Source: Escherichia phage vB_EcoM_Skers. From it: a stretch of 64,000 bases of DNA. The translations under genes were made by a program, and so were the position numbers. This document shows, piece after piece, positions 1-64,000 of the stretch (the first letter of the stretch is position 1; the number at the start of each line of letters is the position of its first letter). The notes below the pieces were generated by a model that worked only from the letters and a program-made list of their open reading frames with translations, was not told where the DNA came from and searched no databases. Location of the stretch: the sequence record MW748999.1; one strand, given 5' to 3'.

Positions 1-140
1 ATCGTCTCTCTTTTCGCCTCGCTGTAAATCCTTAACCACTTTGAGTATACTACCGGATTATTCAGCGCCTCCCATTGCAACTTAGTCGCATCGATCTTCA
101 TGTCAGCTTCTAATTGTTCTTTCAAATCGTTTAGGTCCAT
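1..140 (-). CDS. uvsY: UvsY recombination mediator, N-terminal fragment; gene continues beyond window start
   Basis: ATG at 138-140 with SD AAGGGG; translation MDLNDLKEQLEADMKIDATKLQWEALNNPVVYSKWL matches recalled T4 UvsY N-terminus; lies downstream of gene 25 as in T4. Confidence 0.7.
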   Translation of the reverse strand, partial: MDLNDLKEQLEADMKIDATKLQWEALNNPVVYSKWLRIYSEAKRET

Positions 141-187
141 AATATCCCCTTATTCACACTAAGACCTATATCATATCACACACAAAA

Positions 188-586
188 TCACTTTGCAAGT
201 CTTATGCGTAGTTGTTCAAGATCATCTGGGTTATCTATTACTGAAAAGTAGATTGATACTATGATTGAGTTATCGTCGTACTGCGGAGTTACTTCTACTG
301 TCAGGTTTCGGACCCGTGGTTCATAGTTTCGGATCGCCTCATTGATGTTTTTTGATAAAGTGTCTACTGTCAGTGGGTTCATGTTCTCAAACAGTGATTT
401 ATTGAGATCGCATCCAAACAGTGGATCAAATGGACGAGATCCCTTGCGAGTAGTCACGATCAGTAGAATAGAATCCTTAACCGCTTTAATCCCTATGTTC
501 TTTTTAACGTCGTTATTCCACGATCTGGATATATTGAGATCCAAATCAGTATACATCTGATTAATAGTTGCCATGTTATACCTCAA
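188..586 (-). CDS. 25: Baseplate wedge subunit gp25
   Basis: 132 aa, same length as T4 gp25; motifs TRKGSRPFDPLFGCDL and IDNPDD match recalled gp25. Confidence 0.9.
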   Translation of the reverse strand: MRYNMATINQMYTDLDLNISRSWNNDVKKNIGIKAVKDSILLIVTTRKGSRPFDPLFGCDLNKSLFENMNPLTVDTLSKNINEAIRNYEPRVRNLTVEVTPQYDDNSIIVSIYFSVIDNPDDLEQLRIRLAK

Positions 587-1212
587 AGAATTTTAAGGAA
601 ACTGGATAGACCTGATAATGAATATACACCAGATTCCCCGCATTCGCACTTGATCGGTACTGCCAGCGTGATTTGATTTCTTGTTAGCTCGTCGATCACT
701 TCTTCCACTTTATCCGTGGTAAGCATATCCAGCACGCGGTCAAAGTCCTGTGCGTTCAGGTCGTCTATATTGAATTGCTGATCGCCGATCACGATATATT
801 CGATACATGCAATTACCATCTGCATAATATCAACATCTTCTGTAAATTTAGGTTGACGAAACTTGATTTTTACTTGTCCTAAGTCCAGAATATACGGTTC
901 AACTTCTGGTATCTGTGTGCGTGAAACATCAAGAGAGTATACTTTCTCTTTATTGCATACACCACACACCCAAGTAGCATCAATTTTCATCTTATTGAGG
1001 CTGTGACACCATAAGAGAAGAAAAATATATTCTGCTTCGCATTTCTCTAGCTCTAATGCATTGATCCCCGTACATTCATGTATGATCTCTATAACAACCT
1101 CTGACAGCTTGCCAGTCTCTTTTGCTGCTACCAGTTTTTGAAATTCGCCGAAGGTGAAAGCACGGGCGTGTATCAACTTTTCGCCTAATTGGATCTTGAA
1201 AAAGTATTGCAT
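583..1212 (-). CDS. 26: Baseplate hub subunit gp26
   Basis: 209 aa (T4 gp26 is 208 aa); position between gene 25 and divergent gene 51; CxxCNKE zinc-ribbon-like motif. Confidence 0.7.
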   Translation of the reverse strand: MQYFFKIQLGEKLIHARAFTFGEFQKLVAAKETGKLSEVVIEIIHECTGINALELEKCEAEYIFLLLWCHSLNKMKIDATWVCGVCNKEKVYSLDVSRTQIPEVEPYILDLGQVKIKFRQPKFTEDVDIMQMVIACIEYIVIGDQQFNIDDLNAQDFDRVLDMLTTDKVEEVIDELTRNQITLAVPIKCECGESGVYSLSGLSSFLKIL

Positions 1213-1254
1213 AATAAAACACCCTTTATAAACACATAGAATTATTTAGTATTT

Positions 1255-1262
1255 TATAAATA
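1255..1262 (+). promoter_or_regulatory. T4-type late promoter (TATAAATA)
   Basis: Exact TATAAATA about 20 nt upstream of the gene 51 ATG. Confidence 0.55.
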
Positions 1263-1282
1263 CCCGAAAGGGGGATTATACC

Positions 1283-2053
1283 ATGAATATTATCCGAATA
1301 AAACTACCGGAAGGTGTGCAGAGATTTAAACCATTCACGGTAAAAGATTATAGAGATTTCCTTCTGGTGTCAACTGAAATTAAGATGAATCCAGAAGAAG
1401 AACAAACGATTCTGGATGAGCTATTAGAAGAAATATATCCAGAAGTAGATCCGGCATTTCGTGAATATATTTTCCTGAATGTCTTTACTAGTTCAATCGG
1501 TAAAACTAAGATACCGCTTTGTTTTACTTGCCCGACTTGCAACAAAGAAAGAAAAATGTTGCTTAACTTACAGGTTGAAGCACTAAAACCAATCGTTCTA
1601 GAGGCCGCAGGGCTTAAAATAACTTTCCGGTATGTTAAACCATCAACCGACTATGCAAAAACGTTTCTGGATGCGATAGAGCGTGTATCTGATGGTATTA
1701 ATGATTATCTATGGACTGAATTACCGGAAGAAGTTAGAGAACAGGTTATCGATTCAATCTCATTTGCTGAATTTGAAGAAGTTGTTAAGCAGATGCACAC
1801 AATCAAGATCGAACAAAAGATATCTTGTTGTGAAAGTCATGACCTGAAATACATAGGTCTTCTTCCATTATTCAAATTGTTGTTGAATCCAGATGAGTTA
1901 TTCATCTTTTATCGAATAAACCATCTATTGGCAAAATCAAATTATTCTATCAGTGATCTTATGGATATGTTACCGATTGAGAGAAACATTGCACTGACAC
2001 TGGTCGAGAAAGACGTAAAAGAGGCAACTAATGCAAAGAACGGGGTTTCCTAA
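1283..2053 (+). CDS. 51: Baseplate hub assembly protein gp51
   Basis: 256 aa (T4 gp51 is 249 aa); divergent from 26 and upstream of 27 as in T4; paralogous to gp26 (EYIFL, CxxCNKE motifs). Confidence 0.65.
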   Translation: MNIIRIKLPEGVQRFKPFTVKDYRDFLLVSTEIKMNPEEEQTILDELLEEIYPEVDPAFREYIFLNVFTSSIGKTKIPLCFTCPTCNKERKMLLNLQVEALKPIVLEAAGLKITFRYVKPSTDYAKTFLDAIERVSDGINDYLWTELPEEVREQVIDSISFAEFEEVVKQMHTIKIEQKISCCESHDLKYIGLLPLFKLLLNPDELFIFYRINHLLAKSNYSISDLMDMLPIERNIALTLVEKDVKEATNAKNGVS

Positions 2054-3140
2054 TGTCTCAATAAAACTTTATCAGGATTATGAGGCATTTCTAAATCATC
2101 GCTTTATAGAGTTGGGTGCTACCTTTGTTACAATGACTCTGCGTGATTCGATTCGTGGGGTGAATGAAGGATTGTTGCAATTCTATGATAATAAGGCGAT
2201 GCATACAAAATTAAATGGGAGAGAGATCATTCAGATTTCGCTATCCACTGCTAATACAGATGAAGTGTTTAACCGAATCTATGGGATCTCTCATAGTAAT
2301 GTAACAATTGACCAAAAATCCGACAACATTTTAACATTCCAGTTAAAGAGCTATCACGAAACACTAAACCTTAAATTTTCTCGCTCATTAACAAATAACG
2401 CTGTTAATAACGTAACTAGCATGATTGATGCCATCTATAAGGAAGTTCCTTTATGGAAACCTACTATAAAGGGTGATAACGTTGTTATTCCTCGTTGTCC
2501 GTGGGTTAGTACCGTAAATGACTATATGGATTTTGTGAGGGCATACGGGCAAAGCGTAGAAACAGAGTCTTTCGTGTATTGCTGGGAAGATTTTGATGGT
2601 ATAACGATCGCTGGACACGATACATTATTAAAAAATGAGCCAATACCAGCTATAATCTGTGAGCCTAGACTCATGGGTCAATTTATTGATATGTCACCTA
2701 ATCTGATGGTTTTTAATTTCGAGTGGCAGACTAAGAGCAATGCTAAAGTCAAAAACTCGTTTAACAATGTGACATACACAGCTATTGATTTTGTTACTAA
2801 GCAGTATAATAAAATTGTTGTTGGTAATGGGGATAATATTGCACACTTTGCTCATGGTGGCGCTTATGGAGATTTAACTTATAAGAATGCGTTTTTGGAA
2901 GGTTCTAAACTTGCCACAATAGAACAATATGATTCGTATGCTACCGCCGTGTGTCACGGTAATTTTTCGTTGCGCCCCGGTATGGTTATTCGATTCTTTG
3001 ATGAGAAACAACAAGCACGCAATGATTTTATTGTTGACGAAGTTGTGCATGAAATTAGCCGAGAGCAATCATTAACTCACCTGTATATGATCGGTAACAG
3101 CGAAGAATTACAGGAAGTCAAATTTGAAGGTAAGATATAA
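2031..3140 (+). CDS. 27: Baseplate hub subunit gp27
   Basis: 369 aa; N-terminus MQRTGFPNVSIKLYQDY resembles recalled T4 gp27; gene order 51-27-28-29. Confidence 0.8.
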   Translation: MQRTGFPNVSIKLYQDYEAFLNHRFIELGATFVTMTLRDSIRGVNEGLLQFYDNKAMHTKLNGREIIQISLSTANTDEVFNRIYGISHSNVTIDQKSDNILTFQLKSYHETLNLKFSRSLTNNAVNNVTSMIDAIYKEVPLWKPTIKGDNVVIPRCPWVSTVNDYMDFVRAYGQSVETESFVYCWEDFDGITIAGHDTLLKNEPIPAIICEPRLMGQFIDMSPNLMVFNFEWQTKSNAKVKNSFNNVTYTAIDFVTKQYNKIVVGNGDNIAHFAHGGAYGDLTYKNAFLEGSKLATIEQYDSYATAVCHGNFSLRPGMVIRFFDEKQQARNDFIVDEVVHEISREQSLTHLYMIGNSEELQEVKFEGKI

Positions 3141-3658
3141 TGACAGAAACTAAACCTATGTTAAAATTTGTTGTTCCTGTAAAAAAATTAGAGATAAACG
3201 GGAAACATATTAAGATCCCAAAAATGGGGATTAAGCAACATCGATTATTAAAAGATGTTCGTAGCTGTGATGAAACATTAAAGATTCTTCTTGATTCAAT
3301 CTGTCCTGGGTTAAACGCTGCCGAGTCTGAATTGGTTATGCTTAACCTTTGTGCGTTTAATGGTAAGTGTCTGGAAGAAAAAGATGGTCTTAAGCTGTCT
3401 GATGTGTATATTTGTACAGAGACCGAATTTACTTTAAATGGTAAAGTCTTTAAATTTAAAAATCCAATGTATACTTCTGACCCCATTATCGATGACGCTG
3501 ATTTCTTGAGTCATCATTATCACGATCCTAGTGTAGACTTCCATGATTTCCCAGCTTTTATTATGGATTGGGCTACAGGATTAAGAAAAACTATTGCGCT
3601 GGATACGCCGGAAGGCACTATCTATGGTGGAATTAACATATTGGATCGCCTATCATGA
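3140..3658 (+). CDS. 28: Baseplate hub distal subunit gp28
   Basis: 172 aa (T4 gp28 is 177 aa); start overlaps gp27 stop; position. Confidence 0.75.
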   Translation: MTETKPMLKFVVPVKKLEINGKHIKIPKMGIKQHRLLKDVRSCDETLKILLDSICPGLNAAESELVMLNLCAFNGKCLEEKDGLKLSDVYICTETEFTLNGKVFKFKNPMYTSDPIIDDADFLSHHYHDPSVDFHDFPAFIMDWATGLRKTIALDTPEGTIYGGINILDRLS

Positions 3659-5388
3659 ATGACGCATTAACATCATTTCGCGGGATGCGCAAGGAAGCGG
3701 AAGAAAATCCGATTGATAAACTTAACAAGTTAGATAAACTTGATTCTATTGATAATTTGCAAGCCGCTACCGAATTGGTGGCGGAGACAGTAGAACAAAA
3801 ATCTAATGAAGTTGTTGGTGCGGTAGAGGATAACACCGCAGCCAATGAATTGACGGCAGAGAATACCCAATCTACCGCTGGCAATACCCAAAAAACTTAT
3901 GAAGAATTGCAAAAACTCAATAATTTCTCTTCTCAGATGAATGAGAAATTACGTGGTTTTGGTGTTATGATGGAACGTAGATTTGGTGTTGTCAGTAAAA
4001 TGGCTAGCGGTATTGGTGCGATTGAAGAAGCACTGAAAAAACCTGAACAACCGCAAACAATGCCATCACCTCAGCCAGTTTTGCCTACTGTACCGGAACA
4101 GCCTAATAATGACAACTATCAAGGTCTTCCAAAGAAAAAACCAGATGTTGAGGAACGGAAGAAAAAGAACGCCGCAGATAAGCGCAATGCGGATTCTATG
4201 GAAAATCTTCTTAAAGTTGTTCGTGGAGGATTTAAAGAAACCATAGGTATCTCTAATAAGGTCTTAGGGATGTTATTTAAGATCACCTTGACCGCTATGG
4301 CAGAAGCCGCAAAATGGGGCGCTATTTTGATGGGTATTGTTTTTGCCATCGACACCCTTATGATTCATTTCAGATATTGGAGTGATTTATTCGAAACAAA
4401 ATTCGATGAATTTATGGATAAGGCCGGAGAATGGGCTGGACCAATTAGTGATATTCTAACAACTATTCGTCAAGTTCGAGATTATTGGTCTAAAGGTGAA
4501 TATGGAGAATTAATTAAATCTCTTGTTATGGGTATTGGTGATGCATTCTATAAAACCTTTATCCAACTTGATCGAATTATCACTACTGGTATTGCTAAAA
4601 TTCTTCGCATGATCCCTGGTATGGGTGATTATGCCGATAAGTTAGAATATGGTGCTTTAAAATCTGCTGTCGCTCAAGGCTATACGCCAAATGAAAGAGA
4701 ACTCGAATTAATGGATAAGGTCGAGTCTGAACACGAAGAGGACAAATACGGGGAGCGTACTGGCTGGACCGGAAAAGCCCGTGATATTGGTGAGGCTATC
4801 GGTGACTCCATTAAAGATAAAGTTAACGAGGGTCTTGTTAGTCTGGGCTGGAGAGATCAAAAGGATGTTGACGCAGAGAAGCGACAAGAAGAATTAAAAC
4901 GCGGGGAATATGAGTCTGTTTCTGCTGAACAGCGATCTGCTAGTCGTAAACTTAGAATTAAAAGCGAGGGCGCGATCAATAATATTAATGAAGTTATGGA
5001 GAACTTGAGCGGTGACTATGACAAAGAAAAAATTGGAGAGTTGAAAAAGGATATTGATGTTTACCGTGAGCAAGTTCAAGATCCTACATTAGTTGAAAGT
5101 GATCGTTCTCAGTTAGAGCGTCTTATTGAAAAATTTGATGAGATGTATGCTGATAAAACTAAGGGTGTGGTTCCAGCTAAATCTGTTCCGGCAACTGAAA
5201 CGGAAACAGCAAAACAAGCGGAACGTACTGAACAAATGCAGAAACAAGCTGCAATCCAGCAACAAACGACAAATCAGACCTCAAACGTAAATAATACACA
5301 AATTGTAACAAACAATAGAACTATTAAACAGGGTGCACCAACAACTAGAATTGATGCACCAGGTACAATTAATATGGGGAACTTTTAA
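3655..5388 (+). CDS. 29: Baseplate hub / tail length determinator gp29
   Basis: 577 aa (T4 gp29 is 590 aa); charged coiled-coil-rich sequence; position. Confidence 0.8.
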   Translation: MNDALTSFRGMRKEAEENPIDKLNKLDKLDSIDNLQAATELVAETVEQKSNEVVGAVEDNTAANELTAENTQSTAGNTQKTYEELQKLNNFSSQMNEKLRGFGVMMERRFGVVSKMASGIGAIEEALKKPEQPQTMPSPQPVLPTVPEQPNNDNYQGLPKKKPDVEERKKKNAADKRNADSMENLLKVVRGGFKETIGISNKVLGMLFKITLTAMAEAAKWGAILMGIVFAIDTLMIHFRYWSDLFETKFDEFMDKAGEWAGPISDILTTIRQVRDYWSKGEYGELIKSLVMGIGDAFYKTFIQLDRIITTGIAKILRMIPGMGDYADKLEYGALKSAVAQGYTPNERELELMDKVESEHEEDKYGERTGWTGKARDIGEAIGDSIKDKVNEGLVSLGWRDQKDVDAEKRQEELKRGEYESVSAEQRSASRKLRIKSEGAINNINEVMENLSGDYDKEKIGELKKDIDVYREQVQDPTLVESDRSQLERLIEKFDEMYADKTKGVVPAKSVPATETETAKQAERTEQMQKQAAIQQQTTNQTSNVNNTQIVTNNRTIKQGAPTTRIDAPGTINMGNF

Positions 5389-6446
5389 TGAAAATTAGTG
5401 TTATCAATGATGCCGTTGATAGCTTTAAAGCGGGGGTTAAAACCTCCGCTGGTTTTACCTCAAAAAATAAAGGGAAAACATTAACCGCTCAATTCCCCGC
5501 TGAACGTGCTAGCGGTAATGATGCTAGCGGTTATTATATCAACGACTTATATAATAATGGTCTGTTATTCACTGCATACGATTACACATCTCGTACTACT
5601 GGATCGTTGCGTGATTTCAGGAAAAAGAAAAATGTTGCTAGCGGTTTTGGTGGTAGCGTTAATATCGCTGGTTTTGATTTAAATTTGGGTGGGAGAAATG
5701 CTGCATTTGACCGAGAGGCAATTGCTAATATTCTTCTTCCTCGTAGTCAATCTGACGTTGACGCTGCCAGCCATAAGTTTAATGATGTTGGTGAATCTGT
5801 TATTTCTCGCGGCGGTGGTACTTTAGGCGGTGCTCTTTCTAATATGGCATCTACGGCCGTTTTTGGTGGTATCGAAAGTATTACTGGTGGATACCTTGCC
5901 GATCACGGTGAACAGATTTATAATACTGCGCGAAGCATGTATGCGGGTGCTGACGCACGAACGAAAAACTACGTATGGCATCTAACCCCACGTAGTATTG
6001 AAGACCTTCGCAATATTCTGATCATATACGAAACGTTTTTAGAGTTGTCTTATGGTTCTAGTGGTATTTCCAGCACCGCAAAAGAATTAAAAGCGGAAGT
6101 TGATGCGTGGTATAAAAATACACTATTGAGCAAATCCACTCCAGCCGAGGCAAAGAGAAATGATACGCTGTTTGAAGGGATCACCGATTTTCTATCAAAC
6201 GTAATTACTGTATCTAACCCGACAATATGGATGATATCTAACTTCGGTAAGCGTACATCGTTTGAAGGGCGTAGCGATGCATTTGGTCCCGCTCAGATCT
6301 CAAGTGTACGTCTGGACAAGTCGCCTGATGGTAAGTTTAATGGCCTTGCTATTTCTCCTAACTTGCCGAGTACCTTTGTTCTGGAAGTATCATTTAGAGA
6401 GATCTTGACACTTTCCCGTGGTACTATATTTGGGAGTGCGGCATAA
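5388..6446 (+). CDS. 48: Baseplate tail-tube junction protein gp48
   Basis: 352 aa (T4 gp48 is 364 aa); ATGA overlap with gene 29; position. Confidence 0.8.
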   Translation: MKISVINDAVDSFKAGVKTSAGFTSKNKGKTLTAQFPAERASGNDASGYYINDLYNNGLLFTAYDYTSRTTGSLRDFRKKKNVASGFGGSVNIAGFDLNLGGRNAAFDREAIANILLPRSQSDVDAASHKFNDVGESVISRGGGTLGGALSNMASTAVFGGIESITGGYLADHGEQIYNTARSMYAGADARTKNYVWHLTPRSIEDLRNILIIYETFLELSYGSSGISSTAKELKAEVDAWYKNTLLSKSTPAEAKRNDTLFEGITDFLSNVITVSNPTIWMISNFGKRTSFEGRSDAFGPAQISSVRLDKSPDGKFNGLAISPNLPSTFVLEVSFREILTLSRGTIFGSAA

Positions 6447-7378
6447 TGTTTGATTTAAATGACTTTAACGAACAAGCCGCTAACCTTGACTTTCAGCGAT
6501 CGAACTTATTCAGTGTGGCATTTGCCACCACTCCAAGTAATAAGACACAAGCGATCCTAGAAAGTATGGGCGGTGCGGTATATGATATTATACCAAATGC
6601 ATTAAATGACTATTTCGGGATTACTCGTGGTGATTATACTGACGCATTAACAAATCTTGCTGTACAGGGTGTTAGGCGTGCTGTTGATTCATCCGGTGTC
6701 AAAAAGTATCTTTTAGGTGCAATGTCATCCCGCGTAGTTCAATCTCTTCTGGGGCAATTTGATGTTGGTACATATGCGCTTGACTGGTTCAATATGGCAT
6801 ATAAGACAAGCGGTCTTCTGGTGTATGCTGTTAAGGTTCCAGAAAACAGATTGAATTATGAAATGGACCGTAACCACAATGCGCCGAACATTCGAATTAC
6901 CGGACGTGATTTTGATCCGCTTGTATTGAGCTTTAGAATGGACTCTAGCGCATCAAACTATAGAGCAATGCAGGATTGGGTTAACTCAGTAGAAGACCCC
7001 GTTACAGGGCTTCGTGCGCTTCCTGTTGACGTTGAAGCAGATATTCAGGTCAACTTACATAACCGAATGGGAGTTCCTCACACGATCATGATGTTTAATG
7101 GTTGTGTTCCTGTTGGTGTGAGTGCACCGGAATTAAACTATGAAAACAACAACGAAATCACAACATTCGATGTTACTTTCGCATATCGTTCTATGCAAAC
7201 TGGTGCTGTAGGAGAGCAAGCCGCGCGAGAATGGATTGAGGATAAGGCAATAAACGCAATAACAAACACTTTCGGCAATAATTTACTTGATAGTGGGTTA
7301 TCTGCTGCTGGTAATGCTTTATCGCGTCTAAATGGCGTTGGTGGGCGTGTGGTGAATACTGTCACTAACTGGTTCTGA
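6446..7378 (+). CDS. 54: Baseplate tail-tube initiator gp54
   Basis: 310 aa (T4 gp54 is 320 aa); overlap-coupled to gene 48; followed by terminator. Confidence 0.8.
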   Translation: MFDLNDFNEQAANLDFQRSNLFSVAFATTPSNKTQAILESMGGAVYDIIPNALNDYFGITRGDYTDALTNLAVQGVRRAVDSSGVKKYLLGAMSSRVVQSLLGQFDVGTYALDWFNMAYKTSGLLVYAVKVPENRLNYEMDRNHNAPNIRITGRDFDPLVLSFRMDSSASNYRAMQDWVNSVEDPVTGLRALPVDVEADIQVNLHNRMGVPHTIMMFNGCVPVGVSAPELNYENNNEITTFDVTFAYRSMQTGAVGEQAAREWIEDKAINAITNTFGNNLLDSGLSAAGNALSRLNGVGGRVVNTVTNWF

Positions 7379-7384
7379 TAAGCG

Positions 7385-7412
7385 AAAGGCGGGGATTATC
7401 CCCCGCCTTTTT
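7385..7412. terminator. Bidirectional intrinsic terminator between convergent genes 54 and lipoprotein gene
   Basis: Hairpin GGCGGGGattatCCCCCGCC flanked by A-run and T-run. Confidence 0.7.
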
Positions 7413-7899
7413 ATTTTGCTAAATCATTGCAATATTTTAGTGCCTTAGTTTGAAATTCTGCGCTGTTAAGTTCTTCATAACGGTCATAATCACCGTTTAA
7501 TGCTGCCTTTCTTGCTTCTTGCTCTATCTGCATGTCAGACATGATAATACAGCGATCCCGTGCTTTCATCTTCTCAAGTTGTATAGACTCTTCTTTCTGT
7601 TTGCGCAATTCTTCTTGACGCTTCTTTTCTTCTCGTGCTTTCTCTTCCCGCGCTTCTTTGATTGCATCCTTGAACATCTGCGTTTGTGGTGCTAAACCAA
7701 CTTTAACGCGATCCACGTCTCGACGTTCCATTTTAGAAATAAAGCATGATTCGATCTGACCATCACTTGCATATGCTGCTTTACATTCACGAAGCAAGAA
7801 AACCGGATCTGATTTAGCCTTCATCATAGCTTCCATGTTAGCACAACCATTAAGCATAGCCACTAAAGCCGCAAGACCAATTAGTTTAATCATTTTCAT
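7411..7899 (-). CDS. Putative lipoprotein with Lys/Glu-rich coiled-coil
   Basis: N-terminal signal peptide with lipobox-like LNGC; KEAREEKAREEKKRQEELRK low-complexity helix. Confidence 0.55.
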   Translation of the reverse strand: MKMIKLIGLAALVAMLNGCANMEAMMKAKSDPVFLLRECKAAYASDGQIESCFISKMERRDVDRVKVGLAPQTQMFKDAIKEAREEKAREEKKRQEELRKQKEESIQLEKMKARDRCIIMSDMQIEQEARKAALNGDYDRYEELNSAEFQTKALKYCNDLAK

Positions 7900-8720
7900 T
7901 TAGTCACCTCACCGAAAATTGTAAATTGTCTACGATTCTCATCGCCGAAAGATTCTACTACGTCGTTTACCTTGACGCAAGTCCCGCGCGGTAAAATTAC
8001 TTCACATTCGCAAGGATTCCATGCAATCGACCCAACAACAAAACCTTTATGATCTTTTACGTCAATTACCCATGATACATTACAAGAATGTTGCATCTTT
8101 CCGGTCATCGATTCATATCGATTCTCACAATAAAGGCTAGTGCTATTTGAAAGCCAGCCTCCAAAGATGATTGGTGTCATGCTGGTTGATACAAAGTTTT
8201 TAAAGGTAAATTCCTTATCTTCAATAATACGCTCTATTGTTTGAATGTCAAGATGTTGACCACGATAAAGAGTACCGTTTAACTTTTCGGTTTTATCCAT
8301 GACGCAATCCATCAAATCAACAATTTCGGATATCTCGTCGGTCATGTCTTCTTCCCCTAAGAGAGCACCATTTACCCATTCGTATTGTTCAGACACATAA
8401 TCACAGATTGCATTATATTCTGCTGGGGTTATGTTGTTATGTTTGTAATGTTTGAATACATTATCTCCAAAATCTTCGGAGTGTACTTCATACATCACAT
8501 TAATGATTTTCTTGATAAATCCATAATCTTGTGTCTCACGCTCAAGGAAGCGGATAACCTTCACATAATCATCAAAGTTAATCTGATCACTGATCATCTC
8601 AGTGATCATGTAACCATTAATCCCCTCAATGTCATATGTTTCGATGTAATTATCCATACGTTCCATCATTGATTCGCGTGATTCTTCTGAAAGACGAAAA
8701 TCCTGTAATTTCTTGAACAT
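7896..8720 (-). CDS. Alt/Mod-family ADP-ribosyltransferase (small paralog)
   Basis: R-S-ExE catalytic triad: LYRGQ, FVSTSMT, ECEVILPRG; homologous to C-terminal domain of adjacent Alt. Confidence 0.8.
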   Translation of the reverse strand: MFKKLQDFRLSEESRESMMERMDNYIETYDIEGINGYMITEMISDQINFDDYVKVIRFLERETQDYGFIKKIINVMYEVHSEDFGDNVFKHYKHNNITPAEYNAICDYVSEQYEWVNGALLGEEDMTDEISEIVDLMDCVMDKTEKLNGTLYRGQHLDIQTIERIIEDKEFTFKNFVSTSMTPIIFGGWLSNSTSLYCENRYESMTGKMQHSCNVSWVIDVKDHKGFVVGSIAWNPCECEVILPRGTCVKVNDVVESFGDENRRQFTIFGEVTK

Positions 8721-8738
8721 TTTAAACCTCCCATATAA

Positions 8739-8773
8739 CAGAAAACGGGGCTAGTATAAAACTAGTCCCCGTT
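8739..8773 (-). terminator. Hairpin terminator downstream of alt
   Basis: Stem ACGGGGCTAGT/ACTAGTCCCCGT followed by T-rich tract on minus strand. Confidence 0.5.
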
Positions 8774-8797
8774 TGAGTCAACCATTATTTCTTAAAA

Positions 8798-10849
8798 TTA
8801 CATTTTAAATTTATCTGGCATTGCGTCTACAGATACCAGATCAGCGATAAGCTGACGTAGAGTTGCCTTATCTGCTTTCTTACGTTCGGTTTTAGCTTCG
8901 GTAATAAAGCTGGAGAAAGACAGGTCAGAAGCAGGTTTAATAACACCTTCACGGATGAATGCATCACCGTCAGCGATCATCTCGCCAGATTCTTGTAATG
9001 CTGCCAGTTCATTTTTGTTCATAATATGTGCCTCAATGTAATAAGTTTCTTGTGAATCCGTCGATGCCGTAGCACGAGTTACCGTATCAAAGGATAGCAC
9101 AACACCGCGAGGAAGTAAAATCTCGCATTCTTTGTAAGCAAATGCTTTGTTACCTACTGGCAATACAGGGATGTTTTCCGCGCCAGCAATGGAGAAAGCA
9201 ACATTAGCGCCACCTTCACCGCGAGAGCCAGCCATAGAATCAACACCAGCAACGGCACTAGCCACGTTTGCATTCCAGCCGCCAAAAATGTTAGGTGCAA
9301 GGGAAGTGCTCACATAGTTTTTAAAGTAAAACGCTTTTTGCTTACGTGCAGTTTCCCACATTTGCGAACGGAAGTCCATACCACGATACAGAATAGTACC
9401 CGGATCAAGTTTAACGCCATAGTTAGAGAAGGCATTATCCAGTGCATCGCACATCTTGACCAATTCTTCTGGATCTGCGATGCCGTCAAACTCTTCCAGC
9501 TTACGGTCGGTTAGGAAGTTGTTCATATTGATGTATGCTGCATCGGCATATTCGCTCAACACAAAACCTTCCGCGCCCGGCAGATCAAGATCAATATCTG
9601 CCATCATTTCACCCATGTTGCTAGCAATTGCTTCAAACATACCGGAAGCAACATTACGTAGGGCATCGGTTTTAATCTGTGTGATGTGACTACGCAACAT
9701 TTCAGCTTTTACATCTGCTGGCATAGACTGGTCTACTCGATCCATTGCTATGGCAGTGATCTTGTTTTCGAATACGTCCTCGCTCATGATTTCTTTTAAG
9801 CGTTTGATTGATGCTGCGATAACTTCCGCAGACAACGGATCATATTGATCCTGAACTTTTACCAGTTCGCTTACTGCGTATTTTGCATCGGCTTCGCTTT
9901 CAAAAATAGTACGCATGAAACCATAGCGAGTGATAATATCACTTGTCCAGTCATTCAGAGAACGAGCGGTTGAACGTTCTAAGGCTTGACGATCAATCAG
10001 AGTATTAAACTGTTTCTTAGGTTCTGCTTCGGTGATATCTTCTTCCGGTTTAAGATTAATTTTTTCTGGATGATTCACATAGTCGCTGTTATAGGTCGCT
10101 TGAGTTTTCAGCATTTCTTCTTTAGTCAAACGAGATTTAGCCGCTACGCGTTGTTCTGCTTCCGCGTTTCGTTCTTCTTCTGACACAAGACTAGCCGCAT
10201 ATGCCTCATCTTTAGTCAGAGATTCACCAGTAGCCTTAGATACCCAGCGATCACCTAAATCACTTTCTACTTTAGTGAACAAGGATTCATCAAGTTTAAT
10301 CCCTTTAATCTTATCAATCGCCATCCCGCGACGCTTGACAACAACTAAAGCGATCTTTTTGCTGGTCATTACTTCCTGCTGGAATACTTCAAACTTCGGT
10401 GTACGACGCACCAAACGCTCTATAACGCGCTTAACCAGTTCGGTCTTACCCTTCATACGGGATACGTTAAAACGGAACATAACAGCGTCTAATTGCGCTT
10501 TACGGGCTGTTTCCATAACCACATCAAAAGCACTTGCCATAACTGCAATCGGGTTATCGCCTAGACCATTTTTAAGCTGTACAATACGACCGCTTTTGTT
10601 CATTTCGCACAGTACAACATGTGCGGTCTTGTCACCCATACGAATGATTTTAGGTGTTTTGTTGGTGAAGTTACAAAGACGGACAATCACATCTTTATCG
10701 CGTGTCTGTACTGCAAAAAGCTGTTTAGGATTCTGCTTAGGCTTTAAGCACTGTACCGGAGCAATACTGCCAAAGTTTTCTTCCTCTTCCGTCAACAGCC
10801 ATTTCTCGAAAGATTCAATCATTAGATCGTCGATTTCTAAGTTAAACAT
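8798..10849 (-). CDS. alt: Alt ADP-ribosyltransferase (packaged RNA polymerase modifier)
   Basis: 683 aa (T4 Alt is 682 aa); C-terminal LYRGMD, YVSTSLAPNIFGG, ECEILLPRG triad. Confidence 0.9.
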   Translation of the reverse strand: MFNLEIDDLMIESFEKWLLTEEEENFGSIAPVQCLKPKQNPKQLFAVQTRDKDVIVRLCNFTNKTPKIIRMGDKTAHVVLCEMNKSGRIVQLKNGLGDNPIAVMASAFDVVMETARKAQLDAVMFRFNVSRMKGKTELVKRVIERLVRRTPKFEVFQQEVMTSKKIALVVVKRRGMAIDKIKGIKLDESLFTKVESDLGDRWVSKATGESLTKDEAYAASLVSEEERNAEAEQRVAAKSRLTKEEMLKTQATYNSDYVNHPEKINLKPEEDITEAEPKKQFNTLIDRQALERSTARSLNDWTSDIITRYGFMRTIFESEADAKYAVSELVKVQDQYDPLSAEVIAASIKRLKEIMSEDVFENKITAIAMDRVDQSMPADVKAEMLRSHITQIKTDALRNVASGMFEAIASNMGEMMADIDLDLPGAEGFVLSEYADAAYINMNNFLTDRKLEEFDGIADPEELVKMCDALDNAFSNYGVKLDPGTILYRGMDFRSQMWETARKQKAFYFKNYVSTSLAPNIFGGWNANVASAVAGVDSMAGSRGEGGANVAFSIAGAENIPVLPVGNKAFAYKECEILLPRGVVLSFDTVTRATASTDSQETYYIEAHIMNKNELAALQESGEMIADGDAFIREGVIKPASDLSFSSFITEAKTERKKADKATLRQLIADLVSVDAMPDKFKM

Positions 10850-10888
10850 TTTATATCCTCTAGTTGATAACCTATAAACCTATATTTA

Positions 10889-10911
10889 TGAAAAAGGGGC
10901 TTAACGCCCCA
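10889..10911 (-). terminator. Hairpin terminator
   Basis: GGGGCttaacGCCCC followed by TTTTT on minus strand, just downstream of 10916..11128. Confidence 0.5.
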
Positions 10912-10915
10912 TTTA

Positions 10916-11128
10916 TTATAATGCACCATCGAGCAATTGCTCTAAGGTGTATCCTGAATAGTCTTTTTCAATCAGGATATATTTTCCTACTCGTTTAATA
11001 CAACCACGCATTTCAACGTATTCTGCGTAGTTGATGGTACGAGTTGTTCCATCTTCCAGTAATGCAGTACCGATTTCGTTAATGCGGTCATAAGTTACGT
11101 CGGTAATGATGATTTCGATGTTAGCCAT
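10916..11128 (-). CDS. Hypothetical protein (70 aa)
   Basis: ORF with SD AAGGAG and PeSL promoter upstream. Confidence 0.6.
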   Translation of the reverse strand: MANIEIIITDVTYDRINEIGTALLEDGTTRTINYAEYVEMRGCIKRVGKYILIEKDYSGYTLEQLLDGAL

Positions 11129-11164
11129 TTGATACTCCTTAGTAGTTCGTTTCGGTATGGGTGT

Positions 11165-11193
11165 ATTATGATATACACCCTCTGTTATGTCAA
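11165..11193 (-). promoter_or_regulatory. PeSL-type early promoter cassette
   Basis: Minus strand TTGACA-N17-CATAAT; palindrome GGGTGTAT/ATACACCC spans the -10; followed by SD and ATG. Confidence 0.7.
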
Positions 11194-11199
11194 CAACTT

Positions 11200-11379
11200 T
11201 TAGAACATTTTTGAAATTAATTCTGCTTTGATTTCGCAGAGAACATCTAAAGATTTCTCGTCACCTGCTTTTGCGGCTTCTGCTTGCATTTTTGAAATGG
11301 CTTCAATGTCAGTGCAATTATAAGCCGCTTGAACTTTAGCGATTGCGATGATTGCCGATTCGATGGTTAAGTGTTTCAT
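11200..11379 (-). CDS. Hypothetical small protein (59 aa), not in ORF track
   Basis: ATG at 11377-11379 with SD GGAGAATCAAAC; PeSL promoter upstream; translation MKHLTIESAIIAIAK.... Confidence 0.45.
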   Translation of the reverse strand: MKHLTIESAIIAIAKVQAAYNCTDIEAISKMQAEAAKAGDEKSLDVLCEIKAELISKMF

Positions 11380-11411
11380 GTTTGATTCTCCTTTCGTTTC
11401 GGTATGTGTGT

Positions 11412-11440
11412 ATTATAGGGGATCGATGATCCCCTGTCAA
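11412..11440 (-). promoter_or_regulatory. PeSL-type early promoter cassette
   Basis: TTGACA-N17-TATAAT with 17-nt palindromic spacer GGGGATCatcGATCCCC. Confidence 0.75.
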
Positions 11441-11447
11441 CAACTTT

Positions 11448-11966
11448 TTAGTTATTTTTTAATTGCTCATCTTGCAATAGGGCAATCACATGCTGGCGAT
11501 GCTCTTCCGATTGAGGCACACCGAAAAAGTTTGTTTTGTAGAAATACTCTAATCGGTCTTCTCGTGTGCTCTCTTCCATCATGATCGCTGGTAGTCCGAG
11601 ATTTCGGAAACGTCGCTTTTCTGCTGGAGTAAAATCACTGTAATACAACATAGAATCATCATTACCAGCAATGCTAAACTCATCCTTCATAAAGGAGAAT
11701 ATTGCGTTTAAACGCTGTTTACCGTCCACGATTTCGATCTCATAGCGAGAGCCATCATCAATCTTAGCCATTGCGATAGCACCAACCGGAAAATCATTAA
11801 TAAGGTTTTCGATAAACATACGTTTGTTTTCTGTGTCCCATACTAAAGGACGCTGATAATCTGGGTTCATGTTGATATAGCCATCTTCTAACCATGCATC
11901 ATAAACAGAGATGACAAAGTTTTTAGTATTGGTATAGTAACGGCGTTTAGGCGTTAAACGGTTCAT
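11448..11966 (-). CDS. DUF262 (ParB-like / GmrS N-domain-like) protein
   Basis: DGKQRL (DGQQR-type) motif and PDYQRPLVW; start trimmed to ATG 11966 with SD AGGAG; last gene of five-gene operon. Confidence 0.6.
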   Translation of the reverse strand: MNRLTPKRRYYTNTKNFVISVYDAWLEDGYINMNPDYQRPLVWDTENKRMFIENLINDFPVGAIAMAKIDDGSRYEIEIVDGKQRLNAIFSFMKDEFSIAGNDDSMLYYSDFTPAEKRRFRNLGLPAIMMEESTREDRLEYFYKTNFFGVPQSEEHRQHVIALLQDEQLKNN

Positions 11967-11967
11967 G

Positions 11968-12300
11968 TTATAGTCTCCTGAATGGATCATCACGTAAATC
12001 AATATCTTTTAAGAACTCCTCCCATGAATGGCGGATATTGTTCTTAATTCTCCAGATAAGAGCAGGGATTGAACGCTCTCCCATCTGGAAGTATGGATCA
12101 TATGATCCATATGCCCAATATGCTACTACAATTCCACAATCAGCGCAATAATATTCTATTTCACTTGCTGGCGACCAAAGTCCATCAATATGATCGGTGA
12201 TCTTGCTTTCGATGTTATGGCTATGACAATCAGGGCAACGGATGCAATGACCTTGTTTATCGTAATTTGACGTTAGAGAATACTTAAACAATCTCATCAT
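11968..12300 (-). CDS. Zinc-ribbon protein (110 aa)
   Basis: CIRCPDCHSH ... YYCADCG (CxxC ... CxxC); ATGA overlap with upstream gene. Confidence 0.6.
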   Translation of the reverse strand: MMRLFKYSLTSNYDKQGHCIRCPDCHSHNIESKITDHIDGLWSPASEIEYYCADCGIVVAYWAYGSYDPYFQMGERSIPALIWRIKNNIRHSWEEFLKDIDLRDDPFRRL

Positions 12301-13013
12301 AGATCCTTATTTGCTTCAAATACTGCCTTTGCGAATCCTCGCGGGGTAAGTGACCTTATAGTCTTTGTTTTCGTTCCTTTCCCGCCTAGCTTAGAATGCT
12401 GTTTACTGTACCCTTTATTAATCTGCAAAGGTTTCTTTTCTGGCATTATAAAGCCTTGTCCGGTCCATAAGCAAGTCTTTTTCGGGTACATATCACGGGC
12501 GGCAATATACTCAGGAAACGTAGGATGCTTATCATCTTCCGGCAAATAACCGCCATATTCCCACGGATGGAACATATAATCAGGCTTACGCCACATGCTA
12601 GAGATAACGCTTACAGGATTCTCTATCATGTAGGGAACTCCTAGCCATTCACCCAAATACGCGGTTATTTTGGCTGCCCTTACATCATGAACTTGAATCA
12701 ATGGTCCTTGTTCTCGTTTCTTTCGTTCAAAGTGCGCAGCGCCACTAACAGCTAAATTGGTGCACGGTGGGAATGCAAAGATAATATCCGGTTTCCCCCA
12801 TTCAAGGTCCATTGCTCTTTCCAGCCAGTTCAAATCAATCCAGGTGTTTACATAGGTAATGTTTGGATGTTCAAATCGGGTATTATACTTTTTGTATGTG
12901 CCGTGGTCGGCGTCATCCGCATTAAAGCAGACTACCTTATGACCTGCTTTAGCCCATTCTAGCCCCATTATCCCCGATCCGTCAAAGTTGCAGAATATTA
13001 ATTTTTGTTTCAT
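12297..13013 (-). CDS. Minimal C5-cytosine methyltransferase-fold protein (no target recognition domain)
   Basis: Motif I FDGSGIMG (FxGxG), motif IV FPPCTNLAVSG (PC catalytic Cys), motif VI ENP (ENV-like), C-terminal RSLTPRGFAKAV (R.LTPRE-like). Confidence 0.6.
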   Translation of the reverse strand: MKQKLIFCNFDGSGIMGLEWAKAGHKVVCFNADDADHGTYKKYNTRFEHPNITYVNTWIDLNWLERAMDLEWGKPDIIFAFPPCTNLAVSGAAHFERKKREQGPLIQVHDVRAAKITAYLGEWLGVPYMIENPVSVISSMWRKPDYMFHPWEYGGYLPEDDKHPTFPEYIAARDMYPKKTCLWTGQGFIMPEKKPLQINKGYSKQHSKLGGKGTKTKTIRSLTPRGFAKAVFEANKDL

Positions 13014-13255
13014 ATACGCCCCTTTAATCCAACACAGATTTTAGAAGGTTCTTTGCCGTGCCACATTAAGTAAAGTCCGTTAATGCGGCCTTGTTTTGTA
13101 TATGATTCTTTTCTGATCTTCTTATAGTGTCGTGCTTCCTCAACCGATTGTTTAGAATACCAATCATAAAGGAAGAGGCACAAAGGCCAACCATTAGCGG
13201 CCTTAATGCAGTTATTAAGAAATTCCTTATTGCGTTTAATTAATTTTCTTTTCAC
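13010..13255 (-). CDS. Hypothetical protein (81 aa), GTG start
   Basis: GTG start with SD GGGGG; overlap-coupled in operon. Confidence 0.5.
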   Translation of the reverse strand: MKRKLIKRNKEFLNNCIKAANGWPLCLFLYDWYSKQSVEEARHYKKIRKESYTKQGRINGLYLMWHGKEPSKICVGLKGRI

Positions 13256-13503
13256 GCTGCCCCCATTGGTTTGATAGTAACAGAATCTAAAAGACCTTTG
13301 TTAGCCAGTTCGCGGCAAGTTTTCAGATCCGCAACTTCCCAGCCAGCCGCAATCAGGTTATCAATGAGGCTGTTAGCAACTTCTTCGCTCATGAAAGAGC
13401 ACTGTTTGCCGATGGTGTAGCGTACACGCTGTAATTTCAGTTTACGGAAGCCTTTAACGTTCAGGTCTTTAGCGATTTTCTTTGCGGTTTCGATGTTAGC
13501 CAT
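13252..13503 (-). CDS. Hypothetical protein (83 aa), first gene of operon
   Basis: ATG with SD AGGAG directly downstream of PeSL promoter. Confidence 0.6.
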   Translation of the reverse strand: MANIETAKKIAKDLNVKGFRKLKLQRVRYTIGKQCSFMSEEVANSLIDNLIAAGWEVADLKTCRELANKGLLDSVTIKPMGAA

Positions 13504-13543
13504 TGTTTGATTCTCCTAAGTGGTATCTCGTCTTGATGGTTGT

Positions 13544-13572
13544 ATTGTAGGGGAGTTATCCTCCCCTGTCAA
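13544..13572 (-). promoter_or_regulatory. PeSL-type early promoter cassette
   Basis: TTGACA-N17-TACAAT; spacer is the palindrome GGGGAGgataaCTCCCC. Confidence 0.75.
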
Positions 13573-13586
13573 CACTTTTTATAAAA

Positions 13587-13754
13587 TCATTTGTTAATTT
13601 CTGGTGCGTTGCTAGGATAGTAACCTTCTTTAACTCCGAGGTATTTCGCAACCATCCCTACAATCTTCTGTGCTACTACAATGTCAAATTTCAGATAATC
13701 TTCGCCGTGGGTTTCAATGATATATGCTTCACATGCTGCTTTCGTCTCGAACAT
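13587..13754 (-). CDS. Hypothetical small protein (55 aa); paralog of 16858..17025
   Basis: Start trimmed to ATG 13754 (MFETKAACEAY...); the ORF-track N-terminus runs into the promoter. Confidence 0.6.
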   Translation of the reverse strand: MFETKAACEAYIIETHGEDYLKFDIVVAQKIVGMVAKYLGVKEGYYPSNAPEINK

Positions 13755-13787
13755 TTTGATTCTCCTATATCTCGTTGGTATGTGTGT

Positions 13788-13815
13788 AGTATAGGGGATC
13801 ACCGATCCCCGTCAA
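13788..13815 (-). promoter_or_regulatory. PeSL-type early promoter cassette
   Basis: TTGACG-N16-TATACT with palindrome GGGATCggtGATCCC; almost identical to cassette at 17060..17088. Confidence 0.7.
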
Positions 13816-13829
13816 CAACTTTTTTAAAA

Positions 13830-14111
13830 TTATTCGTGATTAGTTTCGATGTTGTGCATTTTGCACCAGTTCAGCCAATCGCCCAGATCCTGATAGTTGA
13901 TGCTTTTATCTGCTGCCATCGTTTTTGTCTTGATACCCATATGTGCGTTATGAGTAAGCATTTTTACAGTGAACTCGATTTTATCGCCTTTAGCTTTAAC
14001 ATCAACCAGTTTGGTCCACTGGCTACCAGCGCCGCGAATGTTCATACCAACGATGTTTCCGATGTATGCTTCTTTGTTTTTCAGGATTTCGGTTGCTTTG
14101 ATGAATTTCAT
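13830..14111 (-). CDS. Hypothetical protein (93 aa)
   Basis: ORF with SD; PeSL promoter upstream. Confidence 0.6.
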   Translation of the reverse strand: MKFIKATEILKNKEAYIGNIVGMNIRGAGSQWTKLVDVKAKGDKIEFTVKMLTHNAHMGIKTKTMAADKSINYQDLGDWLNWCKMHNIETNHE

Positions 14112-14145
14112 TGTTTGATTCTCCAGTTCGTTTCGGTATGGGTGT

Positions 14146-14174
14146 ATTATGCTATGTTCTTACTTTGGTGTCAA
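14146..14174 (-). promoter_or_regulatory. PeSL-type early promoter (degenerate, no palindrome)
   Basis: TTGACA-N17-CATAAT; conserved UTR CGAAACGAACT. Confidence 0.65.
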
Positions 14175-14183
14175 CAACTTTTT

Positions 14184-14453
14184 TTAGATATTTTCAGAAA
14201 TAAATTTTAAAACTTGACGTAAATGTTTCTCATCTTTGATAGTCGCCGGAAGTTCTTCTTTTACTTCCTGTGCAAGATAGATATTTCCGTTCCAAGTGAA
14301 AGATCCGTCTTCGTTTACGCGATAGCTGAACATCCACTCGCAATCATTTTCGATTTCATATACACACAGAAGGGTGTAATCGTTAAAGCTATTGATTTCA
14401 AGGTCGAAGCCGTGGCGTTTTGCAAAGTTGGTAGTGGTTTTAGTCAGTGCCAT
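14184..14453 (-). CDS. Hypothetical protein (89 aa)
   Basis: ORF with SD AGGAG; promoter upstream. Confidence 0.6.
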   Translation of the reverse strand: MALTKTTTNFAKRHGFDLEINSFNDYTLLCVYEIENDCEWMFSYRVNEDGSFTWNGNIYLAQEVKEELPATIKDEKHLRQVLKFISENI

Positions 14454-14493
14454 TGTTTGATTCTCCTAAGTGGTATCTCGTTTCGATGTGTGT

Positions 14494-14522
14494 ATTATGC
14501 TATAGGCGTGATCTGGTGTCAA
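14494..14522 (-). promoter_or_regulatory. PeSL-type early promoter (degenerate)
   Basis: TTGACA-N17-CATAAT. Confidence 0.65.
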
Positions 14523-14540
14523 CAACTTTTTTAATTTTTT

Positions 14541-14573
14541 GGAAATAAAAAAAGCCGACACTAAGGTCGGCTA
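14541..14573 (-). terminator. Intrinsic terminator
   Basis: AGCCGAC-loop-GTCGGCT followed by TTTTTTTATTT on minus strand, after 14580..14891. Confidence 0.65.
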
Positions 14574-14579
14574 ATAAAA

Positions 14580-14891
14580 TCATTTAGACAAATAATCATT
14601 CTGTGCAATCCGGTCAGCATGTTCCGGCGTTACGTCAATTGCAATCACTTTAACGCGCGCTTTCTTGACTGAATTTTCTCGTAGCCAGTGCGTGTGAGCG
14701 TGCACATTTTTATATTTTGATGCTGATGCGGTTTCAAAGGTACGGATCGGACCAGGGTAATCAGCGTAAAGGATCTCTAGGTCATCGGTGATGTAAAAAT
14801 ATACATCATAATTACTGTTCTCTAGTTTAAGCAGAGACTTTCGGAACATTGGGAGATTTTCGCGGGTAAATTCAAAGATATTATCTTTCAT
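14580..14891 (-). CDS. HxHW-motif small protein family member (103 aa)
   Basis: Shared motifs YITDDL, HAHTHW, IAIDV. Confidence 0.6.
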   Translation of the reverse strand: MKDNIFEFTRENLPMFRKSLLKLENSNYDVYFYITDDLEILYADYPGPIRTFETASASKYKNVHAHTHWLRENSVKKARVKVIAIDVTPEHADRIAQNDYLSK

Positions 14892-14913
14892 AGTATTATC
14901 CTCAATAGTTGGA

Positions 14914-14936
14914 TGAAAAGGGGCGTTAACGCCCCC
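14914..14936 (-). terminator. Intrinsic terminator
   Basis: GGGGCGttaaCGCCCC followed by TTTTC on minus strand. Confidence 0.55.
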
Positions 14937-14941
14937 ATATA

Positions 14942-15229
14942 TTAAAACAGTCCTTCCTGTACACCGTAGTAGAGTTCATCGCTGATAATTTCATTAATGC
15001 GACGGTGTGCATATTCCTGATTTGCGAAGTTATCAGCAAGTTCTACTTTAGTTTCGCCGTCATGAGTCCATTTAGTGATAACTTTACCATCTGCAAATTT
15101 GAAGTTGAACTCTTTAGCTACCGCATCGCGTACCAGACGTGCAAACTTATTGTTGCGGATTGCATTGTCGGTTTCGTGTGCAGCGTGAGCGAATTTGTTA
15201 ACTTTCAGGGTGATAGTAATGTATGCCAT
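14942..15229 (-). CDS. Hypothetical protein (95 aa)
   Basis: ORF with SD; PeSL upstream. Confidence 0.6.
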   Translation of the reverse strand: MAYITITLKVNKFAHAAHETDNAIRNNKFARLVRDAVAKEFNFKFADGKVITKWTHDGETKVELADNFANQEYAHRRINEIISDELYYGVQEGLF

Positions 15230-15275
15230 AATTTGATTCTCCTAGTTAGAAAGTGTATCTCGTTTCGATGGGTGT

Positions 15276-15304
15276 ATTATGCTATACACCCGATCTTATG
15301 TCAA
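15276..15304 (-). promoter_or_regulatory. PeSL-type early promoter cassette
   Basis: TTGACA-N17-CATAAT; palindrome GGGTGTAT/ATACACCC. Confidence 0.7.
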
Positions 15305-15310
15305 CACTTT

Positions 15311-15589
15311 TTATAAAATAATTTTTTGATATTTTTCTATGATGTTCGTGTAAGTCACATCAACCGCTAGCACCGTTGCTTCGAATCCACCGTTTAGCCA
15401 ATGGCTATGATCATGATCGTGAAAGAAACCTAGACCAGTACGAAGACCTTCTTTATATTCTGCGCGTACATTCAGTTTGTCGTCGATAAACAGATAAAAC
15501 CATGAATTTTTACTAGGATTGATGATACAACCTTTCAGATTAGGGAGAATATCACGACTAAGAATAAACTTATCACCTACTTTGAACAT
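15311..15589 (-). CDS. HxHW-motif small protein family member (92 aa)
   Basis: FIDDKL, HDHSHW, LAVDV. Confidence 0.6.
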   Translation of the reverse strand: MFKVGDKFILSRDILPNLKGCIINPSKNSWFYLFIDDKLNVRAEYKEGLRTGLGFFHDHDHSHWLNGGFEATVLAVDVTYTNIIEKYQKIIL

Positions 15590-15603
15590 AATATTTTCCT
15601 CAC

Positions 15604-15912
15604 TTATAAAGTTTGACCGTTGTTTTTCGCATAATGCTTAATGCGTGCTTGATCTGCTTCCGCTGGTGATAGATTCCATGCAACCACTACAACTTCTGAC
15701 GCATCATGATCATTATCACTTACCCAATGATTATGATTCATACAATTGTTTGCTATCGCGTGAGTAAATGATCTCATTACCGGAGACGTATAATCATAGT
15801 AACGGATTTTCAGATTTTCATCAACGTACAAGTAGATCGTATACGGCTTATATTCAGTAACCAGTAACAGACAGTTACGCAATTCTGGGAAAATCTTTTT
15901 AGTTAATTTCAT
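15604..15912 (-). CDS. HxHW-motif small protein family member (103 aa)
   Basis: Start trimmed to ATG 15912 (SD GAGGA); YVDENL, NHNHW. Confidence 0.55.
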   Translation of the reverse strand: MKLTKKIFPELRNCLLLVTEYKPYTIYLYVDENLKIRYYDYTSPVMRSFTHAIANNCMNHNHWVSDNDHDASEVVVVAWNLSPAEADQARIKHYAKNNGQTL

Positions 15913-15913
15913 T

Positions 15914-16135
15914 TTATAATCCTCGGTCGCGGCTATAGTACACTGTACGCCATACAATTTCATGTTTCGTGTCGCTCCAGCACACGATCTCATTTACTCT
16001 TAAATCTTTGTTATCAACAAAAGATGAACATTGTGACGCTTCTTTCATCATTTTATCTGCTGTTTTCTCATCAAATACAGCACAGATTTCTTTATACACT
16101 CGATAATCTTTAAACTTGCTCATAATTAACACCAA
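15914..16135 (-). CDS. Hypothetical protein (73 aa); tandem paralog of 16126..16335
   Basis: Shared MSKFKDY...KMM.EAS.C.SF pattern with neighbouring gene. Confidence 0.55.
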   Translation of the reverse strand: MVLIMSKFKDYRVYKEICAVFDEKTADKMMKEASQCSSFVDNKDLRVNEIVCWSDTKHEIVWRTVYYSRDRGL

Positions 16136-16335
16136 TCAAGAGTTTTTGAAAACACATCTATCCATTGTTGAGTATATGCGGTTTCTTTCCATGACACAAT
16201 ACCAGTCGAATAATGGTTTTTGTTTCCAGAAAAGGACGGGCATTTTGATGCATCTTCCATCATCTTTTCGGCGAACTCTGGTGCGTATACTCGCAGGATC
16301 TGTTGATATGCTTTATAGTCTTTAAATTTGCTCAT
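16126..16335 (-). CDS. Hypothetical protein (69 aa); tandem paralog of 15914..16135
   Basis: See paralog. Confidence 0.55.
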   Translation of the reverse strand: MSKFKDYKAYQQILRVYAPEFAEKMMEDASKCPSFSGNKNHYSTGIVSWKETAYTQQWIDVFSKTLDWC

Positions 16336-16600
16336 AATCGTTAACTACCTTATCAGCTTCTTTTATTGTTTTTACATCAACTGCGATAATCCGTAAAGGT
16401 TCGTCGAAGGTCCACCAGTGGTCATGAATATCAGCTTGTGATTTATCACCAAAGGAATCACGAATATCATTTTTACATTTATAGCTAATGTGACCTTCAT
16501 AGTCAACATAAAGGTAATTATCGAAAATCGGCGTTTTTAAGATCATACCGAAAAATCTTTCTTTGTGTGTCTTATCCAGTGTTGCAGTAATTCGCATCAT
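16322..16600 (-). CDS. HxHW-motif small protein family member (92 aa)
   Basis: YVDYEG, HDHWW, IAVDV. Confidence 0.6.
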   Translation of the reverse strand: MMRITATLDKTHKERFFGMILKTPIFDNYLYVDYEGHISYKCKNDIRDSFGDKSQADIHDHWWTFDEPLRIIAVDVKTIKEADKVVNDYEQI

Positions 16601-16612
16601 AATATATTCCTC

Positions 16613-16792
16613 TTAGAAAGGGATGGTCATTTCTTGAGCTTGTACATTCTCGTTAGGATTAAACTTCATCCAACCGATATTGTCTACCAGCATATGCACA
16701 TTTTTATCATATCCTACGTGAGTAGTCAACACTAAATGTGCTTTACCTTCAACGATGATTTCCATGTACTTCTGAACTTCGATAGCTTTCAT
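16613..16792 (-). CDS. Hypothetical small protein (59 aa), not in ORF track
   Basis: ATG 16790-16792 after SD GGAGAATCAAAA and PeSL promoter; translation MKAIEVQKYMEIIVEGK.... Confidence 0.45.
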   Translation of the reverse strand: MKAIEVQKYMEIIVEGKAHLVLTTHVGYDKNVHMLVDNIGWMKFNPNENVQAQEMTIPF

Positions 16793-16825
16793 TTTTGATT
16801 CTCCGTTTGTTGTCTTGATGGGAGT

Positions 16826-16854
16826 ATATTACTACTCCCTTTAATCATTGTCAA
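16826..16854 (-). promoter_or_regulatory. PeSL-type early promoter cassette
   Basis: TTGACA -35; palindrome GGGAGTA/TACTCCC spans AT-rich -10. Confidence 0.65.
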
Positions 16855-16857
16855 CTA

Positions 16858-17025
16858 TTATTTGTTAATTTCCGGTGCGTTGCTCGGATAGTAACCTTCT
16901 TTAACACCCAGATATTTCGCAACCATTCCGGTGATCTTCTGTGCTACTACGATATCGAATTTCAGGTAGTCTTCACCGTGGTTTGCTACAATGTATGCTT
17001 CGCATTCTGCTTTAGTCTGGAACAT
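16858..17025 (-). CDS. Hypothetical small protein (55 aa); paralog of 13587..13754
   Basis: MFQTKAECEAYIVANHGEDYLKFDIVVAQK... near-identical to 13587..13754 product. Confidence 0.55.
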   Translation of the reverse strand: MFQTKAECEAYIVANHGEDYLKFDIVVAQKITGMVAKYLGVKEGYYPSNAPEINK

Positions 17026-17059
17026 TTTTGATTCTCCTATATCTCGTTGGTATGTGTGT

Positions 17060-17088
17060 AGTATAGGGGATCACCGATCCCCTGTCAA
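17060..17088 (-). promoter_or_regulatory. PeSL-type early promoter cassette
   Basis: TTGACA-N17-TATACT with palindromic spacer GGGGATCggtGATCCCC. Confidence 0.75.
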
Positions 17089-17096
17089 CAACTTTT

Positions 17097-17399
17097 TTAT
17101 TCTTCGTCTTTATCTTTATATGCGTATTTCATAAATTTGTCTGCTACTTCATCGGCATGTTCCGATTCTACGTCGGATTCGAGAACAATAGCAAGATCGG
17201 TTTCGTCGTTTCCGTCATACCAATGATTATGGGTATCGTTTTCTTCGATATAGAATGAGTCATTTGGAGTTGGACGACAATATACATCTAAATTCTCATC
17301 GATGTAAAAGATCCAATCTTCGTAAAGAATAACCGTATTAGCCAGATTTTTATTGCCTTCAACGAAAGGTTCAGCTACAAATAGCTTAGTTTGTTCCAT
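17097..17399 (-). CDS. HxHW-motif small protein family member (101 aa)
   Basis: Start trimmed to ATG 17399; YIDENL, THNHW. Confidence 0.55.
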   Translation of the reverse strand: MEQTKLFVAEPFVEGNKNLANTVILYEDWIFYIDENLDVYCRPTPNDSFYIEENDTHNHWYDGNDETDLAIVLESDVESEHADEVADKFMKYAYKDKDEE

Positions 17400-17415
17400 A
17401 ATATTTTCCTCAAAA

Positions 17416-17607
17416 TTATACAGCTTCGTAAACTTCCCAATGTTCAGCGCCAGCACGCTTAACGAAAAGGTTTTCTTTGATGTTATTCATAAACGTCTGG
17501 ATGGATTTAATGCGGTTGGAAGGTTTCCAGTCTTCGTTGGAATTGCGTCGATACATCATAACATTACCAGATCGCTTATATTCAGCAACCATTTTAAGAC
17601 CACACAT
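17416..17607 (-). CDS. Hypothetical protein (63 aa)
   Basis: ORF with SD GGAGG-like upstream. Confidence 0.5.
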   Translation of the reverse strand: MCGLKMVAEYKRSGNVMMYRRNSNEDWKPSNRIKSIQTFMNNIKENLFVKRAGAEHWEVYEAV

Positions 17608-17663
17608 AATATTATCCTCAATTTGTGGGAGAGTATTACCCTCCCGATTATTGTTATACTACA

Positions 17664-17966
17664 TTACGCAAAATGGCGTGTCAATGCTTCTTTTGCTGTT
17701 CCGCTAAGATTCTCGATCTCTCCTGGCATAACATCAACCGCCAGAACTTCTACAACATCCTCTGATCCTAACCAGTGAGTATGACCTTTGTAGAACTTGA
17801 TATCCCATTTATCGCTATCGCTAGCCCACCACACATCACCGTCGATAAAGTTGATGTAAAGCACACTACGACACATTGAATTAATTACTTTCAATACTGC
17901 GCCTTTCATATCTTCCACGGTATGGTCTTCCATTTTGAAGACCTCACCTACCTGAACTTTTGCCAT
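17664..17966 (-). CDS. HxHW-motif small protein family member (100 aa)
   Basis: GHTHW, LAVDV. Confidence 0.6.
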   Translation of the reverse strand: MAKVQVGEVFKMEDHTVEDMKGAVLKVINSMCRSVLYINFIDGDVWWASDSDKWDIKFYKGHTHWLGSEDVVEVLAVDVMPGEIENLSGTAKEALTRHFA

Positions 17967-17983
17967 TTAGTCACCTCTCTTTA

Positions 17984-18163
17984 TTACATAACAATCACGC
18001 CAGCCGTTGAAAGTTGATGTTTCAACTGAGCATTTTCTGCTACTGTCAAATCAATGATTTCTTGTGACGCTGCAATCATATAGCCATTGGTGATATTGTT
18101 TTTCATCAGTTCAATGGTTTCTTCGTTGTAGCGGATTTTAGCGATGATTTCGTTGAAGTTCAT
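17984..18163 (-). CDS. Hypothetical small protein (59 aa)
   Basis: Start trimmed to ATG 18163 downstream of PeSL promoter (MNFNEIIAKIRYN...). Confidence 0.5.
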   Translation of the reverse strand: MNFNEIIAKIRYNEETIELMKNNITNGYMIAASQEIIDLTVAENAQLKHQLSTAGVIVM

Positions 18164-18197
18164 GTTTGATTCTCCTAGTTCGTTTCGGTATGTGTGT

Positions 18198-18226
18198 AGT
18201 ATAGGGGATCGGTGATCCCCTGTCAA
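18198..18226 (-). promoter_or_regulatory. PeSL-type early promoter cassette
   Basis: TTGACA-N17-TATACT; spacer palindrome GGGGATCaccGATCCCC. Confidence 0.75.
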
Positions 18227-18239
18227 CAACTTTTTTGAA

Positions 18240-18716
18240 TTATTTTTCTTGATGCTCGCGCTCGTACTTTTCGAAATAAAATTCTACTGGCTGGTCGTGG
18301 ATTGACAGTAAGCCAAAGCGTTTAGCCGCTCGCAATCCCATATTGCGCTGAATGTACTTCTGGAAGTTCTCGCGTATACACTTACGCCAGTATTCTAAGC
18401 CCATACAGCTTTTATAAAGATTGCATTGCACACATGCCGGATTCATGTTATCAAGTATATCATGCTCCGGTTTATGCATTCCTACAACCTTATACTTCCA
18501 CGATCCATCATCATTACGGGCAATTCGTCCATTTTCATCATAGACTACCTTTGAGCGTCGCAATACTGGTTTGATGTGGTCTGCGTGCCAGCGATCCCCT
18601 AGTTCCTCGCCACAATAGGCACAACGTCCACCATATTTCATTTTCAGGATCTGGCGTTGCTCTTTCTTTGACAATTTTTTAGGTTTAGGGGCTTTCGCCC
18701 CTTCATTATCACACAT
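18240..18716 (-). CDS. HNH endonuclease
   Basis: CAYCGEEL ... WHADHIKPV ... NMNPACVQCNLYK (HNH / zinc-finger nuclease motif). Confidence 0.75.
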   Translation of the reverse strand: MCDNEGAKAPKPKKLSKKEQRQILKMKYGGRCAYCGEELGDRWHADHIKPVLRRSKVVYDENGRIARNDDGSWKYKVVGMHKPEHDILDNMNPACVQCNLYKSCMGLEYWRKCIRENFQKYIQRNMGLRAAKRFGLLSIHDQPVEFYFEKYEREHQEK

Positions 18717-20208
18717 CGAATACCTCTTTTACTGTATTTGCAGTGGTCTTGTCGTAGCGAATACGTTTGATGATCGGGAGAAATAAAGAGAACTCTGGTT
18801 CATCTTCTTTACGTGATTTGCTGCGGATATACCCGTTGCATGTCATCTCAATGACTTTTCCAATCAGGTTATGACGGTCAGCCCATAACATTTCTCGGTC
18901 AAGTTCATTTCTACGATCGAACGGAATCACACGTTCAATACCATCATCTTTTTCGGTTGTAGTGTCGGTCAATCCCGATCCGGTGTTGGTCATCATTCGT
19001 CCGCACGCACTACGGACAGTAAAACCGCCTACCTTATTAGGATCTTTACTATGCGGATATACATCAACAATTTCCGCGTCGAAGTCAATCACTTCTTTAA
19101 ATTTAACCTGATCTTTACTACGGCGATCTTCAAATACACCATGTAAATTTTTAAGGATAATACCTTCTAAGCCCATGTTTACATAGCGATGATATACTTC
19201 GCGAGCTTCATCTATATTGTTAACTACAGTGTTTTCGATTATCTGAACACGAGGATCGTTAAGTTCTTCAACAATCTGTTTTAGTTCTTCGAATCGATCT
19301 TTATATTGCTTCGTTGCTTTCTCGTTTCCGTAATACACATCACGGTCGATAACATCCCAGACAGTGTAAACAATACATTGGGCTTCTTCTTTTGGAATAG
19401 TTCCTTTCAGTGATTTGTTGAGGATACCATTTCCGGTCTGACGATCTGCAACAACGGATTCTTTTACTGCTTCCGCTACTGGCGTTAATGGCATTTCCTC
19501 TTCTTCAAATATCCATGACAGAGTACCATCATAAACGCTTTCAACGAAGTTCTGCGCTGGTGTTTGCGAAAGGGTAGGCATATATACCAATTCCCCATCT
19601 AGAACAATTCCACGGCCTCGTAGACGCTCTAAAACAGCAAACAAATCATCCAGCCCCTGATAGGTATTACCTGAACGGGTATAGATTGCTAATGTTTCCC
19701 CGTCAATATCAGCCATCCCACGAGCGCCATCGCTTTTAAGTTGTGCATACGCCGGATACTTGATATTAGCAATAGTCTTATCAGAACATGACGATGCAAG
19801 GTGGCACGGTTGCTGAGGGATCAGTTTCTTCCATACCTTGTTTGCAGTGGTAGCGGAACAACCGCATTCCAGATCACGATTCAGGACCATCATTGCAACT
19901 TTAGCATCATCTTCTGACAAGCAAGTCAGAGTATCGGTAACTAGCTGTAATGCTGCATTACCAGTTACTTGACGCGTGGCAAGTTTATTTTTAAAGACCT
20001 GTAATGCACCGGATAAAGACAATACAGACGAATAACGCGATGGTTTATCGTATTTCTTTACGCCAAACGTAACCTGTTTGCAATATGCCAGATAAAAACA
20101 TTCTTTCAGTGTTTCATTGCTTGCAGATTCTTTCAGGATCTTTTCTTTCAGCGATGTTTTGTCTGTTGCTGCAAGCTGGTTAATGATATTAAGAATTGAC
20201 ATTTTCAC
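18709..20208 (-). CDS. 30: ATP-dependent DNA ligase
   Basis: 499 aa; adenylation motif KSDGARG (KxDG); N-terminus resembles recalled T4 gp30. Confidence 0.9.
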   Translation of the reverse strand: MKMSILNIINQLAATDKTSLKEKILKESASNETLKECFYLAYCKQVTFGVKKYDKPSRYSSVLSLSGALQVFKNKLATRQVTGNAALQLVTDTLTCLSEDDAKVAMMVLNRDLECGCSATTANKVWKKLIPQQPCHLASSCSDKTIANIKYPAYAQLKSDGARGMADIDGETLAIYTRSGNTYQGLDDLFAVLERLRGRGIVLDGELVYMPTLSQTPAQNFVESVYDGTLSWIFEEEEMPLTPVAEAVKESVVADRQTGNGILNKSLKGTIPKEEAQCIVYTVWDVIDRDVYYGNEKATKQYKDRFEELKQIVEELNDPRVQIIENTVVNNIDEAREVYHRYVNMGLEGIILKNLHGVFEDRRSKDQVKFKEVIDFDAEIVDVYPHSKDPNKVGGFTVRSACGRMMTNTGSGLTDTTTEKDDGIERVIPFDRRNELDREMLWADRHNLIGKVIEMTCNGYIRSKSRKEDEPEFSLFLPIIKRIRYDKTTANTVKEVFDV

Positions 20209-20668
20209 CTCGTTTTGTTAAACGTTCACGAATATCATTGAGGATACTACAAAATTCCGATTCAGTCAATATAGTCTTTAACGGATCAGTTCCACCTATG
20301 CTATGTCGCAATTTCTTATTTCCGGTCGCGAGTAATGCTTTACAAAATTCTGGGTTATTCCGTGCCATCGTAACAAATGCCAGATGTACCAGTCTGTAAT
20401 AATGCTCACTCATTCGATGAATCGGGCGACCCTGAAAATATAACATGTGATTCTCAATCTTTTCAGTTCTTCCGGTTCTTTTTGCTTTGCCACCGTGCAT
20501 CAAAAAGATTTCTCTTTGTCTCTGAGGGTTCTTAAATCTTAGCCCCTGTAAAAATCCTTCTGTGCTGTTAATATCGCAACCAAATAGACGGAATGGTCTT
20601 TTATTGAAATTACTCAATTCACCCGATGGATAAGGTCCACCCGCATAGATATCAATTTCAGAAGTCAT
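20189..20668 (-). CDS. NADAR (YbiA-like, DUF1768) domain protein
   Basis: LSNF, STEGFLQGLRF, ALLATGNKKL and GG.DP segments match the NADAR pattern (FSNF ... SEHYFQ..KF ... LLAT). Confidence 0.55.
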   Translation of the reverse strand: MTSEIDIYAGGPYPSGELSNFNKRPFRLFGCDINSTEGFLQGLRFKNPQRQREIFLMHGGKAKRTGRTEKIENHMLYFQGRPIHRMSEHYYRLVHLAFVTMARNNPEFCKALLATGNKKLRHSIGGTDPLKTILTESEFCSILNDIRERLTKRGENVNS

Positions 20669-20822
20669 TGAAACTAATCTCGCTAATCAGAGAGAACGGA
20701 TCATAATCGTCATTAGGAATATCGATAGTAATCGAATGAGGATTTACCCATACACCAAACTGGTCTTCTTCGGTGAATACTTCGGTATGGATTTCGTGGA
20801 TGTTTACATTCATAGTTTTCAT
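20655..20822 (-). CDS. Hypothetical small protein (55 aa), not in ORF track
   Basis: ATG 20820-20822 with SD AAGGAA; stop overlaps NADAR start. Confidence 0.4.
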
Positions 20823-20861
20823 AATAAAATTCCTTAATAATCAATAACTTACAAAATCATA

Positions 20862-20894
20862 TAGCCAAAATATAGGCGGGATTATTTCCCGCCG
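20862..20894 (-). terminator. Intrinsic terminator downstream of gene 31
   Basis: GGCGGGaaataatCCCGCC followed by T-rich tract on minus strand. Confidence 0.55.
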
Positions 20895-20904
20895 TTTAAA
20901 ATCA

Positions 20905-21228
20905 TTAACCGTAAACTACCACAATATTCTGTTTGTGCGTTACAGTCCATTTCAGGTCGATCTCTTCTTCCTTCTTAACGCCGTTAATAACGTCTGGATG
21001 AGGAACTTTATTCATCTTTCCATGTGGCAGTAGAACAGTTTTACCCAGCAATTCTTTATCTACCGTTTCACCAATATCAATAATCTTACCTACCAGCGGA
21101 ATCTCGCCCATAGTGCGCTTTTGCTCAATAATGATCCCCATAGAGCTTTTTACTTCGGTCCCTGCGCTTTCTGCTTTAGCTTCGATAATTACATAATCAC
21201 CAAGTGCTTTAGGAGTTTTAACGGTCAT
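20905..21228 (-). CDS. 31: Co-chaperonin gp31 (GroES-like)
   Basis: 107 aa; GEYVI/VPHP pattern resembling recalled T4 gp31; position next to cd. Confidence 0.8.
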   Translation of the reverse strand: MTVKTPKALGDYVIIEAKAESAGTEVKSSMGIIIEQKRTMGEIPLVGKIIDIGETVDKELLGKTVLLPHGKMNKVPHPDVINGVKKEEEIDLKWTVTHKQNIVVVYG

Positions 21229-21270
21229 AATTTTTATTACCTCTTCAAATCAATACAGTTTAATGATGAA

Positions 21271-21591
21271 TTATTTATAAATTTCGACGATCTGCGCTGG
21301 AGTCAGCCCGTCTACATTAATCAGACTATCAAGCCCAAAACTACGGAAACCTTCAACTGCAATTTCATATACTGGCAAAGATGTTTCTGATTCTTTACGC
21401 GGTTTTTCAACATTAGGAACTAACCACTTTTCGTATGTTTCAAACGGCATCAGTGCCGGATCTCGCGTGGCGAACATCTCACGGACAGTACCATCTTTCT
21501 TAGTAAACTGTAAAGAGTGAGTACCTACAGCAAGCATTTTCTTTAGTGCTTCACGAAGTGCGATATTATCAATTTGTTCAGTCATTATCAA
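21271..21591 (-). CDS. Hypothetical protein (106 aa)
   Basis: ORF overlap-coupled to cd. Confidence 0.55.
   Translation of the reverse strand: MIMTEQIDNIALREALKKMLAVGTHSLQFTKKDGTVREMFATRDPALMPFETYEKWLVPNVEKPRKESETSLPVYEIAVEGFRSFGLDSLINVDGLTPAQIVEIYK
21272..21279 (-). promoter_or_regulatory. T4-type late promoter (TATAAATA) upstream of gene 31
   Basis: Minus-strand TATAAATA about 44 nt upstream of gene 31 ATG, overlapping the stop of the upstream ORF. Confidence 0.5.
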
Positions 21592-22084
21592 TACCCTTCA
21601 AATCAGTCAATAATGCTTTTGGAATACGCGTAACCGTAATGTCGGCTTTATCCAAAATATCAGCCCAATCACGCCCACCATTTCGGTCGTATGTATCGCA
21701 ATAGTATAGATGTTTAATACCACTGTTTGCAATTGCTTTAGCGCAATCTGGACACGGTGAAGCAGTACACCACATACTAGCGCCTTCAATCGATACACCG
21801 CTACGGGCAGCAAACAAAATAGCATTTAATTCAGCGTGGATCTCGTTTTTCTGTGACCATGCACTATGTTCTGGTCGTTTTTCTGGGATCATTTTACCGT
21901 CACCATCCAGCCAACCGCTTTTATGTGCATGACAGCTACAATTTACTTGCCCTGCTGGAGTGCCATTAAATCCAGTAGAAATGATTCGCCCGTCTTTTTC
22001 AATTAGTGCGCCTACCTTCCACGAAACACATTTAGAGTTCTTTGCGATTAGATAGGCGATCTGCATGTAAGTTTGTGACAACAT
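21578..22084 (-). CDS. cd: dCMP deaminase
   Basis: Zinc-binding motifs HAELNAI and PCPDCAKAI. Confidence 0.9.
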   Translation of the reverse strand: MLSQTYMQIAYLIAKNSKCVSWKVGALIEKDGRIISTGFNGTPAGQVNCSCHAHKSGWLDGDGKMIPEKRPEHSAWSQKNEIHAELNAILFAARSGVSIEGASMWCTASPCPDCAKAIANSGIKHLYYCDTYDRNGGRDWADILDKADITVTRIPKALLTDLKGIDND

Positions 22085-22105
22085 AATATAATCCTCACAT
22101 ATTAA

Positions 22106-22309
22106 TTAACCGTATACGCGAAAGTATTCTACTGATCCGTCGCTATATTGTTTTACATTGAATGTATTCACGCCATGATCATTGCTCATAATGACATACA
22201 CACTGCGACGCTCATCACTAAACGGGTTAACTGGTGCTGGTTCAATTTCAACATTAAAACCACGTTTAGCAAGTGCTTCGCCTAATTGCTTGAGTTTATC
22301 GGTAAACAT
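22106..22309 (-). CDS. Hypothetical protein (67 aa)
   Basis: ORF between pseT and cd. Confidence 0.5.
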   Translation of the reverse strand: MFTDKLKQLGEALAKRGFNVEIEPAPVNPFSDERRSVYVIMSNDHGVNTFNVKQYSDGSVEYFRVYG

Positions 22310-23187
22310 TAAAAGTCTCCGTAGTTAACCTGAAAACATTCTACACCAATTGAGCGGTACATGTCAACCACTTGATCACGGTCATCTACTGCCAAAACAA
22401 CATGATATCGCGGTGCAATTTCAGAGAAGAAAATCTCTTTCTTTACTTCATGATCAGGACGACGATCATTAGTTTCACGTTGAAAGTGATCACTAGGTTC
22501 AATACCCTGTTCACGCAACCATTGCAGAGTATCTTCTTCGCAAACATCCTCACGCCCTGAGCATGTAATGATACGATAGCCATTATCACGATACAGTTTA
22601 AGCATTTCGACCACTTGCTGACGTGGTTTATCTTCTTTGACCTTTGTCCAGTCAAACGGATGACGACCGCCCTTATCCGCTAATGTTCCATCAATATCAA
22701 AGATCACTGCCTTTGGCAGCATAGTATTCGGTTTGTATACTTCTTGACCCATATATTCCTGCATCAGATAAAATTGGTTACGCAAATGAGAAAGTGGAAT
22801 TGCTTTCTCGCCGCGATAGAAATTACGTTTCTTTAGTGTCTCAAACGGTTCATTGAACACTTGTTCAGTATACACCGCGTTAAATTCTTTTGCAAGTTCT
22901 TTGTAGAATACACGATGTTTTTCTTTCAGGTTGGTATCAGAGATAATGATACTCAATCCGCGTGATAGAGTCTCGCGAGCAATCATTCTCTGAATAGACT
23001 CTACCAGCTTTTCCTTTTCCTTAGTATATTTGTATTTCAAAAGTGAGTCAACACCAAACAACATAAGACGAAGGTCATCACGATTCACATTACGATAATT
23101 ACTAAACCTTTTACATGTTTCCATAGCCCATGTAGTTTTACCGGACCCAGAACAACCAACGGTTAAAATCACTTCACATTTCGGCAT
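22309..23187 (-). CDS. pseT: Polynucleotide kinase / 3'-phosphatase
   Basis: Walker A GCSGSGKTT; HAD phosphatase motif VIFDIDGTL; start trimmed to MPKCEVIL by comparison with recalled T4 Pnk. Confidence 0.85.
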   Translation of the reverse strand: MPKCEVILTVGCSGSGKTTWAMETCKRFSNYRNVNRDDLRLMLFGVDSLLKYKYTKEKEKLVESIQRMIARETLSRGLSIIISDTNLKEKHRVFYKELAKEFNAVYTEQVFNEPFETLKKRNFYRGEKAIPLSHLRNQFYLMQEYMGQEVYKPNTMLPKAVIFDIDGTLADKGGRHPFDWTKVKEDKPRQQVVEMLKLYRDNGYRIITCSGREDVCEEDTLQWLREQGIEPSDHFQRETNDRRPDHEVKKEIFFSEIAPRYHVVLAVDDRDQVVDMYRSIGVECFQVNYGDF

Positions 23188-23639
23188 TATTTCTCCTTCG
23201 GTTTGCACCGTTCCTCATTAAGTTCTTTTCGATAATAACACATGATCAACTTACTTTCAAGTGTATATCTCTTAATATCCGCAAGCCAGACTCTGAATTT
23301 TTGGGAGTCCTCCCACGACATAGAAACTCTAGGTTTACCGTCTATTGTATCCACTTTCAGGTCAATGTCAACTTTTTCTATTGGTGCTGGTAGTGGAGGA
23401 TGTAATTTCGGTTCCTGTGAATAATGGTCCATTGTACACGAAGAAAGAGCAAATACAATAGGTACAGCGCAGACATGGATTATGGCGGTCTGAAAATTCT
23501 TATGTGCTTTCTTAAACATCCAGTGTATCACGAAAATTGAAAACACCATCAGGATAATAATGCTTGCACCTATCCCCAGATAATCAACAAGATTAAAATT
23601 GTTTATCTGCTCTTGCGTAGACAATATTTCTATGCTCAT
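23187..23639 (-). CDS. Putative o-spanin-like membrane lipoprotein (Rz1-like) with N-terminal extension
   Basis: Internal signal/lipobox-like FALSSC then proline-rich segment PPLPAPIEK; adjacent to i-spanin and pseT, as T4 pseT.2/pseT.3. Confidence 0.45.
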   Translation of the reverse strand: MSIEILSTQEQINNFNLVDYLGIGASIIILMVFSIFVIHWMFKKAHKNFQTAIIHVCAVPIVFALSSCTMDHYSQEPKLHPPLPAPIEKVDIDLKVDTIDGKPRVSMSWEDSQKFRVWLADIKRYTLESKLIMCYYRKELNEERCKPKEK

Positions 23640-23959
23640 TTAGTCGCCTCCTTTAATTCTTCGGTAAACTCCTTAAATGAATCATTAAGCTGTTTCTCTA
23701 CCAACTTGGGTTTTTGTGCTACTACATAGCCTCGTGTAGCGTCTTTCATTGCTTTGTTTTGTTCTTCTGCAAACTTAGTTCTTATTCCGTACATCTCCTT
23801 TTGTAGTGAGTCTACGACCTTCATCTTTTCATCTGTCTTTTTCTTATATTCTGTAAATTCCTGATTCAGTCGATCTACCTCTTTTTTATTTTCCCACCAC
23901 ATATTGCCACCCACCCCCAGCAATACAGATATGATAACAATGTATATCAGCTTTGACAT
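23636..23959 (-). CDS. Putative i-spanin (Rz-like)
   Basis: Start trimmed to ATG 23959 (SD GGGGG); N-terminal TM helix then coiled-coil periplasmic domain. Confidence 0.55.
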   Translation of the reverse strand: MSKLIYIVIISVLLGVGGNMWWENKKEVDRLNQEFTEYKKKTDEKMKVVDSLQKEMYGIRTKFAEEQNKAMKDATRGYVVAQKPKLVEKQLNDSFKEFTEELKEATK

Positions 23960-23969
23960 ATTACCCCCA

Positions 23970-23999
23970 ACGACAAAAGGCGGGGAACTAGCCCCGCTT
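23970..23999 (-). terminator. Intrinsic terminator downstream of rnlA
   Basis: AAGCGGGGctagttCCCCGCCTT followed by TTTTG on minus strand. Confidence 0.55.
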
Positions 24000-24003
24000 A
24001 TTA

Positions 24004-25173
24004 TTACCAATCAATCTTATCAGCCGGAATAAGTTTCTTATAATTCCGTAGATAGTAAGTTTTCATTGAATCCATAATACGGTCATAATCAAGACCATCA
24101 AATGCAATCATCAGACACATGAAAATATATGCTTGTGCATCACCGTGTTTACGTGATTCGATAGTCGCATTTGATGCATATGTCTTTCTGTCTTCTCCCG
24201 CGTGTGCGTTATAAAATTCTGTTGCTGTCGTGAAGGCATTGCGAAGAATAGACCTGAATGCTTCCTCGAATAGCTCGATTCGTTCCATTGCTTCCGGTTC
24301 GCCTTCATATGCAGCACGCAAATCATCGGTTTCGCTTTCTACGACATAGTAGATCAGGTTATTAGGAAACATCGATGTGTTTTTAATGTTGTGCACACCA
24401 ATATACCATTCACTCTTCACTTTGAACATTTGACCGTCTTTAGTGCGGGCAACAATTCCTTCGATACCTTCTGCGATCCTAACTTCATCAAGAATATTGC
24501 TAAAACGCGCTGAATCAACCTGTAACGCATTTACCAGATGAGGACGTAGGATTGCGTCAGCAAATAGCATTTGATGCGGTACGTACTCTCCTGTGACGTT
24601 ATGGCGTACATTCAGAAGTGTTAGCGACGGTTCAGAATATTCTACAACAATTCGGTTGCTGGGTGCTGTATATTCAAAGTTGAAAGTATAATCAGACCCA
24701 ATATCAGCAATCTTAGCGCGTAGATCCGCATACTTCTCTGAATACAGAAGACCGTTTGCTCTCTCTGCCTGGCTTGAGTACAAGGCCGCTTTAGACTTCA
24801 ACTGAACATAGCCGTTATCAATGTATGTGCTTACTAGACTACCGTCCATTTTGTCCATGACCATTTCCACATCTTCCGGCTTAAAGCGAGCGCGATCATT
24901 CTCGCCCAAATTAAAAAACTTCTCCATAGGACGAGATGCGATGCGGACCGGACGACCTTTATCGTCAATTTCAAACATGATCCCGCGACACTCTAACGCA
25001 TCTGGTTTATTCCACATTTCCGGTTTGCTCAAGTACAGATAGCTAAAAATGCGCATACGGGTTTGCATCGCCGTAATTTCATCTTTGTAATAGAACGTAT
25101 CAGATCCGTCACATAGTGCCATCAGATTTTTGAACAATGCTAAAACTTTTTTGTTGTTTTCTTTTGTTGACAT
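24004..25173 (-). CDS. rnlA: RNA ligase 1
   Basis: 389 aa; nucleotidyltransferase motif KMDGSL; N-terminal LFKNLMALC resembles recalled T4 Rnl1. Confidence 0.85.
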   Translation of the reverse strand: MSTKENNKKVLALFKNLMALCDGSDTFYYKDEITAMQTRMRIFSYLYLSKPEMWNKPDALECRGIMFEIDDKGRPVRIASRPMEKFFNLGENDRARFKPEDVEMVMDKMDGSLVSTYIDNGYVQLKSKAALYSSQAERANGLLYSEKYADLRAKIADIGSDYTFNFEYTAPSNRIVVEYSEPSLTLLNVRHNVTGEYVPHQMLFADAILRPHLVNALQVDSARFSNILDEVRIAEGIEGIVARTKDGQMFKVKSEWYIGVHNIKNTSMFPNNLIYYVVESETDDLRAAYEGEPEAMERIELFEEAFRSILRNAFTTATEFYNAHAGEDRKTYASNATIESRKHGDAQAYIFMCLMIAFDGLDYDRIMDSMKTYYLRNYKKLIPADKIDW

Positions 25174-25570
25174 AATTTGTGTTCCATTCTGGTTTAAATT
25201 TGGTGATCAAAACAGGTTCTTCGATATCGGCAGTGCTTATAATATCTTTACCCGTTGGATTCTCAATATATAACTCAAAGCACTGGCGGTAATAGAATGT
25301 TACTGTCTTCCCTTCCTCTAGCGCCTTATGAATATTCTTACTCTTGCGAGTATCCGCCGTTGGTGTCTGTCTGTTAATGCTAGTCCGGTAATAATTGATC
25401 CGCTTTCTGAGATTAACAGTCTGACCAATATATACCAGTTCATCATCAACCACAATAGCGTAAAGAACATTTAAACGGTTCTTCTGAGGCGGTAGAATCA
25501 CATCACCATCTTTACACTCTAAACATGAATATTTAACGAATCCATAGTTTTCTATTAGCTCATTAATCAT
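25109..25570 (-). CDS. denA: Endonuclease II (GIY-YIG family)
   Basis: VLYAIVVDDELVYIGQTVNLRKRINYYRT closely matches recalled T4 EndoII; 3' end overlaps rnlA start by about 65 nt. Confidence 0.8.
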   Translation of the reverse strand: MINELIENYGFVKYSCLECKDGDVILPPQKNRLNVLYAIVVDDELVYIGQTVNLRKRINYYRTSINRQTPTADTRKSKNIHKALEEGKTVTFYYRQCFELYIENPTGKDIISTADIEEPVLITKFKPEWNTNYVNKRKQQKSFSIVQKSDGTM

Positions 25571-25587
25571 TATCCTTTCCTCACGTC

Positions 25588-25614
25588 ACAACAAAGGCGG
25601 GATTTCTCCCGCCC
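25588..25614 (-). terminator. Possible hairpin terminator
   Basis: GGCGGGAgaaaTCCCGCC; weak T-tract. Confidence 0.35.
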
Positions 25615-25620
25615 ACCTTA

Positions 25621-26019
25621 TTAACTTTCCAGAATATCGCGAGCTTCGTTACGCTCCTTGATGATTTTCAGGACAAATTCCAGTTTTTCTTTGTTCAGTG
25701 TTCCGTTTTCCATTGCTTCTTTGACGGTAAACACTCCGCCACCTTGCCCGTATACAGTGACAGTGATTTCACCTAACATCGTGGTATGAAAACCGCCAAT
25801 TTTCGGTGATTCGAAAGAAACAATTACCTCGCGGACATTATTACCGTCGTTGATTTCTGAGAGGGTAATGTCGTTTTTGTAGGCGGTTGCTTTAACCATA
25901 CGGATCAGCATAGTCTGATCTGGGGAGATGGTCATTTTGTCCATTGCATGTTGCAATGCAGCGTAACCGAAAACTTTAACGAAGTCCAGAACGTCTTTGC
26001 GAGTTTGAAATTTAATCAT
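25621..26019 (-). CDS. Hypothetical protein (132 aa)
   Basis: ORF with SD AGGAG downstream of PeSL. Confidence 0.6.
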   Translation of the reverse strand: MIKFQTRKDVLDFVKVFGYAALQHAMDKMTISPDQTMLIRMVKATAYKNDITLSEINDGNNVREVIVSFESPKIGGFHTTMLGEITVTVYGQGGGVFTVKEAMENGTLNKEKLEFVLKIIKERNEARDILES

Positions 26020-26060
26020 CTTGATACTCCTTAGTAAGTTAGTTTCGTTTCGATGGGGGT

Positions 26061-26089
26061 ATATTACTACCCCCGTTTCATGCTGTCAA
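26061..26089 (-). promoter_or_regulatory. PeSL-type early promoter cassette
   Basis: TTGACA -35; palindrome GGGGGTA/TACCCCC; -10 TAATAT. Confidence 0.65.
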
Positions 26090-26308
26090 CTACTTTTTAA
26101 TGACAAGTTCGAATTTTGCTACCTTGCGTCCTCGTTTATTGAAAGCAACCCACGGACGGTTTTCAATGTAGAACAATTCTTCACCAATAATGAATACTGG
26201 CTGATTGTAAAGGCGACCCATCAGGTCACGCTGGCGAATGGTAGTAGATTCGTATACTTCTCCTACTACAAAGTGTTTGCTGATAGAGTCGGTGCAAGTA
26301 AATTTCAT
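26090..26308 (-). CDS. Hypothetical protein (72 aa)
   Basis: ORF with SD after PeSL. Confidence 0.55.
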   Translation of the reverse strand: MKFTCTDSISKHFVVGEVYESTTIRQRDLMGRLYNQPVFIIGEELFYIENRPWVAFNKRGRKVAKFELVIKK

Positions 26309-26341
26309 TTTGATTCTCCTTTGTTTCGTTTCGATGGGGGT

Positions 26342-26370
26342 ATATTACTACCCCCGTTATTCAGTGTCAA
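26342..26370 (-). promoter_or_regulatory. PeSL-type early promoter cassette
   Basis: TTGACA; palindrome GGGGGTA/TACCCCC; near-duplicate of 26061..26089. Confidence 0.65.
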
Positions 26371-26377
26371 CTACTTT

Positions 26378-26596
26378 TTACTTGTTGTATTCATTCCACC
26401 ATTGAGTGAGCTTATCAATTATTTTTGTGTTTCTATCCAACTTATCCCACCGTTTTCGAGGGTTTATCAACCGGAATAGGTAAGGTGTACTTGTTAAGTG
26501 GACTCGGTCAATATAGTGATTGATGTACTGTTTTTCGATTCTAAGTTTCATCTTTTTACGATGAAAATATGCAATGACTTGTTCTTCTGTTTCCAT
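26378..26596 (-). CDS. Hypothetical protein (72 aa)
   Basis: ORF with SD GGAGGAA. Confidence 0.55.
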   Translation of the reverse strand: METEEQVIAYFHRKKMKLRIEKQYINHYIDRVHLTSTPYLFRLINPRKRWDKLDRNTKIIDKLTQWWNEYNK

Positions 26597-26620
26597 ATGT
26601 TCCTCCGTTTCGATGTGCGT

Positions 26621-26649
26621 ATTATGCTATGGCAAGATCCGATTATCAA
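26621..26649 (-). promoter_or_regulatory. PeSL-type early promoter (degenerate)
   Basis: TTGATA-N17-CATAAT. Confidence 0.55.
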
Positions 26650-26656
26650 CACCCAA

Positions 26657-26686
26657 TAACAAAAAAGTCGCCACTATGGGCGACTT
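26657..26686 (-). terminator. Intrinsic terminator downstream of HAD gene
   Basis: GTCGCCcatagtGGCGAC followed by TTTTTTGTT on minus strand. Confidence 0.6.
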
Positions 26687-26696
26687 TGAACAAACA

Positions 26697-27173
26697 TTAA
26701 TCATGACCGTGATTTGCAATATCCGCTCGCGTCTTATCTTTGTGATTTCCTACGTCAAAGACACGATAACCATTTTCACGCAAAACTTTAATCACTTCTG
26801 GGTTATCCTCAAAGACTCCGACAACTTCATCTTTATCAAAGGATTTAATTACCTCTAATTTGATGTGATAATCTTTACGGGAATCGGTACGGCCTCTCAT
26901 AAAGATTTTATCAAAACACACCCCGTTAGAAATTAACCAATCAATTGTTTCCATGTAAGCATGTGAACTTCGTCCGGTGAGGATGTAAATCAAATGCCCG
27001 TTGTCGGAAAGAGCATTAATAACACGAATTACATCGTAAATGGGGGAATCTCCCCCACATGCCTTGTTATATTCGATCCATGACTCGACTTTATCAAGAT
27101 TTTCGGTTGGCATCTTTGCTAGTCGATGTGTTGGATCTGTGATCGTAAAATCTAAATCGACAAAATATATCAT
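26697..27173 (-). CDS. HAD-superfamily phosphatase (putative nucleotidase)
   Basis: N-terminal DxDxT motif (VDLDFTIT); ATGA overlap with nrdB. Confidence 0.65.
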   Translation of the reverse strand: MIYFVDLDFTITDPTHRLAKMPTENLDKVESWIEYNKACGGDSPIYDVIRVINALSDNGHLIYILTGRSSHAYMETIDWLISNGVCFDKIFMRGRTDSRKDYHIKLEVIKSFDKDEVVGVFEDNPEVIKVLRENGYRVFDVGNHKDKTRADIANHGHD

Positions 27174-28357
27174 AGATATTTACCGAATCGGTTGTAGTCA
27201 TCGTCTGTTAAATCGGTATTAACCTGAGACACCAGATACATAATCTCTACTTCTTGCGCCGCGTTTTGAACTTCGTCAGAGTTTAACCACTTACGCATCC
27301 ACGGTAACGGATGACGACGAACACTAAACGGGCTTTTCAGTCCGACAGCACGCATACGGGAATCTGCCAGGTATTCTACATAGGTTTTCAGAATTTCCGG
27401 TGACAGGTTAGGAATTGCCCCCATTGCGAATAGGTGGTCTACCCATTCTTTTTCTTGCTCGACAACATCCAGAAAGATTTTCGTTGCTTCGCCTTCAAGT
27501 TCTTCCGCAATCTGTTTCCACTCATCACCATCACCCCCCGTTTGCCATTGACGAATAATGTATTGTGTGCCTTTTAAATGAAGTTGTTCATCACGCGCAA
27601 TAAATTTCATGATCTTCGCGTTACCTTCCAGTAAACCACGTTCGGCAAAGCTGAAAGTACATGCAAAGGACACATAAAAACGGATTGCTTCCAGTGCATT
27701 GACGCAGTGTGCACACAGATAAATCGAAGCCATCAGATCTCGTTTTGTATCTTCAAAAAATCTTCTTGCATCATCTAATTCTGTCTGATCGTCTCGTTCT
27801 TCCCAATAGTGGTGGAGAACTTCTTCTTCCCAATAGCGGAGATCTTCTTTTGCATTCTCATACTTACGAATCCAATAAAGAACATCATCATAATATTTCC
27901 CGATAGATTCCGCTCGCTTCATGATAGCAGGGTTATCGATGATCTGGTCGAACTCACTAGCCGGATCAATGAAACAGTTACGCATAATGTGTGTATAGCT
28001 TCGGCTATGAATCGTTTCGCTGAATGTCCATGTTTGCAACCATGTATCGAGAGTTGGATCAGATACAATTGGACCAAATGCTGCGGACGGTGCGCGACCT
28101 TGAATAGAATCAAGTAATGTCTGATACTTCAAGTTTTCGGTAAAGAAACGCTTTTCAACGTCACCCATATTAAGATATTGTATGCGGTCGGTTGCAAGTG
28201 AAATCTCTTCGGGACGCCAGAAAAATGACAATTGCTTTTCGATCAGTTCTTCAAATACTTGATGACGCTGAATATCATAGCGAGCGATACCCAACCCACT
28301 ACCCAGAAACATCGGTTCGTTCATAATATCAACATGTTCGCGGTTAAATACGCTCAT
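27170..28357 (-). CDS. nrdB: Ribonucleotide reductase small subunit (class Ia beta)
   Basis: 395 aa; ferritin-like R2 sequence (FACTFSFAERG, EQLHL); uninterrupted. Confidence 0.9.
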   Translation of the reverse strand: MSVFNREHVDIMNEPMFLGSGLGIARYDIQRHQVFEELIEKQLSFFWRPEEISLATDRIQYLNMGDVEKRFFTENLKYQTLLDSIQGRAPSAAFGPIVSDPTLDTWLQTWTFSETIHSRSYTHIMRNCFIDPASEFDQIIDNPAIMKRAESIGKYYDDVLYWIRKYENAKEDLRYWEEEVLHHYWEERDDQTELDDARRFFEDTKRDLMASIYLCAHCVNALEAIRFYVSFACTFSFAERGLLEGNAKIMKFIARDEQLHLKGTQYIIRQWQTGGDGDEWKQIAEELEGEATKIFLDVVEQEKEWVDHLFAMGAIPNLSPEILKTYVEYLADSRMRAVGLKSPFSVRRHPLPWMRKWLNSDEVQNAAQEVEIMYLVSQVNTDLTDDDYNRFGKYL

Positions 28358-28372
28358 TAATTCACCTCACTA

Positions 28373-28540
28373 TCACTTTTTAACACAAAAGAACTTAGTA
28401 TTTCTGTTTATTTCGTTATCCTGTTGCAATTCCTGCACGGCTTCAAAACAGCTTTGATGTGATGAAAACTCCACGCTGGTAACAGTTCCTTTATTATATG
28501 ATCCTACGCTAACGGAAAGCAATAACCATAATGTAGCCAT
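28373..28540 (-). CDS. Hypothetical small protein (55 aa), hydrophobic N-terminus; not in ORF track
   Basis: MATLWLLLSVS...; start overlaps upstream stop as TAATG. Confidence 0.45.
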   Translation of the reverse strand: MATLWLLLSVSVGSYNKGTVTSVEFSSHQSCFEAVQELQQDNEINRNTKFFCVKK

Positions 28541-28713
28541 TAGTTCACCTTTTGTTTTTCAACGCAATATAGATTCATAAAGCGTTTATTGTCTTCACGG
28601 ATAATCTCGCGAGCTTTAACGCAATCCTGCTTTGTTGCAAACTCAATGCTTGACATATTTCCGTAATTATACATTGAATTGCTTATTGCAATCAATAACC
28701 ATACAGTAGCCAT
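28540..28713 (-). CDS. Hypothetical small protein (57 aa), paralog of 28373..28540; not in ORF track
   Basis: MATVWLLIAIS...CVEK; TAATG coupling on both sides. Confidence 0.45.
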   Translation of the reverse strand: MATVWLLIAISNSMYNYGNMSSIEFATKQDCVKAREIIREDNKRFMNLYCVEKQKVN

Positions 28714-28880
28714 TATCCTACAACCTCAAAACATTTATCATCGGGAAGAATAGCCCATTCTACGCCGTATTCATCCTCAACGTAGTAGCAAGTCCCATCA
28801 TATCGAGCCTCATATACATCACCGACAACAAAGCTATCAGCTAGCTCAAAATCTACAGCAACACATTTTAATTTGGTCAT
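28713..28880 (-). CDS. Hypothetical small protein (55 aa)
   Basis: Start trimmed to ATG 28880 (SD GAGGA) downstream of PeSL promoter. Confidence 0.5.
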   Translation of the reverse strand: MTKLKCVAVDFELADSFVVGDVYEARYDGTCYYVEDEYGVEWAILPDDKCFEVVG

Positions 28881-28911
28881 AATAAAATCCTCACTTGTTT
28901 TTGATGGTTGT

Positions 28912-28940
28912 ATTATAGCGGGGATTTCTCCCCGCGTCAA
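28912..28940 (-). promoter_or_regulatory. PeSL-type early promoter cassette
   Basis: TTGACG-N17-TATAAT; spacer palindrome CGGGGAgaaaTCCCCG. Confidence 0.75.
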
Positions 28941-28948
28941 CACTTATT

Positions 28949-31192
28949 TTACAGCTTGCAAGATGAGCACTCGCTAGCGTCTTCCGTACCATCTGCACCG
29001 TCGCGAACGTTCGCATAATACAGGGTTTTCAGACCGTAATGTTGAGCGAACAACATATCATCTAACACATCAGCAATATCGACTTTACCAGTCTTATAAG
29101 TGCTTGGATCATAGGATGTATTGGAACTAATCGCCTGATCTACAAACTTCTGCATGATCGCTGCCAGTGTCAGATAGGGCTTGTTACCTTTCTTGATCAG
29201 TGTCCAAAGCAGGTCAATAACATCAGCATTATTCTCTACGTTCGGAATAACCTGATTAAATTGCCCTTCTTTCGATCCTTTAACCGATACAATCCCGCGA
29301 GGCGGTTCAATACCGTTTGTGCTGTTAGATACCTGAGAAGACGACTCACAAGGCATCAGAGCCGAAAGCGTACTATTACGAATGCCATATTTTTTCAGGT
29401 CTTCGCGCAGTTCTTCCCAATCCATCTCATACACAGGATCAACCAGTTCATCTACTGTCTTTTTGTACCAGTCGATAGGCAGTTCACCGCGTCCATAACG
29501 TGTTTCGTGCATCAGTTCGCAAGCACCCTTCTCTTTAGCCAGTTGCACACTAGCCTTAATCAGAGCATATTGCAAGCGTTCAAACGTTTTATGCGTAAAC
29601 TCGTTAGCGTCTTCATATGTGAAGAAATTATCCGCTAGATATGACGCAAAGTTAGTAACACCAACACCCAGAGAGCGACGTTTTTTGGCTGTCAGAGCTT
29701 GTTCTACAGGATAATCCTGATAATCTAACAGGTTGTCAAGTGCACGCACCATAACCATAGCAATGCGTTCTACTTCTTCCATGTTTTCGATATCGAAATT
29801 ACCTAAAACATATGCTGCCAAAGTACATAGGCTGATCTCTGAATCATCACGCCCCATCGGTTTAGTAGGCAGAGCAATTTCACAACACAGGTTAGATTGT
29901 TTAATTGGTGCTACATTACGAATAAACGCCCCGTGATTGTTCATGTTGTCTGTGAATGTTGGGTAGATTCGACCAGTGTTAAAACGTTCAATTGCCACCG
30001 CTAAAAACAGGTCTTCGGCTTTAACACGAGTTTTACGAACACTCGGATCTTTTTCCAGTTTTTCGTAAAGCTGGCGGAAACCTTCCTCATCTCGGAAGTA
30101 CAGATCCCACAACAAGCCACCTGCAACATCTGGACTAAACAGAGTAATGTAATCCCGTTTAAGGAATCGCTCTACCATCAGGTTATTAATCTGTACGCCG
30201 TAGTCAAGATGGCGAATGCGGTTATCTTCCACGCCCTTATTGTTCTTTAACACAATCAGACTTTCAAACTCTAAATGCCACATTGGGTAATAGAGAGTCG
30301 CCGCCCCGCCACGAATACCGCCTTGTGAGCATGACTTAACGGCAGTCTGAAAATGTTTCCAGAATGGGATAACGCCAGTATGACGAACTTCACCATGCCC
30401 GATCTTAGATCCTTCCGCGCGAATCATGCCAGCGTTGATACCGATACCAGCACGCTTGCTAATATACTTGATGATTGCATTTGCTGTTTCGTTGATGCCC
30501 TGCAATGAGTCATCACTTTCAATCACCACACACGAACTAAATTGTCGTGTTGGAGTACGCACACCCGCCATAATCGGAGTAGGCAGAGAGATTTGCTTAT
30601 TCGCAACAGCATTATAAAAATCAATCACATGTTCAAGTCGATTTTCTGTCTCTTCTTGATGCAAACACATACCAATCAGCATATACGCAAATTGCGGTGT
30701 TTCGATGATTTTCTTAGTGCTGCGATCCTGAACAAGATATTTCTCTTTTAACTGCATCGCACCAGCATAGGTCATTTTAAAATCAAGTTTATGGTCGATG
30801 AATTTCTCCAGATATTCCACTTCTTCACGGGAATATTTTTGCAGAATTTCGCGATCATATTTTCCGGTTGCAATATTACGCTCAATATGGCTATAAAAAT
30901 CAATAGGTTGGAATTGACCGTATACTGATTTACGAAGCGCGAACATTGCAAGGTTACTTGCTACATATTGATAATCAGGCGTTTCTACAGTAATGTTATC
31001 TGCGGCGACCTTAATCAATACTTTCTGGATATCATTGGTAGACATACCTTCTGTCAGAAGTGGTTCAACCATATCAAACAATTCATATGGATCAACGTTA
31101 TGACCTTCGGCTGCCGCTTCCAGAATTTTCATTACTTTTTCTTTTTCAAACGGAACAGTCAGACCGGAAGACTTAACAACATTTTTAATCAT
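28949..31192 (-). CDS. nrdA: Ribonucleotide reductase large subunit (class Ia alpha)
   Basis: 747 aa; ATP-cone N-terminus; C-terminal CSSCKL redox pair. Confidence 0.9.
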   Translation of the reverse strand: MIKNVVKSSGLTVPFEKEKVMKILEAAAEGHNVDPYELFDMVEPLLTEGMSTNDIQKVLIKVAADNITVETPDYQYVASNLAMFALRKSVYGQFQPIDFYSHIERNIATGKYDREILQKYSREEVEYLEKFIDHKLDFKMTYAGAMQLKEKYLVQDRSTKKIIETPQFAYMLIGMCLHQEETENRLEHVIDFYNAVANKQISLPTPIMAGVRTPTRQFSSCVVIESDDSLQGINETANAIIKYISKRAGIGINAGMIRAEGSKIGHGEVRHTGVIPFWKHFQTAVKSCSQGGIRGGAATLYYPMWHLEFESLIVLKNNKGVEDNRIRHLDYGVQINNLMVERFLKRDYITLFSPDVAGGLLWDLYFRDEEGFRQLYEKLEKDPSVRKTRVKAEDLFLAVAIERFNTGRIYPTFTDNMNNHGAFIRNVAPIKQSNLCCEIALPTKPMGRDDSEISLCTLAAYVLGNFDIENMEEVERIAMVMVRALDNLLDYQDYPVEQALTAKKRRSLGVGVTNFASYLADNFFTYEDANEFTHKTFERLQYALIKASVQLAKEKGACELMHETRYGRGELPIDWYKKTVDELVDPVYEMDWEELREDLKKYGIRNSTLSALMPCESSSQVSNSTNGIEPPRGIVSVKGSKEGQFNQVIPNVENNADVIDLLWTLIKKGNKPYLTLAAIMQKFVDQAISSNTSYDPSTYKTGKVDIADVLDDMLFAQHYGLKTLYYANVRDGADGTEDASECSSCKL

Positions 31193-31261
31193 ATTACCTC
31201 ACTTCATATTTTAGCAGGAACAAGTTTATCCTCCATATTGGGGGCTTTCGCCCCCTTTTGT

Positions 31262-32497
31262 TTATACTGCCATTTGAGCGGTGATTGCTGGATGGCTTTG
31301 ATAGTTGTGAATTTTAAAGTCTTTCGGAGTCTTTGTCAATACCTCATCTAAAGACTTAAATTCCGGCAACTCAATTGTTGGTTTATCAAACGGAACACGG
31401 CTTAACTGTTCCATAACTTGATCAAAATGGTTTTTGTAAATGTGGCAATCCCCACACTGATAAACCAGTTCGCCAACTTCTAACCCGCAAATCTTCGCGA
31501 TGATATGCGTTAACAGTGCATAGCTCGCTACGTTGAACGGATTCCCTAAAAAGAGATCATTCGAACGCATGAAAAATAAACAACTCAATTTGTTGTCGTT
31601 GGAAACATAAAACTGTACCATCGGATGACATACACCTAACACAGCATTATGCGTTTCCTGTACGTTCCATGAATCAATGATAATACGACGACTATACGGA
31701 TCATTCTTGATCATGTCAATAACTTTTTGTAACTGGTCTTCCCAAATCTTCGGGCGATAGACATATTCTTCATCGTCTTTAGTGCTTGATGTGTCTACGT
31801 CCATACTAGCAAAGATCGTGGTATCTGGTGCTAAAATATCCCCACCCAGATAATCACTATCAAGCAGATAACCGAAATAACCATCATCTACCCATTCCTG
31901 GAATCCCCACAAGCAATATGCATCATTAACAAAATTAGATTGAGTCTTCCAGTGATCGGCTACTAAGAATTGATTATATTCAGAATCAAACTCTTCATAA
32001 CGCATACCACGCCAGATAGCACATAAACGGTCTTCTGTTTCATTGGTTGGCGTAAAGTCTTCTACCCACGGGTGCTTAAATGTATGTGCATATTTGCTCT
32101 TAACTCGCTTAATTTTGATTTCACCGTGTGGATGAATCGGTTTGCGTCGCCACGCCATACCATACATATTGCCGACATTATAACCATTGAATCGCAAGGG
32201 ATTCTTTTCTTTCATATCAAGACAGTTGCCGCGCCAAATATCAAAGGCTTCCTCGTCAAACTTGCCGCGTGTAATTTCCTGTAAGCGACGGCGGTCAAGT
32301 GATCCCTCCATAAACCATAGCAATTCGCCAATTACAGAGGCTGTAGCCATCTTTTTAGTGGTCAGTAAGGGGAAACCCTTGCTTAAATCAATTCGCATCT
32401 CTGCGCCGAATTTAGAGAGCGTACCTACCCCCGTTCGGTCGTCACGAGGCCAACCATTATCAAGAACATCACGCAATAGTTTCAAATATTCTTTCAT
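31262..32497 (-). CDS. td: Thymidylate synthase with about 115-aa in-frame insertion
   Basis: RDDRTGVGT, catalytic CHPMVQFYV, LGNPFNVASYALL (Asn, dUMP-type); 411 aa versus about 286 aa for T4 Td. Confidence 0.85.
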   Translation of the reverse strand: MKEYLKLLRDVLDNGWPRDDRTGVGTLSKFGAEMRIDLSKGFPLLTTKKMATASVIGELLWFMEGSLDRRRLQEITRGKFDEEAFDIWRGNCLDMKEKNPLRFNGYNVGNMYGMAWRRKPIHPHGEIKIKRVKSKYAHTFKHPWVEDFTPTNETEDRLCAIWRGMRYEEFDSEYNQFLVADHWKTQSNFVNDAYCLWGFQEWVDDGYFGYLLDSDYLGGDILAPDTTIFASMDVDTSSTKDDEEYVYRPKIWEDQLQKVIDMIKNDPYSRRIIIDSWNVQETHNAVLGVCHPMVQFYVSNDNKLSCLFFMRSNDLFLGNPFNVASYALLTHIIAKICGLEVGELVYQCGDCHIYKNHFDQVMEQLSRVPFDKPTIELPEFKSLDEVLTKTPKDFKIHNYQSHPAITAQMAV

Positions 32498-32738
32498 CCC
32501 ACATCACCTTTTTCTTATTGATTGCTTTCTTACGCAGTTTTGCTACTGTCTCGTCAATGTCTATAAAGATAACACCACGGTCGAATACAGTAACAGGTCT
32601 TGAAATGTCGCTATTTTCCTGTACTGGAAGCCATGACGCTTGAGCTTCATCATAGAGATATTGTAAACCGTAATAATCTACGGCTACTGCGTAGTTTTCA
32701 CTGGTAGCTGACCATAATTGAATAATACCGACTTTCAT
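32469..32738 (-). CDS. Hypothetical protein (89 aa)
   Basis: Start trimmed to ATG 32738; TAATG-coupled to a 30-codon CxxC...CxxC micro-ORF (32738..32830). Confidence 0.45.
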   Translation of the reverse strand: MKVGIIQLWSATSENYAVAVDYYGLQYLYDEAQASWLPVQENSDISRPVTVFDRGVIFIDIDETVAKLRKKAINKKKVMWDERIFETIA

Positions 32739-32831
32739 TATTGTTCCCGTCCGCAATGTAAACACCGACTACCAGCAAACATCAAAGATTCACCACAATG
32801 TTTGCACTCATAATCTGTCAGAATTTTCATG

Positions 32832-33401
32832 TTACGCCTTCTTACGTTCTAAAATTTGTTCGCTGATCAGGTAATCATCAAGGAAGTAATTATGTTCTTC
32901 TTTTGTTGCAAAGTCAAAATATAATTCCTGAATCATTTCCTTAGAGATACCAACATCATATTCGAACGGATCATTAATTCCTGCTCGTTGAACATACGTT
33001 AATACAATACGGTCCGCAAAGTCAACCGCTTTTTCAATCAGGGAAGGTCCGCCGATAACACTTACCAAACCTTGCGTTTTCTCTAGGGCTTTTAACAGAT
33101 CCTTCAATTCAATTCCAGTATACACATCAGGTTGGTCGCCGTTTTTAGCTTTCGGTTCTGGCTTGTTGGTATCGGTGCTAACAACCACATTCAAACGTCC
33201 CCAAAGTGCTTTAGGCAGACTTTCAAAGGTATTGCGTCCCATTACTACCGCAGAAAAATCAACCTCACCAATAGTGCGGATTTGAAAGTTTTCCATATCT
33301 TTTTTGATTGGACGACCCCACGGTAAGCCACCTTTAAAACCAAAAGCCCAATTTTCATCCGACATTTTAGTGTTACCAATCGCAAATACACATTGAATCA
33401 T
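32832..33401 (-). CDS. frd: Dihydrofolate reductase
   Basis: GLPWG motif; start trimmed to ATG 33401 with SD AGGAG (track used upstream TTG). Confidence 0.85.
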   Translation of the reverse strand: MIQCVFAIGNTKMSDENWAFGFKGGLPWGRPIKKDMENFQIRTIGEVDFSAVVMGRNTFESLPKALWGRLNVVVSTDTNKPEPKAKNGDQPDVYTGIELKDLLKALEKTQGLVSVIGGPSLIEKAVDFADRIVLTYVQRAGINDPFEYDVGISKEMIQELYFDFATKEEHNYFLDDYLISEQILERKKA

Positions 33402-33415
33402 AATATAATCTCCTG

Positions 33416-33745
33416 TCAAATCAGTTTAAAGAAGTTTTCGTTTACATTTTCTTCTGTGATCTCGGTTTTAAATTCATTACCATCATCGGGAGAAACATAA
33501 TAGCGTTCGGAATAATCACGCCACATTTTCAGTAAGCTGACACCAACATTAACACCGTTTTCCCAGAAACGGAATACAATTTTATGTGCGGTGTAACGAT
33601 AATCACTTTGAATTAAGCTGCCATCCCCGCGACGAGATTCATAAACCGTAATACAATCGCGGTTAGCGGCGTTAAGACATTCTTCAATAGTCCCGCATGA
33701 GACAATTTCGGTTGATTCGTCTACGATTTTTTCTACTGTCCACAT
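33416..33745 (-). CDS. Hypothetical protein (109 aa)
   Basis: ORF with SD GAGGA downstream of PeSL. Confidence 0.55.
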   Translation of the reverse strand: MWTVEKIVDESTEIVSCGTIEECLNAANRDCITVYESRRGDGSLIQSDYRYTAHKIVFRFWENGVNVGVSLLKMWRDYSERYYVSPDDGNEFKTEITEENVNENFFKLI

Positions 33746-33776
33746 AATATAATCCTCTCTTTGTTTCGATGTTTGT

Positions 33777-33804
33777 ATTATACACTGTTGCGTTACGCTG
33801 TCAA
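33777..33804 (-). promoter_or_regulatory. PeSL-type early promoter (no palindrome)
   Basis: TTGACA-N16-TATAAT. Confidence 0.6.
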
Positions 33805-34971
33805 CTCTTTTTCAAAAGATTTTACGATATACATGATAGTGCTCAATTCAGACGGCGCTACTGTCTCTGTCCAGCCATCCGGCATATCTTCTTTCGAGAT
33901 ATAGGAAGTTTTACCTTTCATCGCTTCCTTGATTTTGTTTTCTAATTCTAAGATCTTTTGACCATCTTGTAAAGTCAATTCATAAAAGATCTCGTGATCG
34001 AACTTTGAAACACGAGATTGGTTTCTCATGCGCTCATGTGTTTCTTTGTTTGTTATTCCAAATTTCACGCCAACAAAGGAATCATTGTTGGTTAATTTCT
34101 GTATATAAAGAGTTCCTGTCTTTAATGCCTGATAACCATGCTTAGAACACAACGGGCAGCGTGTTCCGCGATTAACAAAATTATCAATAGTTACAACCCA
34201 TTCATGGTTACGTTCGCATGTCAGAAGTATTCTTGTTAATGCACCTTTCCACTTTCCTGAAATCCCAATAAATTTTAGTCTGTTGGTTTCGCATATTTTT
34301 TCAATTTGTTTTAATCGGTCACTTTTTGTTATTGGTGCTGTTCCGCTACATTTGTGACACCGACGACCTAGTTTGAACTTATCATAACTTTGTTCGTAAA
34401 TGTGATTATTAGGACACTCAAATTTAAGTTTAGTTTTTGTTCCTTTCCATTCCCCAATTATACCCAAAAATTTATAATCTCCTTTATTTTCATTTATATA
34501 AGATAAGGAATCTTCTTTATCATACATCTTGCCACCGTTACATAAAGGACATCTTGTTTTTTGATGAATGAAATCTGTATATGTTGGTTGGTATGTGTGT
34601 CCGTTTGCACAGTTCATAATGAGTCTTGTTCTGCTATTTTTATACTCCCCACCAACAAAACCAACAAATACATCGTTTGTTTCTTGTTTTATTCTTTCTA
34701 TCACATGGTTTAGGTTTAATCTTTGAGAATCAACCACACATTTCTTACACGAAACTTTTTTCCTGATATTTGCTAGAGTTGATGTGTATTCATGCTTGTT
34801 ATTACATAATATAAGAGCTTTTGTTTTGAGACCAGACCATTCTCCAACAAACCCCATGAAAGAATAACCAACTTCCAAACATGAATTTTTTACAACATTT
34901 TCCCAATAGAAGGGAGTTTTCGTGTTTCCTTTTATTTCTATACGAATCTCATGTGCTTGACGTACTAACAT
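33793..34971 (-). CDS. Repeat protein: four zinc-ribbon-like repeats plus C-terminal GIY-YIG-like (T5orf172-type) domain
   Basis: Four ~60-aa repeats F.G..GEW.G..T...C.N.H...(x)...RC..C; C-terminal GTLYIQ...VKFGITNKETHERM...HEIFYEL...GWTE; start trimmed to ATG 34971. Confidence 0.5.
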   Translation of the reverse strand: MLVRQAHEIRIEIKGNTKTPFYWENVVKNSCLEVGYSFMGFVGEWSGLKTKALILCNNKHEYTSTLANIRKKVSCKKCVVDSQRLNLNHVIERIKQETNDVFVGFVGGEYKNSRTRLIMNCANGHTYQPTYTDFIHQKTRCPLCNGGKMYDKEDSLSYINENKGDYKFLGIIGEWKGTKTKLKFECPNNHIYEQSYDKFKLGRRCHKCSGTAPITKSDRLKQIEKICETNRLKFIGISGKWKGALTRILLTCERNHEWVVTIDNFVNRGTRCPLCSKHGYQALKTGTLYIQKLTNNDSFVGVKFGITNKETHERMRNQSRVSKFDHEIFYELTLQDGQKILELENKIKEAMKGKTSYISKEDMPDGWTETVAPSELSTIMYIVKSFEKELTA

Positions 34972-35001
34972 AATTTTATCCTCCTTTGTTTCGATGTTTG
35001 T

Positions 35002-35029
35002 ATTATACATCCTAACATCAGCATGTCAA
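35002..35029 (-). promoter_or_regulatory. PeSL-type early promoter (no palindrome)
   Basis: TTGACA-N16-TATAAT. Confidence 0.6.
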
Positions 35030-35049
35030 CACCTTTTTCATAAAAATTT

Positions 35050-35081
35050 AGGCAATAAAAAAGCCTCCCCGAAGGGAGGCT
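35050..35081 (-). terminator. Intrinsic terminator downstream of gene 32
   Basis: AGCCTCCCttcgGGGAGGCT followed by TTTTTTATTGCC on minus strand. Confidence 0.7.
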
Positions 35082-35091
35082 GTAAAATTCA

Positions 35092-36066
35092 TTACATCGC
35101 TAACAGAGAATCCAGGTCATCCAGATCAGAAGCGGAGGAAGTACCGCCACCCAGATCCAGAGATGCCATCAGGTCATCAGCGGAAGAATCTAACGCCGTG
35201 CTAGCTGCGTTAATACCAACTACAGTGCTAGCTGCGGTCATACCAGAATCGAATGCATTCATCTGTGCGTCAAAATCGTCAAGCTGGCTGTTAATCGCTG
35301 CCGCAGCACTGGAAGCCGCAGCACCAGCTACCATAGAAACGCCCATAGTTTTCTTAAATTTGGTTTCCAGTTCATCGAACGGTTTAAACTGGCTAGGCGC
35401 TACAATCTCACTCAGATCAACCATGTTTTCCATCAGATATTTCTGATATGCTTCGTCTTCAATTTTCGGAAGCTGTGATTGCTGCATGAAACGAGAATCA
35501 TCATAGTTCTGGTGTTTATCAACCTTCTTAGCTTTCAGGAGGAAGTTAGCACCAGAGAACACACAAGTTACATCGACCGGAACTTCGCCCATATCGGTAT
35601 TCACGTTCACCATTGCAACGATCTTATCATAAATTTTCTGACCGAAGCGGAATTTGAATACCTTACCTTCATTTTCTGGTGCTTGAGGATCTTTCAGTAC
35701 CAGAATGTTTGCGTAGTAAGACGCTTTACGCTTAATCAGTTGCCATTCGGTTTTATCGGTATTGTACAAGTCTTTTTCGTTAATATATTTGCACACAGGG
35801 CAAGAATCAAAATCACCGTGGGTGCTGGAGCAGTTTTCCCAATACCATTTGCCATTAACTTTGAAGGAATGGTTTACCAGTTTCACAATCGGCAGACCGT
35901 CTTCTGTCTTAGACGGCAGGAAGCGAATCAGGGCTTCACCGTTACCTGCTGCATCAGTCTTAATCTTCCACTCTTTCGGATCTTCTTTGGAGAAACCGTT
36001 GCCACCTTTCAGTGCGGCCAGTTGAGCTTGCAATTTGGAGCTATCTTGACGACGAAACATGTTCAT
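35092..36066 (-). CDS. 32: Single-stranded DNA-binding protein gp32
   Basis: Strong match to recalled T4 gp32 (LPSK, NGKWY, CSSTHGD.DSCPVC zinc site, acidic C-tail). Confidence 0.92.
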
Positions 36067-36126
36067 AATTATACCTCTTTATACATTAACTATTGATTAA
36101 TTTACGTTTTATACTATATCAGATAC

Positions 36127-36723
36127 TTAATTGCTTGTCAATACTTTATCAATTATATCTAACAGTTTTGGCTTTCTATTTTCAAATTCTAACATCTCTT
36201 CGGGAGAAATGTCAACTACTTCTGTTTTGTTGAAAAAGTTTGGGTCTATAGCATCAGCAACAAAGTTTCTCGCAAGTGCTGCCGCTTTCTCATGAACATA
36301 TATTCCCAAATATATCAACTTCTTTCTTTCGACCTGAATATTGGCAACATATTTACCATCTCGTTTATAAAGACTAACACCGATATATTCAGACGATCGA
36401 CCTTTCTGTTTACCCATATTTCTTGAGTTTTGTTGCTCGTTCGCATCTCTCAAGTTTTCAATCCGATTATCTGTTATAATTCGGTTAACATGGTCAACGT
36501 ATTTTGGCATGTATCCATGATGCATAAAGAAAATTATTCTATGCTCTTTATGATGTTTACCATCGATACACACCAATCTGTATCCATGACTAGGATTAAC
36601 TCCACCCGCTCTAGATCCGACTTTATGCTTTCGGTTTGTCGATATCTTGCGAATCAGCTTACCGTTATCATATTTAAAGAGTTCATGACAACGAGCATAC
36701 AATTCAGGATCATATGTTTTCAC
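36127..36723 (-). CDS. HNH homing endonuclease with AP2 DNA-binding domain
   Basis: HNH motif HHGYMPKYVDHVNRIITDNRIENLR; AP2-like SEYIGVSLYKRDGKYVANIQV; inserted between genes 59 and 32. Confidence 0.75.
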   Translation of the reverse strand: MKTYDPELYARCHELFKYDNGKLIRKISTNRKHKVGSRAGGVNPSHGYRLVCIDGKHHKEHRIIFFMHHGYMPKYVDHVNRIITDNRIENLRDANEQQNSRNMGKQKGRSSEYIGVSLYKRDGKYVANIQVERKKLIYLGIYVHEKAAALARNFVADAIDPNFFNKTEVVDISPEEMLEFENRKPKLLDIIDKVLTSN

Positions 36724-37387
36724 CTTTTAACCTCGATATTTCTTTACACTCTTTAACTACTTTAACAAATAATGCTCTTGCTTTTGCGGCGTCAATAACA
36801 AGTAGTTTCTTGTACGCCTTCATTTTAACACTATAAGTTTGCCAAATCAAGTCTTTGGCTACCTTGTCGTGTTCGTCGATTATATTTAGAAAGCTATCTA
36901 ACAACATAAACGACTCAAACGATATAATCCGATTTTGCAGTAGTTTAAAAATACCGCTTGTTTCGGTTGCGGGATTATATGTAATTAGCTCTTTAAGAGT
37001 AACCCCGCGTTTCTCGGAGAAGTATACCAGACTTTTAATGTCATCGTCAAATCTTGTTGCTGCATCGGTTATCTTTCCTATGTATTCCATATAAAAGCCG
37101 TATGCGTCAACATCAGTGATTTCACCTACCCATGCATCGGTATTGGCTACCAGATTGCTTAGGAATAGGAAGTATAATTCTCTTAGATTGTATTTTTCCG
37201 CTAATTTCGCGAAATAATACTTATCTCTGCGTTTATTGAATGCGGCATCAGATAACCGCATCCTCCAATTATATTTTACGCAATCATAACGCCCGTTCAT
37301 ATGAGCTTTCATCATGCAATATAACATATACACAGATTTAGCATTAATTCGCATATCTGGATCTGGAGGAAGACGGTTTCTGATCAT
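36710..37387 (-). CDS. 59: Helicase loader gp59
   Basis: KSVYMLYCMMKAHMNGRYDCVKYNWRMRLSDAAFNKRRDKYYF matches recalled T4 gp59. Confidence 0.9.
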   Translation of the reverse strand: MIRNRLPPDPDMRINAKSVYMLYCMMKAHMNGRYDCVKYNWRMRLSDAAFNKRRDKYYFAKLAEKYNLRELYFLFLSNLVANTDAWVGEITDVDAYGFYMEYIGKITDAATRFDDDIKSLVYFSEKRGVTLKELITYNPATETSGIFKLLQNRIISFESFMLLDSFLNIIDEHDKVAKDLIWQTYSVKMKAYKKLLVIDAAKARALFVKVVKECKEISRLKGENI

Positions 37388-37396
37388 ACATACCCC

Positions 37397-37666
37397 TTAA
37401 ATATCGAGAGTGTTGGTCGGTTCGTCGATCACTCCCTTCCTGAGTGTTCTATTTACTATACATTCTTGTGTGATCTTGTCAATAATGGACACCGGAATAT
37501 ACTTCTGATAGTGACCATATTCTATAGAGTTTTCCTCTACAAACTGAGTGGTCGCTTCAAGATAAGTCAATCCCTCTTCAACAACCAGTTTTTCGATTGC
37601 AAGACCGTTTGCTGTTTTGTTCGCGGCTTTTACCGCATGTTCATTAAGCATTGAACACCCGATCAT
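37397..37666 (-). CDS. 33: Late transcription co-activator gp33
   Basis: IEKLVVEEGLTYLEATTQFVEENSI matches recalled T4 gp33. Confidence 0.85.
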   Translation of the reverse strand: MIGCSMLNEHAVKAANKTANGLAIEKLVVEEGLTYLEATTQFVEENSIEYGHYQKYIPVSIIDKITQECIVNRTLRKGVIDEPTNTLDI

Positions 37667-37919
37667 AGAGTTCTACCGCTTCATCGCGTTCTGCTTCGAA
37701 GGTTTCGCGCTGTTGCTGGTGATACAGTTTAAACAGAATGCCCCACATTTTACCATCTACGCCTAATTCTTCTTTAGCACGCTGTTTGATCTCTTTGATC
37801 TTATCGCCATATGCTTCTTGAATGGTTTTCTGATCGCTGGCTTCTTTAATCAGTTGTGCCAGGGTATTTCCGTGTACATTTTCATCGAATACTACTTTTT
37901 CTTTTTTCTGTTCAGTCAT
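37644..37919 (-). CDS. dsbA: dsDNA-binding protein DsbA
   Basis: FDENVHGNTLAQLIKEASD ... ELGVDGKM ... ELYDRVF matches recalled T4 DsbA. Confidence 0.85.
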   Translation of the reverse strand: MTEQKKEKVVFDENVHGNTLAQLIKEASDQKTIQEAYGDKIKEIKQRAKEELGVDGKMWGILFKLYHQQQRETFEAERDEAVELYDRVFNA

Positions 37920-37924
37920 AATAT

Positions 37925-38524
37925 TTAACCCTCTTTCGTCATTAATTGAAAACCACGTTCAGCTTTTGAAATTTCGCTAGGACTTAAATCGTCACCAACA
38001 TATCCTAGCATCATTTCTCGGATAATGTCAAGTGCTTTTTCATCACCTGATTTTAACTCGAACTCAAGTTCATAATTCGCGCTTGTGTTGATATATCTAC
38101 CTATTCCTGCATAATTAAATGCATCGGTGCATATTTCAACTACGCCTATACCAGTATCAATTGTTCGAGCTACTCTAGCTGTCATAACATAAAATTGCGG
38201 TCTAAGTTGTGTTAAGTTAACACCCAAACAATTAACAAATTCAGAAAAATCTTGATAACTACAAAACACTATTTCTTCTCGGTTAAATAAACCGCTTTCG
38301 TGACTTCCATGTTTTATTAGAAATTTATTTGTCTTTTTGTCAAGACGTGCATACACTCCCTGTTTATGTAAAATATATTCTTCGTCATCATAATACGATT
38401 CTAGCTTATTATAGATTTTTCTGTCTACAATACTATAACAATCATATAACTTAGAACATGCGTCAAAAATAGACTTAAGCCCTTTGTTTGACCTTGCATA
38501 GTATTTTAATTCAAGTTCTTTCAT
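37925..38524 (-). CDS. CYTH-like (triphosphate tunnel metalloenzyme) domain protein
   Basis: N-terminal ELELKY (ExExK) and C-terminal ELEFEL acidic strand motif; about 199 aa, typical CYTH size. Confidence 0.45.
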   Translation of the reverse strand: MKELELKYYARSNKGLKSIFDACSKLYDCYSIVDRKIYNKLESYYDDEEYILHKQGVYARLDKKTNKFLIKHGSHESGLFNREEIVFCSYQDFSEFVNCLGVNLTQLRPQFYVMTARVARTIDTGIGVVEICTDAFNYAGIGRYINTSANYELEFELKSGDEKALDIIREMMLGYVGDDLSPSEISKAERGFQLMTKEG

Positions 38525-38534
38525 ATGTCAACCC

Positions 38535-39482
38535 TTAGAACTCACCAATTTTCTGCAACATTTTAACTAACGCATTTGTTACAAAATAGTTATAAATCTT
38601 ACCGCGTGGTGCTGGTTTAGATTTCTCCCATGACTCCAGGATCTGATTCTGGATATTGTCTGGGATCTCGTCAAAGTCAATCAACTGACGGTTTTCATCA
38701 AATCGACGTGCTTCTTCCTCTGTCATCAAAGACTTTGGATCTTCGGCATCGAAAATTTGCTCTAACCATTTGGTTGCAATTGGTTTAGCTCGTTCTCCTT
38801 CCAGTCGTGAGATAATGAAATCACTACGGCACTTGATCGAAGCTACACCGTCTTTTGCGTCACCCTTAACACATTTTACCATAAGGTCTTTGTAAGGGCT
38901 ACCATATTTGCATTTCTTCCATGCTTTCTGTACTGGCGCCCACTGTTTCACGTTTTTGTATTTGTGCAACTGTGTGTAGTCACCATCGCCGGAGTTGATT
39001 AGCACCTGGCGACCTTCTACAGAAAACTTTTTAGTTAACACAGCGATTATATCATCCGCTTCAACTTTGTCAACCTTAATAACGTGATAAGGCATGTTCT
39101 CTTTAAACTCTTCGGTGATCTTATTGATCGCAGCAAAGATCATCTCCCAATCACGCGGATCTGCGTCTCGTTTTTCCTTACGGTTGCGTTTATAGTAAGG
39201 GGCGATATCACGTCGCCAGTAACCTTTGCTTGAATCAAAGGCAAGTACCGTAATTGGGTATTGCTCTTTGAATTTTGTCATATTATAACGCATGGTGTCA
39301 AGAATAAGATGACGGATCATGCCTTCACTAATAGGGTCTTCCGGTTTAAAGGTATGCGAGATAGTAGCAATCATAAGCTGCGACATATCAATCAAATGCA
39401 CACCTTCCGGCAGTTTATCTTCTGGAGCATCGAAGAAATCATTAAGTGTAGCGGTAGTTTTTGTAAACGGGTTATACGTCAT
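38535..39482 (-). CDS. rnh: RNase H (5'-3' exonuclease / flap endonuclease)
   Basis: YWRRD.APYYKRNR, KYPNVKQW-like, DFIISRLEGER and PRGKIYNYF match recalled T4 RNase H. Confidence 0.9.
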   Translation of the reverse strand: MTYNPFTKTTATLNDFFDAPEDKLPEGVHLIDMSQLMIATISHTFKPEDPISEGMIRHLILDTMRYNMTKFKEQYPITVLAFDSSKGYWRRDIAPYYKRNRKEKRDADPRDWEMIFAAINKITEEFKENMPYHVIKVDKVEADDIIAVLTKKFSVEGRQVLINSGDGDYTQLHKYKNVKQWAPVQKAWKKCKYGSPYKDLMVKCVKGDAKDGVASIKCRSDFIISRLEGERAKPIATKWLEQIFDAEDPKSLMTEEEARRFDENRQLIDFDEIPDNIQNQILESWEKSKPAPRGKIYNYFVTNALVKMLQKIGEF

Positions 39483-39484
39483 AA

Positions 39485-39670
39485 TTAAGTTCTCTCCACT
39501 CTCACAACAACAGACTCATCAAACGAGCTAGATACTTCACGATCATACCCGTATTTCTCCATAACTCGCAGAATTGCATTGTTTAATTCGGCACGGAAAT
39601 AATTGTAATCCTTATCTGGGATTCTGTCAACTACCCATTTTGCACCATCTGACAAATCAAATTTAACCAT
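39485..39670 (-). CDS. Hypothetical protein (61 aa)
   Basis: ORF between rnh and gene 34. Confidence 0.5.
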   Translation of the reverse strand: MVKFDLSDGAKWVVDRIPDKDYNYFRAELNNAILRVMEKYGYDREVSSSFDESVVVRVERT

Positions 39671-39708
39671 AATATATCATCCTCTTTTGTTTCTATCAAG
39701 CCTTATTT

Positions 39709-39716
39709 TATAAATA
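39709..39716 (+). promoter_or_regulatory. T4-type late promoter (TATAAATA) for gene 34
   Basis: Exact TATAAATA about 28 nt upstream of gene 34 ATG. Confidence 0.6.
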
Positions 39717-39744
39717 TGAACATACTATAAAAGGAGACCCAATA

Positions 39745-42700
39745 ATGGCAGATTTTTCTCAACATTTCAAGGCCACATTTGGCTTTGATGCTGGTAATGA
39801 AAAGGTCGTCAATGTAGCATTGGCTGATAAGAATGTCAACACCGATGCGGTCAACGTTGAATTTTTCAATTACCATAATGGTATTACTCAGTATGACACA
39901 ACTCGCGGTTATGATCAATACGGAACTACAATCTATCAAAACCGCCCGTATTATGCAAAAGAAGATATCGCAAAACCAGCAGGTGACTTTGACCCGACTA
40001 AATGGCAAGCACTGCGCACGGACCCACGTTGGGATTATGTTGCAGCAACTTCCGGCGATACTCCTTTAAAGTCCGGTGATTATATCGCAGCGGACTGTCA
40101 GTTTGCAAACTTGACATTCTCAATGCCTACTAATCCGGCAGAGGGCGACACTATAACAGTAAAAGATATCGGTGGCAAGTGCGGTGTTAATGAGTTATCG
40201 TTCCTTGCGGCTGGTCATGAGTTCTATCATAACGGTGTGGTAAACAACCGCAAATGGTATTGTACTACCCCTTATGCAATGAACTACTTCATTTTTGCTC
40301 GCAATCGCTGGCACGTTTACCAGACGGGAACGGAGCCACGCGGGGTATATGCACAGCCATCTATTGATCCGATCCAGATGCAAAACGGTGATCAGGTATT
40401 CCGCCGTAGTTCTTTGGGTAACATTGTTTTGATGCTTCCTAAGTTTGCTAATAACGGTGATATGATCCAGACTACCGATCTTGACGGATTGACTGCAACC
40501 AACCATGTTACGGTAAAAGTGCATGAAGGTGCGCAAGAACAATCGATCGGTACTTTCGGGGTAAAAGAAATTGTTGGTAAGCGTAGCGGTCATGGTGTAT
40601 TCATCTTTGACAAACCGGAAAACTTATGGCGTTTGTGGGATGGCGATCAGTCTGTTCGCTTGAATCCTATCATTAGTGATACTCGCTTATCCCCTAATAG
40701 CTATGTTGCTGTATTTGGTGATCGTGATGTTACCTTGACTTTACCGACCAATGTCGAGCCGGGTGATCGTATTCAAGTTTCTATGCAGTATATGCACGGA
40801 AACCAGACTTGCCGAATCATTACCTCAGAAGAGGATACAAAAATCCTTATGCAGAAAAACATGGTTCAGTTTCCTAAGCGTAGCGAGTACCCATTCAATG
40901 GGACCGATACATGGACGGGAGTGTCTGAATTGTCTTTCAACGCTGCAAATGATTATGTACCTTATCTGGAGTTCTCTTATTCAGAAGGTGATGATGGTAA
41001 GAAATACTGGTTGGTGGCACATGCTCACCCGATTGTAGAACGAGTAGATCCGACTCGTAAAGATCGTGTTGGTGTAATTGCACTGGCTACCCAGGATGAA
41101 ACAAACAAAAACCATGAAGATAATCCTAGCGACGAAGTTGCGGTGACTCCAAAGGTTCTGGCTAACAAAACAGCCAACGAAACTCGACGCGGTATTGCTC
41201 GCATTGCAACTCAAGCGGAAACGCATCAAGATACTGGTTCCAGCTTCCTGGATGATGTTATCGTTACACCTAAAAAGTTAAATGACTGTGTTGCTACCGA
41301 AGACCGTCGTGGTGTGATGGAAATTGCAACTCAACATGAAACAAACGAAGGTTTAGACGATACCCGCGCAATCACTCCTAAGAAGTTAGAAGAACGTCGC
41401 GCGTCCGAGGATCTTGCTGGTATCGCTGAAATTGTTCAGGTAGGCGGTAATGCTGCCGCTCTAAGGGGTGAAGCTGGTACAGGGATCTATAATATCAATG
41501 ACCATGCTAAAATTGTTACACCGCAAAACATCAACGAAGTTAAGGCGACCGAAACTTCCCGTGGTGTTGGGTATCTGGCGACGGATGAGGAAGTTCAAGG
41601 GGCGACTGAATCAACCCCACAAGATGCATTGCTTATCACTACTCGCACGTTAACCAAGCGTACTGCCACCGAATCCCGTACTGGTATCGCTGAAATTGCT
41701 ACGCAGGAAGAAACTAACTTAGGCCAAAGTGACAACCATATCATCACGCCTAAAAAGCTACATACTCGCCGCGCAACGGAAACTTTACACGGTTTAGCAG
41801 AAATTGCAACTCAGTCTGAATTTGACGCAGGTCGTGACGATGCTCGCATTTCTACCCCATTGAAGATTAAAACCTTCTTTGAGAATGCACAGCGTTTGAA
41901 AGTAGATCCGACTCAGGGGCTTAACCTTACTGGTGATTTGTGGCAAGGTATCATGATCAGCGGTCTTGATGCAACCGAAGATACAAAAGGTGTCGCGAAA
42001 GTTGCAACTACTCAGCTTACAGACGCAGGAGAAGATGACGCTACGATCATTACTCCTAAAAAGCTGCAAGGCAAAAAGGCCACCGAAGGTAAAGAAGGTA
42101 TTATCCGAGTTGGTACTCAAGACGAAACCGTAGCTGGTACTATGGACAATGTAGCAATTTCTCCGAAGAACTTCAAATATGTTGTTCAGACAGAGGATAC
42201 ATGGAAAGCAACCGAATCGCGTCGCGGATTCCTGAAAGTAGCAACACAAGAAAACTGTTTTGTTGGTGACAATCTGCAAGGTTCTACTCAAGATCTTGAT
42301 AACTATCAGCATGACGGGATTGCGGTAACTCCGAAAGGATTAAACTACGCACTTGCTAATTTCTTACCTAAGATGGCAACCGCTCAGAATAGTTTGAAAT
42401 TGGGTAACGTAGAGGCCGCTAAATGGGCGCGTAGAGACATTGACCAGACCATAGAGAGCAATTACACGTTTAATAAAAACGTTAACGTGAAGGGCGATTT
42501 AGAGTGCTTAAAATCAGGTTCCTTTGAAACTCTGTCTGTGACTAAGAACTCTACTGATGATCCGAGTAATGGTCATCTGGTGTTGGGTGAGCGTGGAGTT
42601 GACGGTCACACCGGAATTACTCTGCATGGCACAACCGCATCGGAAGGCATGGAAAACTCATGGTCTATTATCGTTGGTGGCACTGGAACATCTCAAGTTG

Positions 42701-43485
42701 TTGATAGTAATGCTATCGCTTTCGGTAAAATCAATGATGGTGGAGTCGTCGAGCATTACGCCTTTGCTATGGAACACAATGGCGACGCGACAGCATATAG
42801 AGACTTTATTGCAGGTCGTAACCTGTATGCGAAACAAGGCGGTTTATACATTGTTGATCAGTCTAATCCGGCGATGACTCGCTCAGAAGACGGTATGTTG
42901 AATATCGGGCACGGTGGAAGTGTTAACATCAAAGCAGGTTATCAGACGCTTACTACAGAGATTGCCGGACAGAAATATCAGATCGTCCACGCAGGAAACG
43001 CAGACGAAGTTCTTAATCGTCAGTTTGTTAAGAATGCTGGCGATACGATGACCGGAAAGCTGATGATGGATAATGCGTCTATTGTATCAGTTAAGCATGA
43101 AGCGATCGCTACTACTGCGCCAGCAATTGGTAACATTGGCTTCTGGAACATGCGAGTAACTACCCAAAACATCAAAGAAACCTACCCAGAAAAGAAAAAT
43201 GGTACATTGATGCAATGGGGTACTGATGAAAACGGCCTTACCCAAATCTGGTCGCCTGATGGTACTCATAAGCATTATATCCGTTCTGGTACAGATGGTC
43301 AATGGACCGCATGGGGCGAAATTTACACCAAACAGAACAAGCCTACCGCTCAGGAAATCGGGGCAGTGGTTGCCGAAGGTGGTTTGATGAACTCTATGAC
43401 GGTTCGTGATTGGATCAAAGTTGGTAATGTTAAAATCATCGCCAATAATCTGACTCGTACCGTAGACTTTATCTGGGAAGACTAA
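39745..43485 (+). CDS. 34: Long tail fibre proximal subunit gp34
   Basis: 1246 aa; N-terminus and repeated ATQ.ETN.G..D...I(T/S)PKKL units match recalled T4 gp34. Confidence 0.92.
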   Translation: MADFSQHFKATFGFDAGNEKVVNVALADKNVNTDAVNVEFFNYHNGITQYDTTRGYDQYGTTIYQNRPYYAKEDIAKPAGDFDPTKWQALRTDPRWDYVAATSGDTPLKSGDYIAADCQFANLTFSMPTNPAEGDTITVKDIGGKCGVNELSFLAAGHEFYHNGVVNNRKWYCTTPYAMNYFIFARNRWHVYQTGTEPRGVYAQPSIDPIQMQNGDQVFRRSSLGNIVLMLPKFANNGDMIQTTDLDGLTATNHVTVKVHEGAQEQSIGTFGVKEIVGKRSGHGVFIFDKPENLWRLWDGDQSVRLNPIISDTRLSPNSYVAVFGDRDVTLTLPTNVEPGDRIQVSMQYMHGNQTCRIITSEEDTKILMQKNMVQFPKRSEYPFNGTDTWTGVSELSFNAANDYVPYLEFSYSEGDDGKKYWLVAHAHPIVERVDPTRKDRVGVIALATQDETNKNHEDNPSDEVAVTPKVLANKTANETRRGIARIATQAETHQDTGSSFLDDVIVTPKKLNDCVATEDRRGVMEIATQHETNEGLDDTRAITPKKLEERRASEDLAGIAEIVQVGGNAAALRGEAGTGIYNINDHAKIVTPQNINEVKATETSRGVGYLATDEEVQGATESTPQDALLITTRTLTKRTATESRTGIAEIATQEETNLGQSDNHIITPKKLHTRRATETLHGLAEIATQSEFDAGRDDARISTPLKIKTFFENAQRLKVDPTQGLNLTGDLWQGIMISGLDATEDTKGVAKVATTQLTDAGEDDATIITPKKLQGKKATEGKEGIIRVGTQDETVAGTMDNVAISPKNFKYVVQTEDTWKATESRRGFLKVATQENCFVGDNLQGSTQDLDNYQHDGIAVTPKGLNYALANFLPKMATAQNSLKLGNVEAAKWARRDIDQTIESNYTFNKNVNVKGDLECLKSGSFETLSVTKNSTDDPSNGHLVLGERGVDGHTGITLHGTTASEGMENSWSIIVGGTGTSQVVDSNAIAFGKINDGGVVEHYAFAMEHNGDATAYRDFIAGRNLYAKQGGLYIVDQSNPAMTRSEDGMLNIGHGGSVNIKAGYQTLTTEIAGQKYQIVHAGNADEVLNRQFVKNAGDTMTGKLMMDNASIVSVKHEAIATTAPAIGNIGFWNMRVTTQNIKETYPEKKNGTLMQWGTDENGLTQIWSPDGTHKHYIRSGTDGQWTAWGEIYTKQNKPTAQEIGAVVAEGGLMNSMTVRDWIKVGNVKIIANNLTRTVDFIWED

Positions 43486-43518
43486 TTAAAGGGGGCTAAA
43501 GCCCCCTATGGGGTTATT

Positions 43519-44658
43519 ATGACACAAGAGATAGAATTACGCAATACTGGAATTAAGTTTGCGCATTTCGACGAAGACTCCGCGACATTTACAAGCATTT
43601 CAGAAAACAACTCTGTGATGTATAAGCTGGAAGTGCGCGGATCTAATGCAGATTCTACCAAACCAGCAAGGATTAGATTTAATGGAGCGGAGATCGTTGG
43701 TACTGGCTATGAAAATGGCCTAAATTTTAAAGTTCTTACTCCAACTGGACAACTACACGAAGAAAAGGTATTCTATGGTCGCGGTGCTGTTTTGGCAATG
43801 CGTGATTATCTTTCTTTGCTGAAAGGTGACTATATCATTGCGATGGCAACGCATGGAGAATTGTTTGCAGATCCGATAAGTGATGTTGTATTTTCTAAGA
43901 TGGGATCTGTATCATTCCCGAATCACATTTTGTTACAGCAAATGCCTCGTGTATCCTATGCAGCAATTTATTCTACTAAAATGGGTAAAATTGTGTGTGA
44001 AGGGATGCAAGCAACGAACGGGGAAGGTCAAGATTCGTCTATACAGATCGAGAAAGTTTATGATACTATAGACGATCTTGCAATAACAGGAACACCACAA
44101 CGATTTTTAGATTATCCGGTTGAGTATGTTAGCGAAGATGCCGAACATTTCGAGCTAATACAATGGCCTCATGATGAGATCAGCGCACCACTTGAATATT
44201 TTAACATAAAGGCAGGTGACAAACTATCAATATCCTTTGAATTGTTCCGTGATAGTGCCGCAGCCGCAGCCAACGTAACAGCGCGTTTCTATCACAACTA
44301 CTTCACTGATGGACAATATCAAACTGGCGTTCGTTATAATGCCAGCCAGAAAGATCAATGGGAAAAGTTTGAAGCCGTCTATACCGTACCGGAAGGAGTT
44401 GATAGTGTTACCACTGGTTGTATCAGATATCCAACCAACTCAAATGAAGGTATTGTTAAAATTAGAAACATACTAATAACGCCGATCAGTGGAGTCGTCA
44501 AAACTACTGGTCCTACTTCATTTGGTGTTAATGGTGTTAGAACAACTCATATTCAGGATAACGGTGATTTTACTAACCCTGTAATGAGTCTTCTTAAACT
44601 ACCAAGAGACAATAAACATATCACATCCAACAACTTTAAAGAGTTTGATGTTGATTAA
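43519..44658 (+). CDS. 35: Long tail fibre hinge protein gp35
   Basis: 379 aa (T4 gp35 is 372 aa); position between 34 and 36. Confidence 0.75.
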   Translation: MTQEIELRNTGIKFAHFDEDSATFTSISENNSVMYKLEVRGSNADSTKPARIRFNGAEIVGTGYENGLNFKVLTPTGQLHEEKVFYGRGAVLAMRDYLSLLKGDYIIAMATHGELFADPISDVVFSKMGSVSFPNHILLQQMPRVSYAAIYSTKMGKIVCEGMQATNGEGQDSSIQIEKVYDTIDDLAITGTPQRFLDYPVEYVSEDAEHFELIQWPHDEISAPLEYFNIKAGDKLSISFELFRDSAAAAANVTARFYHNYFTDGQYQTGVRYNASQKDQWEKFEAVYTVPEGVDSVTTGCIRYPTNSNEGIVKIRNILITPISGVVKTTGPTSFGVNGVRTTHIQDNGDFTNPVMSLLKLPRDNKHITSNNFKEFDVD

Positions 44659-44668
44659 CATTTTTAAC

Positions 44669-44699
44669 AAGCCGATCCTCGTGGTCGGCTTTATTTTTA
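44669..44699 (+). terminator. Intrinsic terminator after gene 35
   Basis: AAGCCGATCCtcgtGGTCGGCTT followed by TATTTTTAT. Confidence 0.7.
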
Positions 44700-44819
44700 T
44701 ACAGTTGGTTAAAACATAACCAAAACGAAGAAAGATCTTTAGAATAATAGAAAATTTGTTTCGGTTAAAAAGTAGTCAGTGCCTCCGGCACGTCGCAAAG
44801 CGATATTTTGTTAACATTC

Positions 44820-44827
44820 TATAAATA
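44820..44827 (+). promoter_or_regulatory. T4-type late promoter (TATAAATA) for gene 36
   Basis: Exact TATAAATA about 33 nt upstream of gene 36 ATG. Confidence 0.6.
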
Positions 44828-44860
44828 CTCGGAACTATAACTAATTTTTGAGGTTACTTT

Positions 44861-46351
44861 ATGGCAGATTTGAAACATGGATCTACTGTAGGCGGATCTC
44901 CCATTTGGACGCAAGGAAACTTGACGATCCAGCCAGCGGGTGATCAGCTTTTCTACAAAGGTCATAAAATCTATACCGCTTTTGATAAACCTTCGGCTGC
45001 CGATTTTGATGCTGTTAGTGCATCCGAAGGTGGTACATTTCAGAAACTGGTCCATTTTGAGGAAGGTTTAAGCGTAGGTAGCGCATCCGGTGGAGAAACC
45101 AAAAAGAACGGGATCTTTAAAGGAAATAGTGATGCGGCTAACTTTGATGGTGTAAGTTGGGGTTTGCATTCGTGGAAATCTATTGGTTTTGTTAATGCTC
45201 GTGATGATGTTATCATGGCTTATATTGACACTACCACAGGTGATTTTAAAACTAAAGGGACTATCGAAGGGACAACCATTAAAGACACAGGTCAACGCGT
45301 CTATAGCCCTGTTAATAAACCAACGAATAATGATTTAGATTTGGTGTCTCGTCGCGGTGATACCCTCACAGGAACATATAATTTAAACACTGTCACTGTT
45401 AAACTATCGGTTGATTCTAAATTAATTGCAAGGGAACGTGATTTAATTAATTTTGATGCGACTAAGATCTATTATGGTAACGTTCTTGATACGTTGGTCT
45501 TCCGAAGTAAAGATGAGCCTACCATTTTTGTTAATGGCAGAGAAGGTCGTTTTTATCACACCAACAATAAACCAACTAAAGCCGATGTTGGGCTAGGCAA
45601 TGTCACCAATGATGCACAGGTTAAACGTGCTGGTGATATTATGGAAGGTAACTTGCAAGCGCCTAGAATGTTGGCGACAAACGATCCTGCTGGTCCTAAT
45701 GAATTGGTTCGTTTGAGCTACTTTGAGAGAAAATCAATGGTAGCAAATCCAACCATCATTGGAAACGTTGATTGGAACACTCTTATTAATCGCGGTATCT
45801 ATCGTGTGGAAAATGCTGGGTCAGGTACTAATAAACCGTCTGATAGCTATTATAACGGCGTTTTGATGGTATATCGCCCAGAAGATGCGGTCGGTACTCG
45901 TCGAATTGTTCAGGTGTATTATCCTGAATCTATTGACCATCCGATGTGCTGGCGTTCGTGTTCTAATGAATCATGGACTGCATGGAACTATGTAGATCAC
46001 CGTAAATTGGCTGATATTCGCTATGTTAACGTCACTGGCGATACCATGACAGGACCGTTAACTGTTCCGGCTGCAAACGGTGTTCATACCGCAGAAGCTA
46101 ACTATAATGGTGATAATTGCTACGCTGGACTTAATAGCTTAAATGGTACAGCAATGATTTATCGTGTTAGCGATATTAAAGCGCACGAGAAACTAGGAAT
46201 CACACATGATTCTAAAATTATTTTCGTTAAATCTCGTGACAATACTCAGGACACCGATACCTTTGAATTATACCACGAAGGACATAAACCAACTCCTGAT
46301 GAGGTTGGCGCGGTTCCGCTCAATGCGGTAATTGATTTTGGTACTTTCTAA
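44861..46351 (+). CDS. 36: Long tail fibre distal connector gp36 (enlarged)
   Basis: N-terminus MADLKHGSTVGGSPIWTQGN...PAGD...YKGHKIY matches recalled T4 gp36; 496 aa versus 221 aa in T4. Confidence 0.8.
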   Translation: MADLKHGSTVGGSPIWTQGNLTIQPAGDQLFYKGHKIYTAFDKPSAADFDAVSASEGGTFQKLVHFEEGLSVGSASGGETKKNGIFKGNSDAANFDGVSWGLHSWKSIGFVNARDDVIMAYIDTTTGDFKTKGTIEGTTIKDTGQRVYSPVNKPTNNDLDLVSRRGDTLTGTYNLNTVTVKLSVDSKLIARERDLINFDATKIYYGNVLDTLVFRSKDEPTIFVNGREGRFYHTNNKPTKADVGLGNVTNDAQVKRAGDIMEGNLQAPRMLATNDPAGPNELVRLSYFERKSMVANPTIIGNVDWNTLINRGIYRVENAGSGTNKPSDSYYNGVLMVYRPEDAVGTRRIVQVYYPESIDHPMCWRSCSNESWTAWNYVDHRKLADIRYVNVTGDTMTGPLTVPAANGVHTAEANYNGDNCYAGLNSLNGTAMIYRVSDIKAHEKLGITHDSKIIFVKSRDNTQDTDTFELYHEGHKPTPDEVGAVPLNAVIDFGTF

Positions 46352-46356
46352 TATTA

Positions 46357-46378
46357 GCGGGGATTTCCCCCGCTTTTC
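46357..46378 (+). terminator. Hairpin terminator/attenuator after gene 36
   Basis: AGCGGGGatttcCCCCGCT followed by TTTT. Confidence 0.6.
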
Positions 46379-46419
46379 TAAATAATATTATTCTAATAAC
46401 CGTTTAAGGATTTTATAAA

Positions 46420-49400
46420 ATGGCAGATTTAAACAGAATCCAGTTTAAACGCACTAGCGCAGCCGGACGTAAACCGGATGCTGGTACGATGAATCCGGGA
46501 GAGTTGGCAATTAACTTAGCAGACCAATATCTGCTTACAAAAAATGATGGTGGGCAAATTGTTAATTTAAGTTGCCCGCCAGTTTATGACAAGAGCGTAG
46601 ATCGGAAGAGCACACCGTCTGAACTCCAGTCACCGGCTATGATCTCGTTGACCGCCGTGGTCTACACGGCCCTGAACACTCTTTCCTACACGACGCTCTT
46701 CCGATCTGCAGATTTAAACAGAATCCAGTTTAAACGCACTAGCGCAGCCGGACGTAAACCGGATGCTGGTACGATGAATCCGGGAGAGTTGGCAATTAAC
46801 TTAGCAGACCAATATCTGCTTACAAAAAATGATGGTGGGCAAATTGTTAATTTAAGTTGCCCGCCAGTTTATGACAAGAGCGTTAATGTAAAAGGTCGTG
46901 TGGTTGCAGATGACCTTATGTGGAGTAATACCGCAAACTATTTCGATGACCCAACCGCACGGAATCTTGATAAATTCGGTGCATTTCGTACTAATGATAT
47001 GGATGGTCATCTAGCATTGGCTTTGCATATTCCTCATCCTAGCGGTATAAACCATGCTCGTGGGTTGGATTTTACTTATGGTTCTAACGTTGTTCCTACT
47101 GTAAAAACCTATGGTTATAACGCTGATGGTGCATTGGCATATTCATATCGCATGTATCACGAAGGTGATAAGCCTAGTCCGTCAGAATTAAATGTATACA
47201 GCAAACAAGAAGTAGATCGGATGTTCCAGAAGACCATCAACTTTGGTGTAGAAACTGGATGGTTTAAAATTGCTACAGCATTTATTCCGCAAAATGATGG
47301 ACGTAGCTTGAAAATTAGATTGGTTGGTGGAAATGGGTGGAACGTAGGCCAAACGGGACAATGTAATATTATTGAACTTGTTATAAGGACTAGCAACGGT
47401 TCCCCTAAAGGAATTAACTTTGTTGCATATCATCATGTTTCTGGTTACGAAAATCAATTTTGTGCCATTAATACAGGTGATGACACTTATGATATCTATG
47501 CATATTACTACGAATTTACTAATATGGTATTGGCTGAATATCAAGCGTCCAGCGATGTTAATTTAACTGTATTTGATCGACCTGAATATGTAGGCGAAAA
47601 ACCTGTAGCTGATCATATCTATGATGCATATACAATACGCTCCTTTAACAGTTTCAGTAACCGTGGAACATTAAATTTTGCTGGCAACCATCAAGGCCAA
47701 TATGACATTGAGCATATGAACGAACAACCGACAAATGCTAAAAAGATGTTGCGTCGGTTTCGAAGCTCTGCCAGCGCGACAATCTGGCATGAAACCGTTG
47801 ATGACCAGAATTATCGTCTTGCCGCTGGAAGTACAGACTCAAGTCAACAATTATTGTTGTCTACTGGGACTGGTTTGCATATTCGTAGATTGACCATCGA
47901 TGGTGGCTTAGGTTCCGGTTCTAATGCTGGTATTGATATTCGTCGAGGACCAAACGAATCAAGCCATTTTAATTTTATGGATTATCGCACTGGTCAAGAT
48001 GTTCGTAATGGTTGGTTTGGTTTTGGTGATTTGACGACCAAAGATTTTATTTGGTGGAACGATAACGGTCAAAACTCGATAAACTTGATCGAAAACGGTG
48101 AATTACATATTACTGGTGGTAAAGGCCAGAAAATTGTAATGAATAGCGAAGTTGCATTATCTGAAAATGCTCGTTTGGCTGTTAAAGGTGGTAATTATGG
48201 TTTGTTGTTCCGTAATGATGGTGTTAGTTTCCATATACTGACTACTAATTTAAAGGATTCTTTTGGAAATTGGAATAATCGTAGACCATTTAGTTATGAT
48301 TTTGCCGAAGGTGGATTGGATCTAGGTGGTACTGAAACTGCTCGTTGTTTGCATCTGGGGATCGATGGTAGTACCCGCATCGAAGATAACTTAGTTTTCC
48401 GATCTGGGTCGCGTCAATCAATGGACTATATTGAAATGATCCATTGGGGTAACAGTAATACAGGACGCAACAACGTTTTGAGTATGAAAGACTCGAAAGG
48501 ATTCTTGGCTGAATTTGAGCGCACCGGAACCAATAGCATTAAAACTAGATTCTTTGGTGAAACATTCACTGATGGTACATTATACCTAAATCAGATGAAT
48601 AATAGCTCTGAACGATTCTCTATCAATAATTGGGGAAATTCAGAAGTTGGTCGCGCGGCAGTCTTAGAAGTTGGTGATTCTAAAGGTTATCACTTTTATG
48701 CTGAACGCAGGACTGATAATAGTTCTTTGTTCTCTGTTGGTGGTGCTTTGTTTGTGCAGGGACCTTCCGGGATTATTATCAAAAACTCTGCTGGTGCTCG
48801 CCATGTTTGGTTTAAAGATGACGGTGATAATGAAAAGGCTGTTATTTGGGCGACCGATGAAGGTATATTACATCTACGAAATAATCATGATGGTGCATTT
48901 AGTCATCACTTCCAGGGCGCAATGATTAAACTGCAAGGGCGTGTTCCTTATGATGCAGCAAAGGGAATTGTTCGTGGTGAAGTTTCTGGTGGTGCATATG
49001 TTGCATGGAGAGACCGCCCTGCTGGTTTGTTAGTTGACTGCCAGCAAAGTGTTGATAGTGCTCATGCTGTTTGGAAAGCGGTTGATTGGGGGCGTCAATA
49101 TATCGCTGCTATGGACGTTCACTGTCCTGGTGATGGTAATAATACCGCAGCCGCTGTTCTTCATGTTCAGGCTGCTGATTATCAATTCCATGCAAGCGGA
49201 GAATTTCATGCCAGTGGCAACGGAAACTTTAACGATGTGTATATTCGTTCTGACCGTCGCCTTAAAGACAATATAGAAGATTATACTGGAAATGCGTTAA
49301 GTTTGATTGGTAAACTGAAAGTGAAAACTTACGATAAAGTTAAATCTCTTAAGGACCGTGAAATTATCGGTCACGAGATCGGCATTATCGCACAGGATTT

Positions 49401-49602
49401 ACAAGAAATATTACCGGAAGCTGTAAAATCTTCAAAAATTGGCAATCTTGATAATCCAGATGAAATTCTGACAATTTCTAACTCTGCCGTGAATGCTCTT
49501 TTAATTAAGGCTATTCAGGAAATGAGTGAAGAAATTAAAGAATTGAAAACACCTCTCTTTACTAAAATTGCTCGCAAAATTAGTAAATATTTTAAATTCT
49601 AA
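46420..49602 (+). CDS. 37: Long tail fibre distal subunit gp37 with C-terminal intramolecular chaperone domain; reading frame includes a 285-bp probable assembly artefact
   Basis: N-terminus MADLNRIQFKRTSAAGRKP...GELAINL matches gp37; C-terminal SDRRLKDNIEDY chaperone-type motif; codons 60-154 derive from adapter plus duplication. Confidence 0.85.
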   Translation: MADLNRIQFKRTSAAGRKPDAGTMNPGELAINLADQYLLTKNDGGQIVNLSCPPVYDKSVDRKSTPSELQSPAMISLTAVVYTALNTLSYTTLFRSADLNRIQFKRTSAAGRKPDAGTMNPGELAINLADQYLLTKNDGGQIVNLSCPPVYDKSVNVKGRVVADDLMWSNTANYFDDPTARNLDKFGAFRTNDMDGHLALALHIPHPSGINHARGLDFTYGSNVVPTVKTYGYNADGALAYSYRMYHEGDKPSPSELNVYSKQEVDRMFQKTINFGVETGWFKIATAFIPQNDGRSLKIRLVGGNGWNVGQTGQCNIIELVIRTSNGSPKGINFVAYHHVSGYENQFCAINTGDDTYDIYAYYYEFTNMVLAEYQASSDVNLTVFDRPEYVGEKPVADHIYDAYTIRSFNSFSNRGTLNFAGNHQGQYDIEHMNEQPTNAKKMLRRFRSSASATIWHETVDDQNYRLAAGSTDSSQQLLLSTGTGLHIRRLTIDGGLGSGSNAGIDIRRGPNESSHFNFMDYRTGQDVRNGWFGFGDLTTKDFIWWNDNGQNSINLIENGELHITGGKGQKIVMNSEVALSENARLAVKGGNYGLLFRNDGVSFHILTTNLKDSFGNWNNRRPFSYDFAEGGLDLGGTETARCLHLGIDGSTRIEDNLVFRSGSRQSMDYIEMIHWGNSNTGRNNVLSMKDSKGFLAEFERTGTNSIKTRFFGETFTDGTLYLNQMNNSSERFSINNWGNSEVGRAAVLEVGDSKGYHFYAERRTDNSSLFSVGGALFVQGPSGIIIKNSAGARHVWFKDDGDNEKAVIWATDEGILHLRNNHDGAFSHHFQGAMIKLQGRVPYDAAKGIVRGEVSGGAYVAWRDRPAGLLVDCQQSVDSAHAVWKAVDWGRQYIAAMDVHCPGDGNNTAAAVLHVQAADYQFHASGEFHASGNGNFNDVYIRSDRRLKDNIEDYTGNALSLIGKLKVKTYDKVKSLKDREIIGHEIGIIAQDLQEILPEAVKSSKIGNLDNPDEILTISNSAVNALLIKAIQEMSEEIKELKTPLFTKIARKISKYFKF
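46423..46598 (+). repeat. Direct repeat copy 1 (176 bp) flanking adapter-derived insert
   Basis: Identical to 46708..46883. Confidence 0.9.
46599..46707. other. Illumina adapter-derived sequence (sequencing/assembly artefact)
   Basis: Contains AGATCGGAAGAGCACAC(C)GTCTGAACTCCAGTCAC and ACACTCTTTCC(-)TACACGACGCTCTTCCGATCT, near-exact TruSeq adapter sequences. Confidence 0.9.
46708..46883 (+). repeat. Direct repeat copy 2 (176 bp)
   Basis: Identical to 46423..46598; offset 285 bp keeps gp37 frame. Confidence 0.9.
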
Positions 49603-49606
49603 CAAC

Positions 49607-49626
49607 AAGGGGGCGTTGCCCCCTTT
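49607..49626 (+). terminator. Hairpin (weak terminator/attenuator) between genes 37 and 38
   Basis: AAGGGGGcgttgCCCCCTT followed by a short T-run. Confidence 0.4.
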
Positions 49627-49638
49627 GGAGTATAAATT

Positions 49639-50418
49639 ATGGCAGTAGTTGGTGTTCCTGGTTGGATTGGAAGTTCAGCCGCAAATGAAACAGGACAACG
49701 TTGGATGAGTCAAGCGGCTGGACAATTAAGATTGGGTGTTCCCTGCTGGATGAGTCAATTTGCAGGTCGCTCGCGAGAAATTATTCATACTGTAGGAGCA
49801 AACCACAATTTTAATGGCCAGTGGTTCCGTGATAGATGCTTTGAAGCTGGCGGTGCACCTATTGTATTCAATATTGTCGGTGATATCGTTTCTTATTCTA
49901 AAGATGTACCACTTTTCTTTATGTATGGAGATACACCTAATGAATATGTGGTTCTTAATATTCATGGCGGAGTTCATATGTGGGGACGAGGTGGTAACGG
50001 TACTGTAAACGGAAACCCGGGCACAAATGGCGGCGATGTAATCCAAAATGATATCGGCGGAAGACTTCGTATTTGGAACTATGGCGTTATTGCATCAGGC
50101 GGCGGCGGTGGTGGTGCAGTGTCATTACAGAATAGCTGGGCGCCAAATGCTACAGCAGGTGGCGGTGGTGGTAGACCATTTGGCATCGGCGGAGGCGGCG
50201 TTAATTGGCCGGGTGGTAATGCTAGTTATGACGCACCGGGCGGAGCCGGTTACACTTCCCAATTCGGCGGAGGCAATGGCGGTGATGCTGGAGGTTGGGG
50301 TGGAGATGGATGGGGTAATCACTTATCTAGATCCGGCGGTGGTGCTCCAGGTAGAGCGGTATTCGGTTCTTCACCATCATGGGGTGCTGTAGGGACAATT
50401 TATGGATCTTACATTTAA
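49639..50418 (+). CDS. 38: Tail fibre adhesin gp38 (T2-type, glycine-rich motifs)
   Basis: N-terminus [28 protein letters not shown] matches T2-type gp38 as recalled; C-terminal half has multiple poly-Gly runs (GGGGGG) separating short variable segments. Confidence 0.85.
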
Positions 50419-50478
50419 CCGTTAAAAAAGAATTAAGGAAAACTCCCACGGAAGGGAACTTACTAAGGAGAAACGGCT

Positions 50479-50718
50479 ATGGTCTATAATATCGTCATTG
50501 GTGCTTTGTCTAATTTCGGAATGAAACTATTATCAAAGTTAATTAGTGAAAAGATGCTCACTAAAATTTTCTTCTACTGCGCTCGTCGTCTTGCGGCTTA
50601 TACCAATACGCCAATTGATGATCGTTTTGTGGAAGAACTTTATAAGGAGTTTAATAAAGATCAGTCAGAAGATAGTAACGAGCAAGATAAACCTAGTGAT
50701 AGTCAAGTACCTAAATAA
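50479..50718 (+). CDS. Hypothetical protein (79 aa), hydrophobic N-terminus
   Basis: ORF between gene 38 and t with SD AAGGAG. Confidence 0.5.
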   Translation: MVYNIVIGALSNFGMKLLSKLISEKMLTKIFFYCARRLAAYTNTPIDDRFVEELYKEFNKDQSEDSNEQDKPSDSQVPK

Positions 50719-50751
50719 GAGTACACTGTCATAGTTATTTTAGGGCATTAT

Positions 50752-51408
50752 ATGCAAGTTTCTGAAAAAGAGAAAGACTTTGCTATCTCAAATGTCCTGC
50801 GCGCTATTTTCACAACTAAAAGCACGGAGTTGCTCGTACTTCGTGTTTTTGCTGCCGTCGTGTTGTCCATATTAGCATTTGTCGTTTATAGTAAAAACGA
50901 GTTATTTGCCTTGTATAAAGAGACTCGTTATGAGACTTATGCTCACGTTCTCCAGGTAGAGAAAGACCGCAATTTTGATAATGCAGCACAGGAGCAGTTA
51001 CAGATAGTTCATGTGTCGGCTGATGCCGATTTTTCTGCTGTTTTTAGTTTTCGTCCGAAAAACCTAAACTATTTTGTTGATTTGGTGGCATATGAAGGAA
51101 AGCTACCACATACAATCGATGAAAAGAATTTAGGCGGATTCCCTATCAATAAAACGAGTGAAGAATATCGTAGGCATCTTTTAGGTAAATCATATTTTAC
51201 CGATAAAGATTTCCAGTATATTCCATCGAGGGAGAAAAAATTAGAGAATATCGATATAGGGTTTATGTATTCTTGTCCTATATTCAATCTCGATAATGTC
51301 TATTCTGGTAGTATTGCCATTGCATGGAAGAATAAACCAGATATTGACATTGAGAATTTAGATACTCTTTGTAATCAATCTGCCAGAATCCTCGGAAGGA
51401 TTAGATAA
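50752..51408 (+). CDS. t: Holin
   Basis: 218 aa, same as T4 T; LEQLQIVHVSADADFSAVFSFRPKNLNYFVDLVAYEGKLP and CNQSARILGR match recalled T4 holin. Confidence 0.92.
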   Translation: MQVSEKEKDFAISNVLRAIFTTKSTELLVLRVFAAVVLSILAFVVYSKNELFALYKETRYETYAHVLQVEKDRNFDNAAQEQLQIVHVSADADFSAVFSFRPKNLNYFVDLVAYEGKLPHTIDEKNLGGFPINKTSEEYRRHLLGKSYFTDKDFQYIPSREKKLENIDIGFMYSCPIFNLDNVYSGSIAIAWKNKPDIDIENLDTLCNQSARILGRIR

Positions 51409-51412
51409 AATT

Positions 51413-51448
51413 AAAGGGGAAGCCTTTCGGCTTCCCCTTCTTTTTTTA
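51413..51448. terminator. Bidirectional intrinsic terminator between convergent genes
   Basis: GGGGAAGCCtttcGGCTTCCCC flanked by A-run and T-run. Confidence 0.75.
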
Positions 51449-51694
51449 TTGACGCATAGACGCGCCTGAATCGCATTTTGACGCTGTGTGATGAAAACAG
51501 GTAGCGTACCAGTCATCGGCTTGTTTGTCTTCGTCAGAAAACGCGTAATTTCGTTGTACGCCGTTTTCTACTTTGACCAGTGCAATAGCTGTTTCTGGAA
51601 GATCAATCAATCGGACAAAATCGCCATCTTCCCATTCTACACGAGCAATATCATAGCCCATCTCAAAGTATACAATCGCTTGTTCTAATTTCAT
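51446..51694 (-). CDS. Hypothetical protein (82 aa)
   Basis: ORF; overlap-coupled to upstream gene. Confidence 0.5.
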   Translation of the reverse strand: MKLEQAIVYFEMGYDIARVEWEDGDFVRLIDLPETAIALVKVENGVQRNYAFSDEDKQADDWYATCFHHTASKCDSGASMRQ

Positions 51695-52023
51695 TCTGGA
51701 AACTTCCCGTAAATGTTCTCTGCCAACATACGCGCATCGCTAATGATATCTTTCATGCTATGACCGTAGTGTTCAGCCATTGAGTTGACACAATCAACAA
51801 AGAAATTATAACGGCGACGGTTTAAGATTTCTTCTCTGTTATAGTTTTCATATTTGACGGTCGAGTGTGCTTTCTCGATTGCCTTGATCGCTATATTGAC
51901 TTCATTGATAATGGTTTTAGCATTGTATGCGCCACGACGGATCAGGATATTTGTCAATTCTCTTGCAATATCTTGCAATTCTTCATATTCATGTTCAAAC
52001 ATAATCAACCTCTCAAAATACAA
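51691..52023 (-). CDS. Hypothetical protein (110 aa)
   Basis: ORF with SD GAGGTTGA. Confidence 0.5.
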   Translation of the reverse strand: MYFERLIMFEHEYEELQDIARELTNILIRRGAYNAKTIINEVNIAIKAIEKAHSTVKYENYNREEILNRRRYNFFVDCVNSMAEHYGHSMKDIISDARMLAENIYGKFPE

Positions 52024-52026
52024 TCC

Positions 52027-52359
52027 TTACAGATGAAAACCTGTTACAATTACCGCATCGATCGTACCGCTAGGAATAAACGGTTCACCCTCTTTTATTT
52101 CAACTTTGAATTGATGCCATTTCGCTAATACTTCTTCCGGTACACCCAGCGATTCGGCGTCTGCTTTAGTTTCATCCATAATCCAACTAGGCTGCATGAG
52201 AGCATAGTTTACATAGTCCATTTCTGGGGTCATGTCATCAATGTTAATATATTTGCAGTTGACGCGTTTCAGAATTTCAAATTCTTTATTATCAACCTGT
52301 ACCATGTATAATTCAGTAGTTTCTGGAATCAGTTCCCACACAATCAGTACATTTTTCAT
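52027..52359 (-). CDS. Hypothetical protein (110 aa)
   Basis: ORF with SD-like upstream. Confidence 0.5.
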   Translation of the reverse strand: MKNVLIVWELIPETTELYMVQVDNKEFEILKRVNCKYINIDDMTPEMDYVNYALMQPSWIMDETKADAESLGVPEEVLAKWHQFKVEIKEGEPFIPSGTIDAVIVTGFHL

Positions 52360-52367
52360 AGTTCACC

Positions 52368-52736
52368 TCACTTAACAAAGATTTTCTTTAATGCTTTCAG
52401 GATCGTTGCTTCCGGTGCTTCTTCCGGTGGAGGAAGCAATTCTACCACTTCCTCTTCCAACTCGATATAGTCTACCAGATATTCTACATAGAATGCAAGT
52501 GCTTCCATGAAATTAGATGCTACATCCGATTCACCACAAGCGCCTACATGCATTGTATAAACATCACTGCGATCAAGTTTGTGGATGCTTCCCAGATAGT
52601 TCCGGTTATACCAGACTTCCCACACTTTCAGCTTTCCGGTTTTGGTTGATGTTTTATAATCGGTTTCGTAATGATGCAATTGACGTTGCAAATCATTGAT
52701 AATAACACATTTTTCGTAATTGTTTTGAATTTCCAT
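52368..52736 (-). CDS. Hypothetical protein (122 aa)
   Basis: ORF with SD GAGGA. Confidence 0.5.
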   Translation of the reverse strand: MEIQNNYEKCVIINDLQRQLHHYETDYKTSTKTGKLKVWEVWYNRNYLGSIHKLDRSDVYTMHVGACGESDVASNFMEALAFYVEYLVDYIELEEEVVELLPPPEEAPEATILKALKKIFVK

Positions 52737-52746
52737 GATGTAATCC

Positions 52747-52938
52747 TCACTTATCGTTAAGAAGTTCTAAAACTTTCTGTCGTACTTTGTCAATATTAGT
52801 TGATTCAAAAACTGTACGGTATCCCCAGCTTTGACCGTATGAGCGGTTGCAATCTCCATATCCCCATTGTTCAACCTGATAGTATTCAAGGAATGGATGC
52901 TGCCGAACTATGATACCATCGCGATTAAAAATTACCAT
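52747..52938 (-). CDS. Hypothetical protein (63 aa)
   Basis: ORF with SD GAGGA; truncated -35-like CGTCAACA motif immediately upstream. Confidence 0.5.
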   Translation of the reverse strand: MVIFNRDGIIVRQHPFLEYYQVEQWGYGDCNRSYGQSWGYRTVFESTNIDKVRQKVLELLNDK

Positions 52939-52961
52939 AATATAATCCTCACGTCAACAAC

Positions 52962-53249
52962 TTATTTTCGGTTGTGGTCACGATATGTTTTAAAATATCC
53001 CTCGTACCACGGTAAAACATCTGGATTTTTACCACTATACAGACCTTTAACCATCATGTCAATAAGACCGTCCGGTGTTTGATAATTACCAGCTTTTATA
53101 AGCTCTCTGATTAAAATTTCCCTGTATATGTCTTTCGGATCTTCGTAATCAACTTGTATCGTTGTTGTGGTCTCATTCAATTTGGTTTCTGGAGTATCTT
53201 GCATCGCCTTCCACCAATCTTTTGTGATCTTCATGTTATTGAATTGCAT
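52962..53249 (-). CDS. Hypothetical protein (95 aa)
   Basis: ORF with SD GAGG. Confidence 0.5.
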   Translation of the reverse strand: MQFNNMKITKDWWKAMQDTPETKLNETTTTIQVDYEDPKDIYREILIRELIKAGNYQTPDGLIDMMVKGLYSGKNPDVLPWYEGYFKTYRDHNRK

Positions 53250-53260
53250 AATTTAACCTC

Positions 53261-54019
53261 TTACTTGCAAACGTATTGATCTACATCAATTGCGCCACCG
53301 AATGTAGGATGACGTTTTTCAAATCGAATAGTTCCGTCGTTTGGTTCGAAAACGGAGTATTCATATAGATCTTTCTTACCAACATTCTTATAAAACCCGC
53401 CTTTAGTCATAACGGTTTCTTGTACGTTTGCTTTGTGTACGTTGTATTCATCAATGTATACAAAATCAACCATCTTCCCATTTTTAATGGTTACTTTAAG
53501 ATCCCCTGGCTGGTTTCCATATTTTGCATACAGTGGAGCCTCTTTAATTTTGGTGGAAATTCCATCTTTCATACTCCACTCATAACGAACGGTGCATTGA
53601 TAGGTAAAAGTTTCGTCCTTCGGTTCTTCCACCACTTTTTCTTCCTGTTTCGGTTGTTCTTCGTCAACCTTTGCAGAAGTCTCTGAATCGCTTTCTGACG
53701 CGGTTTCTTCTTTAGGTAATACATTCATCAAGTTTTGGATTTGAGCGTTGTATACAGCCTCCAGTGGCTGAATCTGCCCGATATTGATCATTGTATCACG
53801 AACAGTTTTATTCCAGTTACGTTGTTCTTGTTTCAGAGATGGATCAATCTTAACAGCCTTAACATATACTTCATGAAGTTTCGAATCCAGTGCGGAAATT
53901 GACTCATTAGCACAAATAAACTTCTCTGATTTGGTAGTGGCTTTAGCGCAATCGAAGGACGCAGCATTAGCACCGAATGCAGTAGCAGAAAGAACGATAG
54001 CAGCGATAATGTTTTTCAT
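53261..54019 (-). CDS. Secreted protein with DUF1311 (LprI-like) N-terminal domain
   Basis: Signal peptide MKNIIAAIVLSATAFGANA; pattern C...T..E..IC...LD..L..Y...QR.W...RD. Confidence 0.55.
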   Translation of the reverse strand: MKNIIAAIVLSATAFGANAASFDCAKATTKSEKFICANESISALDSKLHEVYVKAVKIDPSLKQEQRNWNKTVRDTMINIGQIQPLEAVYNAQIQNLMNVLPKEETASESDSETSAKVDEEQPKQEEKVVEEPKDETFTYQCTVRYEWSMKDGISTKIKEAPLYAKYGNQPGDLKVTIKNGKMVDFVYIDEYNVHKANVQETVMTKGGFYKNVGKKDLYEYSVFEPNDGTIRFEKRHPTFGGAIDVDQYVCK

Positions 54020-54053
54020 AATATATTCCTCAGTGTTTTGTCTTGATGGGAGT

Positions 54054-54082
54054 ATATTACTACTCCCTTAATCCGGTGTCAA
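54054..54082 (-). promoter_or_regulatory. PeSL-type early promoter cassette
   Basis: TTGACA; palindrome GGGAGTA/TACTCCC; -10 TAATAT. Confidence 0.65.
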
Positions 54083-54089
54083 CTACTTT

Positions 54090-54245
54090 TTAAATTTCTT
54101 CTACAGTAAAGTCTTCAATGTTGTTGTGCTCGGAGAACGTTGCCAAACCAGCATCCCATGCATCATCCTCAGAGAAGAATACACCGTAACGTTCATATCC
54201 CTTAGCGCCTTCAAATTTAACCATTAATTTGTGAGTATGTTTCAT
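54090..54245 (-). CDS. Hypothetical small protein (51 aa)
   Basis: Start trimmed to ATG 54245 downstream of PeSL promoter. Confidence 0.45.
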   Translation of the reverse strand: MKHTHKLMVKFEGAKGYERYGVFFSEDDAWDAGLATFSEHNNIEDFTVEEI

Positions 54246-54276
54246 TTTGATTCTCCTTCGTTGTCTTGATGAGTTT

Positions 54277-54305
54277 AGTATAGGGGATCGCCGATCCCCT
54301 GTCAA
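54277..54305 (-). promoter_or_regulatory. PeSL-type early promoter cassette
   Basis: TTGACA-N17-TATACT; spacer palindrome GGGGATCggcGATCCCC. Confidence 0.75.
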
Positions 54306-54319
54306 CCAGTTTTTAGAAA

Positions 54320-54580
54320 TTATTTTCGCCATTCACCGGAAACAATGAAGTTTGTAAAGTGATTGTGGTCCGTGATAATGTCATTAAGTACCATATGCGG
54401 ATATGCTTTAGTGTAATCACGTTTACGATCAGTCATCCAACCAACGAAAGTCGGTGCAAAGTACGGCACACCGTCAGATGATGCCATATTAAACCCTTTA
54501 TCAGCCATAAATGCAGCCGCCCTAAGATTTTTAATTGAAGTAGTGCGACTAATTTCAAAAACTTTATCAGTAAAATTCAT
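54320..54580 (-). CDS. Hypothetical protein (86 aa)
   Basis: ORF after PeSL promoter. Confidence 0.5.
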   Translation of the reverse strand: MNFTDKVFEISRTTSIKNLRAAAFMADKGFNMASSDGVPYFAPTFVGWMTDRKRDYTKAYPHMVLNDIITDHNHFTNFIVSGEWRK

Positions 54581-54792
54581 TTTAAGCCCCCCGCTCGTGC
54601 ATTAATACGCATTTTCTGAATAGCCATGATCTGGCTTACTGCTTCTTCTTTACGTTCTTGCGTGATAACGTGACCAGATTCCGCAAACTCTCCAGCAACT
54701 TCTTCTACGATCTCGCGAACTTGAGAACGTCCAAAGATGCGGTTTCCTTCGTAGCTCATAAACTCTGTTACTACTTGCTCGATAGATTTCAT
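54577..54792 (-). CDS. Hypothetical protein (71 aa)
   Basis: ORF with SD AGGAG after PeSL. Confidence 0.55.
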   Translation of the reverse strand: MKSIEQVVTEFMSYEGNRIFGRSQVREIVEEVAGEFAESGHVITQERKEEAVSQIMAIQKMRINARAGGLK

Positions 54793-54821
54793 GTGATTCT
54801 CCTTTTGTTTGGTATGGGAGT

Positions 54822-54850
54822 ATGTTACTACTCCCTTATCTTTACGTCAA
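54822..54850 (-). promoter_or_regulatory. PeSL-type early promoter cassette
   Basis: TTGACG -35; palindrome GGGAGTA/TACTCCC. Confidence 0.6.
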
Positions 54851-54857
54851 CTAGTTT

Positions 54858-55100
54858 TTAGAAATTTTTCGCTTCTTCTTCGGTCATCATCACCGCGCAT
54901 TCGTGCATAACTTTGAAAACCGGGTCAATCATATCGAATGCTTCGCGAGACAATTTACGAGAAGCGATTTTGATTGCTTCAACGTCTTCTACTACAGGAA
55001 CAAAAACAGTTTTCAGTTCATCGAGAACGGCAGCTTCTTTTTCATTCAGGAAGATTCCAGCGTCGTACAATGCAACTTCGATAACATTAACTTTAACCAT
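54858..55100 (-). CDS. Hypothetical protein (80 aa)
   Basis: Start trimmed to ATG 55100 (SD GGAGGAAATAAAA) after PeSL. Confidence 0.5.
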   Translation of the reverse strand: MVKVNVIEVALYDAGIFLNEKEAAVLDELKTVFVPVVEDVEAIKIASRKLSREAFDMIDPVFKVMHECAVMMTEEEAKNF

Positions 55101-55134
55101 TTTTATTTCCTCCAGTTCGTTTCGGTATGGGAGT

Positions 55135-55163
55135 ATAATACTACCGATGACCTTTGGCGTCAA
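55135..55163 (-). promoter_or_regulatory. PeSL-type early promoter (degenerate)
   Basis: TTGACG-N17-TATTAT. Confidence 0.5.
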
Positions 55164-55365
55164 CTAGTTTTTTGTTATTTTCGTGAAATTTTTTCGTCGC
55201 CTCATGTGCTTTTCGCTGGGCTTCTAGTTGTGCTTTCTGGCGTGCTGCCTCTTGTGAAGCCATAACGGAAGCATTTGCAGCAGTTACAGCCGCGACCATC
55301 GCTGCGGTATTAGCATTTACCGTACATGCACTAGCCAGCAAAGCAATCGCAATCATTTTCTTCAT
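55141..55365 (-). CDS. Small secreted protein (74 aa)
   Basis: N-terminal signal peptide MKKMIAIALLASACTVNA; Ala/Lys-rich mature region. Coordinates overlap the predicted promoter, so one of the two calls may be wrong. Confidence 0.45.
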   Translation of the reverse strand: MKKMIAIALLASACTVNANTAAMVAAVTAANASVMASQEAARQKAQLEAQRKAHEATKKFHENNKKLVDAKGHR

Positions 55366-55532
55366 AGTTTCCCCTTTAGGTTATCTTCGACCTTCACCCA
55401 TTCCGCGTATTCTTGCGCGGCTACTTTCGGATTTAGTCCGTCTTCGTACATTGCTTCAAGTAATTCTTCGTCGGTGGGCTTATACCCTAGATAAGCCTCC
55501 ACCTGATTTTTCCAAATTTTATACCAGTTCAT
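55362..55532 (-). CDS. Hypothetical small protein (56 aa)
   Basis: Start trimmed to ATG 55532. Confidence 0.4.
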   Translation of the reverse strand: MNWYKIWKNQVEAYLGYKPTDEELLEAMYEDGLNPKVAAQEYAEWVKVEDNLKGKL

Positions 55533-55536
55533 ATTA

Positions 55537-55809
55537 TCACCAATCAAGAGCGCGTGTCTCTGCGTCTTCCCATGCTTGATCCATAACAGCCTTGAAAACA
55601 TATTCTAGAGTATCATCTTTAGAGAATCCGAAGACTTTAGACGGAATATCTTCAATTGCTACTCCCGCAACTTCTGCATTACGCGCTTGGCAATAATGCA
55701 ACTCTAAGTTATCGAGATAGCGACCGCCTAATTTCTCCATATCATCCCAACATTTCCAGTAACCTACTTTATCTGCAATTGCCAACACTTTGCTGTTTTC
55801 GTTGTTCAT
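55537..55809 (-). CDS. Hypothetical protein (90 aa)
   Basis: Start trimmed to ATG 55809 (SD GGAGAATCAAAG) after PeSL. Confidence 0.5.
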   Translation of the reverse strand: MNNENSKVLAIADKVGYWKCWDDMEKLGGRYLDNLELHYCQARNAEVAGVAIEDIPSKVFGFSKDDTLEYVFKAVMDQAWEDAETRALDW

Positions 55810-55840
55810 CTTTGATTCTCCTTTTGTTTGGTATGGGTGT

Positions 55841-55869
55841 ATTATGCAATGCTGGATTATGGAAGTCAA
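55841..55869 (-). promoter_or_regulatory. PeSL-type early promoter (degenerate)
   Basis: TTGACT-N17-CATAAT. Confidence 0.55.
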
Positions 55870-55878
55870 ACAACTTTT

Positions 55879-55912
55879 CAAATAAAAAAAAGCCGACCAC
55901 AAGGATCGGCTT
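55879..55912 (-). terminator. Intrinsic terminator
   Basis: AAGCCGATCCttgtGGTCGGCTT followed by TTTTTTTATTT on minus strand; same hairpin as 44669..44699 in opposite orientation. Confidence 0.7.
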
Positions 55913-55921
55913 AATAGTCAG

Positions 55922-56293
55922 TTACTTACTAAATTTCTTTTTGGCTTCGTCTACTGCATGAGATGCTAGTACCGCTGCCGCATGTGCACTTTTATCTGTG
56001 TTGCAGAGAACACCCAGATAAACATCACGCCAAAGTTTAATCATCTCGTAGATCATATCAATATCATTTTCTTGTTTGTTGGCGATGCTATTCATCGTTA
56101 TCTGGTAAGGCAACGGCTTGATCTGTACTGGTTCCGCCATCGGGCTAATCGGTTTCGGATCAGTCATAATAGGTGCTGTTGTTGGTGGTGTTTTCCATAC
56201 ACCATTATTCCACGGTTTAATCGTTGTATCGTAAAGTTTATAAGGATTTTTGTCTGGATTAACCATCCAGGCATGATGAAGTACCCAAACCAT
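55922..56293 (-). CDS. Hypothetical protein (123 aa)
   Basis: ORF followed by terminator. Confidence 0.5.
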   Translation of the reverse strand: MVWVLHHAWMVNPDKNPYKLYDTTIKPWNNGVWKTPPTTAPIMTDPKPISPMAEPVQIKPLPYQITMNSIANKQENDIDMIYEMIKLWRDVYLGVLCNTDKSAHAAAVLASHAVDEAKKKFSK

Positions 56294-56310
56294 TTGAAGT
56301 AATGCGTCGT

Positions 56311-56520
56311 TCAGTCATACTTTCCCTCCAAAAATTCTTTCATCAAATAGTCTATCGTTGCTCTGTGTTCTGGTGTGTTTGTTATCTCTGCTAACTTGTT
56401 CAGAGATTCAATAGTGATCCGGTTGGCTTCTTCCATAGTCTCAACGACCATCGGTACAATCTTTTTATTGTTGTACACGAAAGCCACATAACCGCCTTCT
56501 GGATATTCTTTCATAATCAA
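56311..56520 (-). CDS. Hypothetical protein (69 aa)
   Basis: ORF overlap-coupled to gene 52. Confidence 0.5.
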   Translation of the reverse strand: MIMKEYPEGGYVAFVYNNKKIVPMVVETMEEANRITIESLNKLAEITNTPEHRATIDYLMKEFLEGKYD

Positions 56521-57878
56521 CCCTTCTTAAGTTCTTTAAGATCTTTCTTATATTCCTTCATTGCGGTCGTCTTTGTCCAATACTCATATTCACTATGATG
56601 TTTATCGGCATCTTTGACCAGTCGATCATACTCTTCTTGAGTAACGCTATACAATGGCATAGAAACGAGCTTATCGGCATATGGGCGAAGTTTTTCATGT
56701 TCATTGATGGATTGCATTACCTCGGCCTTTTTCTTGCCCTGTAGCTCGATTTCGCCCTTAATTACGCGGTCGATAAATTCGGCTTTAGCCATTGCATAAT
56801 TGTATGCTTCCAGCGTTTCCGCTTGCATCAATTCAATGCGTTTATCGACATAGCCTAATCGGATTTCGACGAATCGACGGATCAGATCGCTCGCTTTCTC
56901 GAATACTTCTACTAAACCACGTTCGTTAACTACTACGATATTCTGGGCTACTAACTGCGTTAGTTTAAAATCCTTCATGATTTGCTCATGTCGAGCGGAT
57001 TCATCTTCGCTTTTGAAATAATCGCGTTTCAGTGTTACCTCAAATCTGAATCCGTCCTTAGAGCAACGGTCATTATACGATACAATCAGATCTTTTTCTT
57101 CCAGTGCATCCAGTACCGCTACATATTCTTCACGGTCGAACTTATAAGGAACTTCTGATATTGTCAGTTTAGTCTTGCCGTTTAGTTCATATGTACCCTC
57201 AAGAATCACACCATCGCGATCATCTCGCGGGATAACTTTACCCGTGAATTTCGGGAATTGAACACTAGGTTCTTTATCCAGTTTTCCGGCAAGTGCTAGC
57301 TCTGTGCATTCAATAAGGCTTTCCAATGAATGCGGTAAAATGTCAGTTTTATACCCTGTAGCAATACCACTAATACCATTAGCCAATACCATTGGCACAA
57401 CTGGCAAGTAGAACGCTGGCGGGATGTGTTCCAGATCTTCGTGCTTAGGTGCGCAATTCATATCTTTATAGATTTTAAAGAAGTTTTCATGCACACGAGC
57501 AAAGATATAACGTGCCGCACCTGCTTTCTGGACTAAACGCGATCCGAAGTTACCTTGACCGTCAAGCAGTGGAGTATTATTGCTCCATGTATTCGCCATA
57601 AGTGATCCGGCTTCTACGGCATTAGTTTCCCCGTGGTGATAACCCAACTCAGCAACACCAGATCCAATATCTGCCATCTTACGGAATTTCTTACGGTCGC
57701 CTTTACTCTTTTGAAGTGCGCACTCCATAACAAAGCGTTGTACTGGTTTAAGCCCATCTACCAATTGAGGAATCCCGCGTTCCTCGGCAGAATAGATCGC
57801 ATATTCCTTAGCTTCATTATGTACAATGCTTTCAAGGCTGCGGTAAGTAACTGATTTATTCATCTTCACCTCATACAC
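56517..57878 (-). CDS. 52: DNA topoisomerase II medium subunit (GyrA-like cleavage domain)
   Basis: 453 aa (T4 gp52 is 442 aa); GIPQLVDGLKPVQRFV and active-site AARYIFARV. Confidence 0.88.
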   Translation of the reverse strand: MYEVKMNKSVTYRSLESIVHNEAKEYAIYSAEERGIPQLVDGLKPVQRFVMECALQKSKGDRKKFRKMADIGSGVAELGYHHGETNAVEAGSLMANTWSNNTPLLDGQGNFGSRLVQKAGAARYIFARVHENFFKIYKDMNCAPKHEDLEHIPPAFYLPVVPMVLANGISGIATGYKTDILPHSLESLIECTELALAGKLDKEPSVQFPKFTGKVIPRDDRDGVILEGTYELNGKTKLTISEVPYKFDREEYVAVLDALEEKDLIVSYNDRCSKDGFRFEVTLKRDYFKSEDESARHEQIMKDFKLTQLVAQNIVVVNERGLVEVFEKASDLIRRFVEIRLGYVDKRIELMQAETLEAYNYAMAKAEFIDRVIKGEIELQGKKKAEVMQSINEHEKLRPYADKLVSMPLYSVTQEEYDRLVKDADKHHSEYEYWTKTTAMKEYKKDLKELKKG

Positions 57879-58233
57879 GCTTACAAATCACATTCTTTAC
57901 TTTATCAGATTTATCCGCCCAATCCAATAGCCATTTTAACGGAAGGATTGAAACAATAAACGGGGCAGCAATCAAAGCAAACATGATACACCGGATAATC
58001 AGAAAAACGCAAGTAACAAAACTAGCGATAGTGATCCCGACAAAACAAAATACCATAGAAAACAGAGTAATGATATAGAAAGGCCAGAATACCCACTCCC
58101 GCATCTTAACGCCTTTGTATTCCCTGAATTGCTTAAAATCTACAAACAATTCTCGGATAGACGCGTACAGGACCGAAAAATCATCTTTCATTGCTCTGAA
58201 TGAGCAATCTTCTATTTTAGAATGATCTAGCAT
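57871..58233 (-). CDS. Membrane protein (120 aa)
   Basis: Two predicted TM helices (IITLFSMVFCFVGITIASFV, ALIAAPFIVSILPL). Confidence 0.5.
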   Translation of the reverse strand: MLDHSKIEDCSFRAMKDDFSVLYASIRELFVDFKQFREYKGVKMREWVFWPFYIITLFSMVFCFVGITIASFVTCVFLIIRCIMFALIAAPFIVSILPLKWLLDWADKSDKVKNVICKRV

Positions 58234-58235
58234 TA

Positions 58236-58529
58236 TTAACCGCCTTTAACCATTGATACCGGAATTGTTTTCTGATTTGTGTATAAGTGGCCTACTTCAA
58301 ATTTTTCCTGAATCACCACAACGTTACAATATCCACTGTCTTTAAGTTTTCTGATAATGTCTCGCTTTTGTTCGTCGGTGATAGGATTGACTGTTCTCAC
58401 CAATTCATCGCAAATAATAGCACCATCTTTACAATTACCAGTAACTTTCATGCTACGACCGTGAACAACAACCACATCACCGTAAATCACATTTTTGTCT
58501 TCGTATTTGGTAATAATCGTGACCGTCAT
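58236..58529 (-). CDS. Hypothetical protein (97 aa)
   Basis: ORF with SD. Confidence 0.5.
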   Translation of the reverse strand: MTVTIITKYEDKNVIYGDVVVVHGRSMKVTGNCKDGAIICDELVRTVNPITDEQKRDIIRKLKDSGYCNVVVIQEKFEVGHLYTNQKTIPVSMVKGG

Positions 58530-58544
58530 AATGTATTCCCTCTA

Positions 58545-58568
58545 AGAAAGGCCGCGCAAAGCGGCCTA
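58545..58568 (-). terminator. Hairpin terminator
   Basis: AGGCCGCtttgcGCGGCCT followed by TTCTT on minus strand. Confidence 0.45.
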
Positions 58569-58574
58569 TGTTGA

Positions 58575-58892
58575 TTATTGTTCTACAGTATAACCGTTGT
58601 TTTCAAGCCATGCAATAACAATCTTTTCACCAATTTCATCGAGCATTTCATCAGCGCCATATTCTTTAATGAAAGTCGATGGATCATTATTGCTTACTAC
58701 GTGCTGGATCACAACATGTTCAGGGATTGCATCTAGCAGTTCGCTATGATCATACTCATTAACGATATCTTCAACGGTAACATTATTAGCCAGATCCACA
58801 TCGTCTAAAGTCACCGTAACGCGTCGAGATGGATATGCTACCTGTTCTACTTCAACATGTGCACTTTCGCAAGTAACCTTCATATCAATCAT
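58575..58892 (-). CDS. Hypothetical protein (105 aa)
   Basis: ORF with SD GAGGAA. Confidence 0.5.
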   Translation of the reverse strand: MIDMKVTCESAHVEVEQVAYPSRRVTVTLDDVDLANNVTVEDIVNEYDHSELLDAIPEHVVIQHVVSNNDPSTFIKEYGADEMLDEIGEKIVIAWLENNGYTVEQ

Positions 58893-58906
58893 AATTAATT
58901 CCTCTA

Positions 58907-59908
58907 TTAGTAATGGCTAAAACCTTCGGTTACATCTTCAACCACATAGTAACGATGACAGCGCATTTTGGCATTCGCATAATCTTTCGGGATACTTACA
59001 ACGTGACGCGGATCAACTTTGCATTTAATGATTCGGCCTCGCCCACCGCCATAGTGCGGAATATAGTGTTTCGCTGCAACGTGGAGGCCATTAGAGCAAG
59101 TACGATCATCATCTGGGTCCACGTCTTTACGCTTCATTTTAACCGTTCGCCCTGGGCTATTATCAAACGTATGCGTAAAGAAATCTTTATAATCAACATC
59201 AACACGTTTCCATGCATAGAAACAACCGTCTTCCCCGATCTCAATGTCGTTGTGCTCTAAGAAGTCAAACAGACGATCTACGGCCTTACGGCTAGGGTTT
59301 TTCTTGCACTTCTCAAAGAAGTTCAGATAGTGCGTATATGGCTTATTCTCTTTAATAGACTCCACAACTCGACGAGTCAGATTATTATCAAGAACAATAT
59401 TATGATAATACACAATACCATTTTCGATACGGAAAGCGCCGTGATAATATACTTCAACCGCTTTCTTAATGTCAATCAGCGTAATTGCTTTAATGAAATC
59501 ATTCTGCTTAACTGCTTCCAGTGCTTCATTAAAGTTAACATGTGATGGATCAGCAGTATAAACAATGTCACCACATGTAATAGTAATAAACTTAGTTGAG
59601 GCTATGGCTACGATTTTTGAGGAAGTAGTCACGGGCTTTTTTGCGCGTTCACCGCCTTTTCCTTTACTGGTTTTACGGCGTGCTTTACGTTTTTCTAGTG
59701 CCTTGCGACCTTCCGCTACTGCGTCTTTCTGAATCAGTAATACACGGGAGGCAGTACGACGAGATACCCCAAATGCTGCCGCAAGTGCTTCGCGGGTAGT
59801 AAACTTACCTTCGCCCCACTGTTTAGCCAGTTTGATTTGTTTTTCAGAATCCAGGCATTGAACGTTACGGTCAGAGACGGTGATTTTTGCTTTAGTCATA
59901 GTATTCAT
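58907..59908 (-). CDS. rIIB: rIIB protein
   Basis: C-terminal RLFDFLEHNDIEIGEDGCFYAWK ... FDNSPGRTVKM ... CSNGLHV ... HVVSIPKDYANAKMRC ... VVEDVTE matches recalled T4 rIIB. Confidence 0.85.
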   Translation of the reverse strand: MNTMTKAKITVSDRNVQCLDSEKQIKLAKQWGEGKFTTREALAAAFGVSRRTASRVLLIQKDAVAEGRKALEKRKARRKTSKGKGGERAKKPVTTSSKIVAIASTKFITITCGDIVYTADPSHVNFNEALEAVKQNDFIKAITLIDIKKAVEVYYHGAFRIENGIVYYHNIVLDNNLTRRVVESIKENKPYTHYLNFFEKCKKNPSRKAVDRLFDFLEHNDIEIGEDGCFYAWKRVDVDYKDFFTHTFDNSPGRTVKMKRKDVDPDDDRTCSNGLHVAAKHYIPHYGGGRGRIIKCKVDPRHVVSIPKDYANAKMRCHRYYVVEDVTEGFSHY

Positions 59909-59962
59909 TCCTCTATTAGTTGGGCGACTATCGCCGCCCGATTCACATCATTATACCAGAAT

Positions 59963-60093
59963 TATTTTGCTTCGACAACCTTGCGGATTGTGCGGTCTGA
60001 TACATTATAGATTCGTGCCAGTTCGCCTTTAGTCAAGCCGCGAGCGTATTGTTTACGGATGGTTTCTTTCTGGATAGCGGTCAGTTTAGTCAT
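59963..60093 (-). CDS. Small HTH protein (43 aa), not in ORF track
   Basis: MTKLTAIQKETIRKQYARGLTKGELARIYNVSDRTIRKV; resembles rIIB N-terminal HTH. Confidence 0.35.
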
Positions 60094-60104
60094 AATATCA
60101 CCTC

Positions 60105-62213
60105 TTAAAATTTAACATTCTTAACCAGTTTCATAAAGTCTTGTGCGCGTTTGTCGTTATGCAGAATACGATACCAGTTATCTACAATATCATACAGTAA
60201 CGGGCTATTCTCTTTAAACTTCGCACAAACTGCTTTAATTCGTTCGTTTGCTGCCGTGAATTTTTCATCACAAATCTTTTTAGTTTCTTCGTCCATAATC
60301 CAACGAGTATGAAGGAGTAACTTGGAAACCTCTTTATTATAATGACGACCGTACAGTCTGTCAATAAATTCTGGAACACAGCGTTCTAGTTCATCGTCAT
60401 GAAACAACATAGTGATCACACCCAGATATTCGCCATACCCCAGATGATTGGTCTTAACCTTCTTAGCCAGACCAGCCAGCTTACCGCAAACAAATTCTAG
60501 CGCACATTCCAATTGTTCGTCAACGAGATATTTTTGTGTCTCGTTTCGAGTAATAATATACTTTGTTACCCCGAAGTAGTCAAGCGCCGTGTGTAATGTA
60601 TTTTCACTATGGATCGATTTACGACTACGGCTTTCGAATGCATCACCTACGCGGAACATGTGCAAGCCTGATAACTCGCGAATCTCTGCCGCTTTCATGT
60701 GATGGCTGGTTTTATGCCAATTGTCACCAATCTTTTCCATAATATACACGTTAGGCAGCTTGGGAGTAGCTTCACGTTGTGTACGCTCGGTCTTTTCCGG
60801 TTTAACTGCTTTAGCACGCAGATCATCGGCCTCAGACACCTTAATCACGGTCATTTCAGAATCATCATAATACTGTTTGATGTACTCGAAAGTCTCCATA
60901 TGTTTTTCGTTGCGCTGACGGAACACAAGTACCTTTTTATTGATGCCGTATTCCTGGACCATACCGTTAAGAGTCAGTGCACGCAGTTTCGGTTTATCGG
61001 TATCATCAATAAGACACGTAATATCTTCTTTATGCATCCATACAAAATGCGTAATGTTGTATTGACTGCTAACGAAAGCAGGGCGCAATTTGCTGATCGT
61101 GTGTCGATGATGATACAGAGTATACACTTGACCTTCTACGTCATTAGGCGAATCTTTACCCGCATTCACAAACTTATTATAGATTGCTACCGGATCGTCC
61201 CATTGTCCGATCTTACCCATCTTGCTAATAATATTGCGTTGAGTCGATGAATACTCGCTCATAAATTGCGCAAGTTTACGCTCTGTTTTAATGTTGGCGA
61301 TCTTTTCTTTAACCTTTTCCAACATCATTTCATTGATTTCTGCAATGCGTTTTTCGATGTTCGCTTTAGTCTCAATTGACAAGTGAACTTCTTCACGCGA
61401 TGGCATCAGGTCCAGATCACCCAACTCAAAATTAATGTAAATGGTCTGGTGCTGGCGGTTTACAGCTTCTAACCATGTTCCGCGAACATATTCATACGGG
61501 ATCGGATACTGGATCTTACCCATGATTGCATATACTACATAGGAATCGTTATCACGCCCATTACAAACATAATAATTATCAAAGCTAGGGAAATAATTAA
61601 TTTCGATTGCATTGATATTAGGTTTGTGTTCCCCAAAATGACGAAGTACAAATTGTGCTTCTCGATGCCATGTTTGAATGTCTTTTTCTTTCACCGGAAT
61701 AGTGATTTTCAGACCATTGTCTTCATAGGTCGGTTCGTCGAAAATCTGCACCATTTTCGGCATAGAGTTTTGCACAAATGCAGTAAAGCCATAAGCGCGA
61801 CCATTGTAGTAGTTTACGATTGTAAAGGTGTCGGTATAGCTATAAGCAGACTTCGCACCCAAACCAAAAGACCCGATATAGTCATTAGTCTGGTCTTTTG
61901 TTGATTCAAAGTAAACCGTAAACAGTTGTTCTAATTCTTTCTTAGACGGAATACCAGTACCATAATCACGCACAGAAAAATACGGTTCGATTGCAGTCGG
62001 TAAATGAATATCAAACGGACGATCTAAGGTTCCGGCTTCTTTGTGAGTGTCGGTAGCATTGCACGAATACTCACGGACGCAAGCGCGTTCACAATATTGA
62101 TAAGTGTTCTTAGAAAGCACCATAAAAGCCTTGCTACTTGCTTTCAGTGAAAAATCAACCGCACCGCTCAAGTCACTGCCAAATACTTCTTCATTATCAA
62201 TATGCATTTTCAT
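60105..62213 (-). CDS. rIIA: rIIA protein (GHKL-type ATPase N-terminal domain)
   Basis: 702 aa (T4 rIIA is 725 aa); Bergerat-fold motifs RDYGTGI and GSFGLGAKS; adjacent to rIIB. Confidence 0.85.
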   Translation of the reverse strand: MKMHIDNEEVFGSDLSGAVDFSLKASSKAFMVLSKNTYQYCERACVREYSCNATDTHKEAGTLDRPFDIHLPTAIEPYFSVRDYGTGIPSKKELEQLFTVYFESTKDQTNDYIGSFGLGAKSAYSYTDTFTIVNYYNGRAYGFTAFVQNSMPKMVQIFDEPTYEDNGLKITIPVKEKDIQTWHREAQFVLRHFGEHKPNINAIEINYFPSFDNYYVCNGRDNDSYVVYAIMGKIQYPIPYEYVRGTWLEAVNRQHQTIYINFELGDLDLMPSREEVHLSIETKANIEKRIAEINEMMLEKVKEKIANIKTERKLAQFMSEYSSTQRNIISKMGKIGQWDDPVAIYNKFVNAGKDSPNDVEGQVYTLYHHRHTISKLRPAFVSSQYNITHFVWMHKEDITCLIDDTDKPKLRALTLNGMVQEYGINKKVLVFRQRNEKHMETFEYIKQYYDDSEMTVIKVSEADDLRAKAVKPEKTERTQREATPKLPNVYIMEKIGDNWHKTSHHMKAAEIRELSGLHMFRVGDAFESRSRKSIHSENTLHTALDYFGVTKYIITRNETQKYLVDEQLECALEFVCGKLAGLAKKVKTNHLGYGEYLGVITMLFHDDELERCVPEFIDRLYGRHYNKEVSKLLLHTRWIMDEETKKICDEKFTAANERIKAVCAKFKENSPLLYDIVDNWYRILHNDKRAQDFMKLVKNVKF

Positions 62214-62227
62214 AATATAATCCTCAC

Positions 62228-62485
62228 TTAATTAAAATCTTCTTTGTCCATCTCTGCGTAAATTACATCCCACGCCCATAAATCAATAAACGCATTATAT
62301 GTCACGGTGCAATCGTTGTCAATCACTTCTTTCGCATATTTCTTGATGTTTTCGTAGGAAACTTGCGGATCAATTTTGTGTTTACGAAGATGCGCATATT
62401 CATACCTCAAACACTCCATAAACAGGTCCATCGATTTCTTTTCTCGATGACACTTGGCGATCATAAAATCAAAACTTCGACTCAT
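62228..62485 (-). CDS. Hypothetical protein (85 aa)
   Basis: ORF with SD GGAG. Confidence 0.5.
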   Translation of the reverse strand: MSRSFDFMIAKCHREKKSMDLFMECLRYEYAHLRKHKIDPQVSYENIKKYAKEVIDNDCTVTYNAFIDLWAWDVIYAEMDKEDFN

Positions 62486-62495
62486 TTTCTACTCC

Positions 62496-62690
62496 TTATA
62501 CATTTTCAATCACCCATTGCAGATGGGCTTCTGCGTCAACCAGTTCAGCGCGGCTTTTCTCTAAGCACTTGCTGTATTCTTTACGTTCCCACTCGGCAAT
62601 TTCGTTTTTCAGGACTTCTTCATAGTAAGCAATTACGCCTTTCAGATCGGAAACTTTACGGCTTGCCAGTTCGATGTAATGGTTACGCAT
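62496..62690 (-). CDS. Hypothetical protein (64 aa)
   Basis: ORF with SD AGGAG. Confidence 0.5.
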   Translation of the reverse strand: MRNHYIELASRKVSDLKGVIAYYEEVLKNEIAEWERKEYSKCLEKSRAELVDAEAHLQWVIENV

Positions 62691-62877
62691 TTTGATTCTC
62701 CTTTGTTACTAGATAACGAATTTGGTCTTGCATTGCAATCAGTTCCCAGCGTGCTACTTTCATCATAGAAACCGACTCTTTGAACATAATATTAGCTTTT
62801 TCCTTATCCCCTGTCAAGTAGATTTCTGCAATTTTTTCACAAAATTTTTGAGTTTCTTCATTCTTAAACGGTTTCAT
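62683..62877 (-). CDS. Hypothetical protein (64 aa)
   Basis: Start trimmed to ATG 62877 (track used upstream TTG); PeSL upstream. Confidence 0.5.
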   Translation of the reverse strand: MKPFKNEETQKFCEKIAEIYLTGDKEKANIMFKESVSMMKVARWELIAMQDQIRYLVTKENQNA

Positions 62878-62907
62878 ATAAGTCAACCTTTTGTTTTCGA
62901 TGGGGAT

Positions 62908-62936
62908 ATTATGATATATCCCCGATCCGGTGTCAA
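62908..62936 (-). promoter_or_regulatory. PeSL-type early promoter cassette
   Basis: TTGACA-N17-CATAAT; palindrome GGGGATAT/ATATCCCC. Confidence 0.7.
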
Positions 62937-62943
62937 CAGATTT

Positions 62944-63243
62944 TTAATCTTTTTTCAGTGCATCCATTACTCGCTCTGCGATCAGTTCTCTTAAGCACTG
63001 ATAACCATGATATTTGATGGCAATGTCACGCAGATCATTAACCAGTTCCCGTACTTCATGGTCTTTCAGATCGTCTCTGTATTTCGATTTAATCGTATCT
63101 TTAGGTGGATTGCGGATAACCTGAAAACCTTGTTCTGCAATCACTGCGGCTTCTCGCTGGCGTTCATGCTGTACTGTATTTTTGATCAGGTCTGCTTCCA
63201 TGAACTTTGCCACACTCATCATCATGTTATTCTTTTTGCTCAT
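62944..63243 (-). CDS. Hypothetical protein (about 99 aa)
   Basis: Start trimmed to ATG 63243 (SD GAGGA) after promoter. Confidence 0.5.
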   Translation of the reverse strand: MSKKNNMMMSVAKFMEADLIKNTVQHERQREAAVIAEQGFQVIRNPPKDTIKSKYRDDLKDHEVRELVNDLRDIAIKYHGYQCLRELIAERVMDALKKD

Positions 63244-63277
63244 CGTTAAATCCTCATAAAAGAAAAGGGAGACTCCC

Positions 63278-63305
63278 ATTATAGAGAATCTCCCTTGTAT
63301 GTCAA
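63278..63305 (-). promoter_or_regulatory. PeSL-type early promoter cassette
   Basis: TTGACA-N16-TATAAT with GGGAG/CTCCC palindrome, immediately after gene 39 stop. Confidence 0.65.
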
Positions 63306-63308
63306 GTG

Positions 63309-64000
63309 TTATGATTGCATCCAAATTTTGCGTTGATCTGCATCTTCACTATAGAGCAAATCGAATAGCTCTTTATAGTTTTCCGGTAACGTGATGATCT
63401 CCATTACAGGATCGTTGATCACGCGATGATAATCTGATTCTGTAAGCGATGCTAACCCTTTGATATATCGAATGTTGTAACCTTTGATATTATCTCGGTC
63501 GTTCTCGAAATCTTCTAGGTCATAATACCATCGAACATCATCACCTTTCTTTGGTTCCGCAATGATAATAGGTGTTTTGATAAACCGGATTCGACCATCT
63601 TCGAACAATTCAGGCCAACGAGCAAAGAAAGAGATCAGACTAGGCTTAATAGACCCGATCCCGTCGGTATCAGCGTCTGTCATAATCGCAATATTTTTGT
63701 ATTGCATAACTTCCAATGCATCAACACCAAATTGCAAACCAGTGATCGCCATGATGTTAAAAATTTCAGCGTTCTTAACGATCTTTGCCTCCGGTTGTTC
63801 CCACGTTGTAAGAGTTTTGCCTCGCAACGGGAAACCGCCATGTAAATCTTGATCACGTACAGAGATCAGATAGTTGATCGCGGAATCACCTTCCGTCAAA
63901 AACAGGGTAGTTTCTGCGTCAGTTCCAATAAGGTTAGCTTTAACGTGCTTTGCTACCTTAGCCCGTTTTGCTGCCTTTGCTGCCTTAGTCGCTGCCGCTT
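63309..64000 (-). CDS. 39: DNA topoisomerase II large subunit (GyrB-like), C-terminal part; 5' end beyond window
   Basis: Toprim motifs EGDSA and IMTDADTDG; frame stays open to window edge (the track M is a TTG inside the ORF). Confidence 0.85.
   Translation of the reverse strand, partial: AAATKAAKAAKRAKVAKHVKANLIGTDAETTLFLTEGDSAINYLISVRDQDLHGGFPLRGKTLTTWEQPEAKIVKNAEIFNIMAITGLQFGVDALEVMQYKNIAIMTDADTDGIGSIKPSLISFFARWPELFEDGRIRFIKTPIIIAEPKKGDDVRWYYDLEDFENDRDNIKGYNIRYIKGLASLTESDYHRVINDPVMEIITLPENYKELFDLLYSEDADQRKIWMQS

Follow-up and report, generated by a model that had tools for sequence, protein, structure and literature searches.

A tandem pair of Alt-family ADP-ribosyltransferase genes in a Krischvirus and a predicted early promoter embedded in the hairpin between them

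The window analysed here, a 64,000-nt stretch of a Krischvirus (RB49-like, T4-like coliphage; record MW748999.1), carries a full-length alt gene and, directly downstream, a smaller gene that encodes only the catalytic module of an Alt-type ADP-ribosyltransferase (ART). We favour, with moderate confidence, a model in which Alt is made late and packaged, and the small ART is made early from a promoter in the intergenic spacer and stays unpackaged. Finding the pair is a correct rediscovery and reveals no new kind of system: the paralog has been annotated and published, and was noticed in RB49 some 20 years ago. The RB49 record describes the gene, ORF183c, as 'similar to C-terminal part of T4 Alt protein', and Nolan et al. 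2006 treated it as a paralogous duplication of alt (PMC1524935); the pair had therefore already been described. RefSeq and PHROG 15144 name it ADP-ribosyltransferase. RB49 ORF183c (NP_891754) and its orthologs in phi1, JSE, GEC-3S and further Krischvirus phages are the same gene in the same position with the same neighbours (99.6% amino acid identity), without substantive difference. Our analysis adds its conservation and selection, its fold, the age of the paralog, the composite nature of the spacer, the late-like signals of alt and a census of the ARTs.

A full-length Alt and its catalytic-module paralog

The alt gene (8798..10849, minus strand) encodes a 683-aa Alt-type ART. The protein has the full-length Alt architecture: a Tevenvirinae_ADPRT region at the N terminus, the catalytic ADPrib_exo_Tox domain (residues ~425-610) and ~80 aa of C-terminal tail. 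In a profile search, residues 16-683 matched PHROG 802 (Alt) with E=1.9e-179. Pfam PF03496 (ADPrib_exo_Tox) scored 37 bits against a gathering cut-off of 23.4, and P0095, a cluster representative 99% identical to this Alt, carries PF26846 and PF03496. The protein is an ortholog of T4 Alt (NP_049811; phmmer E=9e-59), to which it aligns over the full length; both genes adjoin gene 54 and have a terminator upstream. The dN/dS of alt was 0.01-0.13.

The small ART gene (RB49 ORF183c or RB49p183; 7896..8720, minus strand) encodes 274 aa. It matched PF03496 more strongly than Alt did (59.4 bits, E=4e-16, cut-off 23.4) and PHROG 15144 at 274/274 positions (E=5.5e-198). Given that its match to PHROG 802 covers only profile positions 330-602 of 674, the protein corresponds to the catalytic module of Alt with a helical lead-in. 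The first-pass annotation had called it the catalytic domain only, and this description was accurate; the last ~80 residues of Alt are missing too. PF03496 is its sole Pfam domain in the precomputed annotation, the PF26846 N-region and the C-tail being absent. Because the profile match is partial and PF03496 stands alone, we regard the small ART as derived from Alt but architecturally not an Alt: compared with T4 Alt, it is without residues ~1-330 (the PF26846 region) and the last ~80 aa.

An alignment of the two proteins, in line with the comparison of catalytic domains suggested in the first-pass annotation as a check, gave 37% identity over 109 aa (E=1e-16), and the triads are aligned. The small ART and T4 Alt were 31% identical over 181 aa (E=1e-23), with R, STS and ExE in common. 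The catalytic residues of the small ART are R153 (LYRG), S178-T-S180 (VSTS) and E238-x-E240 (ECE), and the LYRG, VSTS and ECE motifs of Alt aligned with those of T4 Alt. The R, S-T-S and E-x-E columns occur in that order and are invariant across the orthologs and T4 Alt. The claim of a tandem Alt-family pair with intact triads thus holds, with both open reading frames in place and PF03496 above its cut-off in each. The motif 'ECE(V/I)L' is right as to ECE and approximate as an exact string, which reads KECEILLPRG in Alt and CECEVILPRG in the small ART.

An AF2 model of the small ART had a pLDDT of 88.8 and a pTM of 0.86. Foldseek searches with this model returned Vis, C3bot, iota Ia, CDTa and Certhrax (E ~1e-10, probability 1.00, target-normalised TM ~0.6). 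An ART fold, with a helical lead-in and a split beta-sandwich, is confidently predicted. The C3/Vis/iota-Ia/CDTa/VIP2 toxins share the fold, the motif order and PF03496 with the small ART, but they are only 13-20% identical to it, and the phage proteins have the infected bacterium, rather than a eukaryotic cell, as their site of action. The ExE motif of R-S-E ARTs is classically associated with the modification of arginine in proteins. We infer activity, arginine specificity and targets for both phage proteins, which would be two functional mono-ADP-ribosyltransferases of the arginine type (R-S-ExE) within the T4 Alt/VIP2 family.

Conservation, selection and age of the small ART

The small ART was full-length in 58/58 Krischvirus records, at 96.7-99.6% amino acid identity, and the copy in the window differs from most records by one residue. 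Its dN/dS was 0.015-0.13, with dS up to 0.27. More distant orthologs have 271-288 aa and 42-83% identity; R, STS and ExE are invariant among them, as are the YxxxxxxxxN and FGGW motifs down to 42% identity. The gene is no pseudogene and is under purifying selection, which disposes of the degradation in related genomes that the first-pass annotation had named as evidence against its own reading.

In T4 (alt.-1/alt.-2) and Aeromonas phage 44RR (ORF187c/ORF188c), too, alt has been duplicated in tandem, with the copies placed between alt and gene 54 (T4 record notes; PMC1524935). 44RR ORF187c is unlike the small ART in being a full-length alt copy, and the T4 genes are broken remnants of the first part of alt, of 61 and 67 aa. 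Since degraded remnants occupy this very position in T4 (PMC1524935), the small ORF could be imagined as a catalytically dead relic of an alt duplication, kept only to serve as spacer, decoy or regulatory protein. The invariant R, STS, ExE, YxxxxxxxxN and FGGW, the low dN/dS in an ORF that is full-length in every Krischvirus genome and the confident prediction of an ART fold make such a relic very improbable.

The age of the duplication was judged from a tree. The small ART was sister to Krischvirus Alt in 0/200 bootstraps, and its clade is deep and long diverged from all full-length Alts, T4 Alt included. Over the domain, the small ART was 30% identical to the neighbouring Alt and 33% identical to T4 Alt. 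By this phylogeny, the small ART is an old paralog and not a recent copy of the adjoining alt. Divergent metagenomic relatives share the gene order: alt, the small ART and an ORF of about 160 aa, convergent with gp54.

In the window, this third ORF (7411..7899, minus strand) encodes 162 aa with a signal peptide and an LNGC lipobox and is the last gene of the block. Its ATG overlaps the stop codon of the small ART (ATGA). It matches PHROG 16112 (unknown function) and is annotated as 'putative lipoprotein' in phage W115. A homolog was found at the equivalent position in all divergent relatives, and the one in relative L012 retains the lipobox at 38% identity. A bidirectional terminator (7384..7411; 11-bp stem with 7 GC pairs) separates the alt block from the convergent gene 54; it is annotated on both strands in GEC-3S and listed by TransTerm as '54-><-RB49ORF182c'.

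The ATGA coupling and the co-conservation of both ORFs in every lineage also fit a different view, in which the small ART and the coupled lipoprotein form an accessory cassette. Its job would be unlike the RNA-polymerase/host-takeover role of Alt and could be counter-defence or the use of a non-protein substrate (NAD-capped-RNA transfer). All three block genes change rapidly (38-46% identity, vs 81-82% for neighbouring tail genes), a signature of an arms race, and the long divergence of the small-ART clade from all full-length Alts points the same way. There are precedents as well: AcrIF11 is reportedly an ART that inactivates a host immunity protein, and ModB is said to have been shown recently to attach RNA to proteins (RNAylation). 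However, the classical role of ExE is arginine-protein modification, a lipoprotein directed to the periplasm or membrane has no obvious link to a cytoplasmic ART, and gene coupling is commonplace in T4-type early operons. We consider the accessory cassette doubtful.

Transcription signals upstream of alt and in the spacer

A late-promoter-like CATAAATA (10883..10890, minus strand) precedes the start codon of alt by 33 nt. Its core, ATAAATA, is depleted in the window (5 copies vs 23 +/- 4.6 expected), and 5/5 copies lie 20-43 nt upstream of a long ORF. In relative L012, AATAAATA takes the position equivalent to that of CATAAATA. The alt site has C instead of T at -13, a position that is reported to vary in RB49 (PMC1524935), and Nolan et al. 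listed no late promoter upstream of RB49 alt. Upstream of this site is an intrinsic terminator (10896..10910, minus strand), composed of GGGGCGUUAAGCCCC and UUUUU, that would insulate alt from the upstream early genes. It is annotated in GEC-3S and predicted by TransTerm in RB49 at 114488-114504, and among 7 genomes its stem is invariant and its loop variable. Judged from these signals, alt looks like a late gene with a candidate gp55-type promoter.

The spacer between alt and the small ART (77 nt; 8721..8797, minus strand) is a predicted composite promoter-terminator, or 'PeSL', of the subclass whose stem-loop overlaps the -10 box. The first-pass annotation had reported a hairpin between the genes, which we recovered as a terminator-like structure at 8740..8773 (minus strand), AACGGGG(A)CUAGU - UUUAU - ACUAGCCCCGUU, then a U-run; the overlapping sigma70-type promoter had gone unmentioned. 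The hairpin has 12 bp with one bulge, is followed by UUUUCUGUU and folded with -20.9 kcal/mol (z=-2.4). The predicted early promoter (8753..8781, minus strand) consists of a -35 TTGACT (8776-8781), a 17-nt spacing and a -10 TATACT (8753-8758), matches the consensus at 10/12 positions and precedes the start codon of the small ART by 32 nt. Promoter sites of the same class numbered 20 in the window vs 1.4 expected, all on the minus strand, which is the early-gene strand. The GEC-3S record, HE978309, annotates the embedded promoter, and the early-promoter HMM of Nolan et al. picked it up in RB49 as Pe:112388 with a score of 9.3, vs 19-39 at neighbouring sites.

With an AT-rich stretch upstream and GGGAGG (8727-8732) as its Shine-Dalgarno, the spacer shows the PeSL layout, that is, an intergenic sigma70 promoter, AT-rich sequence upstream, an overlapping stem-loop with G/C tracts and then SD and ATG. 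The class was defined and tested in Arbiol et al. 2010 (PMC2839356), where promoter and terminator activity is shown only for RB49/phi1 PeSL193/192, 206/205 and 211/210. The alt/small-ART spacer has all the parts of the RB49/phi1 PeSLs (Arbiol et al. 2010; Comeau et al. 2014). It is a predicted PeSL that the accessible text on the class does not name, and it keeps a fixed position across divergent lineages, in contrast to the ORFan-shuffling PeSLs.

We compared the spacer among relatives. In 7 Krischvirus genomes it was invariant except for one T of a T-run, at a neighbouring dS of 0.1-0.27. The element is conserved in 4 further lineages, with compensatory changes in the stem, although the proteins there are just 44-48% identical. 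The 5 lineages have identical -35 and -10 boxes at an identical spacing but vary in the flanking spacer sequence, which is hard to explain at such protein divergence other than by promoter function. Over the 12 pairs of the hairpin, 98.3% of cells were paired, vs 32-52% with the partners slid. Both variable pairs (2/2) had changed on both sides in this comparison of 5 sequences, in which 15/500 shuffles reached the covariation score and 105/500 the count of both-side changes. These compensatory changes suggest that the hairpin is under selection as a structure. Since the -10 hexamer sits in the loop and the 3' arm, RNA started at the embedded promoter would lack the 5' arm. With a conserved compensatory hairpin and an embedded early-class promoter, the separate regulation of the small paralog proposed in the first-pass annotation is plausible.

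The same spacer leaves room for late expression. Its -10 reads TATACT, and its U-run (UUUUCUGUU) is interrupted; termination may therefore be leaky and allow late read-through. The small ART could then be late like Alt, its mRNA coming mainly from polymerase that passes the hairpin (or from a promoter that is internal or late), and the protein could be packaged or act late; the sigma70-like site would be weak or irrelevant. The neighbour immediately upstream of the small ART gene, on the same strand, is a probable late gene, the early-promoter score of Nolan et al. is low, and these authors listed a late promoter within ORF183c. According to Iyer et al. (PMC9503650), packaging is the general inference for phage ARTs in the genomic context of T4 alt. 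However, we sought a TATAAATA-like core inside the small ART (ORF183c) and did not find one, and the window scan detected no ATAAATA core upstream of or inside the gene. The promoter elements kept at 44-48% protein identity and the compensated hairpin likewise argue against late expression, as does the absence of both terminal regions, which carry the gp21-processed propeptides in T4 Alt. We consider a late small ART unlikely.

The ART trio and a model for its use

T4 Alt, ModA and ModB are the textbook case of a phage that reprograms host transcription and translation by ADP-ribosylation. Krischvirus, like T4, has three ARTs in total: Alt, the small ART and one ModB-like gene. The last is RB49p014, found at the T4 position and 33% identical to ModB (E=8e-11). 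As this gene is the Mod homolog of RB49, the small ART is no Mod ortholog. BLASTP between the small ART and ModA/ModB gave E 0.4 or worse, and phmmer gave no match at E<=1. The parallel with ModA/ModB drawn in the first-pass annotation therefore survives for timing only. All are small R-S-E ARTs (200-274 aa), and early sigma70-driven expression is probably common to them, but the Mod genes lie at a different locus and show no detectable sequence similarity to the small ART.

In T4, alt is late, its product is packaged at about 40 copies and processed by gp21 at both termini, and ModA and ModB are early (PMC9697503, PMC9026906). By analogy, the 683-aa Alt is most likely packaged and injected. 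According to our preferred model, the upstream terminator would shield alt from early transcription, and the candidate gp55-type promoter would transcribe it. Alt would enter the prohead core via its non-catalytic N- and C-terminal regions and be injected with the DNA. The spacer hairpin would end the alt transcripts, and host sigma70 would start RNA inside the hairpin; this RNA, missing the 5' arm, would read through and cover the 274-aa ART together with the lipoprotein-like ORF that is coupled to it in translation. The small ART has an early-type promoter where T4 Alt has a late one. As it is the Alt catalytic module only, it is most likely made early and left unpackaged, although that the missing N- and C-terminal regions by themselves prevent packaging is only plausible. 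Made de novo early in infection, it would provide a second, differently timed Alt-type activity beside the single ModB-like enzyme.

A broader proposal, which we put forward as speculative and rather improbable as a whole, is that Krischvirus rebuilt the three-ART programme of T4 by another route. One Mod gene would be complemented by an ancient Alt-derived module whose early promoter, set in the terminator of alt, supplies the missing early, unpackaged ART. Since it has diverged from every full-length Alt, this ART could have distinct, even non-canonical, substrates, such as NAD-capped RNA or a host defence protein, and the coupled lipoprotein would belong to the same module.

RB49-type phages are common therapy candidates. 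Their ART trio differs from that of T4 in consisting of Alt, a short enzyme derived from Alt and a single ModB-like enzyme, and the short enzyme is easy to express. If the small ART is indeed an early and unpackaged ART of the Alt type, it would offer a natural experiment on the ways in which timing and route of delivery, apart from the catalytic scaffold, shape the targets of an ART.

The alt and small ART genes

The region at 7000-11200 shared 98% DNA identity with 58 phage records, all T4-type coliphages of the RB49-like genus Krischvirus, among them RB49, phi1, JSE and GEC-3S. On the plus strand, gp48 and gp54 converge with three minus-strand genes, namely a 162-aa ORF (7411-7899(-)), a 274-aa ORF for a small ADP-ribosyltransferase (ART; 7896-8720(-)) and the 683-aa alt (8798-10849(-)), beyond which lie small early ORFs. 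An ORF check returned both ART genes with exactly the boundaries of the first-pass annotation.

We assigned both proteins to the family by several searches. First, both scored over the gathering cut-off of Pfam ADPrib_exo_Tox. In addition, the 683-aa protein matched PHROG 802 ('Alt-like RNA polymerase ADP-ribosyltransferase') over its full length (E=1.9e-179), and the 274-aa protein matched PHROG 15144 ('ADP-ribosyltransferase', E=5.5e-198). A search of a 5.8-billion-protein index with full-length Alt gave at least two matches. On the Alt profile, which has 674 positions, the small ART also aligned to 330-602; it is the catalytic module only, as had been proposed from the sequence, and lacks ~330 aa at the N terminus of Alt (the PF26846 region) and ~80 aa at its C terminus. 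Finally, aligning the two catalytic domains gave 37% identity across the core (E=1e-16). The triad described in the first-pass annotation was intact in both, with LYRG (Arg), VSTS (Ser-Thr-Ser) and ECE (Glu-x-Glu) aligned with T4 Alt.

The AlphaFold2 model of the small ART was confident (pLDDT 88.8, pTM 0.86), even though the alignment behind it had 10 rows. This predicted structure matched Vis, C3, iota-Ia, CDTa and Certhrax (Foldseek probability 1.00). No solved structure of a close relative was found, the best sequence matches being Tre1, SpvB and Vis at E>0.06. In R-S-E ARTs the ExE motif, unlike the QxE of C3, indicates arginine specificity. The ExE motif of the small ART therefore suggests that it modifies arginine. 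Both proteins would be active ARTs, and the small one may have targets of its own.

The pair is already present in the literature and in RefSeq annotation, and the small ART is an ordinary, uncharacterised member of a known family. The RB49 record describes RB49p183, the same gene, as 'similar to C-terminal part of T4 Alt protein'. Paralogous duplications of an adjacent alt were listed by Nolan et al. 2006 (PMC1524935): RB49ORF183c, 44RR ORF188c, T4 alt.-1/alt.-2 and, in full length, 44RR ORF187c; the T4 record likewise describes alt.-1/alt.-2 as alt duplications. The supplement of Nolan et al. placed a predicted early promoter, Pe:112388, between alt and ORF183c, where the authors of the GEC-3S record also annotated a promoter.

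Two other neighbours were recorded. Of the GmrSD-type restriction enzymes, the 184-aa protein at 11448-12002(-) matches just the N-terminal domain, DUF262/GmrSD_N (E=6e-20; positions 9-183 of 417 in PHROG 1583), and it is curious that a phage would carry such an apparent half of a Type IV restriction enzyme. Two genes away, the ORF at 12297-13013(-) is annotated as a DNA methyltransferase in the RB49 RefSeq record.

Ancestry and conservation of the small ART

A phmmer census of RB49 (1-118 kb) and the window found three ART genes only: Alt, the small ART and a ModB-like gene. The last (RB49 8917-9420, 167 aa, with LYRG and E-R-E motifs) follows srd as in T4, with 33% identity to ModB (E=8e-11) and 23% to ModA. 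Since Krischvirus has this one Mod gene, nearer to ModB than to ModA, the T4 modA/modB tandem is not universal among T4-like coliphages. The small ART had no detectable similarity to ModA/ModB. We also considered whether it replaces missing Mod genes and rejected the idea as stated, because a ModB-like gene occupies the T4-syntenic site in RB49 and only ModA is without a counterpart.

A recent local duplication of the neighbouring alt was likewise rejected. A domain tree was built from 63 Alt-like sequences (neighbor joining, 200 bootstraps); its 173 columns otherwise give little resolution of the deep branches. The small-ART clade had 67% and the Krischvirus-type Alt clade 71% bootstrap support, and the two clades were sisters in 0/200 bootstraps. 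The small ART catalytic domain was 30% identical to that of the neighbouring Alt vs 33% to T4 Alt. Given that the clades were never sisters and identity to the neighbour was no higher, either the duplication is old or the copy was acquired.

A degraded pseudogene in related genomes would have spoken against a functional small paralog. Instead, tblastn found the gene full-length in 58/58 Krischvirus records, at 96.7-99.6% amino acid identity. Among seven genomes, pairwise dN/dS ranged over 0.015-0.13 in the small gene and 0.01-0.13 in alt, and dS reached 0.27. Orthologs of 271-288 aa with 42-83% identity were found in protein sets of 5.8 billion and 1.84 billion sequences; R153, S178-T-S180 and E238/E240 were invariant in these orthologs. 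Their contigs keep the arrangement of alt, small ART and a ~160-aa ORF, convergent with gp54. Against a divergent relative (L012), gp48 and gp54 were 81-82% identical, whereas Alt, the small ART and the 162-aa ORF were only 46%, 44% and 38% identical, a pattern typical of host-interaction genes.

The 162-aa ORF has a lipoprotein signal (MKMIKLIGLAALVAMLNGC...) and a central part that is rich in Lys/Glu and highly charged. Its ATG overlaps the stop codon of the small ART (ATGA). In every divergent relative, a homolog lies 3' of the small ART gene (38% identity) and retains the lipobox. It belongs to PHROG 16112, a family of unassigned role, and no similarity to the position-matched T4 alt.-3 was detected. 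A near-consensus sigma70-like site (TTGACA-16-TATTAT, 11/12) at 8251-8224(-), within the small ART coding sequence and ~325 nt upstream of this ORF, may be due to chance or be an internal promoter for it.

The promoter-hairpin element in the spacer

On the minus strand, the 77-nt spacer between alt and the small ART (8721-8797(-)) reads ...AATAATGG TTGACT caaacggggactagttt TATACT agccccgttttctg...GGGAGG...ATG. Folding confirmed the hairpin seen earlier, with 12 bp, one bulge and a U-run (-20.9 kcal/mol, z=-2.4). The -10 hexamer sits within the hairpin loop and 3' arm; thus, RNA begun at the spacer promoter cannot form the hairpin, while RNA coming from alt can. The early-promoter pattern TTGAC[AT]-N16-18-TA[TCA]A[ACT]T occurred 20 times in the window vs 1.4 expected, always on the minus, early-gene strand (20/20) and in the majority of cases ~30-40 nt upstream of an ORF. 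The spacer promoter belongs to a genuine promoter class, and this strand-pure signal could be used to map the early transcription units of the phage.

Across seven Krischvirus genomes the element was invariant except for one T in the T-run, and adjacent synonymous sites differed by 10-27%. Four further lineages, with small ARTs 44-62% identical, retained the -35, the 17-nt spacing, the -10, the G4/C4 stem and the U-run. Both variable stem pairs changed on both sides (one C-G/A-U/U-A, the other U-A/C-G), and hairpin pairing held in 98.3% of cells vs 32-52% with partners slid. The covariation comes from five sequences and its statistics are modest, 15/500 shuffles attaining the observed score. 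In Shigella phage JK32, the small ART gene opens with a 9-nt tandem duplication, ATGTTCAAA (3292-3300), which gives three more residues (MFK) if translation starts from the upstream ATG; promoter and hairpin are unaltered.

By its sequence, this architecture is that of the PeSL (promoter-early stem-loop) published for RB49/phi1, and it falls in the subclass with a stem-loop overlapping the -10 box. Other RB49/phi1 PeSLs showed strong promoter and rrnB-T1-like terminator activity by experiment (PMC2839356). Five further early promoters in the window (54305-54277, 18226-18198, 17088-17060, 13572-13544 and 11440-11412, all minus strand) carry a near-identical palindrome, GGGGATCnnnGATCCCC or GGGGAGnnnnCTCCCC, which exactly spans the 17-nt spacer from TTGACA to TATA(A/C)T. 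They are classic RB49-type PeSL cassettes, each followed 31-40 nt downstream by a small ORF (51-83 codons).

Predicted expression of the two ARTs

Upstream of alt, an intrinsic terminator (10896-10910) is followed by a late-promoter-like CATAAATA, 33 nt before the ATG. The late core ATAAATA was ~4.6-fold depleted in the window on both strands (5 copies vs 23 +/- 4.6 expected), and 5/5 copies preceded long ORFs by 20-43 nt, which suggests that the heptamer is reserved for promoters. L012 carries AATAAATA at the matching place, and -13 is variable among RB49 late promoters (Nolan et al., PMC1524935). The same authors did not list a late-promoter-like site upstream of alt (PMC1524935). From these elements Alt looks late. 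T4 alt belongs to the late genes and ModA/ModB to the early proteins (PMC9697503); the T4 prohead core contains ~40 Alt copies, trimmed at both termini by gp21 (PMC9026906). Literature searches on Krischvirus virion proteomics or transcriptomics gave nothing usable.

We propose that Alt would be shielded from early transcription and, once made late in infection, packaged and injected; alt transcripts would end at the PeSL hairpin. From the sigma70 promoter embedded there, a short, unpackaged Alt-type ART would be synthesized early, with the lipoprotein-like protein co-produced by translational coupling at the ATGA overlap. The main rival is that the small ART is expressed late, by read-through from alt. 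The HMM score of the spacer promoter is weak (9.3; Nolan et al., Pe:112388) and the hairpin U-run is interrupted, both of which favor read-through. Late expression also agrees with the top-scoring RB49 late promoter of Nolan et al. 2006 (PMC1524935), Pl:112065 (score 15.9), placed inside ORF183c. However, this call was not reproduced: the corresponding region (window ~8426-8468(-), RB49 112023-112065) had no TATAAATA-like core in RB49 or the window, with 5/8 matches at the expected register. An ATAAATA-type core was absent upstream of the small ART.

Separate regulation of the small gene, suggested in the first-pass annotation, gains support from the conserved promoter and hairpin; timing, packaging status, activity and targets we infer. 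Overall, the original observation was confirmed and its hedged interpretation supported. What is added here to a known gene pair is evidence that the small ART copy is old, constrained and separately wired.

Follow-up and report, generated by a model that had tools for sequence, protein, structure and literature searches.

PeSL cassettes as putative early promoters, insulating hairpins and recombination homology in an RB49-like coliphage

The closest described relatives of the cassettes analyzed here are the PeSL elements of the coliphages RB49 and Phi1, in which an early promoter is combined with a GGGG/CCCC hairpin at any of five positions, which define the subclasses (Arbiol et al. 2010, PMC2839356). 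In that work PeSL206/205 of RB49 gave promoter activity of about 13,000 Miller units in a lacZ assay, and the PeSL211/210 hairpin reduced lacZ to an extent similar to that of rrnB T1, with termination demonstrated for just one of the class A hairpins in RB49, on a reporter plasmid. Mini-circles with chimeric PeSLs were detected by inverse PCR, and a mini-circle intermediate was published (Arbiol et al. 2010, PMC2839356). Nolan (2006) reports that 5'-end mapping is in line with the early consensus of RB49.

Other systems share part of this arrangement. The PeSL-like elements of T4/PST and KVP40/nt-1 also combine promoter and terminator in one motif and, within hyperplastic regions, border the variable genes (Comeau et al. 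2014, PMC4122927), but those of the T-even phages are analogs, formed from T4-type early promoters and weaker hairpins rich in A+T, and are not sequence homologs of our cassettes (Arbiol et al. 2010, PMC2839356). Morons of lambdoid phages (Hendrix et al. 2000, as discussed by Arbiol et al. 2010) are single accessory genes with their own promoter and terminator; they lack any conserved repeat at their flanks and are believed to insert by illegitimate recombination, whereas here the regulatory cassette is itself the repeated homology. Integron gene cassettes likewise form arrays of small genes in one orientation, with hairpin-forming repeats (attC) between them and circular excised intermediates. 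In contrast, PeSL units carry their own promoter, no integrase or attI site is known for them, and their exchange appears to use general homologous recombination.

PeSL identity of the cassettes

The window, a 64,000-nucleotide stretch of Escherichia phage vB_EcoM_Skers (MW748999.1), belongs to a Krischvirus, an RB49-like T4-type coliphage with about 96-98% identity to RB49, Phi1, AV108 and others. Its first cassette-rich stretch is the RB49 ORF185-212 hyperplastic region, where PeSLs were defined and tested. The cassette at 17088 (17023..17108) is an ortholog of RB49 PeSL206/205 and nearly identical to it, and that at 18226 (18161..18246) is a chimera whose upstream half matches PeSL211/210 and whose downstream half matches PeSL210/209, standing where ORF210 and ORF211 are absent. 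Between the ORF193 and ORF191 homologs, where RB49 has ORF192, the window has a single PeSL (13815; 13752..13835), which is the Phi1 topology. Like the RB49/Phi1 elements, the cassettes are associated with ORFan gain and loss. Nothing distinguishes the two sets in kind; the window genome has its own pattern of gene presence and absence, lacking ORF192, 195-196.1, 210, 211 and 226 and carrying extra genes at 54097-54590 and 54871-55375. Together these results support the proposal of the preliminary description that the cassettes are PeSL elements, a correct and ordinary finding about elements already published.

We found 25 promoter cassettes between 11165 and 63305 and a 26th outside this range at 8781; every one is on the minus strand. 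A profile HMM trained on 21 copies recovered all 21 at E<1e-7 and added one degenerate copy at 26649 (-35 TTGATA, E 5e-4), giving 22 family members on the minus strand, with no match at E<1 on the plus strand of the window. The count reaches 25 with the composite promoters at 63305, 17684 and 36141, which fall outside the tight family, so that the original estimate of at least 23 copies, all on one strand, holds. The ten positions it listed each fall on the final base of the -10 hexamer of a real cassette; its range began at the -10 end of cassette 11193 and ended at 63305, the first T of a TTGACA.

The order of elements also agreed with the preliminary description, and it matches that of the PeSLs of RB49 and Phi1, phages of the same genus. 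Each cassette lies in an intergenic gap and runs from a stop codon within an AT-rich tract through TTGAC(A/G/T), 16-17 nt, a -10 hexamer, a conserved leader and a GGAG-type Shine-Dalgarno sequence to the ATG. The spacer is 17 nt in 21 of the copies in range and 16 nt in four, the upstream 25 nt are 64-88% A+T, the stop codon of the upstream gene usually ends 3-16 nt ahead of the -35, and GGAG is present in the Shine-Dalgarno sequence of 19/26 copies. The leader string ACCGAAACGA is exact in only five copies (11193, 11440, 14174, 18226 and 55163), and the shorter CGAAACGA is found in about ten copies of the HMM alignment. The string GGGGATCNNNGATCCCC occurs five times against 0.01 expected from shuffles, and the motif TTGACN-N16-18-TANNNT had 49 matches on the minus strand versus 5 on the plus strand. 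A generic 9-of-12 sigma-70 scan showed no enrichment over shuffles (42 vs 34.5; 68 vs 60.1), and the promoter signal is confined to high-scoring composite sites. Promoters were marked independently by the GEC-3S annotators at homologous sites.

Position and form of the hairpins

The one inaccuracy of the preliminary description was that most spacers are, or contain, a perfect palindrome, which is true of only 7 of the 25 cassettes. In these (class A) the entire palindrome lies inside the spacer: 11440 (11377..11460; TTGACA-17-TATAAT, 12/12; hairpin 11435..11417, AGGGGATCatcGATCCCCT; ATG 11379), 13572 (13501..13592; -10 TACAAT; hairpin 13567..13549, AGGGGAGgataaCTCCCCT, z -4.9; ATG 13503), 13815 (TTGACG-16-TATACT; hairpin 13810..13794), 17088 (hairpin 17083..17065; ATG 17025), 18226 (hairpin 18221..18203; ATG 18163), 28940 (28878..28960; TTGACG-17-TATAAT; hairpin 28935..28918, GCGGGGAgaaaTCCCCGC, z -5.5; ATG 28880) and 54305 (54243..54325; hairpin 54300..54282, AGGGGATCggcGATCCCCT; ATG 54245).

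In nine copies (class B) the spacer holds the left arm alone, and the loop is formed by the -10 hexamer. The arms are GGGTGTAT/ATACACCC at 11193 (11126..11213; TTGACA-17-CATAAT; hairpin 11180..11159; ATG 11128) and 15304 (15227..15324; hairpin 15291..15270 over CATAAT; ATG 15229), and GGGGATAT/ATATCCCC at 62936 (62875..62956; hairpin 62923..62902 over CATAAT; ATG 62877). Every copy of the GGGAGTA/GGGGGTA palindrome class belongs here, with GGGAGTA/TACTCCC at 16854 (16790..16874; hairpin 16839..16820 over TAATAT; ATG 16792) and 54082 (54017..54102; hairpin 54067..54048; ATG 54019), and GGGGGTA/TACCCCC at 26089 (26017..26109; hairpin 26074..26055 over TAATAT; ATG 26019) and 26370 (26306..26390; hairpin 26355..26336; ATG 26308). 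The remaining two are 54850 (54790..54870; TTGACG-17-TAACAT; hairpin 54835..54816; ATG 54792), which is also of this palindrome class, and the composite promoter/terminator at 63305 (63241..63325; TTGACA-16-TATAAT, 12/12; ATG 63243), whose 13-bp hairpin (63296..63265, z -4.8) includes two G-U pairs, has exactly the -10 as its loop and is followed by TTCTTTTA. The similar composite at 8781 (8718..8801; TTGACT-17-TATACT), upstream of the ORF183 homolog, has a bulged hairpin of about 12 bp with the -10 in the loop, then TTTTCTGTT (z -5.3).

A separate hairpin with a T-run lies upstream of the -35 in four copies (class C): 14522 (14451..14572; intrinsic terminator 14572..14553, then TTGACA-17-CATAAT; ATG 14453), the degenerate 26649, absent from the earlier list (26594..26687; terminator 26687..26664, then TTGATA-17-CATAAT; ATG 26596), 35029 (34969..35079; hairpin 35079..35064 past the gene 32 stop, then TTGACA-16-TATAAT; ATG 34971) and 55869 (55807..55912; terminator 55912..55890, then TTGACT-17-CATAAT; ATG 55809). 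In the single class D copy, the looser composite at 17684 (17605..17704; TTGACA-17-TAGTAT; ATG 17607), the hairpin (17645..17627) is downstream of the -10. Four of the 25 have no hairpin: 14174 (14109..14194; TTGACA-17-CATAAT; z 0.0; ATG 14111), 33804 (33743..33824; TTGACA-16-TATAAT, 12/12; ATG 33745), 36141 (36064..36161; TTGACA-17-TATAGT), which is the gene 32 early promoter at the same position as an annotated "early RB49 promoter", and 55163 (55098..55183; TTGACG-17-TATTAT; ATG 55100), where a class B hairpin has decayed through a mutated left arm. The five published PeSL hairpin positions cover those found in the window.

Folding against shuffles gave z -2.5 to -5.5 in eight of nine hairpin copies tested, with only -1.5 for 62936, and about 0 for hairpin-less copies. 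Across 170 cassettes from the window and its relatives, stems vary on both arms (the four class B pairs given above), and class A hairpins differ chiefly in the loop. Like Rho-independent terminators, the cassettes place a GC-rich hairpin right after a stop codon, but class A and B hairpins have no U-tract, with 1-3 T among the 8 nt that follow, and lie within the following promoter. They were not detected by a terminator scan of the coding strand and thus are not canonical intrinsic terminators by sequence rules alone. The class C copies have the full form with a T-run, as do 63305 and 8781, and a GGGG...CCCC hairpin with a T-run is a stand-alone terminator after gp31, ORF225, rnlA and ORF185.

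Cassettes, gene exchange and alternative readings

Comparison with nine relatives showed gain, loss or replacement of cassette-flanked genes, with breakpoints within cassettes; the flanked segments are thus not syntenic in all relatives. Of 47 unique alignment breakpoints, 20 fell inside cassettes, which make up 4.6% of the window, against a mean of 2.25 and a maximum of 9 over 20,000 null trials, although the nine relatives are non-independent samples and any repeated sequence attracts alignment ends. Breakpoints were present at 15/26 cassette junctions versus 14/78 other junctions (OR 6.2, p 2e-4), an enrichment that weakened when limited to real intergenic gaps of at least 40 nt (OR 4.9, p 0.02). 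Overlapping alignments of 38-97 bp flank the insertions in relatives, indicating a repeated cassette at both ends. PHB13 has lost the gene at 11200-11379, and its single cassette there is a clean chimera of 11440 and 11193 with the crossover within the shared leader. Additionally, a module consisting of a cassette and a gene is present in duplicate, at 13587-13826 and 16857-17099. Cassettes are absent from both ends of seven gene-scale indels, at least three of which involve homing-endonuclease genes.

It could be argued that the cassettes are strong early promoters with nearby terminators, kept alike by functional constraint and local gene duplication, and have no causal role in recombination; they would mark indel boundaries only because an indel of whole genes has to end between genes to be viable. 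The drop to p 0.02 in the longer gaps, the seven cassette-free indels, the attraction of alignment ends to repeats and the lack of a known recombinase are all compatible with this reading. We nevertheless consider it unlikely, given the chimeric PHB13 cassette, the duplicated 38-97 bp of cassette sequence around insertions, the chimeric PeSLs in published mini-circles and the statement that homology patches of <50 bp suffice for T4-type recombination (Arbiol et al. 2010, PMC2839356).

The hairpins allow two further readings. Class A and B hairpins have no U-tract, and the canonical T-run terminators elsewhere in the same genome show that the phage uses T-runs where firm termination is needed; these hairpins might mainly stabilize or process upstream mRNA 3' ends as exonuclease barriers or RNase sites. 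A pure 3'-end stabilizer would not be expected to bring downstream lacZ near the rrnB T1 level, as the PeSL211/210 hairpin did, and we regard this role as quite improbable. Alternatively, the palindromes could act as double-stranded or cruciform DNA sites, for binding or cleavage by a dimeric phage protein such as an early-promoter repressor, structure-specific nuclease or recombinase. Class A palindromes are placed precisely within the promoter spacer, with a nearly invariant stem and no U-tract, and a GGGG...CCCC-binding protein was speculated on by Arbiol et al. (2010, PMC2839356). RB49 is without MotA-type middle transcription, which makes another early shut-off mechanism conceivable. However, stem sequences vary between classes with pairing kept, and hairpin position varies over five classes, including upstream T-run terminators, a pattern easier to reconcile with an RNA function that does not depend on position than with an operator. 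Sense-strand G-U pairs outnumber A-C (2 versus 0 in the family, plus two G-U in 63305), numbers too few for significance, and a class A hairpin by itself cut downstream lacZ in vivo (Arbiol et al. 2010, PMC2839356). A DNA-site role is therefore very unlikely in our judgment.

We conclude with high confidence that the PeSL cassettes of this RB49-like phage serve as early promoters, insulating hairpins and recombination homology, their promoter and terminator activity in the window phage being predicted from the published assays of RB49 orthologs or paralogs. Each cassette would be a strong sigma-70-type early promoter, with its AT-rich upstream tract, short conserved leader and uniform ribosome-binding site, and would drive a single small early gene or a few of them. 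Most copies are fused to a G-rich/C-rich hairpin. As transcription from the cassette itself would begin downstream of it, this structure would form only in read-through RNA of the upstream unit, and so may attenuate or terminate upstream transcription and insulate each unit. With 65-100 bp of shared sequence recurring, always in one orientation, at many gene junctions, homologous recombination of the phage could cross over between copies and thereby delete, insert or swap the intervening genes.

Count and layout of the minus-strand cassettes

By megablast of 10-20 kb and 52-64 kb, the window matched about 60 phage records, nearly all of them Escherichia or Shigella Krischvirus (RB49-like Straboviridae) at 95-98% identity. 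Collinearity with RB49 (NC_005066) starts at about 103.6 kb of that record, runs to its end and continues through positions 1-3896; RB49 position 1 falls at window position 60105, within rIIA. A first minus-strand block comprises alt, the ORF185-212 hyperplastic region, ligase, gp31, cd, pseT, rnlA, denA, nrdB, nrdA, td, frd, gene 32, gene 59 and rnh. The rnh block is followed by tail-fibre genes on the plus strand and by a second minus-strand block with the ORF255-268 hyperplastic region, gene 52, rIIB, rIIA and gene 39. By megablast, the distal tail-fibre gene region (46590-50425) had no counterpart in RB49, AV108 or kaaroe, and blastn gave only patches of about 70-74%; this segment is variable in the manner of host-range genes and has no connection with the cassettes.

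The sequence at 11100-11600 holds two full cassettes with the layout given in the preliminary description, and GGGGATCNNNGATCCCC occurs five times against 0.01 expected, at exactly the sites first reported. To list candidates, searches for hairpins and for SD-ATG pairs were run alongside a permissive scan for TTGACN, 16-18 nt and [TC]ANNNT. A profile HMM was then trained on 21 clear copies, each taken from 20 nt before the -35 to 17 nt after the -10. The profile recovered 21/21 training copies at E<1e-7, all on the minus strand, together with a degenerate minus-strand copy at 26649 (-35 TTGATA), and produced no plus-strand match with E<1 in the window. Composite promoters at 63305, 17684 and 36141 lie outside the tight family and bring the count to 25 copies in 11165-63305; a 26th, at 8781, sits just outside this range. 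The preliminary count of at least 23 minus-strand cassettes is therefore upheld, and the copies share the order of AT-rich tract, -35, spacer, -10, leader, SD and ATG. A generic sigma-70 consensus scan at a 9/12 threshold showed no enrichment over shuffles and is thus useless as a test, the signal emerging only with the composite profile.

All 26 copies match the sigma-70 consensus hexamers at 9-12 of 12 positions; the -35 is TTGACA in 19 of them, and 22 have a 17-nt spacer, the other four one of 16 nt. Over the 25 nt upstream of the -35, family members are 64-88% A+T. Every copy is intergenic, and in most the upstream gene's stop codon lies 3-16 nt before the -35; where a terminator precedes the -35, it stands between the hexamer and a more distant stop codon. 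The leader from -10 to ATG is 29-48 nt long (12 nt in the degenerate copy at 26649) and leads into ORFs of 51-392 aa. GGAG, a known cleavage motif of T4 RegB, lies within the SD in 19/26 copies, mostly as GGAGAATCAAA-n-ATG. A second ribosome-binding-site flavour, GAGGAT(T/A)nTATTATG, read like the first from the 18 nt before each ATG in all cassettes, is present in six copies (17684, 28940, 33804, 35029, 54082 and, loosely, 36141).

The copies cluster in hyperplastic regions, with 11 in 10.9-18.3 kb (RB49 ORF185-212), three in 26.0-26.7 kb and five in 54.0-55.9 kb, where they precede small genes of unknown function, as is expected of promoter-early stem-loop (PeSL) elements. The plus-strand baseplate and tail-fibre blocks contain no cassettes. 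Sites at 12985 and 62817 were rejected as cassettes since they lie inside ORFs and lack a leader, SD and ATG. Two perfect 12/12 TTGACA-17-TATAAT sites on the minus strand, 60364-60336 within 3' rIIA and 62322-62294 within ORF 62228-62485, were likewise rejected as intra-ORF sites lacking a hairpin, conserved leader, SD and ATG. The site internal to rIIA would drive the small ORF 59962-60093 and rIIB.

Relation to the PeSL elements of RB49

PeSLs were described by Arbiol et al. 2010 (PMC2839356) at about 51-52 per genome in RB49 and Phi1, in hyperplastic regions upstream of ORFans. They fall into five subclasses by hairpin position, of which the commonest two have the hairpin between the -35 and -10 or overlapping the -10. 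In that study the promoter activity of PeSL206/205 was strong, and the hairpin of PeSL211/210 cut downstream lacZ comparably to rrnB T1.

Our results support the conclusion that the window cassettes belong to this published, partly tested family from the same phage genus and that some of them are orthologs of its members. The window and the RB49/Phi1 PeSL regions are collinear at 93-98% identity, and promoters are annotated independently at homologous sites in the GEC-3S record. The cassette at 17088 is near-identical to PeSL206/205 by eye, ungapped match counts being lowered by register shifts. The cassette at 18226, located where the window lacks ORF210 and ORF211, corresponds in its upstream part, AT tract to -10, to PeSL211/210 and from the leader onward to PeSL210/209, again by eye with register shifts depressing ungapped counts; PeSL211/210 itself has a spacer-class hairpin (GGGGATcacgtATCCCC). 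The cassette at 13815 matches PeSL192/191 at 71/104 positions ungapped, and its site is arranged as in Phi1 in the published ORF192 example. Thus hexamers, AT tract, hairpin positions, SD-ATG, hyperplastic location, orthology and association with indels all agree with the PeSL identity proposed from the sequence.

The most specific motif, TTGACAGGGGATCNNNGATCCCCTATA, was found only in two IMG/VR contigs, both Krischvirus-sized, and was absent from 185,579 bacterial and archaeal genomes, which indicates that the family is restricted to this lineage. An account of the cassettes as a MITE- or REP-like mobile element was rejected because this motif is lineage-limited and the copies always stand in a single orientation at gene starts.

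The study that mapped RB49 5' ends is reportedly that of Desplats from 2002. Nolan 2006 notes agreement between the early consensus of RB49 and 5'-end mapping, and also that MotA and middle promoters are missing from this phage. Given the consensus hexamers, the orthology to a tested copy and the published RB49 mapping, the cassettes very likely function as promoters. From orthology to the RB49 copies, we infer that window cassettes would show both promoter activity and hairpin-dependent termination.

Hairpin positions and possible roles

A hairpin is present in 22/26 copies, all on the minus strand. It lies wholly in the spacer in seven (11440, 13572, 13815, 17088, 18226, 28940 and 54305, by exact coordinates). 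In nine it straddles the -10 with the hexamer as loop (11193, 15304, 16854, 26089, 26370, 54082, 54850, 62936 and 63305), and the outlying copy at 8781 makes ten. Four copies (14522, 26649, 35029 and 55869) carry a separate hairpin and T-run upstream of the -35, and one (17684) has its hairpin downstream of the -10. The copies at 14174, 33804, 36141 and 55163 have no hairpin, the last being a decayed straddling type. The earlier claim of a palindromic spacer in most copies does not stand, as exact coordinates place the palindrome wholly there in only 7/25. Folding against shuffles gave z of -2.5 to -5.5 in eight of nine hairpin copies and only -1.5 for the copy at 62936; two hairpin-less copies gave z of about 0.

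The role of these hairpins can be weighed from their variation and their context. Across 170 cassettes from the window and its relatives, both arms of the stems change with pairing kept, variation in the spacer class falling mainly in the loop, and the same kind of hairpin with a T-run serves as a stand-alone terminator elsewhere in the window. Preserved pairing and stand-alone use favour a structural, terminator-like role. Against this role, the spacer and straddling hairpins lack a U-tract, and termination was shown for one RB49 copy only. No T-run follows the hairpin in the seven spacer copies and eight of the straddling copies (1-3 T in 8 nt), so that these are not intrinsic terminators by the definition of a hairpin with a T-rich run within 0-2 nt. 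A T-run is present in the four copies with an upstream hairpin and at 63305 (6-7 T), and by eye at 8781. Because the hairpin is not part of the cassette's own transcript, any action would be confined to RNA reading through from upstream or to the DNA itself. That the DNA serves as the target of a protein, as raised by Arbiol 2010 (PMC2839356), is less likely. The count of sense-strand G-U versus A-C stem mismatches, meant to tell an RNA from a DNA role, was 2 vs 0 in 75 hairpins, too few events to separate the two. An explanation of the spacer palindromes through Dam and GATC was rejected, since GATC is over-represented window-wide (351 vs 229 expected) and occurs in one hairpin class only.

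Hairpins without cassettes were also observed. Stand-alone GC-rich hairpins at 10910-10896, 20893-20875, 23997-23980 and 25614-25595 (minus strand) follow stop codons with no promoter attached; their stems (GGGGC/GCCCC, GGCGGGA/TCCCGCC, GCGGGG/CCCCGC) share the flavour of the cassette hairpins, and a T-run comes directly after three of the four (10910, 23997 and 25614). What looks like a bidirectional terminator, a GC-rich hairpin of 11-12 bp with a T-run on either strand, lies at 51413-51440, where the plus-strand holin gene converges with the end of the second hyperplastic region of the minus strand.

Cassettes and gene-content differences among relatives

Homologous regions of RB49, Phi1, GEC-3S, AV108, kaaroe, SFHK24, PHB13 and Brandy, in a set counted as nine related genomes, were aligned to the window by local megablast, and internal alignment ends were collapsed to unique breakpoints. 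Twenty of 47 unique breakpoints fell inside the 26 cassette footprints, which make up 4.6% of the window (uniform null: mean 2.25, never >9 in 20,000 trials). Since repeats attract alignment ends, the test was redone on gene junctions. A breakpoint was found at 15/26 cassette junctions vs 14/78 others (OR 6.2, one-sided Fisher p 2e-4), and at 14/24 vs 4/18 when only gaps of at least 40 nt were kept (OR 4.9, p 0.02).

The proposed link to gene shuffling is supported by gene content compared across cassette pairs in the nine relatives, in which cassette-flanked genes were gained, lost and replaced. Reading of the alignments identified nine gene-scale indels or replacements with cassettes at both ends, involving window genes at 11200-11379, 13587-13754, 26090-26308 and 33793-34971 and, in the relatives, ORF192, ORF195-196.1, ORF210(+211), ORF226 and one SFHK24 ORF at 55.8 kb. 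Four further events had a cassette at one end and seven had none, with homing-endonuclease genes involved in at least three of these seven. At insertions in relatives the flanking alignments overlap by 38-97 bp, as results from one cassette at each end. PHB13 lacks 11200-11379 and retains one cassette there, a chimera whose upstream half and spacer hairpin are of the 11440 type and whose leader, SD and start codon are those of the cassette at 11193; this junction is a homologous crossover within the shared leader. In addition, a module of a spacer-class cassette and a 55-aa gene is duplicated at 13587-13826 and 16857-17099, 3.3 kb apart, with identical cassettes (GGGGATCGGTGATCCCC, same leader) and proteins 89% identical, corresponding to RB49 ORF191 and ORF205. 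The chimeric junction and the repeated cassettes at the ends of insertions support a causal part for the cassettes in recombination; the population statistics come from nine related genomes.

Arbiol 2010 (PMC2839356) proposed PeSL-PeSL recombination as the cause of ORFan gain and loss, detected excised mini-circles, and reported no integrase in RB49 and Phi1, only the usual T4-type recombination genes. The same study raised the possibility of recombination through recognition of hairpin structure. The GGGG...CCCC hairpins would then be more than passive homology, being extruded or recognised by a phage nuclease or DNA-binding protein that starts recombination, and the array would amount to integron-like, actively targeted gene shuffling without an integrase. 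We consider this improbable.

Several genes of the window are also of note. A 199-aa ORF with HNH_3 and AP2 domains, of homing-endonuclease type (36127-36726, minus strand), is an exact insertion that separates the end of gene 59 from the early promoter of gene 32; none of the nine compared relatives has it, and 11 other Krischvirus records carry it at 84-100% identity, a sporadic spread typical of homing endonuclease genes. The 392-aa protein at 33793-34971 (minus strand), with CapR-homology and treble-clef zinc-finger domains, is flanked by the cassettes at 35029 and 33804 and has only partial similarity to RB49 ORF240; its gene is deleted in PHB13, and unrelated small ORFs stand in its place in SFHK24 and Brandy. 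The RB49 ORF187 homolog at 11448-11990 (minus strand, early hyperplastic region) has a GmrSD N-terminal (DUF262) domain (E 6e-20), a restriction-enzyme-like domain that may have a part in defence or counter-defence. An annotated homing endonuclease gene beside nrdB in AV108 and SFHK24 (window 28351-28710, L006 29080-29727, L008 8956-9630) replaces window ORFs 28373-28540 and 28540-28713 in AV108 and is a pure insertion at about 28351-28356 in SFHK24; no cassette lies at the ends of this difference. The 74-aa ORF at 55141-55365 (minus strand), with a signal-peptide-like N-terminus (MKKMIAIALLASACTVNA), is within the segment 54871-55375 missing in RB49 and AV108; no cassette precedes this ORF, which appears translationally coupled to the upstream gene.

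The element family is already known, and no new question is opened here. What is added, modestly, is that an association of breakpoints with cassettes first drawn from a single pair of phages extends to nine further Krischvirus genomes, with a clean chimeric junction among the cases. The main yield for this window is good annotation, in that about 25 early transcription units are fixed, and the cassettes explain differences in gene content from relatives at exactly these sites. Concrete proposals for how T4-type phages gain and lose small accessory genes as modules are few, and PeSLs are one of them.

Follow-up and report, generated by a model that had tools for sequence, protein, structure and literature searches.

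Cassettes in which a promoter-early stem-loop (PeSL) is joined to an ORFan are described for phages RB49 and phi1 in the main texts of Arbiol et al. 2010 (PMC2839356) and Comeau et al. 2014 (PMC4122927). The main text of the earlier paper reports experiments on PeSL206/205, PeSL193/192 and an ORF191-194 mini-circle, which carries ORF191; the PeSL206/205 promoter of phi1/RB49 reached about 13,000 Miller units, and terminator activity is given there for PeSL211/210 only. A recombination mechanism is already published for exactly the genome region analyzed here (PMC2839356). The main texts of PMC2839356 and PMC4122927 do not mention paralogy of ORF191 and ORF205, conversion of one PeSL by another, or deletions that join non-adjacent PeSLs at a distance of 3.3 kb. 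The analogy of PeSLs to integrons and morons was also made in the main text of Arbiol et al. (PMC2839356).

PeSL modules share with integron gene cassettes and lambdoid 'morons' the property of being single small genes that carry or gain their own expression signals and enter or leave as units at defined intergenic sites, and circular intermediates have been proposed, as for integron cassettes. To our knowledge, PeSL modules differ from integron cassettes in having no integrase or attC-like site, and their exchange apparently proceeds by general homologous recombination on homologies of 15-60 nt. In contrast to morons, recombination acts on the promoter itself.

The window analyzed in this study is a 64,000-nt stretch of Escherichia phage vB_EcoM_Skers (MW748999.1), a Krischvirus (RB49-like, T4-type coliphage) with a megablast identity of ~96% to FL37/ELT4. 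Its gene order matches RB49/phi1 ORF185-212, and orthology of ORFs and cassettes was assigned by synteny and sequence alignment to NC_005066 and NC_009821; the RB49/phi1 PeSL system belongs to the same genus and the same hyperplastic region, with elements orthologous to those in the window. The window holds 29 promoter cassettes, all on the minus strand, in clusters at 11-18 kb, 26 kb and 54-55 kb. Two of these belong to a pair of modules within the hyperplastic region, and we consider it highly likely that the pair consists of PeSL and ORFan modules derived from an old duplication, in which the core of the ORF191 cassette was recently converted by the ORF205 cassette.

Two copies of a PeSL and ORFan module

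13587..13754, minus strand: copy A, 55-aa ORF, orthologue of RB49p191 and phi1 ORF191 (phrog_8009), by synteny and alignment
13755..13826, minus strand: cassette A, PeSL193/191 equivalent, a mosaic with A-type edges and a B-type core by comparison with relatives
13762-13766, minus strand: cassette A Shine-Dalgarno sequence (SD), AGGAG
13767-13778, minus strand: cassette A 5'UTR block CCAACGAGATAT, B-type
13788-13793, minus strand: cassette A -10, TATACT
13794-13810, minus strand: cassette A hairpin, GGGGATC-GGT-GATCCCC
13810-13815, minus strand: cassette A -35, TTGACG
about 13816-13826, minus strand: cassette A AT-rich tract, TAAAAAAGTTG
13827..16792, minus strand: interval between the modules, 10 small early ORFs (orthologues of ORF193-204 by gene order)
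16858..17025, minus strand: copy B, 55-aa ORF, orthologue of RB49p205 and phi1 ORF205, by synteny and alignment
17026..17099, minus strand: cassette B, PeSL206/205 equivalent, by synteny and alignment
17034-17038, minus strand: cassette B SD
17039-17050, minus strand: cassette B 5'UTR block
17060-17065, minus strand: cassette B -10, TATACT
17066-17082, minus strand: cassette B hairpin
17083-17088, minus strand: cassette B -35, TTGACA
17089-17099, minus strand: cassette B AT-rich tract, TAAAAAAGTTG

Each module consists of one promoter cassette and one 55-aa ORF (13587-13826 and 16858-17099, minus strand), and this unit recurs at a distance of 3.27 kb. Homology runs from TAAAAAAGTTGTTGAC (13826 / 17099) to the stop codon (13587 / 16858). 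The two duplicates of the original prediction are real, but the low ends it gave them, 13578 and 16850, overshoot this homology and therefore take in 8-9 non-homologous bases. A tblastn search across the window detected these two copies of the ORF and no more, and neither ORF had a Pfam match.

The ORFs are exactly those quoted in the prediction, which had described products differing at a few residues and scattered coding substitutions. Both descriptions hold, with six amino-acid differences between the proteins (89% identical) and differences at 27/168 nt of the coding sequences (CDS; 83.9% identity), of which 19 fall on the third base of a codon. With pS = 0.56, dN = 0.055 and dN/dS = 0.05, synonymous sites are close to saturation and both copies are held by strong purifying selection. 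Comparison of 13 A with 15 B copies shows these six differences to be fixed, the lone exception being RB49 copy A, which has the B-type residue at position 13. Among Krischvirus records of the phage collection, 51 of 58 have both copies, at constant positions. A collapsed or mis-assembled repeat was rejected as the source of the duplication, given the 16% CDS divergence and the independence of these records.

Cassette anatomy

A promoter scan identified TTGACA-17-TATACT in cassette B (11/12 matches to the sigma-70 consensus) and TTGACG-16-TATACT in cassette A (10/12 matches). A stem of 7-8 bp is predicted between the -35 and -10 of both cassettes, and folding of the whole cassettes gives weak z-scores (-0.7 and -1.3), as the remainder of the cassette is unstructured. 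AGGAGAATCAAA(A)ATG, containing the SD and start codon, lies directly 5' of both ORFs, and the upstream genes stop near the AT tracts (ORF193 at 13830-13832, ORF206 at 17097-17099). Published PeSLs have the same anatomy of AT tract, TTGACA-N17-TATAAT, a GN-loop-CN hairpin between -35 and -10, and SD with ATG. With a sigma-70 promoter, AT tract, hairpin and SD preceding a small ORFan, many copies in a hyperplastic region, and orthology to RB49/phi1, these cassettes are PeSLs. Cassette A is equivalent to PeSL193/191, which arises as the product in the ORF192 excision model set out in the published main text, and cassette B differs from its phi1 counterpart in having a flipped loop (GGT vs ACC) and an additional A.

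Each cassette is predicted to be a strong early promoter for its own ORF, read by host RNA polymerase, and the hairpin, which precedes the transcription start of its own cassette, would attenuate read-through from the preceding gene. The terminator scan did not call the hairpin, and as the stem has no U-run after it, the hairpin need not act as a terminator.

A B-type core in cassette A

The original prediction of almost identical cassettes differing by a single base at the -35/spacer junction was right as to near-identity and as to that base, but a second difference exists. Cassettes A and B have zero substitutions and two 1-nt indels (97.3% identity), the first within TTGAC[A]GGGG, giving TTGACG with a 16-nt spacer in A and TTGACA with a 17-nt spacer in B, and the second between the SD and ATG, where B has one more A. 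The promoter part is indeed less diverged than the coding part, as had been proposed (0/71 vs 27/168 substitutions, Fisher p = 6.3e-5), and the pair ranks first among 406 pairwise comparisons of the 29 window cassettes (median 59%, 95th percentile 76.5%). The longest exact run common to both is 57 nt:

13754..13810, minus strand: 57-nt exact block of cassette A, holding the putative conversion tract (diagnostic B-type changes at ~13767-13803)
17026..17082, minus strand: 57-nt partner repeat in cassette B, the presumed donor

This near-identity is specific to the window phage in comparison with six other Krischvirus genomes (RB49, Phi1, Whisky, G2248, FL37 and ELT4), whose own A and B cassettes are 83-90% identical and whose CDS are 84-86% identical. 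A standard A-type loop and 5'UTR were found in 17/23 ORF191 cassettes examined. The window cassette A is A-type at its left edge (TTGAC-GGGG and the ORF193 tail) and at its right edge (AATCAAAATG), with a B-type core comprising loop GGT (not GGGA) and 5'UTR block CCAACGAGATAT (not CCGAAACGAAAT). All of its departures from the standard A-type are toward the B state, and they form one contiguous block. A-type edges around a B-type core point to a recent gene-conversion tract, and as cassettes in six genomes are only 83-90% identical and 17/23 have the other variant, cassette sequence is able to vary, and the state seen in the window is derived.

The tract is identical across the two loci, has locus-specific bounds, and is missing from the orthologous loci of relatives. 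As in ectopic gene conversion and concerted evolution, a short identical tract is shared by paralogous loci with flanks ~16% diverged, mosaic patches differ between lineages, and the history of the tract is discordant with that of its flanks. Unlike the usual case, the tract is very short (<=57 nt) and lies in regulatory sequence. As the genome-wide family comprises ~50 similar cassettes, several donors are possible.

The ORF191 cassettes of the window, Whisky, FL37 and JSE are differing mosaics: Whisky has a B-type UTR within cassette A, and in FL37 and JSE the left half is B-like. In G2248, the loop of cassette B is A-type. Patches also occur in the CDS, where A positions 114-141 form a silent B-like patch in Cognac, FL37, Whisky and phiS, positions 51-75 of Brandy copy B are A-like, and single B-like sites occur in JSE and two more contigs (L023, L027); across the 28 copies examined, the coding-region patches touch silent sites only. 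The exact window mosaic was present in no other record, IMG/VR and metagenome contigs included, and its nearest match was Whisky (98.3% across 171 nt). In a crude PHI-type permutation test, 28 modules gave no significant signal (p = 0.078), so the recombination case rests on multi-site block patterns and not on a formal statistic.

Recombination at PeSLs in related phages

Further cassettes flank the modules or belong to the same subfamily:

11377..11449, minus strand: same-subfamily cassette, GGGGATC-ATC-GATCCCC, A-type-like 5'UTR
13504..13586, minus strand: PeSL191/190 equivalent, hairpin GGGGAGGATAACTCCCC, at the 3' end of the A module
16793..16857, minus strand: PeSL205/204 equivalent, hairpin GGGAGTAGTAATATACTCCC, at the 3' end of the B module
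18161..18236, minus strand: PeSL212/210 equivalent, same-subfamily sister with flipped loop, GGGGATC-ACC-GATCCCC

Intra-PeSL junctions were found in seven phages. Cognac and FL04 lack the whole 3.3-kb interval (ORF193-204 plus one module), the FL04 junction falling in the -35/stem and the Cognac arrangement being a B cassette followed by the A CDS. ORF191 is gone from Brandy, JK32 and UPWr_E1, where PeSL191/190 was the deletion partner and a chimeric PeSL193/191-191/190 is joined between the -10 and SD, and also from MIZ4, where the junction is to PeSL186/185. In phiS, PeSL212/210, whose window equivalent is 88% identical to cassette B, is the deletion partner and is fused to the ORF205 start. 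Junctions between the -10 and ATG in these relatives resemble those of the mini-circles in the published main text. PeSLs are thus recombination sites at which flanking ORFs are inserted or deleted, and these deletion variants, together with the A-edge/B-core mosaic, support the earlier suggestion of cassette homogenization or recombination through the cassettes.

Alternative explanations

The two ORFs could have been acquired separately from different phages and inserted at PeSL sites (e.g. as PeSL mini-circles), which would make the copies xenologues with no intragenomic duplication. The homologue family of the 55-aa ORF is very small. It includes 70-72% identical proteins in ~45-kb siphoviruses (Swiduovirus, Skatevirus) and, on an unrelated metagenomic contig, one protein of 83% identity; PeSL modules have been proposed as horizontal-transfer vehicles, and dS between A and B (~1) far exceeds the divergence among orthologues. 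We nevertheless find this origin unlikely, as A and B have in common derived residues (HGED 16-19, KY 37-38 and the terminal K) that are missing in all three outgroup sequences, are 89% identical to each other vs 69-83% to these outgroups (few outgroups exist), and keep constant positions in 51/58 Krischvirus records. The common derived residues make A and B each other's closest relatives, which bears out the predicted segmental duplication of a module 3.27 kb apart. The original event may have carried the cassette along or have landed the ORF alone between resident PeSLs; either fits, because subfamily PeSLs are all 80-93% alike.

The state of cassette A itself also has two competing accounts. 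Stronger purifying selection on regulatory sequence than on synonymous sites might give near-identity with no conversion, and promoter hexamers, AT tract and SD are common to all PeSLs, with subfamily cassettes 80-93% alike even before unrelated genes. That the six other genomes reach only 83-90%, their two cassettes differing in the loop and in a 12-nt UTR block, that 17/23 orthologous ORF191 cassettes have the other variant and the window state is derived, and that the changes are all toward B in one contiguous block make this account extremely improbable. It is also quite unlikely that, within a real duplication, the cassette A core arose in assembly or polishing through mis-assigned cassette B reads. 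The exact mosaic is in no other record, and a clear adapter and perfect duplication artefact exists elsewhere in the same assembly, but A-specific single-base indels delimit the tract on either side within 72 nt, so that an artefact would require two template switches inside one read length, and comparable natural mosaics (Whisky, FL37, JSE, G2248) occur in independent genomes from other laboratories.

Proposed mechanism

In the conversion scenario, the gene would have been duplicated long ago, before the genus radiation, and the cassettes would have since served as short homology patches that the efficient homologous recombination of the phage uses for crossovers and patchy gene conversion, as sequence patterns suggest. 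In the window lineage, a core of ~37-57 nt of the ORF191 cassette (loop, -10 and 5'UTR) was probably replaced by ORF205-cassette sequence, which would explain near-identical cassettes in front of genes that are 16% diverged. The crossover outcome of the same process would account for modules deleted or moved in related phages. To the published mechanism the window would add a cassette with a converted core, while its edges and gene stayed unconverted. Judging by its 57-nt perfect direct repeat, the 3.27-kb interval is predicted to be prone to deletion and mini-circle formation.

PeSL hairpins may conceivably be structure-dependent exchange substrates, through hairpin/cruciform template switching or a hairpin-binding recombination factor, although we rate this as very unlikely. 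Hints in this direction are that the perfect-palindrome loop flips repeatedly (GGT <-> ACC) among orthologous cassettes, that one crossover (FL04) lies within the 7-nt stem, and that limitation of coding-region conversion patches to silent sites preserves two protein isoforms. If so, modules of PeSL and ORF would form a cassette system that resembles integrons but lacks an integrase.

Assembly quality

A TruSeq-like Illumina adapter sequence was observed at 46599-46707 of the same assembly, inside a tail-fibre ORF. It is flanked by a 100% identical 176-nt repeat, and the artefact spans 46423-46883.

Architecture of the duplicated module

The original prediction described two copies of a small gene with its promoter about 3.3 kb apart. 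Both are present, as two modules of a promoter cassette and a 55-aa ORF, 3271 nt apart (repeat family D6), and the two products are identical to those quoted in that prediction.

13587..13754, minus strand: copy A, 55-aa ORF, orthologue of ORF191
13755..13826, minus strand: cassette A, equivalent of PeSL193/191
16858..17025, minus strand: copy B, 55-aa ORF, orthologue of ORF205
17026..17099, minus strand: cassette B, equivalent of PeSL206/205

Homology between the modules begins at TAAAAAAGTTGTTGAC (13826 in A, 17099 in B) and ends at the stop codons, and past this end the two ORFs have unlike promoter cassettes downstream, so the repeated unit of about 240 nt comprises a single cassette with its ORF. 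A tblastn search across the window yielded no third copy of the ORF. The coding DNA of the two copies shows 27 differences over 168 positions, with 19 falling in third codon positions, and the products differ by six amino-acid changes, in agreement with the few unlike residues originally reported. The dN/dS comparison proposed at that stage returned a pS of 0.56 (dS ~1.05), a dN of 0.055 and a ratio of 0.05, which shows, judged from the substitution pattern, that both copies are functional.

The cassettes were predicted to be almost identical with a single differing base; the near-identity holds, with 0 substitutions, while the single difference becomes two one-base indels. One is an A after TTGAC, giving TTGACG with a 16-nt spacer in cassette A and TTGACA with a 17-nt spacer in cassette B, and the other is an additional A ahead of the ATG of copy B. 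Exact identity between the modules extends over 57 nt at most (13754-13810 and 17026-17082), compared to only about 24 nt in RB49 or phi1. With substitutions at 0 of 71 aligned cassette positions compared to 27 of 168 coding positions (Fisher p = 6.3e-5), the promoter has diverged less than the coding part, as was first proposed. Among 29 catalogued sigma-70-type cassettes of the window that lead into an ORF through a Shine-Dalgarno (SD) sequence and start codon, all on the minus strand, the A/B pair ranked top of 406 pairwise global alignments, at 97.3% identity (median 59%, 95th percentile 76.5%). As the -35 and spacer difference (13810-13815 in A; 17083-17088, the consensus form, in B) is kept in most genomes, the two paralogues may differ in expression level.

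Genomic setting and cassette identity

The 9 kb surrounding both modules is 95-96% identical to genomes of Krischvirus, the RB49-like T4-type coliphages (e.g., FL37, ELT4 and ELT3), with no identical record among the matches. Gene order follows the annotated RB49 and phi1 regions, with copy A corresponding to ORF191 and copy B to ORF205, in a block of small genes with alt (ORF184) on one side and an HNH endonuclease/ligase on the other. ORF192, which lies between ORF193 and ORF191 in RB49, is missing from the window, as it is in phi1.

Promoter-early stem-loops (PeSLs) number about 50 per RB49 or phi1 genome and are concentrated in hyperplastic regions; in each, an AT-rich tract follows the stop codon of the gene upstream, then come a sigma-70 promoter close to the consensus and a GN-loop-CN hairpin, mostly between the -35 and -10, and the element ends in the SD and start codon of the ORFan that follows (Arbiol et al. 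2010, PMC2839356). Every one of these features is present in both cassettes, which are orthologues of the named elements PeSL193/191 and PeSL206/205. PeSL206/205 was among those cloned for promoter activity, giving ~13,000 Miller units, PeSL193/191 was derived by the authors as a single PeSL from excision of ORF192, and a sequenced ORF191-194 mini-circle includes ORF191 (PMC2839356). By analogy with that work, the PeSL promoters imply that the pair would be expressed immediate-early by host RNA polymerase. An Rfam search at a permissive threshold returned only two sub-threshold sRNA matches, both unrelated to the cassettes.

Origin of the pair and the encoded protein

Homology searches placed the protein in a very small family of four clusters, with nine representatives at E < 1e-3, about four of them credible, and no functional lead. 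PHROGs returned phrog_8009 only, which has no assigned function, and Pfam returned no match for either copy or the neighbours. The AlphaFold model has a low pLDDT of 67 and two helices (residues 5-16 and 18-39), leaving the invariant C-terminal tail KEGYYPSNAPEINK unmodelled.

Outside the genus, 69-71% identical 51-aa proteins are found in Swiduovirus (vB_EcoS_swi2) and Skatevirus (SeSz-2) siphoviruses. The homologue is the first gene of an opposite-strand two-gene block (3001-3358 in both comparison loci, L003 and L004), which has small genes on one side and the large terminase gene on the other; the arrangement is moron-like and includes no PeSL. A metagenomic contig (Logan SRR5584643; L015 3723-4165) carries an ORF191-like gene at 83% identity that is overlapped (ATGA) by an ORF194-like gene with no cassette between them. 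This overlap hints that the ORF194-ORF191 neighbourhood may predate ORF193, with copy A at the ancestral position. Copies A and B are 89% identical, closer to each other than either is to the outgroup homologues, and share derived residues, which favours duplication within the Krischvirus lineage. The outgroups are few, and the pair might instead stem from two separate imports; given the shared derived residues and closer mutual identity, we regard such an origin as improbable.

A probable conversion tract in cassette A

For comparison, the region was taken from a further 16 Krischvirus genomes and from 10 additional contigs that encode the ORF191 protein, which is indexed in 377 blocks of the collection searched. 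Cassettes A and B are only 83-90% identical in RB49, phi1, Whisky, G2248, FL37 and ELT4, and the coding copies 84-86%, so the near-identity of the cassettes is specific to the window. Of the 23 ORF191 cassettes examined, 17 have the standard (A-type) sequence TTGAC-GGGGATC-GGGA-GATCCCC...CCGAAACGAAAT-AGGAGAATCAAAATG, and the ORF205 cassette (B-type) reads TTGACA-GGGGATC-GGT/ACC-GATCCCC...CCAACGAGATAT-AGGAGAATCAAAAATG. On these comparisons, selection alone was rejected as the cause of the identical cassettes.

Cassette A of the window is a mosaic, reading TTGACGGGGATCGGTGATCCCC...CCAACGAGATAT between the ORF193 tail and the ORF191 start. It is A-type in lacking the A after TTGAC, in having the ORF193 tail to its left and in the shorter A-run to its right, while in its loop and 12-nt UTR block it is ORF205-type and matches cassette B of the window exactly; the ORF191 coding sequence downstream is A-type throughout. 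The diagnostic B-type changes span ~37 nt within this arrangement of A-type edges, B-type core and A-type coding sequence, which is the signature expected of a short conversion tract from ORF205-type sequence. Exact-pattern scans of IMG/VR and metagenome contigs gave no match to the chimeric cassette/coding junction, and as even the standard junction was found in one IMG/VR contig only, these collections are uninformative on this point.

A polishing error could in principle have produced the converted core, as the same record almost certainly holds an assembly artefact elsewhere. At 46423-46883 (plus strand), two direct repeats of 176 nt (46423-46598 and 46708-46883), 100% identical to each other, enclose 109 nt (46599-46707) at the 5' end of a tail-fibre-like ORF of 1060 aa (46420..49602), and the insert is presumably Illumina TruSeq adapter read-through (AGATCGGAAGAGCACAC...CGGCTATG...ACACTCTTTCC-TACACGACGCTCTTCCGATCT). 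The duplication itself is seen in dozens of independent genomes and is therefore unaffected. The chance of a polishing error in cassette A is small, and natural mosaics in other genomes argue against it: in Whisky the UTR block alone is converted, in FL37 and JSE an A-type UTR follows a B-like -35 and ACC loop, and the ORF205 cassette of G2248 carries the A-type GGGA loop.

Similar patches occur in the coding sequences, all of them silent. In ORF191, Cognac, FL37, Whisky and phiS have a B-like stretch at positions 114-141, and JSE and two further contigs (L023 and L027) have lone B-like sites; in ORF205, Brandy is A-like at positions 51-75. The six amino-acid differences are fixed among 13 A and 15 B copies, with the sole exception of one site in RB49 copy A. 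Across these 28 modules, 207 of 666 site pairs failed the four-gamete test, and a crude PHI-type permutation test of our own was not significant (p = 0.078); the case for recombination consequently rests on the block patterns, and no formal statistical support is claimed. Judged by these patterns, conversion is recurrent in Krischvirus.

Comparison of orthologous as well as paralogous cassettes also shows a hairpin loop that switches between GGT and ACC, its exact reverse complement, on an unchanged palindromic stem GGGGATC/GATCCCC. This pattern suggests that the hairpin was inverted, or the template switched, on repeated occasions. Further loops seen were TGT and GGGA. The loop-flip sites are:

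Window: 18204-18226, 17066-17082 and 13794-13810
Comparison loci: L002, L008, L009, L013, L014, L018 and L020

Deletions and insertions at cassette junctions

A count of the module in relatives, also proposed originally, found both copies in 51 of 58 Krischvirus records and one copy in the other seven (tblastn). Cognac and FL04 read ORF206 tail, one cassette, A-type coding sequence, ORF190, having lost the 3.3-kb interval (ORF193-204) and one module, 11 genes in all (ten intervening ORFs and the module). The join in FL04 falls within the -35/stem, and Cognac has a B-type cassette with an A-type coding sequence bearing a B-like patch. Brandy, JK32 and UPWr_E1 are without ORF191 alone and carry a chimeric cassette, PeSL193/191 in its left half and PeSL191/190 in its right, joined between the -10 and SD. 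MIZ4 has lost ORF191-186, with a join in CATACCGAAACGAA with PeSL186/185. In phiS (L020 1400-1720), PeSL212/210 is joined to ORF205 at the SD-ATG, and ORF210-206 are gone.

Comparison of these genomes marks the ORF193/ORF191 junction as a hotspot. The window and phi1 have nothing inserted there, RB49 has ORF192 (L001 4449-4925), JSE has an unrelated 312-nt ORF (L017 4421-4732), and further different inserts are found in MIZ2/3/6, FL38 and G2494. These deletion and insertion variants are the outcomes predicted by the PeSL model. Together, the mosaic cassettes, conversion patches and PeSL-junction deletions support the original suggestion of homogenisation or recombination through the cassettes.

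The finding is no new kind of element, as the element type, its recombination role and both cassettes are already published. The main texts of PMC2839356 and its 2014 sequel (Comeau et al., PMC4122927) make no mention of ORF191/ORF205 paralogy, duplication or gene conversion. The new details are modest: this paralogy, a lineage-specific conversion tract, natural recombinants and loop flips. Earlier evidence for the PeSL model came mostly from a single phage pair and from mini-circles detected by PCR. Conversion patches and deletions in ~25 independent Krischvirus genomes, with junctions in different PeSL sub-segments, lend population-level support, drawn from sequence only, to this account of how modules are shuffled in T4-type phages. 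The 57-nt perfect repeat is predicted to cause the ORF193-204 block to be shed at raised frequency in the window phage.

Other repeats in the window

About six paralogous small genes at 14580-17966 (minus strand) have a common H-x-H-W ... (I/L)AVDV motif (phrog_9345/15965/15972):

14580-14891, minus strand: H-x-H-W family member
15311-15589, minus strand: H-x-H-W family member
15604-15993, minus strand: H-x-H-W family member
16322-16600, minus strand: H-x-H-W family member
17097-17456, minus strand: H-x-H-W family member
17664-17966, minus strand: H-x-H-W family member

A tandem pair starting MSKFKDY (15914-16135 and 16126-16335, minus strand; phrog_8471) lies in the same interval, and gene duplication is common in this hyperplastic region. 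At 41080-41847 (plus strand), a 48-nt motif occurs four times at 60-73% identity and irregular spacing, probably as a peptide motif repeated within a fibre or structural gene.
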